Source of the DNA: Phoronis australis
Taxonomy: Eukaryota > Animalia > Phoronida
Reading direction: 5' to 3'
Assembly: GCA_002633005.1 (NCBI GenBank)
Contig: NMRA01000468.1
Span: 288,917 to 348,383, forward strand
Length of the DNA stretch: 59,467 nucleotides
Of the stretch, positions 1-59,467 are shown piece by piece; position 1 is the first letter of the stretch; each line of letters begins with the position of its first letter. A program made the translations under genes and the position numbers. The notes below the pieces were generated by a model. That model saw nothing but the letters and a program-made list of their open reading frames with translations. It did no database searches and was not told where the DNA came from.

Positions 1-210
1 CCCCCCCCCCCCCCCCCCGAACCAGCACATATGTGTCTCCATTGCAATAAACCTAATTTGGTAGAAATAATTACATGTGCAGTATTTTCTAACAAAGCTT
101 AACACTCACAGTTCACTCACTCAGTTAACTGGGGCATGTCCTTAATGCCTGGCTTGGTCTAGCAAGGTCAGAGACTGTAAACGGATTTTCATGGCATGCT
201 TGTGAGTACC

Positions 211-374
211 CAGTGGTGGATTTAGAGGGGGGCCAAGGGGGCCATGGCCCCCCCCTAAAATTCTCCCAGATTCCATTAGACGGTTCTGGGGTGCGAATGT
301 CTGACGGGCAAAATCCTGGCTAATACTCTGCCCTGGCCCCTCCCCCCCAACACAAAATCCTGGATCCGCCCATG
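211..374. mobile_element. MITE with CAGTGG(T/C)GGAT-type TIRs (hAT-like non-autonomous)
   Basis: 5' cagtggtggattta is an imperfect inverted match to 3' tggatccgcccatg. The direct repeat GTACC lies on both sides (206-210, 375-379). Confidence 0.7.
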
Positions 375-849
375 GTACCTCTATCTGACTCTGACTGATC
401 AGGCTGCTTAAGTGGATAAGCCATTGTGTGCTTGAGAGGGCAATATAAGAGTGTTGTTTGCCCCCATCAAGCTTGATCAGGATCTAAGATAAGTAACTGC
501 CCCATCTACCCTGAATGAGTGCCTCTTTCGCCAGTTGCCACACATCTTAGGCAGACTTGTAAGCACTTCCATCACTTTCCAACTGATGAGCTGCTGGGCA
601 ATATAGAAGAGCTAAGAGCATTGAACGACTTCCTCAAGGGTGATGAGGGTCTTAAGATCAAGTACTACACCCTCTTCCTACATGTGTTTCATCAGTTCCC
701 ACAGTCTAGTGCAGGCTTGTGAGTACCTAGCTCCATCAGTGTCTGACATCTGGACTGGGTCTAATTAGAGAACCAATGTGGCTCACAGCCAGCTAATCAA
801 TCCAATCTTAACCCATTTGACTTTTGGGTGATGATCTACTTGTATGTGG

Positions 850-3800
850 CTATAATCTGTAATAATAGTCCTTCTGGCAGATTGGACAGTACATGGTTAT
901 GTAACGGTGGTGGAGATGCCGCCAACAGGCAGTATGGTAAACCCAACAGCTGGTTCCTGGTGTTCTGCCTTCAATAACATCAACTGCTTGTGGCATTTTG
1001 ATATTAAATGATGAACAATTCCAGAACTTGGTAGATTTGACATGATAGAATTGGCATGTTGCACGGTATGTGAAAGCTGAGAATTTCAACTAAAATTTTT
1101 AAACCAAGTTTGCTGTCACCCTTGGTAGACCATCCCTAATAGCCAGCACACCTATTACTCTGCATGGTCAAAATTCCTGAGCAAACAGCGATTGGCAGAT
1201 GACTTGAAAGTGCCTCACTGAAAATCTCAGAAATTGTGTGAGAAAGCATTTTAATGAATTGTTTAAATTGAACAATCTTTTATTCTGGTGGAAAAGCTGA
1301 CAACTCGCATCCTGGATGTAATAGGGCCGACTTTAAGTGAACATTTTATTTTCAGTATGCCCAAGTTAAAAAACCATGTTATTAGTAGCATTCTTGATAA
1401 AAACTTTAGGCTCCCTTGGTTAGTGGCTAAAAAAAATCAAGCATTCCCTTTTACACTCATAAAGTCTGTCACATACTTTTCCTTACCATGACCAAATTCC
1501 ATATCCATTACCAACTCAAATCTGCACAGGCAATGCCGACACGTGTCATTTTCAATTTCACGAATTTAGGGTTGTGGACAACCCCAATAAAGTGAAGAAT
1601 TTTCTTGAGTAGTTTTAAGTGTTCTTGTTGGTAGAAGAAATAGAACTCACTGTTAGGAATATTATGAGACTGCGGGATTTTACGAGAGTAAAAGATCTTG
1701 TTCAGTTTCCGTTTTTTTTGAGCCAGCTAAATAGGGCAAAATGCAGCTTTGCATAAACAAGGTGTCAACCTTTTTCTTTGGTAAACTTATGTTGCTCATA
1801 GACATAATCAGGTACAAGCCTAGAAAACGACAATAACAAGAGATCTTGTAAGTCTGGTCGGTGTGCTTTTTTTAAAACAAATCTTGTTGTATTCTGTTGT
1901 TGTTGAAAGTTTTATGATTTTCAAGAATTGAGAGGCTTGTAATCTGCCTTTCTCTAGGGATGGGGTTACATTGGACTCCAGCTTGATAATCAAAAAGGTT
2001 GTAAATAATTACAAACTGTGATAAACTGTCAATGAAATCCTATAAATAAACCTTCAGAGGAGAAGGAGACATGTTACATGGTTGGTTTTGTGTTTCTTGG
2101 GAATTCGTCAGTTGACCGTTTGACACTTAAAAAGTAAACGGTTTTAGGTTAAATAAGTTTATAATTGCATGTTAACTAGGGTTCAAAAGTTAGTATTGGC
2201 CCTCAGGTGGATGTGGTAACAGATATCGATGTAAAAATATCCCAGGATTTCAAGTCTCAAAAGCTACGGTAAATAGTTCTGTGCAGTGAATGGCCAATGG
2301 CGTTGAGTGGACGGTGATGTGTACCTTACAAATTCAGCGTCGGATTCATTTTCGTGATTGGTTGATTAAAATCTTCATCAGTTAGCCTAGACCTACTTCT
2401 AGAAAGTATACGTTTGTTCTCAAATACTAACAGCACCTGATGGCTGCTATGCTTCAGAGAATGACTCGCTTGATTTGATTACGAATTACAAAAACAGCAT
2501 TCTTCATTTTGCTACAGAGCAATATGTCTCCAGCCAAAGTAATTTTCACCCTGGTGCTTGTTTTTATAGTTTGCCACATGTTTACTCTCTAAACAGCATC
2601 TAGGGCAACTTAAAAAACAATGAATCCCCTCTGCCACAATTGACGACAACCAACACCAGGTGGTAGAATCGAAACAACGCCAATCCACTCCAGTGTTTTA
2701 TTGAGGAATATTGAGCTGCTTCTCTTAGCTAAAGTCTTAAAGTGACGTTGGGGAGAAAAAATGGTTTTCTGATATCAGCCTTGGCATGTAATCAAAGTGG
2801 CAACCGGTGGTAGCATTACTCTACGCTCAGTTAACAGAGCTAAAACACTGACTGAAACTAAACCCTTGCAGCATATTTTAAGTATATTTCACTGGTAAAA
2901 TACCTACCTTCAGCAAAAGTGTGGCAGACAAAGGCATGCCTTGTGATGAATGGTATGCGATTTATAATAAAATAAAACAATGCAGTTTTTGTTGTTTTGT
3001 TGCTGTGGTCAAAGTTACCAATGACCCGTAACTTTCAATAAGTTTGTTCCGTCAATCCCATCAATATTTTTGGCCATCAAACCAATAATGTCTTTTAGTT
3101 ATTTTTCTGATCAAAAATTGGGTTTTCAAAAGGTTTTCGGTTTATTTTGTAGTAATAAGGATTTTTTAAAGGATTTAAGAGTGGCTAGATTGCCTGCATG
3201 GTTGTGTAGGCACTTGTGTTTTGAAGTTGTATCTGGTCAGGAGTAAACAGGTTTCACGTCAGTCTTTGACAGGTTTTGCTTTGTTTTATGTTTCAGGGAA
3301 AACCCGAGGCACTGAGATTCACCCCTGCATTGTTTCCATATACAAAATAATACCTGGTCAACAGGGTCTATGGCACAACAATTTTAAGTCACTGTGATGA
3401 AAAACCTTTCTGGAGCCAGTAACTGATACTTTTCCTGCTAGTAAAGCCCGGGTCCACCCTAAAGTTTAAAATGCCCACCCGAATTGGCATCGTATTTCTT
3501 TAAACCAGCCCAATCCTCCGAATTTTGAAATAAGTGTCCTCCCTCATAGTTTTTCGCTACGTATAGTGTAATTATTAGCGTTTCTGTTTTTTACATCAAG
3601 GTCTAATTTCTGTCCCATGTACTTTACACCAGAACTAAATGAACCGAGAGCGCTCGGAGGAGCGACACTTGGCGGAATTAATCGAAAGACGACAATGGGG
3701 AGGACGACGACAATCATGACGATCAAGGCGACAATAATGAAAGATAGCGCAACATGACGGACGAGCCATGCTTTGTTCCTGCAATCCAAAATAGGTGGCA

Positions 3801-4368
3801 CTATGTGACAGTCTGCAGAGCAAAGTTATGTTTACAATAGTATTTCGCCTGGAATTCCAGTCTACAGTACGACAGTGCTACCTGGGTCAGTCGGGGTCAA
3901 AACTCTCTGTTAACTTGTGCAGACATAAACAAAACAAAGTGAACTGAAAGCCAGCCAGCTGAGTGCATACGTGACCGAAGGACCAACGGTATCCGAAAAT
4001 CTCGAATAATTCAAAAAGTAGACGTCGTAGCGCAAAATGGAAANTTTAGAACAATTTACAAATTAAGTATAAGGTTATCATCCAATGGCATGGTGAGCAC
4101 TGTATTGAAGTCTTTAAGGATAACGAGGTTGGAGTTATCATAGACTTACTTGCTGTGTACAAAAACTTTCCCCTCCAGCACCATCTGGCAGGGGAACTGT
4201 AAGTAATTGGTCAGTAGTTTGGTTCAAACCACAGGTATTTGACTGCAGTTGTGGTTTGATTCTCTGACCCCTGATGTGTAGGGAGCTGGCTGGGAGTTTT
4301 TTGTATGGAAGCTGGTTGAGTTGTGGTTCCGATTTGTCACATAATGATTTATGTCTATGTCTTGGCAT
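850..4368 (-). CDS. Candidate spliced minus-strand gene, possibly a single-pass membrane protein; exon chain not resolved
   Basis: Candidate exon 3812-3628 follows a ctctgcag acceptor and encodes a hydrophobic stretch (VALSFIIVALIVMIVVVLPIVVF). ATG ORF 4368-4151 ends at a gtaagt donor. A Cys-rich candidate last exon runs ~1077-850 after ttctcag. The phases do not join without additional exons. Confidence 0.3.
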
Positions 4369-6750
4369 ACATTTACATACAGGTGGACTGTGGCTTCACT
4401 AGTGACACCTAGTGTGTTTCCACTTACCCACCATCCACCTTCTGCTGGTAATCTGACTGTGGACTGCAGTCAACATGTTTAGTTGCTTTATAGTCAGAGG
4501 AGCTGTGATCAGTGGTTAGGATCCAAAGTCTTGTAATGTCTGTGTTACTGTACACACCCTTTTGATTATCTAATTATAAGTAACTCGAGTACAAGTGTGT
4601 TTTCCAGGATGTCTGTGTGGTGATGTGGGTCAAGCCTTGAATTTCCATGCAATCAGTGCTCATCCAAATACATTTGACATTAAGAGCAGCTGTTATTTCA
4701 CCATTTGTCACAAAACTATAAGTTTTAGACCACTTGCTGTTATGAAATTGGTCTCAAATTGTTCCTTTGTCAAAGTAGGTCTGATTTCTGAAAAGAACTG
4801 AGAGTTCGTCATTACTTTAGACCAGGCTATACAAGTTGATTATGACTCAGTATGGTCTCCAGCAGTAACTTGTGACAGTGACCTCTGGTGGCGTCCGCTT
4901 TTGGGGAGGAGATTGAACTTAAGGGAGTTAAGTTTGGCTTTTGGACATAGCTGTTAATTGCTCTTTAAAAGCGGGAATTCAGCTTTTGTTCAGTTTACTG
5001 CAGAGCTAGTGGATTTGATTCTACGCTACTGGTAATTCATGTAAAATTTCTTTCCTTCGAGAATGTCCCTTTAAACGAGACCTCGCGTGGTATATTAGTT
5101 CAGCGTTCAGTGCAAATAACCATACTTCTTTGGGGCATTCTGAATTACATTCATAGCTAGAGATCAGACTAGAAATGTAAAATCTTGTGACTAGAAACCT
5201 CAAACTGCTGACATCAGCATTATTTGGTGAACTTTTGAAGTTTCTCAACTCCGAGTCGGCTAAAAATGCATTTTCAACGAACTACTGAGTGAGAACTGTT
5301 TATAAGGAAACAGTAAGTCATGAAATAAAAGAACTTTCGTCTGAAAGTCTGAAATGAAAATGGCAGGTAATGTACGAGAAATGGATTCCCAATTTACTGA
5401 AGCCCTTTTCAAGCTCTGTCAAAAGACCACAAGTATCGGCTAGAACTCTGCGAAGTGAAAACTTGATAAAATGGATGTCACCGTGCCATGTTTTGCTCGA
5501 TTTCACCCAAAAACAGTTGGCCTAGACTTCAACATTCTCACAATATATGTTGTGTATGAATTTCATGTCGGAGAAAAAAAAACAATTTACAATAATGTAA
5601 CCTACTTGGACAAATCTCATTTCAACAAGTAAAGATTAAAGATATAAGAATGGTCTTATAGACAAACCACTTATCTTTGTGATGATGTGGCTAATAAGGA
5701 TTTAAACTTATAATTTGTTGTGATGGTATTAATGTTAAGTAGTGGTGCGCCTGTTTGTAACAAATATAATCTGACTCAAAAGTGATGTGACACCAAGCTT
5801 GGACCAGCTGGAACTGTCACACTGGGCCGGGCTCAGGATAATGAAAGCCATTGCTAGGTAGTGTTCCATACATAGAGCATCATGTTTCAGAAGATCTTGT
5901 AGGACTTTCCAGTCACCCCCGGTTGATTTGGAGTGGGATGCTGTATTTTGATTTTTTGACGTACCTTAGCTAAATATTCACAAGCAAATTTTATGTTACG
6001 GTTATGTCCTTTGGAAGACATTACAGACAATATAGTGGTTTGAGAGAAACAGCTTGGGTCATCCCATAGGTGTTGTTACCATTTGAATTGCCAATTGTAA
6101 TCTGATATCACCTTCTAATGGATTGACTAATAGCTTGTTAGAGCTGCAATAAACAACTTCTGTTGTGGCAGGTGTACACTAGTCTATAGACTACAGTAAA
6201 CCTAATGGTAGCTTAGGTAATACCACTCAGGACAATGTCTTGAAGACTTTCTATGCACTCACATAATATGTGGGGCATATTGTCATCATCTTCTTCATAT
6301 GTCTAATATGAGCTGCCCTATCTATGAAATCCAAGATAGAAATTTCTCTGAAGCACAGTGTAGGATTTTCGTGTAATTTGTAAACACAGCTTAAGTCTTG
6401 AGTAACTGATTCCAATAAATTACTATTGTTACTTGTTTGCACCATCTTCGACATTTACCAACATTAGGTTGTTAAAGGATTGTTATGGTTGGTGTCTTTC
6501 TGTAATGATCATGGTTTGCAGTTGCCAACATAACATGCAAAAATGAAAAAAGTGTAGGCTATACCACAAGGAGCAAATGTTTGCTGCACGCCCAGAAATA
6601 CCTTGGCATGTGTGTGAAATTGGAGTGAGGAAAGGAAATAGTAAATGGTGTGGAAAAGCACACAAATGTCCTGTAATACGTTCATATTGTGCGTGTCAAA
6701 AAGCGGGACATTCTGATGTTGTGACAGGATTGGAACAAAGTACACTCCAC

Positions 6751-6831
6751 ATGGACTTCGGGACGTCCAGATCCGACTACTGTTATTTTACCTTAATATG
6801 CGTTTGTCTCTGCCATTTTGGGCTTGGAGGG
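6751..6831 (+). CDS. Possible signal-peptide exon of the Ig-domain gene (MDFGTSRSDYCYFTLICVCLCHFGLGG)
   Basis: ATG, then a hydrophobic stretch, then a gtaact donor. It ends in phase 0 while the next exon needs phase 1, so an intervening micro-exon would be required. Confidence 0.3.
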
Positions 6832-6914
6832 GTAACTAGTTGACATAGTGTCTTAGAATTTTACGGATAGTTGTAAATCATCAGTATTGTTCACACACCA
6901 ATAGGTCACATTAC

Positions 6915-6995
6915 GGCGTTTTCCTGTTGATCCCAACTTGTTCGATTCTATTGCCCAACAATAAGTTGGGAGGGAGGATGACCCCTGTAGCCAAT
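6915..6995 (+). repeat. Dispersed repeat, second copy at ~15208-15292
   Basis: Both copies share gttgatcccaacttgttcgattctat(t/a)gcccaaca...gatgacccctgt. Confidence 0.75.
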
Positions 6996-7923
6996 ATCTT
7001 ACACAAGTCTGATTAATTAGGGCCAGGGCTCTTTTATTTTTGATAATTGCTGTAATCTCCAATAAGATCGTATCTAGCCTGACTGGGCTGTGCTGTTAAA
7101 AATTGAAGTTAAGTTATGGTATATTTGAACATAAACCAATAGCATTTCTGAATTCCTCGTCAAATGCTGATCATGTTTAGTTTAATGGAAACCTGGCTGA
7201 TGACTCTTTGGATAGATATGACTTATGGTAAAGTGTTAGCAAAATAGAACACGGTATGGTGGAACAATGAAATTTTATGTTATTGAAACTGAACAAGAAT
7301 AAATAAAGACAATTTTCCTTATTGTTTGAAAAAACATTATATAGCATGGGTGACATCAACAAGCACACCATGAAATTTTGTGTTTTGGCAGTACACAGTG
7401 GGCATTAGAAGTATAAATAATGTCAATTATGGCCATTATTTTTGTTCAAATTTGAGGAAACTTTACAGTATCTAGCTGCCACGCTTCCTAGTTGAAGTTT
7501 TTCGTGTGTTTGTGTTGGCCTCAAAATACTAAGCTCGATGAAGGTTCTTAAAATTTGGCAGACGGTGAAATTTTGTCCAAGAGGACGCAGGACTTTCTCA
7601 CCCAAAAAATCCCCCCTCGGAAGATACAGGCATCTTTCCCCTCAGGCAAACGAGGCCCTGTAAAACGGCTTCTTCATTTGTCAAATCCCTCAGAAGTCAT
7701 CATTAATACTGAACGTCTGTTTAGGTTAGCATGACTTGAAGTGATTATTAGATGGATCTGATGCATTGCCCCATTACTATTCGTGATGGACGAGGACCTG
7801 ATCTTCCCTCGATCTCAGATTAATCAAGAAATTACGGATAATTTTTCTTTCAGTTAGATCAATTTTGAAATGAAGTGTAGTGAAGTTATGAAAGTTTCTG
7901 ACATGACCCTGTCCTTCTTTCAG

Positions 7924-8004
7924 GAGAATTAATCTTCAGCTCTCCGCCAATATTGAAAATTATTTCTGGCGACAACGTCACCATTGATTGCAGATATGAA
8001 GGAA
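7924..8004 (+). CDS. Lachesin/IgLON-like Ig protein, exon encoding the N-half of Ig1 (ELIFSSPPILKIISGDNVTIDCRYEG)
   Basis: tttcag acceptor, gtaagt donor, phase 1-1. Ig B-strand motif GDNVTIDC. Confidence 0.85.
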
Positions 8005-10158
8005 GTAAGTAATTCTTTCTATGTGTGAACATGCTGTTCAATATGTGGTACGGGGGCAAGAAATCCTAAAAACCTGTGACATTTCTCAGTTATTGGAGTC
8101 ATTTTAAGGCAACTATAATTTTTAGACTATTCCCGTACTACCGCATTGCCATCCATGATTCTGCGGTATTTGAGGGGGCAATTGCCTCTCAATTGTTCGC
8201 TGCTGCCAGGCTAATTGCCAATTTACACCAAAACTTGGCTGTCCTGGATTACTCATGCAGTGACACTGAAATCTCCCTGTATTTATCCACATTATGCTGC
8301 AAGCACTCGTGAATTGCATCATTGGAGTTCCACTTGTTATTTGTATTCTTTACAAGTTATTTGCTGCTGTGTGTTGCTCTATTTAACTTCCTGATGCCAC
8401 AAAGTATTCCTTGGCTGCTGACTCCAATGAGAGAAAGTGGAATAAACTTGACAAATATCCCTGTATTTGTGATGTTAAGTTCTTTGCTTTGACTCGAGAT
8501 CAATTGAAGACAAGAAAATGGGAGCAACTGGCAAGTTCATTGTGTTGAGGTTGTCGTGGATACCCTTGCTACCAGGGATATTTTTTTTAAATATCTTATA
8601 AGGCTCTGCTTGTCAGCCCTAGAAACCTTATATTTTTCAAAATCCTTGATGATTCCTGACTGAGGTCTTGATTTTTGACGACTGGGATTTTGGTCTAAAT
8701 AAGCCTAAGGCTTAATTTGCTAATTTTTCCATACACCTGATTGAACATAAAAGAATATCGAGATAGAATTTTCGATCTTCAATCTGTCATGCTATATAGA
8801 AAATTGCATTTTCAAAAAATTGCATAACTATAAACAGGAAGACATTTTCACGTGCACTGTAGATTTCTGTGATCACCAAAGATTTGAAAAATATATGGTT
8901 TCACGCGATTGACAAGTTATTGGAATATTTATTAAAGATATTTAACGAAGTTTGACGCTTGGAAGGCAAGATGTGCATTTACCTTGATTTTGTTACAAAC
9001 TGAATCCCCCTTCTTGAAGGGAGTCCTTTTCAATTCCAATACTTTTAAGCGGTTGTAACTGGGAATATTTCCATGGTCATGTTGCACCTCGGCAGTTTCC
9101 ATCATGGTGATGGTATCTTGTTTAATGGAAATGTCCTTTAGTGGAAATGTTTATGGCAAAGTTTGTACTATGTGTAAATGTCATAAGTTGATATTTTTTA
9201 AAGTTTTCATTATTTTTAACTAAATAATTGGCCTTTGAAAAATGGGAAAACGCCACTTTTTGCAATTGTCTTTGTGCGAAATAAGTGGAGACTTTTACTG
9301 TATTGTTACCAGCACTACAATTGAGATCAAGCTCACTCTTGGAACCTAGAGTCTGGTCACATGTGATTTATCTCATATTCATTGAATCTGAGTCGAGTGC
9401 AATACGGCCATGTAATATTGTTTTACGTATTCACCTCCCGCACTACTTCAACAGTGACCGTTGACATGGAAAGTTTAAAAGATAGGTCAATGTCGACTCA
9501 ACGTTGTTAGCCATTTCAATGATCAAACTTTCCGAAAATAGTTTAAAGTAATTCAATTGCAGTAGTGTAAATAACATTCGCCATGCTGCAACTCAATAGC
9601 AAATGTTATTTAACTATTGTCAGCAAATGTTAAAGTTCAATGCTCAATTACCGTTGTTTTCATCTTTGCTATCTCTTTTCAATTAAGAAATCATTACATT
9701 TAAAACCTTTTCTTTTATTAGAAAAAACTTGTAACCCAACACGCAAGTATTATTACATGTAAGATGTGATCCGCCATGTGAACAGTCTGGGTGACTGCCA
9801 AAAAATGAAAGAAACTTGGGACTTTGAAGCATATTGGATAAATACAAAACGTACCTCGATTAGCGTAGATGGAGTAATATCCCACTCGACATTATTCTGC
9901 GAATTGACCTCGACCTTCGGTCTCGTAGGATATTACTTCATGAACGCCACTCTCGGTACGTTTTGTATCATGTCTCGGGTTGTTGTGACTTTCCACAGTT
10001 ATTCAAAACTTTGTCTGATGGCGACTCTGGTATAAACTTTGAACATGGAAAACCATTTTATTTGCGGCTGTATATGTAGCATGAAAAAATGATGAAACGA
10101 AAATTAACTCGTAGGCCAATGTGAATAGTTTTGGCCTTGACCTTTCTACAATTTCCAG

Positions 10159-10407
10159 GTGACCCCTTTATTGTCTGGAAGTTCACACCTAAAAATCAGG
10201 ATCATAGTCAAGCCCTCACACGCGGAAGTAGGATTCTGGACTCAGTGGAAACAACGTTGATGGGCCAAGCTCGGGTGGATGGGGACTTAGAGTACACATC
10301 TAACCTTACGCTCATCAATGTGAACTGGCAGATTCATGATGGCGTCTACGAATGCTCAAACTTGGACGGTAGAAGTGCTGCTCATGCCACTGAAGTGCAA
10401 GTGAAAG
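10159..10407 (+). CDS. Lachesin/IgLON-like Ig protein, exon encoding the C-half of Ig1
   Basis: ttccag acceptor, gtgaga donor, phase 1-1. Ig motifs IVWK, SNLTLINV and DGVYEC. Confidence 0.9.
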
Positions 10408-10944
10408 GTGAGATCAAATGTTAAGATGTTAAGTGGCAGATCTACGTTCTTAGAGGCCTGAAGCCTGGCTCTTCTCCGACTAAAGTATTAAGTGACCCTA
10501 AATTTCAAAAAAAACTAGTCATACAATCAATAAAAGTTTCAAAATTTGACTGTAGATAAGTTGTGTTCATGGTCTATGTCTGCGATGGACAGTTGCCTGT
10601 ATGTCTGTTTTACTATTGTCTAACCTAACAATGTATACTTTTCACGAACTATTCAAGTATGCTACATAAAAACTTTTTGAAATGGAGATGTAAAAAATTT
10701 TTGCATCGATCTCCCTTATGTTTACTACCATTTTGATGATGGGTAATTTCGTGCCTGATTACCGAAGTCTTCAGAGAATGACACCATCAGCTGAAGCTGT
10801 ATGGTTTGTACGACGATGGCAGCTTTTCTAGTAACTTAAGGTTAGCGGATTGGTTGAGTTGCCTAAACTCGACCAGTGAAGGTCTCAGCGAGTGAGTTTC
10901 GATGACAAGGCTGTGTTCTGTTTGCACAAGGAACCCTAGATGGT

Positions 10945-11445
10945 CAGGGCTTGGAATTATCCACGGAAACGCGGATTTCCGCTTTTTTCAAATGTTCTGC
11001 CCACGTATTTTATTATATTTCCGCGTAAAAAAAAAATCGAATTTGATTTAAAATTTCCGCGGCAAATTTCTTTCTTACCGCGGCGTTGCCAACAACTTTC
11101 ACCTCGAAAAGCGGAAGTTGCTCTTTTTGTTTCGGAGGAACGTAAATTGTCATCATTGCCGGGGCACCTGGGATAGCGTGGTTTTCTTCAATGGCGTTTC
11201 GTGAGATTGTAAATCGCGGTGACAAATACTACGACTGCAGCCAAAAATGTGTGGAGGTGTGAGTTGACGGATGAGCTAAAAAGACGCAGACGCACGTTTC
11301 TGGAGGTGGTACCTTCTCCCGATGTTTTGTCGATAAAAGGTCCACATCGACAAAAATTCGAGCCCCCCATTTTCAAGGTTGGGTGCGCGCATGTTTAGGG
11401 CCGTAAAAATTTCCGTTTTTTTGTCATGGGTCATTCCAAGCCCTG
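10945..11445. mobile_element. MITE with 13-bp TIR CAGGGCTTGGAAT and 5-bp TSD ATGGT (hAT-like)
   Basis: Perfect TIR at both ends. ATGGT at 10940-10944 and 11446-11450. Confidence 0.85.
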
Positions 11446-12369
11446 ATGGTGCACAATACAATACAATAGTCAATTTGAATTGCGGACTGCTACCAAATCA
11501 CACCAACCCACAGTGCATTTTTCTACTGTACTAAAGGCTAGGGATGATGAATGGGTCTTTGAGTCATGGTTCGTATAGGTAAAATTTGTCTGGTCCCCCA
11601 CTCAGATTATAAAATGGGTGTCACTCATTATAGTTCCCATATTTTTAAATTATACCTTAAAAAGAATTTTTGTTGGATTTTGTATCATTTTAGCCAAAAA
11701 ATGAGGATTTTATGATGGTGAATGGCACCCTTTTACAGGTTCAGATTTAAATTAAGAATTGTCCAGATGAGCACGAGCTGTCTTACAACATCTTGTGGCG
11801 CTTTTTCATTGCCCATCTTACCAGAGATTGTCATTTTTATGTTTCTCATCTGTATTCACTATTTCTACTTGTAAATGTATTAGTTGTAATATGTGACCTT
11901 ATATCGCCTACCTCGGTCTCCTTTTCGTCTCTGGTAACGAGCTTGCACCGCACATATCATTTATCTATTATTCGGGACACATGTCGATCATAAAAGTTAA
12001 AAATGTCCGACAGTTTTACGAAGGTCACTGTGGGTTTTTAAAACTTCACATTCAATTATTCCGTTAGCTGTTTTTTCCTTCAGTCAACATGTGATTCGCT
12101 TGCATGGTTTTACTATCACCGGTTTTCAGTAATGATATCTCTACTAAAGTTACATTATTATTAAACAGTAGTCTAAACTTCAACCTTTTTAACAGTAAAT
12201 TCCTCTTAAGCAATGTTAGTAAACTTTTATCGAACGTTTATAAATCTTGTTAATTCTGATTTCCATATCTGTACATGCTTTTGTTTTTAGTATGTTCGTA
12301 ATAGCACATCTAAATATTTGATTACTTATGTTAGATACTACTTACGTGTATATAGTTCTATATATACTA

Positions 12370-12529
12370 CCGTAAACTCACAGGTTAATAGCATGGGCAC
12401 TTAAATTGGGAAAACATTTGGTAGGGGGATGGGCTATGACCCAAGCAGTGGGCGCTTAAAACCGAAAATTGACCAAAAGTTGGGGATGGGCGATTACTCG
12501 GGCATTGGCGTTGACCCGCGAGTTTACGG
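12370..12529. mobile_element. Tc1/mariner-pogo-type MITE (TIR CCGTAAACTC, TA flanks)
   Basis: ta|ccgtaaactcac ... gcgagtttacgg|ta. Confidence 0.75.
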
Positions 12530-12641
12530 TACCGTCTACAACCCAGATATGCTTCGCGCGATTTCTGGGTTTGTCATTATTTACTTGCATGCTCTGTGTA
12601 TTCTTCAATAAATATGCATCACCTTAAAAAAAATTTTTTAG

Positions 12642-12760
12642 TTCCTCCGTATGATCTCGAGGTTGTTCCAACTCAAGTCAGACTAGAGCCAGGGGACAGA
12701 CTAGAGCTGAACTGTTCTGTGTTGGGTCGGCCTACACCCACAATCACGTGGACTCGTGAG
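12642..12760 (+). CDS. Lachesin/IgLON-like Ig protein, exon encoding the N-half of Ig2 (VPPYDLEV...LELNCSVLGRPTPTITWTRE)
   Basis: ttttag acceptor, gtaatc donor, phase 1-0. I-set motif LNCSVLGRPTPTITW. Confidence 0.9.
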
Positions 12761-13675
12761 GTAATCTGGGACTCATGAGGTAGCATTGGCTACAGTGTTT
12801 CACGACCATAAATCATAATTTTCTGTTTAATTTTTGTGCATCCATTATGAGCTTTTAAGGACTCAAGAGGGACTAGTTGTTGAGGACTGAGGGCCCATTG
12901 TCACCAGTTGTTAAACCTTCATACCTAACTTCATCGCCAGTTATGCCGTGATCGTCTTCTTTTGCGTTATTGTGAAATACACATTTGGCCTAAAGCAGGT
13001 GTGCCTCAAATTTAGCTTAATTTTCCACTTAATGGCTGTTTCAAATAGATTTGGTTTGTATGTGGGTTCATCATAAGATGCTAACAAGACTCACTGGGTT
13101 TATAAAAGTTAATTTCCACCTCAGCCTGATAGGTATAATCAGTTGAGTGAGTTTGACACGGCAGGCTTGGTTGATCATCACGCTATCATTGAGTCTGAAC
13201 TTGAAATTATGGTTTGTTTGCTAGAATTTGAAGCTCGAATCTAGAGGTCATGCAGTACAAACTTGAACTAAACCATAATGTTGTCTTTTGATACAAAAGT
13301 TATAGACACTTGAGTTCACAGAGAAACGGGAAATGTCGAAAGTAATTTTGCGTTTGAGATTAGACCCCATGTTCTGGATTGTAAATGAACTTCCACCGCT
13401 CTATGTGTCTTTCAAAAAAACCTGCAGCTTCAAATTCCAGCAGAACTTTGGCCAAACCCTTTTCTACTAGTTTCACCCTATTTGAAGGGTGTCTGCAGTG
13501 GGGAGCTTAGATTATGTGACCGAAGATCCACTGTTCTATCTTAGTACGTGTATTTCAGAAAACGGGCAGAAACTGAATTCCACGTTTTAAGCACAAATTT
13601 GGCCACGATGTGTTCCACTGGTTGTTTGGTCATTGAAAGGGTGTCTGTAAATATTTATTTACTTTTTGTTTTTAG

Positions 13676-13826
13676 GATGCTGCTTTACCGAGTGGTGAAG
13701 GGTCCATCGCAAACCCAGTTTTTTCTGTTGATAAAGTGACCAAACGCGATGGTGGAATCTATGCATGTCGTGCTTTCAACGGCTATGGGGACACCGTTGG
13801 TGCAAAGGTTAAAGTTGAGGTGTCAT
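13676..13826 (+). CDS. Lachesin/IgLON-like Ig protein, exon encoding the C-half of Ig2 (DAALPSG...DGGIYACRAFNGYG...VKVEVS)
   Basis: ttttag acceptor, gtgagt donor, phase 0-1. DGGIYACRAFNG motif. This frame is not in the ORF track. Confidence 0.9.
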
Positions 13827-14050
13827 GTGAGTAGTAATTTCCTCATGAATCTCATGTGAATAGTTTTACATATTTGGTGTGGAAAACTTCAAAAACTGAA
13901 AATTGTCTTCTGCACCTCTGCCAACAATCCAGTTTATTAAGAGCAATATTTCTGTTGTTTCCTGTCATTTTCATATCTGCTTATTGATTAGTAAATTGTC
14001 GCAGCTTCTCACGCTATTGCATTTCTGAGAATATCTGCTGTTTGTTCTAG

Positions 14051-14210
14051 TTCCACCAGAGGTTTTTGCTCCTGAGACTTTGTTGTTCTCTGGACCGAAG
14101 AAAAGAGACGTGAACATGGTATGTGTGTTTGACGCCTACCCACGCGTGGACTTGCAATGGTTTGCTGATGGTGTTGATGTTTCCACACTGAGTCACATGT
14201 CTACAAAGAG
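14051..14210 (+). CDS. Lachesin/IgLON-like Ig protein, exon encoding the N-half of Ig3 (FPPEVFAP...MVCVFDAYPRVDLQWFADG); no downstream exon found
   Basis: ttctag acceptor, gtattg donor, phase 1-2. FPPEV and CxxxAYP...W are typical of lachesin-like Ig3. Confidence 0.85.
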
Positions 14211-14250
14211 GTATTGTTTCGCACATGTGGAGTAATCTTGCAGTTAGTTA

Positions 14251-14661
14251 AGCCACCTTTACACAAGAGACAGCTGACAAGGCACACCTAACAGCTGATC
14301 GGGTGTGAGTGTGTGTGTAAACATGACTGAGGTGGAGCGGTCCGGCCAGTTTTTGACACCGGTTTGATAGATAGAGCAAGTTGCACTCGATCAGTTGCTC
14401 CAGTTTCAACTAAAGGTCTAAAGGGATCATCTTTCAGTGCGCTTGCTCAATATTGTATATTCGGGTGATCAGCAGCTAGCTGGCATTACACGTGGTTTGG
14501 ACATTGGCTATTGTTTATGTGAGCTTGCCCAGACAGTCTTGGTGTAAGTGACTCGTGCTGATAAAATTTATGATCTAATGTGGTGTTAATGCGACTTAAG
14601 TTGAGTAAGTCGCGCTGTGACAACTGACACGGTGACAACTGTCTCTCATGTAAAAATGGCT
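14251..14661. mobile_element. PIF/Harbinger-like MITE
   Basis: 5' agccacctttacacaagagacagctg matches the reverse complement of the 3' end (agccatttttacatgagagacagttg). Flanks are tta and tca. Confidence 0.65.
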
Positions 14662-16501
14662 TCACATCAATTTGGGTAACAGTCATGTACAGAGGTCCTA
14701 CAGTTATTCAGAGTACGCCTTAACTAAAGCCTTCAGCTAGATTGCTAGTGAAAATAGTTTGAACCTAGAATGGGAAAATCATGATTGTCAACATCAAACC
14801 ATGTGCGATACACGTGTTCATTACACCTATATAAGGTGGTTTTTTCATGGTGGGAGATGTGGTTTGGTGTTCGGTTCATTAGCTTTTGTCCATTATCACT
14901 CTAACTGAGTTCTTTCTGATCCAGTTTTGACCGTGTTGACATCAGCTGCGTTTATCAGACAATGCAGACTCCTGCATTATTTTTTAAATTTCATTTGAAG
15001 TCATTACTGATATATAGGTATATTATATAAATATGTACTTACTACTATCATGAAACAACTCTTACGCTAACATTTGGGGTTTTGTTACCACAACGCCTAA
15101 GCGAGCCGCAAATTAATGCTCGTGCCTTCGGCGTGATACGGAAGAAAACCTATTCGCTAATTTCTCTTATAATGCGTCGATTTTAAAAATTCCATAAATG
15201 ATTACTGTGTTTTCCCGTTGATCCCAACTTGTTCGATTCTATAGCCCAACAGCAAGTTGGAAAGATGACCCCTGTGGCCAACATCCCACACAACTNGCAA
15301 ACAAATCCAGAAAATATATATATCATGACAAAAACTGGTTTATGCAGCCAGGATTCTTTAAGTGTGGCCGCTCGAAGAGACATTGCCTAAAGTTAATTCT
15401 ACACTAGTTTTAGAAAAAATCACAAATAAGAGACGATGTCATAACCCATACCCAAGCCTGTGGAAAGGTACATGTACAAGTTGTATGTTTTTAGTTACAT
15501 GTTACACTCTGATACAGTGCATTTTAAGGATTGACCTGAGTAACACTGTTATGCACGATGTCCTCGTTGTATGAGTATAATGGCACTTTGTAATTTGTTG
15601 AGAGAGCAAAGTCTCCCCCGGAACCTCCATAGTTACCACCACTTTCCCTAATGTCACATAACCTTCGTGTTACTGTCCCATTACTGCCAATTTGAAGTAA
15701 ATGTTGTCACCAGACTACACAGAAAAATCACTGAAGTGAACAGAAGAGAAGGGGGAACGGCTCCCCCCGCCCCCCTTATTGGGCTTCCGATGATCCCAAA
15801 AGCCTTTTAATTATAAAAATACCCTCACATCAACATAACGTACTGTATACAAATCGTGATATTTCAAGTGTATCTTTTTATAAAGCTGCTGTGTAATCAC
15901 TGTGCATGTAGCTAAGTCGCCAATGGCATCTTCAGTAAAAGTAAATGTTAACAGACTACTAAGCGGGGAAAAGCAAAATTTTGAATGTACTTAACTAGTC
16001 CAATTCTGAAAAATCAGCCTGGTTTCATATTCACACATGTTATATGCTTTACTTGCTTTCTAATTCAGACTTGTCGAAATCAGCCAGTTGAAAATGCGCA
16101 AAAAATCTCAATATTTGAAAAGCCAGTACTTAAATTCCAAACAGTTTATTTTAAAAATCAAACATGTTTATGGATCAGATATGTTAGCTGAAAAACATGT
16201 AGTCATTCCTAACTTTTGAGTTGTCTCAACATTCTTGAGAAGTTGGCAGTTTTTTTACTGAAATAAGTATCGAAAAAGTCATTTTCGTTAAACCAGTATA
16301 AAAACGAAAACGAGGCTTTTGTCAGAAAAAGATAAGGTGTCTTAATGCACATCCAGTGGTAGACGAAGCCCTCATAAAGTTTCAGGAAAATCTGTGTCGT
16401 CCGATGTAGAACAACCCGTAGGTACTCTCAGAAATAATAGAAGGTAACATTCTTCAAACCGAGACTGTATTCCAATGATTTTGAACGAATGTATTTTGCA
16501 G

Positions 16502-16600
16502 AGAAAGGGAACACCTTTGCACTACGCAGCCTGGGGAGGAAACCTAGAGATTGTCAAGCTACTTTTAGAAAAAGGAGCTTCAAAAAGTGCACGAGACCAG
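16502..16600 (+). CDS. ANK-ZU5-protease gene: ankyrin-repeat exon (RKGTPLHYAAWGGNLEIVKLLLEKGASKSARDQ)
   Basis: ttgcag acceptor, gtattt donor, 99 nt = one 33-aa repeat, phase 0-0. Near-consensus TPLHxAA..G..EIVKLLL.KGA. This frame is not in the ORF track. Confidence 0.92.
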
Positions 16601-16639
16601 GTATTTCAGGGCAAACCTGTAGCCAAAAACGGATTGATT

Positions 16640-16775
16640 TAAACCCCCTCGACCCCTTCGACCCCCACACCTCACTACCCACAGCCCTCTTGACCCATGA
16701 CCCCTTCGACCCACGTCCCACAACCCCCTCGACCCATGACCCGTCGACCCATGGCCCACAATCCCCTTGACCCAG
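16640..16775. repeat. Degenerate C-rich tandem repeat (cgaccc... units)
   Basis: Recurring cgacccc/gacccat motifs. Confidence 0.7.
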
Positions 16776-16909
16776 TCTACACAAGCTCGACTCTGTCTGG
16801 ACCTACACCTCTAGAACAAGCGCTGACCTGCAGGACAATCGAGTCTGCCCATGAAATTAGCTGGTATTTCAGTGTTTTTTTTGAAATTAGGAGAGTCGAT
16901 TCGGAAAGT

Positions 16910-17438
16910 ACGCGACGGGTCTGATCGGGCTCCGAACCACTGGCCAGGATAACAAGCCGCTTTTGTGTTTAGAACACAGAAAATCACAAGTCTAAACAAC
17001 ACAGATCTAGGTTCTCCTGTCTGTATCTCACGGAAGATACTTCGAAATTATCTCCGAACACACCCTAAACTCCTGCTACGGACCTTATTGGCCTGCCGAA
17101 CTTTGTAGGCTACGGTGTGTCCAAATACCAATAAATCCGTAAAAGTGAAATAAAACAACACGTTTTTGTAAGAACTCGGTGTATTTTTAAGGGTTTTACA
17201 TCAAAGTTTGATGATTTATTGGTGCTAAACGATGACTCCAAGCGATAAGCTGACACCAGTAACCCGTGTTGTGAACTACTTAACTGAACGCGTGTGAAAC
17301 CGATGACGTAATTGGATAATTTCAACACCTCCGTCTGCCGTCAGGTGTCAGGTAACGCAACCGGACGTGTCGTTATGGAATAGAACTACTCGATCTAAAT
17401 TGATACAAATTAGGTTGTTTTTTGGGTGGCATGCTCCT
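16910..17438 (+). mobile_element. Kolobok-type DNA transposon, 3' fragment
   Basis: Highly similar to ~33935-34459. Ends gggtggcatgctcct|TTAA. Confidence 0.8.
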
Positions 17439-17671
17439 TTAAGGGCTTAGGATTTCTGGGGTGTAAGGCACCGAAGGCACAGGCATCGTTTAATGACATG
17501 CGGTTTTCATTTGGTTTCTGATTATGGACCACAACGGAAATAAGTCTTTGAATTTTTTATGTTATCCGTGTCTTGTACGTGAACTTTTATTTTTTGTCTT
17601 GTGTTTTTAGGTTTTTCTTTTATTTCTCTGTACTTGTATGACTCTAATAGATTTATTATATTTATTTGTAG

Positions 17672-17770
17672 TACCATAGGTTTCCCCTACACTACGCTGC
17701 GTTGGGAGGTAGTGGCGATGTCTTTGCCTGGTTAAAAGACCAATCACCAGAAACAAATAAAAAAGACCTG
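17672..17770 (+). CDS. ANK-ZU5-protease gene: ankyrin-repeat exon (YHRFPLHYAALGGSGDVFAWLKDQSPETNKKDL)
   Basis: ttgtag acceptor, gtaagt donor, 99 nt, phase 0-0. PLHYAA..G and N.KD motifs. Confidence 0.88.
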
Positions 17771-18330
17771 GTAAGTGTATAATAGCGTTTTGAAGAAACA
17801 TTCAAGCGACTTCAAACCCGCCATGGATCAAAAAAAGCAATGATTTTAGGCCATTTGCCTATGTAATGTGGTTTCAAATTGTCCATTAGTCAAAATAGAT
17901 GCGATTCCCTGGTTTCGGGAAACTAAACAATTTGTTGTTGCTTGTGAGCAGGCTCTGGGGCGAGCACACTCTTTAAGAATTACGAACGTTCGTATATTTG
18001 CAAACCCAGACATCGATTTTCAACTGATTAAAAAAACTAGTTGCGACAACGTTTATAGCGGTAAGGTCTAAATCAAAAGTTTTCCACGCCACTTTAATGG
18101 AAACGTTGTACGTGGGATCTTCGTATTCGCTAATTTTGTTAACTGTCACTGACGTTGGTGGATTGATAATTGTTTCAGACTAAAAGGTTTTTGGAAGTTT
18201 AAAACAATTGCAGTCGGTCTGATACACGTTGTACCAGACGTGCACGGGCTTAGCATATGGATCCATTGCACTGATCACCTGGAAATATTTTTATGCTTTA
18301 TTAATATACGGTTAAAACTGAGCTGAGGAA

Positions 18331-18434
18331 CCAGAAACCTGGCCCAAGGGTTTAACAGTGTGACTTGGTGGGACTCGAACCCACGACCTCGAGTAAAGAA
18401 AGCGGGCACTTATCAACCATGCCATACTGCCTCC
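18331..18434 (-). mobile_element. tRNA-derived SINE head fragment
   Basis: Minus strand has an A-box-like TGGCATGGTTG and a B-box GGTTCGAGTCC, followed by non-tRNA sequence. Confidence 0.65.
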
Positions 18435-20199
18435 TGTTTTTTCAAAGTTTGTTATTCTATTACAATATTTACTTTTTAATTGAAGGTAGTCGCAATTTTG
18501 CAACTACATGTACGTCTAACGTTGTCATTCACGTTACCTCACAGAATAGCTAACAGCCGTTCTTAAGCTCAGCAACTATGGAAGAAATGAAAATGGTTGC
18601 CTTTAAAATTACATCCACAAGAAGTGATAACCGTGTCGAAAATTTAATCACATGGTCGCTCTGGACTTCAACTTGCTTTTTTGAAGAAAATTAGTTGTGA
18701 AAAGTTCACGTTGGTAAACTGAAAAATGTCCTTTGTTGTTTTTAAGAAAATTAGTGCCACAATTGCTAAATTTCCGTTATTTCTACTATTAGTTGATTCA
18801 TAACGTTTTGAAATTAGTAGCCATAAACATGTTTGAATCAATGAAACACCGTAATACAACGAGAACTGGCTGGAATAGACCGCAGAACCTTTTAGTTGGC
18901 GTTGCTCGCCTTTACCACTACCCCACGAGCACATGGCCGTACATGAAAAGTCCTAAAAAATCTTTTAATTTTGGACCTTACATTGTTTTTTATATTTGAC
19001 CCTAAAGTAAAAACTGTTTGTCGAGTGCCAACCTCCACGAAGGTATGATTGTTCCCTCAAATAACCGTTGCACAAATTGCCCATCTCAGTCAAACTTGCG
19101 TTAGCAGGTTTTGTCAATTTCGCTGGCGACTCATTAGTAATATAATTATATGTCTGATGACTGAACACACAACCATGAATTTCTTCAGGTTCAATCACAT
19201 CTAACTGAAAAGGAACGCTGTGTGTCCTGGCGCTAAACTTGACGCTCTCAAAAGTTTTAACTTCTAGAGAAGTGGGTGCTTATTCTAAACAATTTCAAAG
19301 GTCATTTTTTGTTAATATCGTCATAGAAATTAAGGCATGTAATTCCAACCTCGATCTCATGTGGCTGATGTGCCGTGCTTGTCTGGGATTTGTCTTCATT
19401 CCTTTCTTCCGGTGTCGTTCTCGTTATGGAACAAAGCGCCCAGAGTGTAATGTTTGTTAAAAAAAACATGAAGTTCAGATCTGTTATGGCCGATAGCTTC
19501 TTTCCAGCGTTTTTTACTGATATATTTTTTGTTTGGAATATTTTGCAGTCTAATGACCCCAATCATTTCCAAACGAACAATCTTCTAGTAATTGAAATTC
19601 AACATATCGGGAAGCCGGGCGTGGGTCATACCCCTGCCTAGATGGTAGGCGTAACTTAAGGCATTTTAGACGTATGGTAGTACTTTAAAAACTTTACAAT
19701 TTCTTTACAAGATATCCACACGACCAAGCACCACTTGCGCTCTAATACAACACCAAAATCGTGTACATAGGACAGATGCTAAAAAAAATATTTTAACATT
19801 AGGTCATAAGAAAACTTATTGCAATTCCAAGGTTTTTTATCCATTTACATAATAGCTGTAGTATCTGAAAGTACTTTTTCAGCTCTTCATTGTGTATGAT
19901 TGTACCAGAAGGAGAAGACAAATTTTGTAGTTTTATTTTGCATACCTATCAGTTATAAAAATTTTTTCATTCAAAAATCAAAAAGTGTTATCAGATTGTA
20001 AAAGATTACATAGTGAATTATTGAAGCTGTTCATAACTAATTGGGTGGTGAAGTAACTAATTCGCCAACTAATTAAATTGTTACGTCGATTAATTCAGGG
20101 TGTGATATTGAAAATAGGAATTGAACTAGAGAGACTATATCAGCGTCCAATTAAAACAGCAGATCAATAGTATCAACATATTGCTTCAGGTAAAGACAA

Positions 20200-20960
20200 A
20201 CATTTTAGAATACGCTTTTAAGAAGATTATAAGGGGGTAATGTTAAGGTGGTCAAGCCTGGTGATGGATCATAATGTAAAGTCGCGTCACTTTGTCATAA
20301 AAAACAACCCTTGTGAAGGACTACGACCAGTGGCCAAATGTAATGTTGTTTACCAGTTCACATGTCATGAGGACGAATGTCTTCGTCCTCATTTTCGTGA
20401 ACAGCGTTACATTTGACACAAGGTGCGTTTTGTCGCAAGACGGTTGTCCATGCTTATGCAGGGGTCCATTCAAGATCATTTTATACACCAACATGGCCGA
20501 AAAATAACTAGACAAGAAATAGTAGACAATACAATTTGCTTTGTTGAAAATGACACATTTTGGTTAAAAAAATTGGAATCGCTATTGATCAGTCACGATA
20601 AACATGTAATGAATGAACAGCTCACATGTTTGTATCGCACGCTGGCTCTATTTCGATGGGGTTGTGGGCTTCCTGCCGTGTGTTGCATTCACACTTTCTG
20701 TTTGTATGTCCCTCTACCTGTTGTAGCGTGTATTTCGTTGTTTATTTCTTAACGTAATTATTCATTCCACTTATTGCCTAATGATGAAACATGCAGTCTC
20801 GAAATATAGCTAGTGTTTTAATTTGTTGATTTGTTGCGTCTCTCGGTGTTTTACTACATAGCTGCACACCTCAAGAAAGAGGATTTTTCCATCACCACGA
20901 GCGAACCTGTATCAAGGTTTCAAACAACAAGTTTAGTCGCGTTTTCAACGAGGATAGTTA
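20200..20960 (+). mobile_element. Penelope-like retroelement 3' fragment (degenerate GIY-YIG endonuclease plus terminal repeat region)
   Basis: Translations KNNP...CNVVYQFTCHEDEC and RRLSM..QGSIQDHF...KITRQEIVDNT...ESLLI...MNEQ match the Penelope GIY-YIG C-terminus. A degenerate hammerhead-like core lies at 20778-20804. Confidence 0.7.
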
Positions 20961-21020
20961 CTTTTTAAAAAACTGTTATTGAAAATGACGTGTATACTAA
21001 TTACAATTTGTTCCTTTCAG

Positions 21021-21095
21021 GTGGGTAATCTTCCAATCAATATCTACGAATCACAAAGCAGTACGGTTGATTTTGTAACAATTCACATGCTTCAG
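21021..21095 (+). CDS. ANK-ZU5-protease gene: exon (VGNLPINIYESQSSTVDFVTIHMLQ), capping ankyrin repeat
   Basis: tttcag acceptor, gtgggt donor, phase 0-0. KDL|VGNLPI continues the ankyrin D..G.xP pattern. Confidence 0.8.
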
Positions 21096-21199
21096 GTGGG
21101 TATAAAATGATTTAGTTCCGTTTCGATCACTGAAGGTTTATTTATCAACCAAATTTCAAGTGTAACACAAAATATTTATCCCTTGAAAATGTTTCCGTT

Positions 21200-22500
21200 G
21201 GAAAATGACTCTTAGTTTTCAAACGTAGACCCCGGATTATTTCCCAAAGATTTTTTTTATTAATGCATTGATTACGATCTCTGGTATTTTTGTAACGGGA
21301 GTGAGCATTAGTGTGGTGTCCACTTAATGGGTTATTTATCAACACTGATATTTTAAGAGTTTTTATGTTAGTATCAGCTCCGTCGGAACACACTGTATTA
21401 ATCGACGTTTCGGTATATTTTCCCTGAACCATTCTCAAAACAAATGTTCTTCACAATACAGGTAACACAGGAAAACAGTGTGCACAGGTACAATGAATGA
21501 ATAAGAACATCACTGTGTGTGTCGTTAAAACGTTCTTTGACTGTGATGCTAAGTATCCACTTTGTTTACATATGCGCTTATTTTCAAGTTCGTACTCATA
21601 TTTTGGCCAAAAAATGTGACTTGTTTCGTCCGGTGACATAATTACCCTCTCTCTCGGCGTGGATGAACTTCACGAAACATTTTGCCTGTGGAGAAGGCTC
21701 GATTTGACAAGGGACTCACATTTACCGATGGCATGTTTGGATGGGGGACAGTCACTGGGTCACAGCAAAGTGCGGATTTGTGTATTTACTAAGTTTTAAG
21801 CAGCTGAAAGGCCAGCGGTTTCGCCACTTATTTAAATCTTTCAGAAAGGGTATTTCCTTTCTGTAAGTAGTTACGTTTCCAGCCACTGCTGGTGCTCAGT
21901 TGGAAGTGGAAGGAAATAAGCATGTAAATGGACTGCCTGTTTGGAGGCACCATTTAATAATTAGTTGCGCAGAAAGAACCAGAAAATCAGACTGAAGATT
22001 TGAGGTACCTGTAGGAAAAACTGGCTTCAGAATAGGCTCTTGTGACGATTCAACATGACCTTTTTGATGAGCAGCTTTTTGTAGGCTGGATTTCACTGAG
22101 CAGCATTTTTGCTAAGGATTTGCCATGGTAAATAATGTAGTATGCAGCTTGCAAGGTATTGTTTAACTTGCGAGAATCATGCGACGGGCGTAAACTAGTC
22201 TCATGATTATCATCTATCTGACGTGTCATTGTATTCCTTTGTTGCGTAAACACTACAGGTCGCATGGATATTGCATCCAGGGTGTACATCAGACGGTTAC
22301 CGATAAATGCTTGTCATTGCCTTTGTTACAACAACGGGAACAATGAATCGTATAATCTCTATGCGACCAGATTGCGACCAACGCTGAACGTGGACGATCA
22401 CATAAACCGATCTTGCCCAACTTGCATCTGTTTACTTCCCATTGTAATATAGCCTCGGGTTTGATGCGTATTGACTGCTGTGGTGGCAACTGTAAACCAA
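21200..22500 (-). pseudogene. Possible highly degenerate hAT (ZNF862-like) transposase remnant
   Basis: Short motifs appear in the expected order on the minus strand: LQAAYYI, IMSPDETS, VCSDGADTN. Many stops and frameshifts. Confidence 0.35.
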
Positions 22501-22816
22501 GTTTGTAAATCTAGAAAATGTGTTAGTAATTTAAAGTTTGAAAGACAACAACGCCTTTGAAACAAATTTCGGGGGGAATGGTTTTCTGACATTGGTGCTC
22601 ACAGAGGATACTTTTTTCTCATTTCGCCAAACACAATCTGCGTTTGCATTAGCAACATGTACGTTGCTAATCCGAATCCAGAATTGAGGAGGTGCATTGT
22701 ATACACAATTTGGTACTGATCAGTTAAACGTTATTTGATGAAACATGAAAAGACCAAACAATGAATTTACCACTGCCTCAACTATGTCACATTTATGATT
22801 TGTTTTTCGTTTGTAG

Positions 22817-22898
22817 GAGAAAAGGGAAAATCAAGTGTTAACATCACATTCAGAAGAGATTCAGCACCGTCTGAGGACTGACAAGGCATTATTAACAT
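22817..22898 (+). CDS. ANK-ZU5-protease gene: linker exon (EKRENQVLTSHSEEIQHRLRTDKALLT)
   Basis: ttgtag acceptor, gtacga donor. Phase 0-1 bridges the flanking exons exactly. Confidence 0.75.
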
Positions 22899-23145
22899 GT
22901 ACGATTCCACTCTTGAACAATATTTAGTTGAAATGGGAGACCGCAAGGAAATCATTTAGAATACATCAATCTGTTTCATGAAAAATTATTAAAGGCATCA
23001 CAAATTTGGTTTTCACTCCATGCAACCATTATCTGAAAAATATTTATCACAGTTCATTTCAATGCCGTAGGCAATTACAAAAGTTGAACTGTCCGGAAAT
23101 GGACAAAATAACTTTATTTCACTGGAAAAAAGTACAGCTTCTGAG

Positions 23146-23491
23146 AATATAAGCATACCTGCCAGTTACTAAGCCAACATAAGCATATCTGCCAGTTACT
23201 AAGCCAATATAAGCATACCTGCCAGTTACTAAGCCAATATAAGCATACCTGCCAGTTACTAAGCCAATATAAGCATACCTGCCAGTTACTAAGCCAATAT
23301 AAGCATACCTGCCAGTTACTAAGCCAATANNNNNNNNNNNNNNNAATATAAACATACCTGCCAGTTACTAAGCCAACATACGCATACCTGACAGTTACTA
23401 AGCCATTATAAGCATACCTGCCACTTACTAAGTCAGTTTAAGCATAAATGCCAGTTACTAAGCCAATATAAGTATACCTTCCAGTTACTAG
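23146..23491. repeat. 30-bp minisatellite AATATAAGCATACCTGCCAGTTACTAAGCC, about 11 copies, spanning an N gap
   Basis: Direct tandem copies with no spacers, degenerating toward the 3' end. Confidence 0.95.
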
Positions 23492-24049
23492 ACCACTTTT
23501 CTAAAAGTTACACCACCTTTATGAAATGCAGATTATCTTTAAACCTAGTCTAAGTCCAGTATAAGCCAGGTTGAACTTTAATCCACCTTTATGAAATCGG
23601 CTGATGATGTTTAGCTAAACTTTTATACAGCAATGCTGATATGGGAGAGCAATACCAAACTTTTCGCTAAAGTTTTGCTTAGCCTTCATGAAATGGACAT
23701 CTGGTCTAAATACTGGAAAGGCAACTGTCTCTAAAGTGGGAAAGACATTCAGAAAAAATTGGCTCACAGGTGAAATTTTCTTCAATAACTGTGCATCCAT
23801 AACAGTTCATGCCTCCTGTCTTAGAATTGCTTCCTGCAGGGAAACCATATGCCATGTTCAAGCTGCAAAATATCCACGTTTTAAAATTCATGGGATGTGA
23901 TGCGTTTTTTTTCTCCGCATAGTATTGACTGGCTTACAAATGTCGGCCTGTTCAAGGCTCGTTACACATGTAGTTGTCTTTTATCTTAAACTGTAACAGT
24001 CTGCAAAATGAATACGTTTCGTTTGTAATCATTACACTTTCCCTTTAAG

Positions 24050-24807
24050 CGATTGAAAGTGAAGGCGTGTCATACGAAGTGATAGAGGTTGACAATCCCT
24101 TGATGATGAAACTTGCCAAGAACGAACTTGATACAGGTTCGTTGTACTTGCTGGCGAAAACGATTTGTGTGGTCGTTTTTGAACCCGCGAAATTCGAACC
24201 GCCCGTGAGAGTTAAAGTAAACGTGAACAGCATTTTGCGACAGATGGGAGTAACAAGTTGTGACGAAGCCGGCTTTTTCATTTTACGCAAAACAAACGGA
24301 AAAGTGGATAACGTCACCAATGAAAGTCATCCTCGGCTGGAGGGCAAAGAGCTTATTTTCTCTTGTCATCATTTTTCTGATTTTTTTATCGGGTTTAGCA
24401 AAGTGAAGAGATATATCGAGAAAATACGCACGCTATGGACGGGGACATTCGCGGCGTACCTGTGTCCTTCGGTGACCAAAAATGGAAAATGTTTGGATCT
24501 AGCCCTAGTGTGTCACACTCCATATGGCGAAAGCGTAGCTCATCCAGGTCATAGGAAAAATTTAATAGAAATTCACCGTGATTGGAAAATCCGAATTAAT
24601 TTCTATTGGTTCACAACGGGAGGTAAGAAAGAACAAGAACTGTTCCATAAAAAGGCTGTTGACATGGAGATGTGGGGGACAGTCGGCGAACGTATTGCAA
24701 GAAAAGCTTGTCCAACGTCTGTAGAGGGTTCTTCAGTCACTGTTGAGGTGTCGTCAGTGCAAGGAAATGAGGAAGATCACATATGTATTTTATGTGACAA
24801 CGTCAAG
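24050..24807 (+). CDS. ANK-ZU5-protease gene: large exon with ZU5-like domain (PAKFEPPVRV...HHFSDF) and a UPA-like beta region
   Basis: Longest ORF in the window. An in-frame stop at 24046-24048 forces the aag acceptor (phase 1). Ends AAG|GCAAGT (GC donor, phase 0). The F..PV.V and HFS motifs are characteristic of ZU5; the UPA call rests on position only. Confidence 0.8.
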
Positions 24808-24822
24808 GCAAGTAGATTCTGA

Positions 24823-24856
<34 letters not shown>

Positions 24857-24862
24857 GTAATA
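24823..24862. repeat. (AAT)n microsatellite
   Basis: Direct reading. Confidence 0.95.
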
Positions 24863-25369
24863 AAAAAATAAACTATATTTAAAGAGGGTGTCCATCAAAA
24901 TGTTATAGTGAGGTACTCCGTAATTTTTCCTAAAGCTGCTGTCTAAAAATCAAAATGCACATGTTTGTGTGCGTGTGCGTGCTTATGCGCGCGTGTGTGT
25001 GTATGCTGTACCCTCGGTATTAGACTTCAGTCTGATATATGACCACCCACAACGTTTTTCTCATAACATGTAGTAGCCCACCTGAATGGGTACATGTCCT
25101 TTATTTTTGGTCGACGTGAACTCATTTCTGGCGCGCCCTTGTTTCTGTTCTAGTCTATGAATTTTAGCAAAAAGTTGTCTTAAAGCCTACCTTCAAAGAA
25201 ATGCTGTTATTTTAAATCAATTGTGCCACATACTGCTTATTTAGCCTTAGCAAGAGAAGAAAACACGAGTTTAATCACTCAAATGTAAGTCTGTCAAATG
25301 ATTGGTGAAGTTGCCTTTTCGTGCCATATTACGTCACCGCGAAATCCCAGCACAAACAACAAAAGGCAA

Positions 25370-26667
25370 ACTAGAAAGATTATTGTTACGGTGTGACAAT
25401 AATGGACTCTTCGCTTGTGTATTACACGATTTTTTATGGGAAGTTACTGACAGCAACCCGTTAACCAATTTGAAATGGAATTCTTTAAAATTGTAGGAAA
25501 AATAACATGTTAATATTATGATGACATTTCCACTATTTGACCCCTTTTTGTGCATTATGAGCCCGGATGAGGGGAAAATTGTAAACTCGATTAAAAGTGT
25601 GGTTAATGCTAAGAATGACAGATGTTTTACTTTAAGCACATCACAATACAAGATGAATGAATTGGTCAAACTTCCAGATGAAAAATGCACCTAATGACCC
25701 ATGGGTGCACCAAATGACCTAAAAAGTTAGAATTCAAACTCAATCGCCCTTTGTAAACAGATATTTAATTTGAAGTCTCTAGCTCAAAATTTTAGTTTGC
25801 ACTCAGTGACCTTTGACCAATTTTTCTGATTGGTTAGGCCTATTGCAAAGTAAAGTAGGGTATTCAATTTGCATGTTGACTTACACCAGTGTGCTAAAAT
25901 TGAAAAGTATTCCTTGAAAAAGGTAAGAGATATAACATTTTGAACGTTACATGACCTTTGCACTAATTGACCCTATCCGGTGCATTTTAAGCGTCTTTAG
26001 GAGAATTATTGCAAAGCCCATGAAAAATGTGTTGAATGCAGAGAATCACAGTTGTCTATCGGTTGACACATCAAAATACTTGGTGAATGAAAAGGTCAAA
26101 TTTTCAGGAGAAAAATGCAGATAATGACCCGATGTTTGCACTAAATGACCTGAAACTTTGGATTCCGAATTGAATTACCTGTGCCAATCAGACCTGTGAA
26201 TTTGTAGTGTCTAGCTCAAAATTTTAGTTTGCACCTAATGACCTTTGACCTATTTAACCCGATTGGATGACCCGATTAATTAGAAATTGTAATTTTTTTA
26301 AATTGCCCTCTTAACTTATACGTGTGCACCGAATTTCAAAAAGATTTTTAACTGAAGAAGAAGTAGCATTTTGAAAATTATATGACCTTTGCATCAAACG
26401 ACCTCTTCCGGCGCCATATGGAACATGATCATATAACGAATCAAAATTGCTGTACTGTCAAAAATAATATGCTGAATTTAAAGAACACACCTGCACCCAT
26501 TTTGGAGTTATTAAGCCTCGAATTTGGTCGGAAGAGGAATAAGAATAAAATTGAAGAAAACCCTGGAACAACAGTACTTTGCGCTTGCACACGAAGAGTA
26601 ATAAGAATGAAATTGAAGATAACCCAGGAACAACTTACAGTTCTCTGCGCTTACACGCGCAGAGTAA
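25370..26667 (-). mobile_element. Helentron/DINE-1-like non-autonomous element, inverted relative to the copies at 29065-35924
   Basis: Reverse complement of the 30564-31859 unit: subTIR head TTACTCTGCGCGTG with hairpin, internal diverged repeats, 3' palindrome and CTAG end. Confidence 0.8.
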
Positions 26668-26995
26668 AAATAGTTGTATTGAATAGAGGTCTGAATAGAA
26701 CATTCATCACTTGAAGGTATTGTAGTGAAGCGACTTCTATTGCGTTATGACGTATTGATTAACCTACTTAATTGATCTGTTTTTGGATGCAGTGGAAAAT
26801 TCTCCACGATAAAACTAGTTGTATTAATGCTTGAATAGTTTTCGTTACTACGGCTTACTTGATGGTGTCAGGATTCACTGAACCTTCTACGAACAATCAA
26901 ATTTTGCATATACTATCACAGGTGTTTGCCCTCCAACACCATAAACTCTGTCCCAAAATTCATCCCATGCCTGTACCAAATGGTAAAAATCGCTC

Positions 26996-27012
26996 AATAT
27001 ATATATATATAC

Positions 27013-27070
<58 letters not shown>
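26996..27070. repeat. (AT)n-(TG)n compound microsatellite
   Basis: Direct reading. Confidence 0.95.
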
Positions 27071-27072
<2 letters not shown>

Positions 27073-27229
27073 CTTGTTCTTGGCCTTAGACAGTTTGTTC
27101 AACAGTCTTTCGTATTTTCTACATAAATGTCTTTCTTCAGATGGCAGTTGAAATAGTAGATCACCGAGTGTGAGTGGCATCACAAACACAAACGTATGAG
27201 TAAATATAAAATAAGAAGTTGGAATACTT

Positions 27230-28830
27230 AGGTCAGTTCATAGGCAGCCAAGGTCTCTGGACAGACCCCAAAAAGTATCTGCCATACTAGATGCATAGAA
27301 ACAACCAAACATCCATGAGCTACGCCGTTTCCTTTGAATGTTTAATCAACAGGTGAAATTCTGCCCCAACCTAACAGACTTAACAGAGCCAATTCGTGGT
27401 TTGCTGAAATCCAAATCGGCTTGGTTGTGGAACAAGTGTCATACTGATGCATTCTTGAAACTCAGTGAAGAGCTGGCTTCAAACCTTATTCTATGTTTAT
27501 ATGGTACCGACCGGAAAACCGTTGTTTCAGCAGATGCAACTAGCTATGGCTAGGAGTCGGTCTTATGCAACGACAACCTAAAGGTGACCTGCAACCAGTT
27601 GCCTTTGGGAACCGATCCACGACAGAGACCGTAAGACTGTATGCCCAAGTAGAAATGGATGTATTATCAAGGATATTGGCCATAGAGCATTGGTCAGATG
27701 AGCTCATTGACTTGGACTTCCAAGTACAAACTGACCACAAACCTTCGTACATGTACATTCGGTATCAACGAGGACAATCGACGACTATCTTGTGAGAATA
27801 CAACGGTTCCGTATGCGTTTGATGAGGTACACATTTACTGCTTCACATGTTGTTTGAGAGCTGCTATGTGCAGCTGATGCGTTGTCCAGAAAACATTTCG
27901 CTTCTGATATTCCAAACTCACCAGCGAAGGACGAGTCAGAGCTCGGTAAAGAAAGAGAATGCTATGTACCTAGCGTAGTGCTCTGTGCACCTCAATCAGA
28001 TCACCGTCTCGACGAGATTAGTATGGTGGCCAGGGTTGTCATCAGACATTGAACAAATGGCTGCTACCAGTAATATTTGTCAGAGAATTCATCGTCGACA
28101 AATAGAGCCTATAAGATGAACATAATTTGAAGATCGACCGTGCTGACGCGATGGCGCAGATTTCTTTCTGTACAAACAAAAATCTACCTTCTCGCGGTAC
28201 ACTAATACTCCAGAGACATTGGGGTTGTCCTTGTGATGCGCAATATGAATACTTCAGAGACAATTATGAACCTGAAAAAAGTCTTCAGTCGTCATGACAT
28301 CCCTGACATACTCTTTTCTGACAAGGGCTTTCAATTTGCGTCCTCAGAGCTTAACAACTGTCAGTTCATGGGGTTTCGAACATGTCATTTCGTCGCTAAG
28401 ATACTCACAATCCAATTGGAAGGCAGAGCGTGCAGTTCAAACCAGCAATGATATGTCGCAAAAAACAATGGTGAATATCACGCTCTAGTGACATAGAGAA
28501 ATACCCCGCTCCATAATGGATTTTGGCTAAGCCAACTGAGTATGGAAGAAGATTGAGAACCATAGTTGCATGTCATCCCGATCTTCTACAACCATGCATT
28601 CCGGATACCGACTCTGTCTGTCGGGAGACGAAAGACTAAATACCTACGCGAGATGGCGAATGACTACAACCCTAGGCACAAGGTTATTGAACCAGAGGAT
28701 ATAGATGTAGGATCTCGCGTACATATTCCTGATTTGTCAGATGATGGTCAAGTTGTTGGAACTCATGAGCCTAGTTCTTTGCTTGTGGACACATATAATT
28801 GTACTATTCATCGAAACACCTTGTGTTAAG
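27230..28830 (+). pseudogene. Gypsy pol remnant (RT connection/RNase H and integrase)
   Basis: LTEPIRGLLK, VSADATSYG, QPVAFGNRS..ET..YAQVE, QTDHKP, FSRHDIPDILFSDKGFQFAS, YSQSNWKAERAVQT. Many frameshifts and stops. Confidence 0.92.
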
Positions 28831-29064
28831 AAGTTACCACCAGAGATGCCACCGACCATAGTGTAGCTAATTACTGCTAAGTCGCCAACCTGTGAGGAAC
28901 CTCCTTCAGTCAAAAGTTTTGATAGTTCCAGTGATAGTACGCCGATACTTAGGAGAAGTACTCGACAGAAGCGTAAGAACCGGAGATACAACGGGAAGTG
29001 TTGGAAGACCCTAGTTATAGTGTTTATAAGACTTCGCATAGTATCTATACGAACTCTAGTCTAG

Positions 29065-32000
29065 TTACTCTGCGCGTGTAAACGCAGAGTACTGTTGTTC
29101 CTGGGTTTTCTTCAATTTTATTACTCTGCCCGTGCAAGCGCAGAGTTTTACTGTTCTACGTATTTTATCTTCTTATTCTTATTATTCTTATTCTTCTTCT
29201 TCTTTGCTTTTCATATTGTTATTACTCTTACATTCAATCATTTAGAACAATAATATTTATTGTTATTGATAAGAGAGTTAAGGGATTTATATTGATAATA
29301 TTTTTTCGACCCTAAATGCACTAGGATGACCTGAAACGGTTCAGTTAGTGCATTTTTCAAAATGCTTTTTCTTCTACAGTTTTTTAGATAGACTCTTCGA
29401 ATTTTGTTAACAAGTAGGGACTAAAGAAATGCATGAGAAATTTACACGGATTTTTGAGCTAGACCTTTCTTAATAATGCGTATGATTACCATTCTTAAAG
29501 GAAGTTCAGTCACAAACTTTGGGGTCACTAGGTGCAAATTTGGGGTCATTAAGTGCATTTTTCTGTTAAATTTAAGACTTTTTCAATCAGCTTGTACTTA
29601 ATTTATGCATTAGTGAGAGCGTTCAAATTCATGGTTGTTCAACCGATCAAATTCTATTGATCCCATGGATTTGACTCAAAATGCACCGCATTGCCCCAAA
29701 AAGGGTCAAGGAGTGCATTCCGTCGAATTGCTTCTCCTTTTTCAGGTTTTTAGATAGACTCTTCGCATTTTGATAGCAAAAAGGCACTAGAGATCCGCAT
29801 AATAAAATTTACTTGGAATTCCCATCGGATGAAACGAACCGAGTTTCCGGGTCAAAGGTCATTAAGTGCAAACGTGATTTTTGAGCTTCAGTTTTCATAA
29901 TCATGCATATCATTACCATTCTAAAAGGAAGTTTAGTCACAAACTTTGAGGTCACTAAGTGCAGTTTTGTGTAAAATTTAAGACTTTTTAATCAGCTTGT
30001 ACTTAATTGATGCAAGAGAGTTCAAATTCATGGTGGTTCAACCAATTGCCGATCAAATTCTATTGATAATACGTGTAATGACCCAAAACGCACTATAGGA
30101 CCGCAAGAGGGTCGACCAGTATAATTCTTTGAAGTACTTCTCCTTCTGCGATTTTTGAGATTGCCTGTTAAATTTCGTGAACAGCTTGACGCCATATAAG
30201 AGCACCTACATCTTACATGGAATTTCGATCTGAACAACGGAAACGAATTTCTGGGAGAAAGGTCAGTAAGTGCAAAAGAGACTTTTGAGCTAGACTTTAC
30301 ATAACCATGTATATCATTTTCATTTGCAAAGGAAATCCATTCACAAATTTTAGGGTTATTAGGTGCAACTCTGGGGTCATTAAGTGTCGTTTTCTCTTGA
30401 TATTCTAACTTTTCACTCTTGCCAGGGACATCTCTCTCTTTCACACAAAAGATGCAACTTCTGCGCAATGTAATGCGCCTGTACTCCATTCTGCATGTGC
30501 GTACACCACGCGCAGAGTTGTAAGTGCGCATACGCAATTGCGTTCTAGTTCTTCTTATTCTTATTACTCTGCGCGTGTAAGCGCAGAGTACTGTTGTTCC
30601 TGGGTTTTCTTCAATTTTATTCTTATTCTTATTCTTATTACTCTGCGCGTGCAAGCGCAGAGTACTGTTGTTACTGGGTTTTCTTCAATTTTATTCTTAT
30701 TCTTCTTCCGACCAACTTTGACACTTAATAACTCCAAATTGCGTGCAGGTACGTTCTTCAAATTCAGCATATGATTTTTGACAATAACTAAATTTTGATT
30801 CATCATGTAATCATATTCCATAACGCACCGGAAGAGGTCATTTGGTGCAAAGGTCATGTAACTTTCAAAATTTTACTTCTTCATTTTTAAAGCAATTCTT
30901 TTCAATTCCGTGCACAGGTATAAGTCAATAACGCAATTTAAAGAAATAATTTTCTAAGTAATCGGGTCATCCAACCAGGTGAAATAGGTCAAAGTTATTT
31001 AGGTGCAAACTAAAAGTTTGAGCTAGACACTTCAAATTGACAGGTCTGATTGGCATAGGTAATTCAATTTGGAATCTAAAGTTTCTGGCCATTTAGTGCA
31101 AACATAGGGTCATTAGGTGCATTCTTCTTCTGAAATTTTGACCTTTTCAATCAGCAAGTATTCTGATGTGTCAACCGTTAGACAACTGTGATTCTCAGCA
31201 TTAAACAAACTTTTTATGGGCTTTGCAATAATTCTCCTAAAGACGCTTATAATGCACCGGATAGGGTCAATTAGTGCAAAGGTCATGTAACGTTCAAAAT
31301 GTTATCTCTTACGTTTTTCAAGGAATTCTTTTCAATTTCAGCACACTGGTGTAAGTCAACATACCAATTGAATACCCTACTTTACTTCTGAATAGGCCTA
31401 ACCAATCCTAAAAATAGGTCAAAGGTCATTGAGTGCAAACTAAAATTTTTAGATAGAGACTTCAAAATTACATATCTGTTTACTAAGAGCGATTGAGTAT
31501 CAATTCTAAATTTTCAGGTCATTTGGTGCACCCAGGGGGTGCACTTTTCTTCTGAAAGTTTGACCAACTCATTCATCTTGTATTCTGAAGTGCTTAAAGT
31601 AAAACATCTGTGATTTTTAGTATTAACCACACTTTTAATCGAGTTAGCAATTACTCCCTCATCGGGGCTCATAATGCACCGGAAGAGGTCAATTAGTGGA
31701 AGGGTCATCAAAAAAATTAATATGCAATTTCTCCTACAATTTAAAAGAATCCCTTTTCATATTGGTAAATGGGTTGCTGTCAGTAACTTCCCATAATAAT
31801 TCCTGTAATACGCACTCGCAGAGTCCGTTATTGTCACACCGTGACAATAATCTTTCTAGTTCTTCTTATTCTTCTTATTCCTCTTACGACCAACTTTGAG
31901 GCTTAATAACTCCAAATTGGGTGCAGGTAGTCTTTAAATTTAGCACATAAGTTTTGACAGTACATGAATTTTGATTCGTTATATAATCATATTCTATGAT

Positions 32001-35000
32001 GCACCGGAAGAGGACATTTCGTGCAAAGGTCATGTAATTTTCAAAATGCTACTCCTCTTTTAACTTAAAAGCTTTTCTTTTCAAATTCGGTACACAGGTA
32101 CAAGTCGATAAGGCAATCTAAAAAAATACTTTTCTAACTAATTGGGGCATCCAATCAGATTAAACAGGTCGAAGGTCATTAGGTGCAAACTAAAATTTTG
32201 AGCTAGACACTTCAAATTCACATGTCTGATTGGAACAGTTAATTCAATTTGGAATCGAAAGTTTCAGGTCATTTAGTGGAAGCATGGGGTCATTAGGTGC
32301 ATTTTTCTTCTGAAAATTTGACCTTTACATTCTCCAAGTATACTGATGTTTCAACCGTTAGACAACTGTGATTCTCAGTTTTAAACACATTTTTCACGGG
32401 CTTTGCAATAATTCTGTTAAAGACGCTTATAATGTACCGGATAGGGTCAATTAGTGCAAAGGTCATCTAACGTTCAAAATGATATATCTCTTACGTTTTT
32501 CAAAGAATTCTTTTCAATTTCAGCACACTAGTGTAAGTCAACATGCCAATTAAACAACCTACTTAACTACGCAATAGGCGTAACCAATCAGAAAAAATAG
32601 GTCAAAGGTCATTGAGTTCAAAATTAAAATTTTGAGCTAGAGACTTCAAAATTACATATCTGTCTACTAAATGTGATTGAGTATGAATTCTATATTTTTG
32701 GGTCACTTGGTGCACCCATGGGGTCATTAGGTGCATTTTTCTTCTGAAAGTTTGACCAATTCATTCATGTTGTATTCTTCAAGGAGAATGCCTCCCGATT
32801 TAATTAGTCTTTTTTACCATCTTAATTGGTCCATATCCACATCGCCTCGCATACGGTCGACCTTACCTTGCCGAGAGGTGTTGCGTTAACCTTTGAGGAA
32901 GTTGAAAAACGACGCTAGCGACGTCAGTGGTTCATATGCAGAGTGAATGCTGCTATGTTGCGGTGCATCGTTCCCGCTTGTCCGAACTAAGCAGGTGCGA
33001 GGAAAGCGGGCATATCGTTTTTTACTTCCTCGAGAGTCCGAAATGCTTAGGAAGTGGCTCATGGTAGTGAAGAATGAAATGTACGCTGTAAATATCAAGT
33101 ATGAGGCCGTGAAACATCTCCGTGTCTGTGGCCTGCAGACGTCGACAGTGCCTGACGAATGCCGGATTACCAAATAACTCCATACGTTCCGTTGTCTGAG
33201 CTTGTTCACGGCGCCTCTCTAGTATTTCTTCATCACTGGATTCCTGTTCGAATTGATAGCCTGTAAAACTTAACGATCCACCTGCGAAGTCGGGACTGAT
33301 GAGCTCTAGCTCGTCCTAAGGGATTGCGAGTTGCCATTTTGGCGTTTTACTGAGCGTTCTGTTTCAAAATGAGTTATTCTCATCCTAACCAAAACTTATA
33401 TAAAACTGAAACAAAGTCTGTCTCATTAAATGCAATTTGTAATGCCTTTGGAGTGTTCGTGAGTGCTAATGAATTGAGAAGACAGCAATGAATCAATCAC
33501 TGCGTTACCGGCTTCAGATGCAATAATACTAACTGACGGGACACCGAGGCCGTGTGAGCTCATGCTAATTTAGTGTTTGCTGGCAGAAACTGTTTTGAAA
33601 CAACTCGATTTCCATCCCAAGACCAGGTGTTAGAGGAATTAATCTTTATTTACATTTACAATACTCAAATAATGATTGTCAATGTACAACTTCTGCCCTG
33701 ACGTCCTGCTGTCGGTGAAAGCGGAACCTGAATTCGCGGGCCCCGACGAGTGAATAGATTTGCAGTTTCGTGGCTAACTCACCAACATAATCACGCACAC
33801 ATTACTTTGGCTCACTAGTATAGCATTTTCTTGACTGGAAGTTTAGTTTCCACTGAGCTTTGGCTGGTTTATGTTCGTGAAGTGTGATCAGTTTCCGAGC
33901 CACTGGCCGGGATATCGAGTCACTCCGGCCGGCTGTGACGGGCCTGATCGGGCTACGAGCCACTGTCCTGGATAACAAGCGTTTTATGTTTAGAACTCAA
34001 AAAATCATAAGTCTAAACAACACAGATCTAGGTTCTCCTGTCTGTATCTCACGGAAAATACTTCGAAATTATCTGAAAACACACCCCATACTCCTGCTAC
34101 GGACCTTATTGGCCTCCAAACTTTGTAGGCTACGGTGTGTCCAAATACCAATTTACTCCGTAAGAGCAAAATAAAAAACACGTTTTTATAAGAACTCGGT
34201 GTATTTTTATGGGTTTTACATCGAAGTTTTATGATTTATTGGCGTTAAACGATGACTTCAAGCAATAAGCTGACATCAGTAACCCGTGTTGTGAAATGCT
34301 GAACAGACTGCGTTTGAAACCGATGACGTCATTGGATAATTTCAACACCTCCGTCTGCCGTCAGGTGTCAGGTAACGCAACCGTACGTGTCGTTATGAAG
34401 TAGAACTACTCGATCTAGATTGATACAAATTAGGTTGTTTTTTTGGGTGGCATGCTTCTTTAAGTGCTTAAAGTAAAACATCTGTGATTCTTAGCATTAA
34501 CCACACTTTAAATTGGCTTTACAATTATTCCCTCATCGGGGTTCATAATGCACCGGAAGAGGGCAGTTAGTGGAAAGGTCATCAAAATATTAACATATAA
34601 TTACTCCTACAATTTTAAAGAATTCCTTTTCATATTGGTAAATGGGTTGCTGTCCGTAACTTTCCATAACATTTACCTTAATACGCACGCGCAGAGTCCA
34701 TTATTGTCACGCCGTGACAATAATCTTTCTAGTTCTTATTCTTATTCTTCTTATTCTTCTTCCGACCAACTTTGAGGCTTAATAACTCCAAATTGGGTGC
34801 AGGTACGGTGTTTAAATTCAGCATATGACTTTTGATACTATATAAATTTTGATTGGTTATATAATCATATTACATATTGCACCGGAAGAGGTCGTTTGGT
34901 GCAAAAGTCATATTATTTTCAAAATGCTACTCCTTCAGTTTTAAAGCTATCTTTTTCAAATTTTGTGCACAGGTATAAGTTAATATGACAATTTAAAAAA

Positions 35001-35924
35001 ATGCTTTTCTAAGTAATCGGGTCATCCAATCAGGTGAAATAGGTCAAAGGTCATAAGATGCAAACTAATATTTTGAGCTAGACACTTCAAATTGACAGGT
35101 CTGGTTGCCACATGTAAATCAATTCGGAATCTAAAGTTTCAGGTCATTTAGTGCAAACATGTGGTCATTAGGTGCATTTTTATTTTGAAAATTTGACCTT
35201 TTCAATCAGCAAGTATTCTGATGTGTCAACCGTTAGACAATTGTGATTCTCAGCATTAAACACATTTTTCATGGGCTTTTTCAATAATTCTCCTAAATAC
35301 GCTTATAATGCATCGGATTGGATTAATTAGTGCAAAGGTCATGTAACGTTCAAATTGTTATATCTTTTACGTTTTTCAAGGAATTCTATTCAATTTCAGC
35401 ACACTGGTGTAAGTCAACATGCCAATTGAATACCTTACTTTTCTTCGCAATAGGCCTAACCAATCAGAAAAAATAGGACAAAGGTCATTGAATGCAAACT
35501 AAAATTTTGAGCTAGAGACTTCAAAATTACTTATCTGTTTACTAATTGCGATTGAGTTTGAATTCTAAATTTTCAGGGCATTTAGTGCACCCATGTGGTC
35601 ATTAGGTGCATTTTTCTTCTGAAAGTTCGACCAATTCATTCATCTTGTATTCTGAAGTGCTTAAAGTAAAACATTTGTGATTTTAATATTAACCACACTT
35701 TTAATCTACTTAATAATTATTCCGTCATCGGGGCTCATAATGCACCGGAACAGGTCAATTAATGGAAAGGTCATCAAAATATTAATATGTAATTTCTCCT
35801 ACAATTTTAAAGAATTCCTTTTCATAGTGGTAAATGGGTTGCTGTCAGTAACTTGCCATAATAATTCCAGTAATACGCACGCGCAGAGTCCATTATTGCC
35901 ACGCTGTGACAATAATATTTCTTG
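29065..35924 (+). mobile_element. Cluster of four Helentron/DINE-like non-autonomous elements nested in one another
   Basis: Heads TTACTCTGC(G/C)CGTG.AA.CGCAGAG at 29065, 29121, 30564 and 30638. Tails (subTIR CAC(G/T)CGCAGAGT, palindrome, CTAG/CTTG) end at 30548, 31859, 34732 and 35924. (TTCTTA)n microsatellite at the junctions. Three ~1.2-kb bodies are closely similar. Confidence 0.8.
32782..34459 (+). mobile_element. Kolobok-type DNA transposon (internally deleted) inserted in a Helentron-like unit
   Basis: Imperfect TIRs AGGAGAATGCCTCCC / GGGTGGCATGCTTCT with flanks TTCA and TTAA. Sister units show the empty site tattctgaagtgctt. THAP remnant (LRKWL...LRVCGL) on +, KolX-like remnant (GYQFEQ) on -. 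Confidence 0.85.
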
Positions 35925-36479
35925 TTGATACTTGCTAGATCTGCTTAAATTTAGTGTTTAGGCAGAAGTCTTGATGTATGGGGGAGATGTAGTGAAGCGT
36001 CATCTATTGCGTTATGAGGTATTGATTAAGCTATCCGATGGAAGATTCTCCACGATTAAAGTAATTGTGTTTTAACAATTAAAATGTTTGAATAGTTTTC
36101 GTTACTACCGCTTACTACATGTGTTACTTGCAGCTGTTTGAATGAAACGGTGATTCTCTTGGTGGCATTTACAGGTGTTACCGTTCAAGATAGTCTTTCA
36201 TGCGGTTTTCGAGTGCATTATATGTATCATATTGTCTTAAAATTAAATGATGGTCGATCAGTTTTTGAAATGCAATGATCCGAAGTAGCGAGATTTTGTC
36301 CTCGGGATATTCAATATTTGAAATACTTTAACATTATCTTTTTCTTAAATTAGTAAGCGCGCTACCTACTCTTGACCAATAAACTGTTGAATCAGCAACA
36401 AATTTGTCTCCAGAATCACACTCTGTTTTCTATTCTGGTGCTTTATTCCTGTCATTGAATCATCCCTGTTGTTTTTCAG

Positions 36480-36650
36480 ATTCTTGATGTGACATCTTCG
36501 AATTTGGATGAACAGTGTGTGGATGCTTGTGCGTATACCATTAGTTTTGAGTTTTCATAAACCATTATTGTGAACTTTAATACGTTTATAAAAATGCCTC
36601 TCAGTGCCTTGCAATGAGCAATGAAAATCTGGATAATTTTATTCAACTTG
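36480..36650 (+). other. Candidate alternative/cassette exon of the ANK-ZU5-protease gene
   Basis: Strong acceptor (gtttttcag) and gtaagt donor at 36651. The phase-0 reading ILDVTSS...EFS stops at 36558-36560. ATG at 36614 (MSNENLDNFIQL) is in phase with exon 39867. Confidence 0.45.
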
Positions 36651-37593
36651 GTAAGTGAAAACACTTAACATATTTCATAACTTCAGTGTCCGGGCTCTAT
36701 TCTGTCGAAATAGACCTAGAAATTATTGTTGACTTTCCGTTCTACATCAGAGGAGCTCAGGTTCAATGTTTGGTATTCTATGCTTGGGCGTGTTGTGGGT
36801 TTTGCATTCTTGTGTCTAATCCAAACTTCTACCTTGTACGAGCTACAGACGCGAAAGATGGGTTATTTCAAGTCAAAACCTAGGATTTCGAGTTTAGACG
36901 CGAACATTTAGTTTTAATGCATATGCTATCAACTGCATAATATTGTAGTATTACTCAGTCATCTACATAAACTATAATGTACTTGACTCAAGTACAGAAT
37001 AACCGACATTTTTATTGAGTTCGTAAACTATAATTTTGAGTTTGATAGCGAGTTTTCATATTAGGCCTGGGGCCCAGGAGCTCATACCTTAAAGGTATAC
37101 TTAACCCTTTTTCGGTAATTTCAACCAATCCTCTTTATGACACCTGCCCATGCATCACTGACATCGGCCTTCCAAATTAAAGGCAGGAATCAACGAAAGA
37201 CTTATATTCCCTATGCCACAGATTGGACATTATGGTCATTGGTAGGTGGTCTTCTCGCACAGTTGCCATGTAATTCGTCTAAAAGCATAAGTTATACTTC
37301 ACAATTTAGCAGACGTTGAAAGGAGTTTTAAAATTTTCCTCCAAACTGTTGTGGGTTGTCGAGGTTGCACAGCGTTATTGTAATTCAGAGAACTGGACGT
37401 GAAAGTCGATTTTGGTGTCTTTTAATAAGCCAAAACTGGGTTCAGTATCCTTTTAAGTTAAGACGTACCGTTAGTTATCTTGTTGTTGAATTGCAATTTG
37501 TTTCACTCCCAGGTATTCAAAAACTTGCGTTATCCAAATGTCGTTGAAATTTTTCCTAATGAAATGGTAAATCATTCGGCGATGAATTATTTG

Positions 37594-39605
37594 TACGGTG
37601 GTAGAGATATCATCGCTATTTTAAATAAATGAATGTTTACATTTACCTTGTTCTCCTAGGGGTAAAAAAATCATATCTAAGTGAGAAAGAATCCGCCAGG
37701 ATGGAAACTTGATTCCTGTCTGGTGTAAATAAATTAAACTCGGTTGGAAATAATTTCAACCCTAGTGTGAAAAAGTGTCTCCAAAATGGGAAGAGTTTAC
37801 ACCTAGGTGAGAATGAATTGACCGGAAATATTTTCTATGCTGGTGTAAATAATTTCGAACAAGGTGGAAAAGATTCCATAAGGTGATATGTATTTCCACC
37901 CAGGCGCATGTTGTTTCAACATACATGTAGTCGTAAATAGTCAACACAAGGGGGGAAATCATTTGCACTCTGGTGACAACATATTCCACCTAGTATGTGG
38001 ATGTATTTTCCACCCTGGTGAAATTGTTTCAACCCAGGTGCAAACCTGTTCTCACCATACACGTACTTCATAAGGTTGGAAAACATGACGCACGAACTCT
38101 TAGATATGAATCGACCTTATCCAATAAGAAAGCATAGGTACTGTCAGTCTCGTCCATACAGTTGGGCGTTGGTCGAATCCCTTCCCCCATTAGAAGTTGG
38201 GATAATTTCTCTTAATCAGGGCTGCTAAAGCACACTGGTTGACTGTCAGTAGGTTAGAAATGGCTTCTAGTTCAGCGTTGTTGGTTTCATTCTTTCAGTA
38301 CACTCCCGCAGTACTTTACGGTAAAAATTTGAAACACCGAGTCTTCCAGACGGACAAAAATAGAATCTTGACGATCGAATATGTTGCATGTTCCAGAACA
38401 CACTTATTTCGTCTAATTCAGTTTTCAGCATGTGTATATCGAAAACTACAGCAGTCTTTATGTAAGGTATTTGATGGGCAATTACTACATCAATTCCCAG
38501 TTTCTTGAAATGATAAATCCATGTTGTACAGCGCTTTCTCCAACAAAATTTCTCTGGTTGGTTTTGGAGCGTCCATATAAAAGCACGATGTCTGAATTGT
38601 AGCGCGTGCGTCATTGTTCACATTGCGTAAAGACTGCATTTGCGCAGTGCTTGTTTTTTCAGATCAACAATTTGCTCTCACCACATTCGAAAAGCCACCA
38701 ATTGAATTTGAAAAATATTAGCAAACTACTGATGGGCCGTTGCTTGTTAAGGCTACCTCTAATAATAAAATACTGCGTGAAAAGCTGACAATTCCAACGC
38801 AATTATACAAATCAAACTTCTTCAGTTCATCCCATCGGCTGACATGCCAGAGTTCATTTGGACCTCTGGTACAATATTGCCTTCTTTGGAGACGTCTTTG
38901 TCTTCCTAGTTCGACACCTCCTGCGTGTAGGCGCTTTACACCACTCACGCAATTTCGCAATCACCGATGACTTAGTGCACCTTCTGAAAGATTGGCGTTT
39001 GCAGCTACCAAGTAATGACCATTTCAGAAGATTCTTTGAGTTAGTCGCTGAGTACCTCCACCCTCGGCCAAGTCTCTCTAAAACAAATTTCAACTGAACA
39101 CGATTAATATTTTAATCGTGACAAACACACATTAATTCAATTGTTTCCCTGTACTTGAACCCCAGATGAAAGTAATACATAACCAAATTGTCTCTGTTTA
39201 AATCTCCAAAAAGTAGAGAAGGCGCCTACCCTGTAATTTAATCGCAGATGTGTTGAAAGAAATGACTGCCACAATTGACCTTCTCCTCAAAACAATTAGT
39301 CCAAGCACAACAAATACGAAAATAGGTGCCCAGATAAATTAGATATCGGCCCAGGCTGCAATTTTTAGCCGGTATGAGTAATTTACACATAGGTTAAAAT
39401 AGTTTCTACCCGGGTGCAAACTATTTTCATTTTGGTCAAAATAATTTCCAACCGGGTGGATATTACTTTTCGATAAAACTTTTAAAAACTGACGATGAAA
39501 ATATTTCCACCCAGTTGAATTCATTTTCACATAGGCGTAAATTGTGAAACAAAAAAAAAACAAAAGTTTATCTATAATGGCTGTGATAATATTTCGGCCA
39601 CCGTG
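37594..39605 (-). mobile_element. IS3EU-like DDE DNA transposon, degenerate
   Basis: Minus-strand remnants GVELGRQRRLQRRQY...GPNELWH...FSRSIL, VVRAN...YGRSKTNQR and ELDE...WN..HIRSS...CPSGR match the eukaryotic IS3-like integrase-core pattern. Imperfect TIRs TACGGTGG.../...CCACCGTG and many subterminal cacc(c/t)agg repeats. Confidence 0.7.
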
Positions 39606-39693
39606 TTATCATGAAGTTTCAATTTATTGTAGAATTGCTTTGTCTTTAAAATAATAACATCTTCTTGCACTCCCACGGTTTGTTTGCCAATAG

Positions 39694-39784
39694 GACATCA
39701 ACATTTTGGGCAAAATTTACTTGACACCTCCAAAAATTAACGGTTACACCCCTGGTGGCGGTGGTGATGGTAGCAGTTTTATTG
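39694..39784 (+). CDS. ANK-ZU5-protease gene: Gly-rich linker exon (DINILGKIYLTPPKINGYTPGGGGDGSSFI)
   Basis: caatag acceptor, gtaaaa donor. Phase 0-1 joins the ZU5 exon to the protease exon in frame. An 82-nt intron follows. Confidence 0.6.
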
Positions 39785-39866
39785 GTAAAAATATTACAGC
39801 CAGTGTTGATAGTAGTTATACGATAAAAATGGGTAGTCAGTCTGAAATGAGCACTTATATTTGTAG

Positions 39867-40070
39867 GGGCACCCCTACAGTTGATGTTGGCTCGTGACAC
39901 GTGCAGGGATGACATTTCCAAACACTTCTTGGACAAATTGACTAGTGCATTCTCATCTGTAGCAAGGATAACGTGGTCTAATGATTTGTGTGGCACAGGG
40001 TTCCGCGTTGGAACACGCTACCTTATGACTAATTACCACGTGGTTAAGGAGGTGACTGCTGATGTTCCAG
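39867..40070 (+). CDS. FAM111-like trypsin-like serine protease exon with catalytic His (CGTGFRVGTRYLMTNYHVV)
   Basis: ttgtag acceptor, gtaaat donor, phase 1-1. GTGF...TNxHV is the trypsin-like peptidase motif. Confidence 0.92.
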
Positions 40071-42984
40071 GTAAATCATTCTTGTCAACATAAGCACATG
40101 TAAAAGAATTCTCCCAGACCCTGAGAGCTTGTTGTATCACAGGATGGGGACCTGTATTTCGTAGTTCGATTTGTCATGGGCATGAGAATTAATTACTAAG
40201 AGATTACGCTAAAAAGAATGATTTGCTGTACTTTACCTCGTTTCAGACGCTCATATTGAGAAAGAACTTTGTTCCGTGGAGAATCAGTCACTATTTTAAC
40301 ATGAATTAACGTAGTAAGGATTCTATACTACTTACGCAAGGGGACCTAACTGAATTGTATTTCCAAATTTGCAGTTCAAGAGTTATTTATTGTTTTTCTG
40401 TTCAAATGTTTTTGTGTTTGAGGACAGAAAGAAAGGGAGAAAGGACCATTCACTCAGACAATTACTCCTGACTATTCTCGTCATATTTTCAAAAGCAGTT
40501 GATAACAATAACATGGTGTACAGGCTTTCCCAAACTTATAAGTCAGGTTTACTTTGTGTTTTTCAATTTTATAACAACAGGGATTATGATTTTGAGGTAA
40601 ATTGTTTAAAGGCAAAGATTTTTAATGCTAATTGTTGTTGAGTGCGAGTACATGTAAAATAGAGAGCTATAGTTATGAAAAAGTTTGTCATAGGATAAGT
40701 ATTGGGAGACCTTATAAACTGTAGCAAAACATCAGATCGTTTTTATTTAAAAGAATATATTCGTTTAAGACACTTCATCAAATTAGTTTTATATAAGGCA
40801 AGAAATGCTGAACATGTTTGCAATAATAAATCACATGCTCCAATATGGCCGACGCGATCCAAACAAAGTGACACAAATTTCGCCACAAAACTTGCAATAA
40901 CTTTACAGTGCTTGCGCCGGTTTTGATACTTTTTCGATTTTTACGGAGTAGAATGTACTACTTTTCCGATGATAGCAAAGTACTTTTTCAAAACGAGGAA
41001 AAAATAAAACTGAAAAAAATAGGTTCGACCCATATCGGTTCCTAGGTTCGACCGGCCTACGTAAGGAACTAAATACCAATGCTATTTTAACATACTAAGT
41101 ACGCGTAACATTCCAAAAAAAATCAACGACCACAAACTACAAACTATAAATACACTACATATGCAAACGAATCACGATATATTACTAACAAAACAAAATA
41201 ATGAAAACTTTTCGAGCAAGCCATAGCACATTCAGTTACAAGGAAAAAATGGCGGCGTTCAGGACAAGTTCCTGAACTGATGAGCCGGAAATGTGGGTAC
41301 GGAAATAACCGATGACAACCGGTAATCATACGCTCAGAGAAAAGGGTCAACTACGGTTGAAAAATCGCTTTTGGCAAGAAAGGCGAAAAGAATGTAAATA
41401 AAGGGTGTCGAAAATAAGATTTTATGTAGTAAGTATTTTCGGATACTAGAACCACATGGGCAGTTTGCAACAAGGACTTTAAACACTTTAACAAAATGAT
41501 CTGTGGGAAATGCAAAAGTGAGGGAAGAAATATTTAATTTTTTTTCTCGAAAAAGTTGTAACATGTAATAGTAATTATCAAATTTATCGCACCAGTTTTG
41601 CAAATGGGTTTTTAGTACATACTTTATTGAAATGCACATAAATATTATTGTTATAGCTTATTAGTTTACGTTTGCTCCTGTCATTTTTTGGATTAAAATC
41701 TAAACGATAGTATTGTATTTGAATGTCAAACATTCTATTTATTTCTCGACTTGAGCACCTCTCAAGTTAGTTGTTTTTTTCATCGTCTAGGAAGCCACTA
41801 ACAAATAATAATCCACAGCTATAAACATCTTCATTGAACGAAGATTTGCTATTTGTATTAGTTCTCCATTTTGCCAAATTAAATGATCCTCAATGGTACA
41901 TTTTTTAAAAAAAGGTTTGTTAAGCTGTGCGCTATCACAATTACCTTCCTTATAAAAGTTATATTATATCGCTGTTTTCAGCTTGTTAACTTCAAAATTG
42001 CATGACCATATCAAGTCTCCTCCAAAACTTCCAAGAACGTGTGTAGGAAAAAAGTTCCAAGTCCCTTGCTCGGGATACTGGAGTTTCATAATCCAGTCCG
42101 CTGAAAGGCATTCCTTTACCAAATTAATAATTGTAACTCTTAATTCACCGTCCTAAGATAATACCATGGTAACCCTTTTTACCGTTGGAGATTTCCCCTG
42201 CCCATATGTCCCTTATTTATTTTTTTGCAAAGTCATTTGGCAGGGCAAGGACAGATATCACATGGTTGAGCTTTATTAAACCCATTGTTTTAGTTATAAG
42301 TATTCTACCTTTTTGTAATTAGTTTTCTTGATTTCAAAGTAGCGTGGGTTTCCTTGAGTTTTACTATTTTTTTTCTTCAACGTTCTCCCTTTTCTATCCC
42401 TTTCTTAACTACCAAAATACATACCCAGGGTGATCCGATACTGATATTTCCTTATTCAGATACGATGTTTTACAAACACTTTAAGTAAAAATCAATCTAT
42501 CAGCATACATGTAAACAATGGCATCAATTCATTGACCAAATTTTGTTTTATTCACATATTCAAGGTAAAATCTCAAAAACCCTGTCACAGTTTTGTGAAT
42601 TATTGCTTCGTTTTTATCCAACTTTTATTTTTCCATAAAAACACGAAAAACATTCTTGTTACTTCTCATACAAAAGTGGAACATTTTGCAAACAATTCCT
42701 CATCGAGTTTTGGAGAACATTGCTCAAAGCACAATGTCTAAAAGTTTAAATTAAACCTAATCAACCATTTCCAAGTAACGATGTTCCGACGTTAGCCAAA
42801 CTTGGCCATTTTTCCAGAATGTGACATAATCTTAAAGAACTATAGGTGACTAGATATTTTTAGAAAAGTAGCGGTATTTTCAGCCAGTTAGCTATTCTAT
42901 GGTCTTAAACATATGCATTTGTTCAACTGAACTCAACTATTATTAAAATCTCTTGGTCTGTTTACACCGCCATCTTTTCTATTT

Positions 42985-43035
42985 ACATTTTCACGACGTT
43001 TCGGTTGGTCCATTCTCCAGCCATCGTCAGGTGTT
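42985..43035 (-). ncRNA. Hammerhead-ribozyme-like motif (Penelope terminal-repeat type)
   Basis: Minus strand reads CCTGACGA-tggctgg-agaatgga-ccaacc-GAAAC-gtcg, followed by an A-rich tract. Stems I and III were not verified. Confidence 0.5.
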
Positions 43036-44199
43036 CCCGCGAGTACAGATATAGGGTACCCTCATGGTGTGATTTTTTGTCTGAGGCAGGATTTGAACCC
43101 ACTACTTCTGAAACTAAAAATAATTCGCAGAACCGACAAAACTGCTATTTCACCATTAAATACATTTTCAAAAAGCAAAGTGTTAACTGAAAAGTATTTC
43201 AACGTTATATGAAGGCAAGCAATGAAATATGAAAGTATGTACATTCATGTTAACGTACCCTCTCTCCGTCTATTAGAACTCGGCCATTGAAACCCGCTCG
43301 TGGAACTATTTCCGTGAAAACGATAGCGCTCTCACAATGCGCTATTCAAGACCACCGGCGTTCTCGCGCCACTTCCTGTTTTAATCACCATACTTCAGCC
43401 AGAGCAGATTCGCTTGAAGGGATGTCTTATGGGAAAGTCACCCAGCGAATTAATACGATTATGGAATGTGTAAAAATCATACAGATACCTCTATTGCCAC
43501 AGGTTGTTGGTTCGAGGGGGTCGTGCGTCATGGGTCTTTCAAAATAACACTCCCACAATCCAGTCAAATGGTAATGTGAGTGACTTACCACGCTTGTCAC
43601 TTTAAGAGTGATCCTTTTCAAGGGAACGCCCTTGTATTACCAGTTTAGAGGGATTGCCACAGCGATTTTGGAAGAGGCCCAAAGGTTAGCACATTCAAGG
43701 GCCCAAGTTATTGTTAACCCGCCGCTGGTGCTAACTACACCAAGGAAACCGCACAGTGTGACAGAATGCCTGTCTTATCTTCATCGGGAGATACAAACAA
43801 AACCGTTAGAAATGCCCCCACTGACACATTCTCAATTGGCTGACATATTTTCAACAGCCCGTTAGTGTCTGGTGGATACGCCGCTTTGGAAACACGAAAT
43901 CTGGGTAGAATTCAACTTTGCTAGACAAGCGAGAGATATCACCGTGTATTTTAAATGGAAACACGTGTTTTGGCTAGATTTTTCTTGCATCTACTGAGCA
44001 CTACAAATGTACCCTCGTAGTAACATCCTGGGGTAGACTGGTGTAGGCTGTGGTAGCCTATAGTTTGGTGGAAACGCCTGTACTCCATCTGTACACGGGT
44101 TGAGACTGCGGGGTACCTGAGCATGCCTTGGATTAGCTACAGTAGAAGTTACGTGGTTGCTTTCCTGCTGATGTTATCTTCATGCATCGTACATTTAAC

Positions 44200-46023
44200 C
44201 AGAAGTTGTTACTTAAAAACCAAAGGCATTTTGGCACCAAATTTCATCATGAGTGTGTGACCTATAGATCGTTTAAAACCTTTGATGACTAGGCCTTCAA
44301 ATCGGATCTTGCTCTTGCTCCCTGGTCAGTCATCGATGCCTATGCTGACATTGGTGATGCTCTTGATGCATGATACAAGTTATTTAACAGTATTTTAGAC
44401 GAACATGCTCCATGGAATACTAGACGTGAGAAGAGATTACGTCAGCCTGAATTGTTTAGTGGTGACATTTTTGAAGCTATAAAGCTCAGGGACAGTTTAC
44501 GTAAGTGCGGAAATTATGAGGGCTAAAAATCAGAGCGAAATCGTGTTGTAACAATTATAATTAAAAAGGTTAAGAGTGACTATTACACTTTGCTGATCAG
44601 TAGTGATCTCAAGAATTCCAAAATGTTATGGAAAGTCAACAGAAAAGTTGCTCCTAAGGAAAAATCCTCATTACCTGCCATGACAAAATTCAGATTGCCA
44701 ATAATTTTAACAGTTTTTTACTGACATAGCTAGCAAACTTACTCGTGATCTTAAAGATACACACGCCACTCATAAAGATTTGATTGGCTTTCTTAGTCCA
44801 GAGTTGAAAGTGACATAGGTTATGATATTCCTCTGGTAAATATGGAATTTGTAAACGGTCTTAATCTTAAAAAATGATCTCTCTTTAGTCTGCGAAAACA
44901 CGGTTGACATGTATGCAGATGATACTACTTTGTCTGTTGTGGCAAAGTCGCTGATCGCTTTAAAGGACAGTCTCCAGTCTGATCTGGATATGGTTGCTAC
45001 CTGGTGTACTGATAATAAAATGGTAATTAATGCTGAAAAAACAAAATGTACGAGTATTGCCTCAGAGTAACGGCAAAGTAGAAGTAATCTTGTTATTTCC
45101 AATGTACACCTCAAATTTGTTGACAGTGAAAAGTTATTAGGTGTTACTGTAGACAAGACCCTCAGCTGGTCTAGCCATATAAATGGGACTGTGTCCAAAA
45201 TTAGGCCGCGCCTTGGTCTTCTCCGGCGTATATCACCATTTCTTCCCACAGAAGGGCGCCTGCAATATTTCAGCGCTTGTGTATTCCCTCGGTTAGTTTA
45301 TTGTAGTACAGTGTGGCCAGGATGCAATGGAAAATTAGTTACCTCTTTATTGAAGGCTCAGCAGCAGGCGGCCAGACTTGTTCCAGGTGTGCCTTTTGAC
45401 ACTCTATCAACTCATATGTTCATTAGACTGGGTTGGCTCCCTGTTGACAAATATTTTATTTATAGGCGTTTGTGTATGATGCATAGGTACTTTCACGGTA
45501 CTGTACCGACTTATTTATCTCGTTATCTCGCACTTCTTCGAAATAGCCACCAAATCAGGCCAAGTTTTTGTGCCTCAAACAATTTGGTTTTGTCCAAACA
45601 CAGAACTTCGTTTTATTCTAAGTCCTTCTTTATTCAGACCATCCAACTGTGGAACAATTTGCCTAATAGTCTTAAGGATGCTGACCGTTATGATAATTTC
45701 AGACACCACCTCATCAGTTACCTGTGGTCGTCATAGCTATCCCAACTTTTTGTCTTTCCAATACATATACCATAAACATTTTATTTATTTATTTATTATC
45801 TTTAATTCAATTCGTAAATCCAATTTGTAAATACTATTATATTTAATGTATCTAGTTGTATCTAAATTTAATCTGTTTATCTAACTTAATTTAATTAATC
45901 TAATTTCTTGCTGCAGAGGACCATGCTGGATATTAGCCTTTGGCTAATGCCTATTTTACATTTATTGTATTTTTATCCTCTTTCAATGAAGTTCATTATT
46001 CTTCTTCTTCTTATTATTATTAT
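44200..46023 (+). mobile_element. CR1/L2-type LINE 3' fragment, degenerate and internally deleted
   Basis: YRSFKTFDD...APWS...ILDEHAP. MYADDTTL with YADD at 44912-44923. LLGVTVDKTLSWSSHI. LWNNLP. 3' UTR ends in a (CTT)n(ATT)n tail. Confidence 0.9.
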
Positions 46024-46375
46024 AAGTAACGTGACCTGCGTGATAATTCACCATAAATTATTTAATTAGGAATTGAAATATTTATTGATAATCCATGTAA
46101 ATGCATATTTTGCGTATTGGCTACAATTTGCTGCTTAGTTTAGGAATTCAAAACAAACTGTTCAGTTTACTTCCAGCTAGGCCTACATGTACATGGAGGT
46201 ACCCATCTTGTGACCAATCTTGCCTTCGGGCTGCCTGAACTATAATTCCAAATAACGTTCCAAGTGAAAACAGTCATTGCCGTCAAAGCTTGGAAATACC
46301 CAATGGTGTTCATTTTGTATTAATATCAATCTCATCACATTCTTCCAATGCTCATCACTGCTTCCACAACTTTAG

Positions 46376-46689
46376 GTCAAGTTCGACAGCAAAAACGATC
46401 CTGCATGTTCAACTACAACAGAACACCCCGTGACGGTGATGCTAGAAACTTCCAGCAACTTTCATTTGCACCTCACCCCATTGTCGTGTATGACGAGGAA
46501 CTGGATTATGCAATTCTGGAATTAATAGACGACCCAAATAACCCACTGCCAAAGCCATTGGAAAAGTTTAAAAGGCTCAGAGATGCAAACAAGACAATAA
46601 GTTTTGCTGGCCATCCCAAAGGCGAAGCCATGAACGTGCAACTGCAATGTTCAGTGGTTCGCACGTCCGGTCAAGATTTAATGAAATTG
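46376..46689 (+). CDS. FAM111-like serine protease exon with catalytic Asp (DEELDYAILEL...FAGHPKG)
   Basis: ctttag acceptor, gtgagt donor, phase 1-0. F.Y, LDYAILEL and GHP motifs. Confidence 0.92.
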
Positions 46690-48398
46690 GTGAGTTCGGG
46701 TTGCAAGATATATTTTTACGTTAACAAATTTTGCTTTGGAGTGTGTTTACAATCTGTGGACGGATAGAAAATAAAGTAAACGGTCCAGCAAAAATCCTAA
46801 ATCATGGTACTGGAGTCTTTTGTTGATTCTGCACCTCACTCACTATTATGCCATGGATAGTAAACTCATGGAAAATGTGTCTCTAAGATACCCCAGATTC
46901 TGTGTATTTACTAAGGGTAACATCAAAAACGGCTGTGTACCCCTATTAGAATTGTCCCTTTTATTGTTTCGTGAACCATTCTGTGACATTTTATAAGGAT
47001 ATCATGTCTGTCGTCAGATGTTTGTGACGGCCAAACCATTGAACTTCTTTTATGAGAACACCTTTTCCCGGTAAAATAGACGGTTTACACAGCGACATAA
47101 TTTTGTAAGTAGAAGCACATCTTCGTCGGGCAGGAATGGCAGATTGAAGGACCGCTAACAAGTCTTCACTACAACTGAAGTACGTGGGTAGAGTCAGGGG
47201 AACAAATTAAAGTACATTTAGAGAGAAAGAGAAGGAGTGAGGGATTGAGGCTGGTAGGGAGGGAGGGAGAGGAAGAGGGACAGGGACAGCGACAGGGAGT
47301 TGGAGAGAGAGATAGCGAGACAAATAGAGATGGAGAACGAATAACACCTACACAGTACCCTTAGTGGTTTATATGTCACAGTCAATGGAATTGATCATAG
47401 TGTATTCTGGAAGGGCAAACTGTTCGGAAACTGATAGAAGGCATTTGATGCGCCCACATACATGTATATGTATGCGTGCATATTTTTGCATATTGTCGTC
47501 ACTCTGTCGGGCCACTGGGCGTTATGTTGTTCGAGTTGACCGTTCGATATCTCGAAATCCATGGAAGTATTTTGATGAGATTTGGCACAAGGGTGTAGGG
47601 CATCAGTACGTGCCACTCAACAATCTGACTCGCCCGCTGGCGTCAAGGGGCGTGACGTTTTCAGTATTTTGAGGGTGTGATGACTTTTGGATGATATCTG
47701 GAGAATAGATCGACGGATTTCAATAAAGCTTGACGAAGAGATATGTAAGATCAATGCGGCGGCACCATTTAATTTTCAGGCGAATGCGATTACTTCGGCA
47801 CACCCTAGTTGCCGTTTTGTTCTCGGGAGGTGCATTTTATGTGTTATTTTTGGGGAAGATAGTACTTGATGATATCTTGAGAACCGATTGGCGGATTTTA
47901 ATAAAAATTGACACAGAAGTATGTAATGAAAATGAAAAAGCACCATTTGATTTTCTTGGCCATGTTGTGTGGCAGTGTTTCCGGGTTTTATGAGGAGAAG
48001 TCAACGACCTCAGATTCTACTATGCGACATGGGAAAATCTCAAATCCCAGCGAAATCGACGCTTTGAGTACCAAAGTCGGACAATTAATCCCTCTTAATA
48101 TGTTTTAGACTTCGTGCTGAATTCCAAGTTTTATACTGTCCTAGATTCGTTAGCTATGATTCACAGTTGTCCCAATTATTTTAAGAAATCAGTGTATTTA
48201 CTACCACAGCAGTCAGCACACATCAAAGACGCTCTTAAGTTATAACATAAAGTAAGCGTACGGAAGTTGCAATTGTTCAGCAAAATCGGGTGAGATCGGT
48301 GAAATACGCGCCACAAGAGAATGTGTTTGTCCGAGCTCCATGTTCATTCGTTGGCGAGAGGAATTGGTAATGAATATCCACTTCCATGGAGGATTTAA

Positions 48399-50440
48399 AG
48401 GAGTTCGTCAGCCGATTTATTTAGTCTTTTTACCGTCTTAATCGGTCACTTTGTATACGGTCGATCTTACCTCGCCAATAGGTGTCTCGTTTACCTGTGA
48501 GGAAGGTGAAAAACGACGCAGCGACGTCAGTCGTTCTGCAAAGTGAGTGCGTTATGGTGTGGTGTATCGTTCCCGCTTGCACGAACTATGAAGCTGCCAG
48601 GAAAGCGCGTGTATCGTTTTTTCGATTTCCTCGATAGCCATTAATGCTTCAAAAGCGGCTCTCTGCTGTGAAGAATGGAAAGCACGCATTTAATACCAAG
48701 TATGAAGTCGTGGAACCTTTTCATGTTTGTTGCCTTCATCTCGACCACAGTGATTTCACTGACAAATGCTGGCTTACCAAACAGCTCACGCCAGGGCAGA
48801 AACAGAGACTGAAGCTGAAGCCAGGTACTGTACTTGGTGAGTTTGCATTCGGAAGGAAGGAGACAAAGAAACACAGGTTAGCTGTTGATCAGTTTTTGAT
48901 AATGGAGAATCATAGTTTGCTATGAAAACGTAAACAACTACAATTAATTTAAGGCATGAGAACATAGCGTTTTACATAAAATGTTTGAAGACTTAGTCGC
49001 TTGTCAGGCTTCTGTTTGGACCTCTGGGTGTAGGGTGTATTCGCCAGTTCATTTCCCTGCCCTTAAAACGTGGTTAGCACACCTCTTTTTAGATGCGATG
49101 CAAAATCAGGATTCTCAGTGAGACACATCTGCGCCTCTCCAAGAAGGCGTTTCACTTGCGGAATTTCGTGGCAGCAAACGCAAGGGTCAGTCTTTTCCAT
49201 TATCGTGCAGTTAGCGCACTGATACCATGACAATTCATCCAAACGGTATGGTCAGTTGTCAGTGCACGTTCACGCCGCCTCTCTAGTGTTTCTTGACCAG
49301 TGTATTCCGGTTTGAACTAATAGCCTGTGAAACCTAATGATTGACCTGTGGAGTTTTCGTCGGATGAGCACTCGTCTATGTCGGGATTGCAAGTTGCCAT
49401 GGTGACGTTTATTATTGTGCGTTTTGTTTCAAAATGATTTGTTCTCGCCTTAACCAATGCTTATATAAAACTGAAACAAAGCCTGTCTCTTAGATAGAAT
49501 TTGTGATGCCTTTGGAGTGTTCGTGAGTGCAAATATTTCGAGAAGCCAGCAATGAATAAATCACTGCATAAACGGCTTTTGATGCAATGAAGGTAATTGG
49601 TCGGGAACCGAGGCCGTGTGAGCGCACGCTACATCAGAGCTTGCTGACATAAATCTGTTGTGAAACAATAACTTAGTTTTATGTCCTATGGCCAGATGTT
49701 AGGGGAATCCTTGTAGGTATACATATGCATTATTTGAATCACTGTTACTGTACAACTTTTTCCCTGACGGTTCTGTGGAAGGGGAAACTGACTTAGCGGC
49801 CCCCCACGAGAAAATAAATTTGCAGTTTCGCGACTAATTCACCAAAATAGTCAAATGCACGTTATTTCTTTGGCTCTATATATTATTGTGGCCTGAAGTC
49901 TAGTTTCTAAGTTTGGCTAGTTTATGTTCATGCTGCCAGTCTGGCGACGACGGACCTGATCGGGTTCCGAGCCAGTGGCTTGGATAGCAAGTGTTTTGTG
50001 TATTTAGAGCTGAAAAAATCACGTGCCAAAAATGACAACACACAGCTATGTTTTCCTGGTTATATTTCGAAATTATCATCGAACACACCCCAAACTCCCG
50101 TGAATAACCATAGGCAATTGGTCTACCGAACTTTGTGAGCTACAGTACTTCCAAATACCTATAAATCCGTGACAGCGAATTAAAACAACCCCTTTTTTCA
50201 AGAACTCGATGAAATTGTAAGGGTTTTATATCGAATTTTAATGAATTTAAGCGTTGCGCCAGTAAGCTTGTATTAAACTGCTGAACAGACTAGCTTTGAA
50301 TCTGTGACGTCATTTGTTACTTTCAATATCTTTGCCTGTCACCAGTTGTCAGGTAAATGATCTGTGCTTGTTGTTATCGAGTGGAACTATTCGATCTCAT
50401 TTGATACAAAATAGGTTGTGTTTTTGAATGTCATTCTCCT
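48399..50440 (+). mobile_element. Kolobok DNA transposon (non-autonomous; THAP and KolX remnants)
   Basis: TTAA on both sides and AGGAG...CTCCT termini. + strand from 48554: MVWCIVPACTN...VSFFRFPR*...HVCCLHL...DF...LKPGTV (THAP). - strand from 49400: RLDELSWYQCANCTIMEKTDPCVCCHEI...CLTENPDF (KolX/P2X7-C-like Cys-rich). Homologous to 32782-34459. Confidence 0.88.
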
Positions 50441-51032
50441 TTAAGAGGTACGCGTAAGATTCCGAGAATGGGGCAAGGCACGACCGTATGATTTTTTTGT
50501 ATACGATTTCGGCAACATCACTTTTCAATTTTCGAAACATCAGATTTGAGTTGGCGACATAAGATTTTTGTCAGCTCGCCAAGTGCGACTTGACGTTAAC
50601 CCAAAGTCGAGCAACTGGAACCGATTGAATAATTTCATTGAACGTTGGCATAAAGGTCTTTCATTTGATATTTTGGTGGATTCAAATACTTCAGCGCCAT
50701 TTTGTGTTTAAGCGTTTTTGGATTATGTGTAGAGAACTGGTTAAAAGATTTCCATGAAAGTTAACTCAGAGGTATCTTATGGCAAAGCGATTGCACTCTG
50801 TAATGTCTATGCACATTCAATCACTTCAGAATCTGTGGTGGATATCTTATTTTCGGTAAGGGATTTGTTGTTTGGAGAAAAGCATTTGTGAATAATATCT
50901 AGGGATCCGATTTTTGAATTTTACAAAGTTATACCATTAGATTGCGCCAGCTCCACTGGATTTTCATGCGGATTCAGCTACAGCAGCGCTTACTAATAGC
51001 CAGTTTGTTTGCGAACGTTTCTGGATGAGGTG

Positions 51033-51276
51033 CATGCACGCATCCAAAGGAGGCTCGAGCGACCCCCCAATTTGGCGAAGTGGGCAAAAAAGTTCAAGCT
51101 CAGAGAAATTAAGTCTCCGGAAAAAGTGGAAAACGCGAGAAAAGTCCTTTTGAAACCAAGAACCAGCAAAATTCGGGTGATGTACAATTCATTGCTCTGA
51201 ACCTACCAAGTGAATCTTAGTAAAAGGTCTAAATTCTCAAAATTTGAGCCCCCGTTTTTAGGCTGGGTGCGCGCAT
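51033..51276 (+). mobile_element. MITE with ATGCGCGCACCCA-type TIR
   Basis: catgcacgcatcca...tgggtgcgcgcat. Inverted homolog at 54835-55047; a 3' end also occurs at ~11355-11393. Confidence 0.7.
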
Positions 51277-53029
51277 AACTGGAGAACCGGTTGAAGGATT
51301 TTAGTGAGTGTTGCTGAAGGGCTTGGGATGACAATGTGCCGACACCAATAAATTTTCGGGCGCATTCAAACGACTGAAGCACATCCAAGTGGCTATTTTG
51401 TAGTTGAAAAAGAGCATTTTAAATGTTGTTTGGAGGAAAAAATTTCCAGATGATATCTAGAGCGGATTCAACTACATGTAGTATTGCCCTCCATATTTCT
51501 TTTTCTGTGAGAGTGTTTCCGGATGATATGTAAAGGAATTCAACGAGAGTTGACAGACAGATTTGTGATAGCAATGCACCAGCAACATTAAGTTTTCAAA
51601 CTCATTCGACCACTGCAGCACCTCCTAGTGGGATTTTCAATAGTTGTTTGGAAGAAGATGTTTGCTGGATAATATCCAAAGGAGTGATTGACGGATTGAC
51701 ACATGTTCATAATGTCAGTGCTCGGGGACAGTATTATTTTGGGCGGATTCGACCACTACATAATATAGAATAAATGTGGGCTGTCTGGTTGTACGAGATG
51801 TGCTCGGGCCAGTCGGTTGGGACCAATGCTATGGAATCCTTTCCAGATATCTTGAGACTTGATCAACAGATGTTAATAAAACTTCACACAGAGGTATGTG
51901 ATATCAATGCTGTGGGACCATTAGATTTTCTGGCAACTTCAGCTGTTTGCCGGGGTGAATAGCATTTCTGGATGATATCAAGAAAAAAGATTGGTGCATT
52001 TGAATGTCACTTAACACAGGTTTGTGATGTCAATGCGCTTCCATCATTACATTTCGTATGGATTCAACTACTTCAGCACCTCCTAGCATCGTATTGTTTG
52101 AGGTGCACCGTGGGGGTATATCAACGCCCCAATGTTGCTCTTGTATACTAACAAAAAAATAGTTGACACTCGTGCGTGACCCCTTGTCCTTCCAATTGCC
52201 CATTCATCTGGTGAGATCAATAGGACACAAAACTGAATCGCAAGCTCGATTATGTCGTCTTACAGTGTACCTTGTCTCATTAATACAAGTGTTTTATTTC
52301 GTCATTCTGTTAAATAACTCACGACATAAACAGGCCTAACACAGTGGTTTTGTATTATCATGATAATGCATGTGGATCTTTTTTTAACTTGTATTGACTG
52401 TTTGTGTATGGTGGCTTTAGTGTAGCAAACTATATTGGCCAATATGGCGCTCGGATTGCCAATAGAACGGACGGAACCAAAATGGGATGGAAATGCAAAA
52501 AATGGGAAAGAAGGCGTTTGAAATTAGCGCAATTGTATGATTGATTTAATAGCCCGCCATCAAATTGTTGGGAATGCCAGTTTTTGAACTGGAAATTTAT
52601 GTAATATCAAAGCAGCACTGTGGAATGAGAGACACTTTCCGGTACTACATTTACACGTATATACGAGTTTACGTGCAATTTAAGTTTCTACTTGTTTGTG
52701 TGTGCAATCTGGGAACGCAAAGCGATAACAAATCCGGCCTTCCCATCATAACAATTTTTCCGATTTCTCCCACTTCCTTCCCGTTCTCGTCCTTGCTTCC
52801 TGTTTCTCGCCCATCCTTCCCATTTTTGTGTGTGTCCTTCTCATTGACAGTCCGAACCTACTGTGGATGATAAATCCCCAGTAGTTAATGTATTTATGTT
52901 TATCAAAATGTTTACCACAATGTTGTTTCAGAAATTTCACTTCAACCACAAATGTAACTAGAAAAGTCTCACAAAACGGTGAGATTAATGAAAACAACAT
53001 TCCGCATGGGTTATTTTGCTTCCTTTTAG

Positions 53030-53362
53030 TACAATGAGGCTGTTAACTGGTCAATGGCTACCTTTCATCTTAACGCGTACCAACAGCTCCTCGACCGAGA
53101 CCGTGTTCTTTACCACACAAGCGAAAAGTTCACCAAAGGCAGCTCCGGCTCTCCTGGACTGATCAGTGACGTCAGAGACAATGCGTGCGTAGCTGCTGTA
53201 CATGTGTGTCAGTTTCCGGGGGTTCCTTCTGAGTTGATGACCCATGTTCCAGATAAGTACACTGTAGAACAAGGTATTCGGATTGAGGCCATCTACAAAC
53301 ATTTGTTTGAGACGAATGAGGTTTTATGCTCAGAAATATTTCCTGAAGGTGAACCTGCGTAG
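53030..53362 (+). CDS. FAM111-like serine protease terminal exon with catalytic Ser (VLYHTSEKFTKGSSGSPGL...AAVH...VEQGIRIEAI)
   Basis: ttttag acceptor, phase 0, TAG stop. GSSGSP nucleophile motif; the C-terminal EQG..I..I is typical of FAM111-like proteases. Confidence 0.93.
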   Translation, partial: YNEAVNWSMATFHLNAYQQLLDRDRVLYHTSEKFTKGSSGSPGLISDVRDNACVAAVHVCQFPGVPSELMTHVPDKYTVEQGIRIEAIYKHLFETNEVLCSEIFPEGEPA

Positions 53363-53502
53363 TTTAGTTTACGTTTTCAGACGTGCATAAAATGAGACGC
53401 CCATTAGCGAGTGACATAGCAAACTAAAAGGAAAGTGTACCTGTTTTGTTGATCTTATCGCCTGTTGGAAACAGCGGCAACTTGCCTTAAGGTCTACTCA
53501 CC

Positions 53503-53532
53503 AATAAATCATTAGCCTCTATACGCAATAAA
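53503..53532 (+). terminator. Candidate polyadenylation signals (AATAAA x2) of the protease gene
   Basis: AATAAA at 53503-53508 and 53527-53532, 140-170 nt after the stop codon. Confidence 0.55.
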
Positions 53533-54834
53533 GGAACATAAATATATACGGATAAAGTTCAACTAAATTCCTGACATTTTATTGTAGCAAATGTTCGACG
53601 AAATTGACACATAATTCTGACACGAGCTTCGTCCAACCTTGGCAGAGTCAGACAGTTCTTTCAAAGCATGTCTGCTTTAATTTTAAAAACCACGATACCT
53701 GTGGGCGGAGCATATCTCCACGCCAGGGTTCTATGTTTTTTGGGTTCTATCCATCTGTCCTGATTCAAGTACGTCCTGGATTCCATGCGTCCCTAGATAA
53801 CGAAACCTGGATGAAGGATGCCACATGTATTTCTCGTATTCAGTATGTCCCAAGACACCTGATGTGCTCTCAGTCAAACAATCTCAGGGTTTTGTGGCTC
53901 TTAGAGACACGTCAAAATCGAGGTTTCACTGAAACTGTTTTGGGTAACGAGTGTTTTTTTGGCAAATCTCATAGCGATTGGTTATTACGGAGCAAGTCAA
54001 TAACATTATTCTCGCTAAATGATATGCAGATTCGCCATATCCCTCTGGCTACGTCAAGGCGTTAGACAATTGAATCAAGGAATCACACTTAATTTTGAAA
54101 AAATGTAATTGTGTGAATAATTTGAATATGAGTACTCATTTCAGGTAGATTGACCGTTAAGTCACTGATTTTATATTAACACTAACGGTGAGTTATTTAA
54201 CTCAATGCTCTCTATTTATACCCTGATGATTAAAATGTGAGTTCAACTCCACTTGAGAATTGCAGATAAAATGCCGCAAAGAGAGGAAAAGGGAAATTAG
54301 AGAAAGAGGATAAGTTTCAATGTTGCTGTATAATAAACTTGTATAGAACATTACCATTTTCAAAGTAAACCGAACAGAGTTCGACTGATGTCTGCCAGAC
54401 TCCTTCAAACTATGACGAGCTTCTTTTCAGAAATACTTAGTTTAAGTCTTGTCACAATGAAATAACCTTTTCACCTCAGATTGACGCGACGTTATTGCGC
54501 CCAACCGCTATTTTTATTTGTGAAAGACCTATTTCGCTAAATTATCGCGAGTATGACAAAATGCACGGAGCAACAGTCGATGTTTATTAAAAATATTTAC
54601 GGTTTACACACGAATTTCGATGTTCTCCAATGTGTGTTGAAGCTATTGTTTTACGAGTTGGTCAGGTGGGTAGTTGTAACTGACCGTAAGTGAAACTTCC
54701 AAGAGCGGCTCAAAGTCTTGCAAAAGTGTAACAGTGCTAGGGTATACATGTACTTAGTTCCGTGTTGTATTCACATCGTTGTTCTGCGGCCTAAACGTGC
54801 ATATTGTAGGGGAAGAGGTATGTTCACTGGATGG

Positions 54835-55047
54835 ATGCGCGCACCCAACCTACCAGTATGTGGACCTTTTCTAAAACAACACAAAAACGGGGTACTACGT
54901 TCAGGCGTATGAACTGTGCATTCGCGCCAATTTCCTATGGACTTTCTTCTCGTTTTCTCGGACTCTGGGGCGGTCCTTTTTGCCCACTTCGCCAAATGGG
55001 GGGGCTTCTTCGAGCTACCCGAGCACCCACTCCTGGGTGCGCGCATG
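54835..55047 (-). mobile_element. MITE with ATGCGCGCACCCA TIR
   Basis: Perfect 13-bp TIR. Internal sequence is homologous (inverted) to 51033-51276. Confidence 0.75.
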
Positions 55048-56130
55048 GTGTGTAATAAGTCATAGGCGGAATGTGCAAGGAATGCCGTGTGAACGACATT
55101 TCTTAACAACAAAGTCAATATTTGAAGTACAATTCGAAACTTGTCATTGCATTTTGGGTGCATTTAAGATGTTCGGACCAACTCTTGTGGTCAGCTTGAT
55201 TGTTTAACCCACAAGGAAGTATTTGGAGAGCAGAAGTGTTGAACTAACTACATTCGAAGTATACGTTAAAGCTGTCTGTCTCCCTGTTTAGTTGGCTAAG
55301 ATAAAATGGGTCTCATAATATTTCTTACTGCAATTAGATTCTATTTCCATCACCAACAACAACAAAGGCAAAGCGTACATTTGACGTTTTGCAATTCGAA
55401 ATTTTTGGGGTTGTCCAACCAATAATTTCTGAAAAGTGTTCTCCATATCGCTGATGGTGTCCATGTTCCGTGTAACAAACATAGAAACCTACCACGGTAA
55501 GCAATATTATGAAACGTGCTTTTTTACTAGAGTTAATGACCCAGTTGGATTTTCGTACTTTTAGTCAGTTTTGCTCAAATACATATCAAATGTAGTATGA
55601 AAGGACGCAACTCGGTTTGGAATGCCATAGTGTTCTTTTGAGCACCTGTACAATTAATGTTTTTGTGCTGAAATGCGACCGCGTGGGCGGAAGTCGCTTT
55701 TACTGCGGTTGCAATATACATTAACCTTTTCCATGCACACAAAGTTTACAACATTATTTGCTTTACTACCACCAATTGCTGGAATTAAGGGAATTCCGTT
55801 TCAACAGCGAGTGTATTATCAAGGTGTGTATGTCAGTCTGATCGAGCTGTGAAATGCATGGGAATACAAAAGAACACGTTTTGTGTCTAACAATTCCATG
55901 GTTCGTTGCAGTTGGTGCTATCCTGATGGCAAAAGCATTGCACGTTGTAGCACCAGAGCTGTATGCAAAGTGTTTACTGAGCCTATTTACCTTATAGGCT
56001 GCACCTGCGCGATACGTCCTTATACATTTATGTATCTATCCCCGTGCTTATAGCCTGTCTTCATCTCTCACAAGTTCACTGGCATGACATTAGTAAGCTA
56101 AGGAGTATACATTGTACAGATATGTGAATT

Positions 56131-56352
<222 letters not shown>

Positions 56353-59300
56353 AGCGTGTGCGTGCATGTAGTTTAATTTGCCACTATACATTTCTTTTCT
56401 AAATTTTGCATACCAGAGTTTGTAGTCACGTAAATGTGATAATGTTTTAATTGACCGGACTGCTTTAATGTGTTGAACATGGTTTTCTACTGCGTTATGC
56501 CGTCAGTGAACCTTGATTATTGTGAGTTTCTTAAATTAAGCCTACCACACACTACATATAGAGATATGGAGGTCATCAATTTTCCTTACAGGCTCAATAG
56601 GAAATGTACACGGGTTCCTCTTGATAAAGGATTGATTTCTTTGGACAATGTCTGTTTTATTTTTGAATGATTTTGGTTTATGGATTTCTTATTATGTCGG
56701 CTTAAGAGAATTTTTATGGATTTTGAGTACCCAAGTTTTAGGGTATTGGCTTTTAAGCTAACAAATCATATCCGTTAATTTTGTGTTTTGATGTTTTGTT
56801 GTGATTCACCTTGTGTTTGGCTTGAAACCAGAAAATTAGTTGTCACCGTTTTTAGCTATGTCAACAGTGTCACTTAAGAATGCACAATTTGACGTTTAAA
56901 AGCTCGCCAATATTTGGATCTCGATTGGACAGCTGCATTTTTCTAGATGACGATTGTGTTATGTTGTTGGGAATGCGAAACCATTTTAGTTCATGTAAAT
57001 CAACTGATGAATTCAAGTTTACCGTTTTTCCTCGAAGTCACTTTTTACACTTGTGTTTGCGTTTGTGTTTTTTGTGTTTTGTACATCATTGTGAAATTTG
57101 ATGTCGCGGGCTATTGTTTAAAACTTTAATGATGAAAAAGCCAAAATGAACATTTTCAGGTTGATTCATCTATTGTTTGAAATAAATAAAACATTTCAAA
57201 TGTTTGATGAGTTAGTGAACATCGTAGGACAACGACTGCTTTGCGGCTTTTTATCAAACGGCGCCGAACCCCGTTAAGGCATGCGTGTAGCGTTTGTAAT
57301 TCTGGGTCCGGTTACAGAAGAGTTATTCGATGAATATCAGCGATGGTGTCGCATAATACTATGTACGTTTCACGTGGCTGCACTTAATGGGCTTCACTAG
57401 TTTGGCCCTTTCAACCACCCAAGACAGAGTGGTCTCTAAGCCAGAAGTCGTCGTCGAGAACCAATCAGATGTTTTGGCCTGGTTACCCGGCTAAATCGAC
57501 GAAGCCAATCAGGTGCAGCCGATGTAGTTGACGTCATACAACAGTCAATTTCTCCGCCGGATAAGTTTTGAAGTTTTATGCAACCCAGCTGTGATGTTGT
57601 CATGCTTTTTATCATAGTTTTTACATGTAGATGTGCTGTGATACACTTCCGTTTTTAATAAATTCGTTCAAGGAATGAGTTTGTGGTTTTGTTTTTTTAA
57701 GTAATTTATATGTTTATTTTCTCATATACCATATTCTAGGAAATGATAAGACGCGAGAAACCCCAGATACACAAAAAGAGTGCAATTAACCCCATGTCAT
57801 TTGTGGTGCATCACACGTGTGCAGGCATTATGGTTGAGCCAACCGCACGAAACTCCTGAGGTAAAACACGAGAGTCCTGTTTTCGATCAGCGGGTTCTTC
57901 GTGCTTGTCTCCTTTAAGGAAACGAACAAATTTTTCCATTTTCCATGTTGTATATGTTGTAGGCATTTAAGAGCAATTCCATATAAAAACCAGATGGTGG
58001 GCTATATATGCAAAATCACCATTTTTTTTTTAAACTTAGCACATCAGCTGGCCTTGTCAAAAGAAACCTCAGCCTGAATTTTTAAGTTTCCGAGTTTTTT
58101 TAACCCTTTTTACGACCACTTTGTACTTTTTCCGAAAAATAGCAAATAATAGTACTTGGAAGTAGGTAACTTTTTGTCAGCAACAACACATCATCGCTTC
58201 ACGCTATAGAAAAAAATAACTATATAGAAGAAAGAATAACGTACAAGAAAAACTAGTTCGGATGGATTTTTTGATTTTTGATGTCCTCCCATTTAAGCCT
58301 ACAAAAATATCATTTTCACTGCTTATTATTAAGGCCATTTTACGCATTTTTATCACTCTCCCAAATCTATATCGGATTCTTTTGGAACATGAGTTAACTT
58401 CCATCTGTTACTGCTGTCTTTGTTCAGCCCAACGCAAAAATAAAAAATCTTGTCTCTTTCATAGTTTTTGTGCTGTCAGTTTTTTACATAACTCACTTAC
58501 ACACTTTTCTGCCAATCTGTGACTGTCAGTTAGTTTAAAAGACTCTAGGAGGCGCTACTCGATTGTGCAATTATATATCGACCAAGATGCCAAATAGAAC
58601 AAATATCATTCGTTTTGCTACATTAGTGACGAAGGAGATCATGGGAAGCTGTATGAGAGATTTATTTTCTTCGCGGATTTTCAGTTTTGCTGGTGCAAAA
58701 ATAAAAATTTGTTATAGGATTACAGAAATCAAAAAAGTCAAATTTAATGTACTTATGAGTTAATAATACAACCCCATCACCATCTCATACTTAAGAGAAT
58801 CTTATTAAGGGTGCCCATTACCCATTGCTTGGCCAGTTTTCAAACACCGTAACTTACTAAGAATCCCACGCACTGCCTGCAGTGCATGCCGGTCCATTTT
58901 CAGACCTCCTGGACAAATCCCTGTATATGCGCATGAAAAAGTCCTCTAAAACTAATAGCAAAGTTCATATTAAAACTAATCAAGATCTTCGAGATCACAC
59001 GTGAAAAGAGGACGGTGGATACGAGGAGAAGTGTCGTGTTATTGCACATACAAAGTGTCACGCAATGCTTCCTGTACTACACAAAAGTGGCCGATCATGG
59101 TGGCAGTGTGCCAGTGGAATTTGCAATTTCAGAAAAATAACAGGTACGGATATTTACGATTGAAAGCATAATACTTTCAGTGATATCCAAGATACCGGCT
59201 TTCCAAACCAGTATTTAAGCAATTGGGTGTTGTTGCGACTTACCAGCTAAACGTTTCACAATATGTAAATTCCGGTCATGCGGCGGACTCAAAACCACAC

Positions 59301-59467
59301 TTACTTGTAAACATGGTGGTATCTGCTACCCAGCGTCGTCGTCAGCTAGGAGTCCATCTTCATCGTGGGTTTCGACCTTGACCTAGAACCTTCTCCGATG
59401 GTAGGTCTCTGAAGGCTGATCAGACCTCCAGCCGACGCTGAGGTTGCCATTTGTTCTCACGCTGTAA

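Follow-up and report, generated by a model that had tools for sequence, protein, structure and literature searches.

An ankyrin and ZU5-like scaffold with a putative self-cleavage motif, in frame with a likely FAM111-type protease, at a locus of Phoronis australis

The window that we analysed, a stretch of 59,467 nucleotides from Phoronis australis, has the composition of animal DNA with 39% GC, long introns and transposon remains. Nine exons on its plus strand were located, the phases of which match, so that they join into one open frame of 684 amino acids followed by a stop codon (Table 1); the initial annotation had described this arrangement, and it was borne out at all coordinates. The two alternative frames of the joined exons contain 42 and 54 stops. 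All nine acceptors are AG, and the donors are GT in seven of eight cases, the remaining one being a GC donor at 24807. The glycine linker (39754-77) and the protease motifs TNYHV (40028-42), LDYAILEL (46501-24) and GSSGSP (53138-55), which had been read from the same frame, are all present. The joined protein has no signal or membrane segment (maximum hydropathy 1.3). The N-terminus had been called missing, but the in-frame ATG at 16475 may provide the start.

Table 1. Features of the nine-exon frame, in window coordinates.
Feature	Positions	Strand	Basis
In-frame ATG, possible start codon	16475..16477	+	nine codons upstream of exon 1
Exon 1, ankyrin repeat	16502..16600	+	passes Pfam Ank cut-off (E=4.1e-10)
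Exon 2, degenerate ankyrin repeat, 99 nt	17672..17770	+	phase 0-0 as exon 1; Pfam Ank E=0.04-0.1, under cut-off
Exon 3, perhaps the beginning of a third, decayed repeat, and linker	21021..21095	+	splice sites, phase; Pfam blank
Exon 4, linker	22817..22898	+	splice sites, phase; Pfam blank
Exon 5, likely ZU5 (to about 24400), helix, beta-rich UPA-sized region	24050..24807	+	AF2, Foldseek, VIA-align
C-x-H-F-S motif, predicted self-cleavage at F227/S228 (joined protein)	24364..24378	+	motif, AF2 position
Consensus GC donor, phase 0	24805..24813	+	splice-signal scan
Exon 6, brief hydrophobic stretch resembling a strand, followed by glycine-rich linker (39754-77)	39694..39784	+	phase 0 acceptor
Exon 7, protease start, catalytic His 40037-39	39867..40070	+	Trypsin_2 E=0.005; RNA splice to 46376
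Exon 8, catalytic Asp 46504-06, FAM111A-like segment	46376..46689	+	PDB match 8s9l; RNA splice to 53030
Exon 9, catalytic Ser 53144-46, FAM111A-like S1-pocket H/F/E, stop	53030..53362	+	motif and spacing; RNA beyond stop

At least two ankyrin repeats had been claimed for the N-terminal half. The first, in exon 1, stands well above the Pfam cut-off (E=4e-10), and the second, in exon 2, falls below it (E=0.04-0.1). The open frame of 257 codons across exon 5 is not a product of chance (0.0003 expected in the window). Pfam placed no family on this exon, whole or as four sub-pieces, and gave no ZU5, UPA or FIIND match; NCBIfam gave no match either. A PDB sequence search with exons 5 and 9 returned nothing useful, and a viral fold library gave no match at E<=0.001. 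The fold was approached through single-sequence AlphaFold (AF2) models. The model of the whole exon is poor (pLDDT 41.6); that of its first 131 residues has a pLDDT of 57.7, with 60-75 over residues 41-130, and the first 37 residues, the N-terminal part of the ZU5-like domain, are unmodelled (pLDDT about 30). This part may be too degraded to drive cleavage.

In a Foldseek search with the 131-residue model, the five top probabilities (0.82-0.93) all belonged to ankyrin chains bearing ZU5, yet their E-values were 0.05-0.09, with no match at E<=0.001, and structural alignment gave Z-scores of about 5. In the VIA-align comparison against 48,161 chains, ankyrin ZU5 chains provided the two longest alignments among the 50 matches listed, to ankyrin-B (6m3q_E; Z 5.1, rmsd 4.6, 103 of 131 residues aligned) and ankyrin-R (3ud1_A; Z 4.8, rmsd 4.5, 109 of 131 residues aligned). 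The ankyrin ZU5 scores (Z 4.8-5.2) are tied with or below those of glycosidase beta-sandwiches, which reach 6.0, the best match being a dextranase; further structure comparisons gave a similar picture. No chain of PIDD1, NLRP1, CARD8 or UNC5 is among the structure matches listed for exon 5. The stretch of 125 residues after the C-x-H-F-S motif is beta-rich and of a size fitting UPA, at a pLDDT of 28-40. Taken together, the fold matches are consistent with ZU5 and short of proof. Of the ZU5 and UPA domains originally assigned to this exon, ZU5 is likely, on the Foldseek probabilities and the motif and in spite of the blank profile searches, and UPA was not confirmed. Exon 5 has more CpG than the other exons, at marginal significance (P=0.04).

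The self-cleavage motif, which the initial annotation had overlooked, is a stronger clue to ZU5 than the fold matches. Within exon 5 it reads C106-x-H108-F-S110 and lies, in both AF2 models, in the loop between modelled strands 101-108 and 112-117, before the last strand. Its His, Phe and Ser are all intact. A CxHFS sequence arises in shuffled versions of the exon with P=0.0011 (200,000 shuffles), a post hoc value for a motif spotted by eye, and a looser form occurs twice in the six frames of the window. In PIDD1, self-cleavage takes place at His-Phe-Ser (PMC9162469; bioRxiv 2025.06.23.660994), in CARD8 directly before the last ZU5 strand (PMC3210808), and a C-terminal CxH has been described for the ZU5 superfamily (PMC3482391). 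By sequence and modelled position, the exon 5 motif would be the PIDD1/Nup98 self-cleavage motif in its canonical place, and cleavage is predicted. Because exon 5 carries this motif, PIDD1, NLRP1 and CARD8 are a better model for the protein than ankyrin.

The C-terminal half encodes an intact catalytic triad (H459, D513 and S613 of the joined protein) with a spacing of 54/100, compared with 54/102 for His385, Asp439 and Ser541 of FAM111A (PMC10920703). By spacing rather than by computed alignment, H632, F636 and E654 match FAM111A His556, Phe560 and Glu573, which lie near its S1 pocket (PMC10920703). The best PDB match of exon 8 is human FAM111A (8s9l, E=0.031). The best matches of exon 7 are bacterial S1 (trypsin-fold) proteases, ahead of FAM111A, and exon 9 alone had no match in the PDB sequence search. 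Pfam Trypsin_2 scored exons 7 and 8 singly at E=0.005 and 0.019, below the cut-off because the domain is split over exons, and NCBIfam gave only weak bacterial trypsin-fold matches. These results support the proposed FAM111-type protease with an intact triad; since exon 7 alone fits bacterial proteases better and exon 9 matches nothing, the assignment is likely and unproven. Pfam found no UBL domain on the N-terminal exons, which hold ankyrin and beta-sandwich sequence instead. FAM111 proteins of the marine invertebrates lancelet and coral are described as lacking the UBL domains of vertebrate members (PMC9798293), and the available text of that FAM111 review mentions no ankyrin or fused forms.

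Whether the two halves form one polypeptide, as originally claimed, received different answers from the genomic splice signals, which speak for it, and from RNA, which does not. Exon 5 ends at the only plus-strand consensus GC donor in the 59-kb window, in phase 0 (chance about 2e-4), and for this reason the genome favours a fusion. A GT donor at 24811 would likewise reach the protease in frame, at 39867. The other phase-0 exon candidates listed for 24830-39693 look on inspection like transposon or repeat fragments, and none seems gene-like. If the GC donor is unused, the frame stops at 24820-24822, and AATAAA signals follow at 24859 and 24867, both inside an AAT microsatellite tail. The 15-kb intron between exons 5 and 6 is full of transposon remains, several 1.2-kb repeat copies of 85-88% identity lie within 25369-35926, and the interval 24808-39693 contains no N gap. 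A single N at 15296 lies within a repeat copy and was not counted as a gap.

The RNA sample consisted of about a fifth of three raw runs (X1, X2 and X3) and the contigs of X4, with the library type unspecified; the likeness floor was 90% on the protease exons and 93% on exon 5. Sense-strand reads crossed two protease junctions, 40070→46376 (four reads, all X3) and 46689→53030 (seven reads: two in X1, five in X3 and none in X2), and the 3' UTR of exon 9 is transcribed to at least 54300. In this same sample, depth across 23624-25235, which includes exon 5, was zero in all four data sets. Had exon 5 been carried on the protease mRNA, about 33 reads would be expected on it in X3 (P=5e-15, or 0.04 given a tenfold 5' drop). 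Since no read lies on exon 5, RNA lends no support to the 24807→39694 junction; a loose read end at 39694 is absent from the 24 matches listed, and the 39784→39867 junction is not listed either. The transcribed protease exons beside an unread ZU5 exon agree in part with the outcome that the initial annotation had named as refuting a single gene. X3 has no sense coverage at 36300-36900 and 37502-38703 and a depth of 0.9-1.4 starting at 38704, where the signal overlaps a transposon. Reads at 51629-51961 have letters other than those of the assembly, which may mean that the animals sampled carry a different haplotype or a paralogue.

These RNA data are the main ground of the principal rival explanation, which we regard as unlikely. 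The working product would be a stand-alone FAM111-like protease of 277 amino acids, started at the in-frame ATG at 39884 in exon 7 from an internal promoter near 38-39 kb, and the ankyrin-ZU5 half would be silent, decaying, or a separate short gene ending at the stop at 24822. The spliced, sense-strand protease exons beside an unread exon 5, the start of X3 depth at 38704, the stop and two AATAAA signals after exon 5, and the transposon-packed 15-kb intron all agree with it, as do the known marine-invertebrate FAM111 proteins without UBL domains (PMC9798293). However, exon 5 ends in a perfect in-phase GC donor and has kept both its motif and a frame without stop or frameshift. Moreover, the AATAAA signals belong to a microsatellite tail, the 38.7-kb signal overlaps a transposon, and the comparison of read counts is affected by the unequal likeness floors (90% vs 93%) and by the other haplotype or paralogue that the sampled animals may carry.

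The explanation that we consider best, with a confidence a little short of even, is a cytosolic protein that combines ankyrin repeats with a likely ZU5-UPA and a likely FAM111A-type protease, and that would cut itself and release a UPA-protease piece activated by clustering. Exon 5 would be spliced to exon 6 via the GC donor, as the genome suggests. This full form would probably be inducible, tissue-restricted or haplotype-specific, the protease half alone being seen in the animals sampled. Self-cleavage would occur at F227/S228, since the motif sits ahead of the final strand, as it does in PIDD1, NLRP1 and CARD8. The 457-residue C-terminal UPA-protease piece might then remain associated with the ankyrin-ZU5 piece and come free when that piece is engaged or broken down, by analogy with NLRP1, in which the cut C-terminal piece is held by the N-terminal one (PMC9162469). 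UPA is reported to cluster and to lower the threshold for assembly (PMC7794386), and FAM111A activity depends on dimerisation (PMC10920703); combining these two published mechanisms, freed UPA domains would oligomerise and bring the protease domains together in an active state. Once active, the protease would cleave proteins of an invader or of the host behind aromatic residues, serving defence or cell death; such a role of the fusion in immunity or cell death is something that we only infer. It is possible, if somewhat doubtful, that the locus is an invertebrate defence gene for a single-chain, caspase-free 'inflammasome', in which an ankyrin sensor and an autoprocessed ZU5 restrain a UPA-FAM111 protease, with a separately expressed protease-only form. 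Release and clustering through UPA would then switch the protease on directly, and the NLRP1/PIDD1 switch would be coupled to the FAM111A antiviral protease.

A fusion could also be real without being cut. Exon 5 would then be a non-cleaving scaffold, whether an ankyrin-like ZU5-UPA or a beta-sandwich of another kind, and would serve only to localise a FAM111-like protease that is constitutive. All ZU5 matches are to ankyrins, the Z-scores do not rise above those of generic sandwiches and the first 37 residues are unmodelled, all of which fits such a scaffold; but a CxHFS in the canonical place, with His, Phe and Ser intact, makes it improbable.

Five immunoglobulin (Ig) exons at 7924-14210, overlooked by the initial annotation, lie on the same strand as exon 1, 2.3 kb upstream, and encode, in frame among themselves, two and a half Ig domains. 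We treat them as a neighbouring, incomplete gene, the 3' half of which was not found in the window. Alternatively, they could be the 5' end of a longer gene, either an Ig receptor whose cytoplasmic tail is the ankyrin-ZU5-UPA-protease part, a version that assumes that the assembly lacks the membrane exons, or a young deletion chimera. Their strand, their proximity and the lack of a 3' half in the window would fit, and splicing from a cryptic donor at 14118 would keep them in frame with 16502 (907 amino acids open). UNC5 carries Ig domains outside the cell. Its ZU5-UPA lies inside (PMC9162469), which provides a parallel. However, the natural donor at 14210 shifts the frame into 16502, the donor at 14118 falls within Ig cysteine codons, the third Ig domain is only half present and the plus strand of the window contains no convincing membrane-spanning exon, so a longer gene is decidedly improbable. 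There is a slim chance that the assembly is mis-joined within the repeat-rich 15-kb intron and combines two loci that are paralogues, or two haplotypes, as the 1.2-kb repeat copies (85-88%) in 25369-35926 and the RNA mismatch between the halves might suggest, although 24808-39693 has no N gap, the phases agree on both sides, and even if paralogues had been mis-joined, the architecture implied would be no different.

Searches for relatives, which were weak in that they used single short exons and word indexes against libraries of unknown animal coverage, found no related protein among 806 candidates for exon 5 (against longer proteins), 139 for exon 8 and 34 for exon 9. Against 1.84 billion representatives, phmmer with exon 5 gave no match at E<=0.001. 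The openly accessible main texts searched gave no account of a fusion between ZU5 and a FAM111 protease. ZU5 is listed in cnidarian NLRs (PMC8260672), and for TRADD-N proteins of marine animals, ZU5/FIIND autoproteolysis has been predicted to release effectors (PMC8195603). If the favoured self-cleaving fusion is correct, the ZU5-UPA switch would prove to be a portable module, and its wiring to a FAM111A-type protease would provide a natural mechanism for the control of a dimerisation-dependent protease. It would also mean that FAM111 proteases may have been sensor-coupled defence effectors before their link to the replication fork in vertebrates.

In PIDD1, NLRP1 and CARD8, what the ZU5-UPA switch sets free is a death-fold adaptor, which in turn recruits caspases. 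On the exons scanned, Pfam matched no death-fold domain (DD or CARD), and the protease fills the C-terminal place. By analogy, the fusion would work like the PIDD1, ankyrin, UNC5 and NLRP1 families without being a member of any. With PIDD1 (LRR-ZU5-ZU5-UPA-death domain) it shares repeats, a ZU5-like domain that ends in His-Phe-Ser and, after it, a region of UPA size and an effector, and the predicted C-terminal fragment would have the layout of PIDD1-CC (PMC9162469); unlike PIDD1, it has ankyrin rather than LRR repeats, one ZU5, and a serine protease where PIDD1 has its death domain, and there is no sequence match. As in NLRP1 and CARD8 (FIIND, that is ZU5-UPA, then CARD), a single predicted cut ahead of the final ZU5 strand would set free a fragment of UPA and effector (PMC3210808, PMC7794386). 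It differs from them in having HFS instead of SFS, in the absence of NACHT, LRR and CARD, and in an effector that would itself be catalytic, with no need of a caspase. FAM111A (8s9k, 8s9l) resembles it in the exon 8 match, the triad spacing, the S1-pocket residues and an intracellular location, whereas no UBL domains or PIP box were seen here, the N-terminus is ankyrin-ZU5-UPA-like and the match is at E=0.03 only. In ankyrins R, B and G (ANK-ZU5-ZU5-UPA-DD), the repeats also precede ZU5, and these proteins give the best ZU5 fold matches, but the Phoronis frame has two or three repeats, one ZU5, a self-cleavage motif and a protease that replaces the death domain.

For the protease half (exons 39867-40070, 46376-46689 and 53030-53362), RNA coverage on the sense strand apparently starts at a decayed integrase-core element lying within the 15-kb intron that follows the likely ZU5 exon. 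This element may have donated a promoter for transcription of the protease half. The same intron carries a repeat family whose 1.2-kb units show an internal periodicity of 430 bp, the remains of a retrotransposon, and an additional candidate exon that is predicted from the sequence. In the protease introns, a repeat at 40838-41482 is strongly transcribed, with an RNA depth of >100, and a LINE-like open frame gave no match in a Pfam search.

Features identified around and within the proposed ankyrin-protease gene
Feature	Position	Strand	Details
Open frame	3544-3825	-	93 codons; membrane-like hydrophobic stretch
Five Ig-domain exons	7924-8004, 10159-10407, 12642-12760, 13676-13826, 14051-14210	+	one frame; two and a half Ig domains
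1.2-kb repeat family	25369-35926		direct and inverted copies; 85-88% identity
Decayed LTR-retrotransposon pol	27353-28829	+	RT_RNaseH E=8e-11, plus weak rve
Candidate cassette exon (predicted)	37513-37566	+	54 nt; phase 0-0; good splice sites
Decayed integrase-core element	38270-38960	-	rva_4 E=0.005
LINE-like open frame	45071-45736	+	protease intron; judged by eye

Upstream of the ankyrin repeats, the encoded Ig domains contain N-glycosylation sequons. Within the window, neither the second half of the third Ig domain nor a membrane exon was found, and there was no clear signal-peptide exon. These exons could represent a truncated gene, the host of a nested gene, or the 5' end of the ankyrin gene itself. 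The minus-strand open frame near the window start had no Pfam match and is possibly an exon of a divergent gene.

In reads from the three RNA runs of sampled animals (X1-X3), about 330 intronic bases of the assembly (51629-51961) were replaced by other letters, and reads across the protease splice junctions carried a coding substitution at position 46688 in X1 and X3. The sampled animals therefore differ from the assembly at the protease locus.

Follow-up and report, generated by a model that had tools for sequence, protein, structure and literature searches.

Does a His-Phe-Ser (HFS) motif encoded in the genome of the phoronid Phoronis australis mark a site of protein self-cleavage and, if it does, what would the cleavage prepare for release? 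We addressed this question in a window of 59,467 nucleotides, the whole stretch of DNA that was analyzed, which is overall intron-rich animal DNA with transposon remnants. Positions are numbered from the first nucleotide of the window.

The HFS motif and its reading frame

The motif is encoded as originally quoted: the peptide LIFSCHHFSDFFIG, translated directly from the exon sequence, occupies 24352-24393 (+) within a 257-codon open frame (24049-24819), a length of which about 0.002 instances would be expected by chance per window. The surrounding exon (24050-24807, 758 nt), which begins at a phase 1 acceptor at 24050, is part of a spliced animal gene. Its features, and those at its 3' end, are:

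24050..24400 (+), incomplete ZU5-like beta-sandwich, with at least the first strand missing (AF2 model, Foldseek, ESM Atlas; Pfam blank)
24370..24378 (+), His-Phe-Ser, read from the sequence (His 24370, Phe 24373, Ser 24376)
24373..24378 (+), predicted cleavage site, Phe (24373-24375) to Ser (24376-24378), in the loop that joins predicted strands 101-108 and 112-117
24401..24807 (+), putative UPA-like region, coding to its end (first ESM Atlas cluster carries the name UPA domain-containing; codon bias)
24805..24813 (+), candidate GC splice donor AAG/GCAAGT, phase 0, four codons before an in-frame stop
24820..24872 (+), alternative gene end: in-frame stop (24820-24822), then two AATAAA (24859, 24867) where an AAT microsatellite ends

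A bare HFS is a weak signal: it turns up in 2.75% of 20,000 shuffled versions of the exon, and HF followed by S, C or T occurs dozens of times across the six frames. The motif in its context (strand-HFS-x-aromatic, a pattern written after the site was seen) is matched by 0.1% of the shuffles and, within the window, by the HFS site and two places on the minus strand. Immediately before Phe-Ser lies Cys-x-His, with the Cys at 24364, and the full Cys-x-His-Phe-Ser is kept in the exon; Cys-x-His is a motif of the ZU5 superfamily that the exon matches (PMC3482391). The case for the site is made by its position in the fold and not by the motif alone.

Evidence for a ZU5-like fold

In an AlphaFold2 single-sequence model, the first 127 residues of the exon form a beta-sandwich (mean pLDDT 57.8, core 58-72), in which F109-S110 lies on a loop between strands 101-108 and 112-117, with a local pLDDT of 66-69. 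Both low-confidence single-sequence models agree on this placement, and in the predicted sandwich the loop directly precedes the last strand. In Foldseek, ankyrin ZU5 domains take the first three ranks (best 3ud2_B, E 0.011, probability 0.99, TMq 0.46); none of the matches to the 127-residue model reaches E 0.001. With VIA-align, ankyrin ZU5 domains align at Z 5.0-5.7 and rmsd 4.1-5.0 over 100-111 residues, longer than the other top-ranked alignments, with unrelated sandwiches tying in Z. The top ESM Atlas clusters are ZU5/UPA (scores 0.93 and 0.92), with PF00791 in 47% and 39% of their members; the 0.93 cluster shares 157 features with the query at a recognition value of 1955, below the guide value of 2300. 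Searches of the exon against Pfam and NCBIfam profiles returned no match, and a PDB sequence search returned chance matches only. The 253-residue model (pLDDT 41.6) has no clear fold match. Among the structural matches listed for the two models there is no chain of NLRP1, CARD8, UNC5B or Nup98, although such chains may occur beyond the listed matches.

The placement of the motif at the end of a ZU5-like domain, as originally proposed, thus stands as to the loop before the last strand, the leading Foldseek matches and the ESM Atlas clusters, and lacks a significant fold or profile match; the evidence is weak but concordant. We consider it likely, though not proven, that the domain is a ZU5 domain, as the models suggest. 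Its missing first strand must come from an upstream exon. Homologs of the exon were found neither among 1.84 billion representatives at E 0.001 nor among 806 longer candidates or 91 metagenome stretches.

Since HFS sits at the canonical self-cleavage position of the modeled ZU5-like fold, cleavage is likely and is predicted here; if the domain is ZU5, self-cleavage between F and S is, by analogy, a good bet. The exon could instead encode a non-cleaving scaffold of the ankyrin or UNC5B kind, with HFS a relic or lacking the strain that cleavage needs, a reading that we regard as improbable. Consistent with it are the structural matches to ankyrin ZU5 domains, which to our knowledge do not self-cleave, and the strong divergence of the sequence, for which the searches gave no relative. 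In addition, Asn occupies the position 27 residues before Ser, where NLRP1 and CARD8 need a His (PMC3210808; PMC8081665), the position being set here by residue count. On the other side, UNC5B carries Leu in place of the Phe (PMC3210808), whereas the full Cys-x-His-Phe-Ser is kept here, and enzymes of the HFS type carry their His within the motif (PMC3210808; bioRxiv 10.64898/2026.05.12.724683).

The UPA-like region and the 3' end of the exon

Codon-position bias at 24622-24807 exceeds that of all 300 stop-free controls, and at 24421-24621 it is no better than the controls. Pfam is blank over the UPA part of the model, residues 128-253, where pLDDT is below 50. The strand order of the exon presumably fits ZU5 followed by UPA, as compared with ankyrin, UNC5 and PIDD1 sequences, and comparison with UNC5 suggests that the UPA may be complete within the exon. 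On that comparison, the idea that its last strand comes from a downstream exon (39694-39784) was dropped.

Where the UPA-like region ends, the sequence AG/GCRAGT occurs for the only time on the + strand of the window (cut at 24808), with one further occurrence on the - strand. Scored as GT, this donor reaches 9.8, within the 5.7-10.9 of 11 reference donors; the splice-site matrix was trained on our own candidate sites and its scores serve as a guide only. A GT donor of equal score, in phase 1, lies inside the UPA-like region at 24623; its use would halve the UPA, a point against the fusion with the protease described below. Its junction to the exon at 39867 also gives an open frame, a possible shorter isoform. 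As the main donor it was judged less likely, because 24622-24807 stays open and looks coding.

A trypsin-fold protease downstream

Four exons downstream on the same strand bear on what may follow the UPA-like region:

39694..39784 (+), Gly-rich linker exon before the protease, phase 0, without ATG (frame)
39867..40070 (+), protease exon 1, catalytic His 40037, in-frame ATG 39884 (Pfam Trypsin_2, E 0.005)
46376..46689 (+), protease exon 2, catalytic Asp 46504 (only PDB matches FAM111A 8s9l and 8s9k, E 0.05)
53030..53362 (+), protease exon 3, catalytic Ser 53144 (GSSGSP), stop, followed by AATAAA at 53503 and 53527 (sequence)

The PDB matches of protease exon 1 are trypsin-like proteases (best E 0.005), and protease exon 3 has no database match of its own. 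On the inferred exon chain the His-Asp-Ser triad is intact, spaced 54 and 100 residues, as compared with 54 and 102 for H385, D439 and S541 of FAM111A (PMC10920703). Judged by sequence, the downstream exons encode a protease of the trypsin fold whose triad is spaced much as in FAM111A. With single exons as queries, the sequence match to the FAM111 family is weak (E 0.05, one exon) and does not recur in other searches, and homolog searches with single protease exons were blank. The domain scan of 40000-53100 covered 11 of the 80 + strand segments listed, and that of 1-10200 a minority of its 57 segments.

One gene or two

Joined in order, exons 24050-24807, 39694-39784, 39867-40070, 46376-46689 and 53030-53362 read through as a single open frame of 565 codons, and their phases agree at all four junctions. 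That the ZU5-UPA exon is spliced in frame through the GC donor to the protease exons seems to us slightly better than an even bet. Taken whole, the reading of a likely ZU5-UPA with a predicted self-cut at F/S, which splicing at the GC donor likely links to a trypsin-fold protease resembling FAM111, falls somewhat short of even.

The alternative is two genes, one of ankyrin, ZU5 and UPA ending at the stop at 24820, the other a separate FAM111-like protease 15 kb downstream; we consider this a serious but distinctly less probable arrangement, in which the ZU5-UPA protein may still self-cleave, yielding a UPA piece of 148 residues (17 kDa) without an effector. It would account for the stop and AATAAA signals after exon 24050-24807 and for the in-frame ATG 39884 in protease exon 1, which offers the protease a possible start of its own. 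Against it, the GC donor is perfect, in phase and at the domain end, and is the only such site on the + strand; exon 39694-39784 is open and in frame and, having no ATG, needs a phase 0 partner; and in known cases ZU5-UPA is followed by an effector domain (PMC3210808).

RNA bears on the choice in both directions. Three raw-read runs from the same species (X1-X3, of which about 18-19% was read) and one contig run were mapped on 23900-43800. Most mapped reads derive from repeats, which fill the tables of joints and loose ends. No joint between ZU5-UPA, ankyrin and protease exons is among those listed, with 67 joints and 748 loose ends remaining outside the listing. In X3 the two parts of the ZU5-UPA exon have implied depths of 0.4 and 0, vs 5.5-5.8 for the next two exons, values that assume all reads in the bins to lie on exons and that reflect a handful of reads, where the filter may cause dips. 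The linker exon has an implied depth of about 5.5 in X3 and 0 in X1 and X2; the latter two runs cover only the bin with exon 39867, so that protease exon 1 has RNA in X1-X3. The much higher depth on the protease exons favors two genes and speaks, weakly, against the fusion as the main transcript; it is the chief result against the fusion. The X3 reads on the ZU5 exon and on the protease exons nevertheless share one orientation, which argues against two genes. A few X3 reads at 38508-39171 could represent another, alternative 5' exon, which would again suit two genes, or transposon reads from other copies.

A third possibility, which we hold to be quite improbable, is that the locus is decaying or misassembled and that the order Ig, ankyrin, ZU5-UPA, protease does not correspond to a real protein. 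No start exon was found for the ankyrin part, the Ig gene upstream stops partway through a domain, N bases occur at 15296 and 23330-23344, and almost no RNA maps to the ZU5 exon. On the other hand, none of the core exons has a stop or a frameshift, the triad is intact, the splice phases agree and the protease exons are transcribed.

The 15 kb between the ZU5 exon and the protease consist to 55% of internal repeats and contain other small phase 0 exon candidates, which count against the fusion. In 77 of the 79 + strand segments of this gap there is no other cellular domain, and neither a death domain nor a CARD, the matches being transposon pieces and one weak DUF match; this speaks for the fusion. 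A C-terminal death domain is likewise absent from the candidate gene itself, where the ZU5-UPA exon ends in a stop or joins the protease exons.

Upstream exons

Whether the ZU5-UPA exon is preceded by an ankyrin part depends on the following exons:

16502..16600 (+), ankyrin-repeat exon, 99 nt, phase 0-0 (Pfam Ank, E 1.9e-9)
17672..17770 (+), second ankyrin-like exon, 99 nt, 36% identical to the first (Pfam Ank_3, E 0.05)
21021..21095 (+), possible but doubtful linker exon, 75 nt (strong splice sites, both in the matrix training set)
23673..23769 (+), possible but doubtful phase 0-to-1 exon giving the ZU5 start (one of four candidates; frame kept)

If both doubtful exons are used, a chain of nine exons and 689 codons stays open. 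Exon 21021-21095 has no codon bias and no Pfam match, exon 23673-23769 no codon bias, and a splice-site search upstream found no start exon for the ankyrin/ZU5 gene; the link from ankyrin to ZU5 is unproven and depends on the doubtful exons. The original assignment of an ankyrin part and a UPA-protease part to one protein is borne out as to order and strand, with ankyrin exons upstream and protease exons downstream, and lacks a listed RNA joint. Neither LRR nor two tandem ZU5 domains were detected by Pfam in 95 of the 96 upstream segments, the remaining one being the ankyrin exon.

A tandem repeat of about 30 nt at 23145-23490, 560 nt upstream of the ZU5 exon, includes a 15-N gap in which a short exon could be hidden. 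Farther upstream, exons of an Ig-domain gene lie at about 7924-8004, 10149-10407, 12642-12760, 13676-13826 and 14051-14210 (+), and its third Ig stops after the first half. An UNC5-like receptor, with the Ig exons joined to ZU5, was considered and rejected, since neither a transmembrane exon nor a continuation of the third Ig was found.

A proposed mechanism

In the known self-cleaving domains of this type, the bond before the Ser is attacked by the Ser itself in an N-to-O shift, with strain coming from a buried Phe (PMC3210808; bioRxiv 10.64898/2026.05.12.724683). Autoproteolysis of PIDD1 is constitutive and insufficient for activation (PMC7883297). NLRP1 holds its two halves together after the cut, since the first strand beyond it pairs with ZU5; release follows only on degradation of the N-terminal half, whereupon self-association of UPA drives signaling (PMC8081665; PMC11760013). 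FAM111A requires dimerization, and its N-terminal region may inhibit it (PMC10920703).

On these precedents, the fused protein would work in four steps. The first consists of what is seen in the sequence, namely the motif, the open frame, the in-phase splice sites and the intact His-Asp-Ser triad. Next, as in PIDD1, Nup98 and CARD8, a constitutive N-to-O acyl shift and hydrolysis would cut the chain at F/S. As in NLRP1, the strand after Ser would then complete the ZU5 sheet and the halves would stay bound, with a UPA-protease piece of 457 residues (51 kDa) held in check. Finally, and speculatively, the ankyrin-ZU5 half could be lost, for instance if a pathogen insult leads to its degradation, freeing the UPA-protease piece, and UPA-driven self-association might activate a dimerization-dependent protease.

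The cut was first proposed as a possible switch that would separate the two parts. Given that PIDD1 cleavage is constitutive and that the strand after the cut in NLRP1 stays in the ZU5 sheet, it would be a priming step rather than a switch, leaving the halves together. A two-cut scheme like that of PIDD-C and PIDD-CC does not apply either, since only one ZU5/HFS site is seen. More tentatively still, and with rather low probability, the whole could constitute a single-chain protease inflammasome, with ankyrin repeats as the sensor, ZU5-UPA as a self-cleaving fuse and a protease of the FAM111 type, in which N-terminal degradation, as in NLRP1/CARD8, would directly unleash an oligomerization-activated serine protease without CARD, adaptor or caspase.

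Relation to known systems

The layout, with one ZU5, then UPA and then an inferred C-terminal effector, resembles the FIIND (ZU5-UPA-CARD) of CARD8 and NLRP1 more closely than PIDD-CC. Those proteins are cut at F/S before the last strand, with the halves bound until N-terminal degradation, as is predicted by analogy here; they differ in having SFS in place of HFS, no CARD, NACHT or LRR is seen here, and the likely effector is an enzyme. The motif, in contrast, is PIDD1-like: PIDD1 (LRR-ZU5-ZU5-UPA-death domain), UNC5CL and Nup98 share HF/S at the end of a ZU5-type fold (PMC3210808; PMC7883297). Unlike in PIDD1, one ZU5 is seen here, with ankyrin exons rather than LRR found upstream, and neither a death domain nor a series of two cuts. 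Having neither CARD nor death domain, it is a member of neither group. Ankyrins (ANK repeats-ZU5-ZU5-UPA-death domain) also place ankyrin repeats before ZU5-UPA and provide the best structural matches, whereas here two repeats were found, with one ZU5, an HFS and no death domain. The protease domain of FAM111A (PDB 8S9K, 8S9L) has the same trypsin fold and a triad spaced 54/102, as against 54/100 here, but its match is weak (E 0.05) and protease exon 1 matches other trypsin-like enzymes; we know of no ZU5-UPA or ankyrin part in FAM111A.

Self-cleavage has been proposed as a means of deploying variable effectors, including peptidases, for the ZU5 autopeptidases of bacterial polymorphic toxins and for TRADD-N/FIIND fusions of marine animals; these are predicted in other architectures, and the excerpts of the two papers describe no ankyrin-ZU5-UPA-trypsin chain (PMC3482391, PMC8195603). 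Such a protein was found nowhere in the literature searched, subscription papers being outside its scope; the excerpts of PMC11566483 mention FAM111 and ZU5 in unrelated places, with no such fusion. ZU5 self-cleavage ahead of variable effectors is thus already in print, and the likely protease fusion would be the new part.

An HFS in a ZU5 domain is ordinary by itself, and if the splice is not real, the locus adds one more divergent ZU5-UPA gene. If it is real, a module whose known role is the release of death-fold adaptors would be coupled directly to an enzyme, one that resembles the antiviral, dimerization-dependent protease FAM111A. NLRP1-type release logic would then be widened to a new output in invertebrate immunity, in a small, one-gene test system.

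Transposon remnants around the candidate exons

A decayed LTR-retrotransposon with RNase H and integrase zinc-finger pieces lies at 27338-28500 (+), among blocks of a diverged repeat family (25369-36116) that are duplicated in the window and for which RNA reads from other copies are abundant. A broken integrase-core element (rva_4, E 0.005) occupies 38270-39111 (-), just upstream of exon 39694-39784. Within the protease introns lie a reverse-transcriptase remnant at 44374-45733 (+) and a THAP-domain remnant at 48482-48922 (+).
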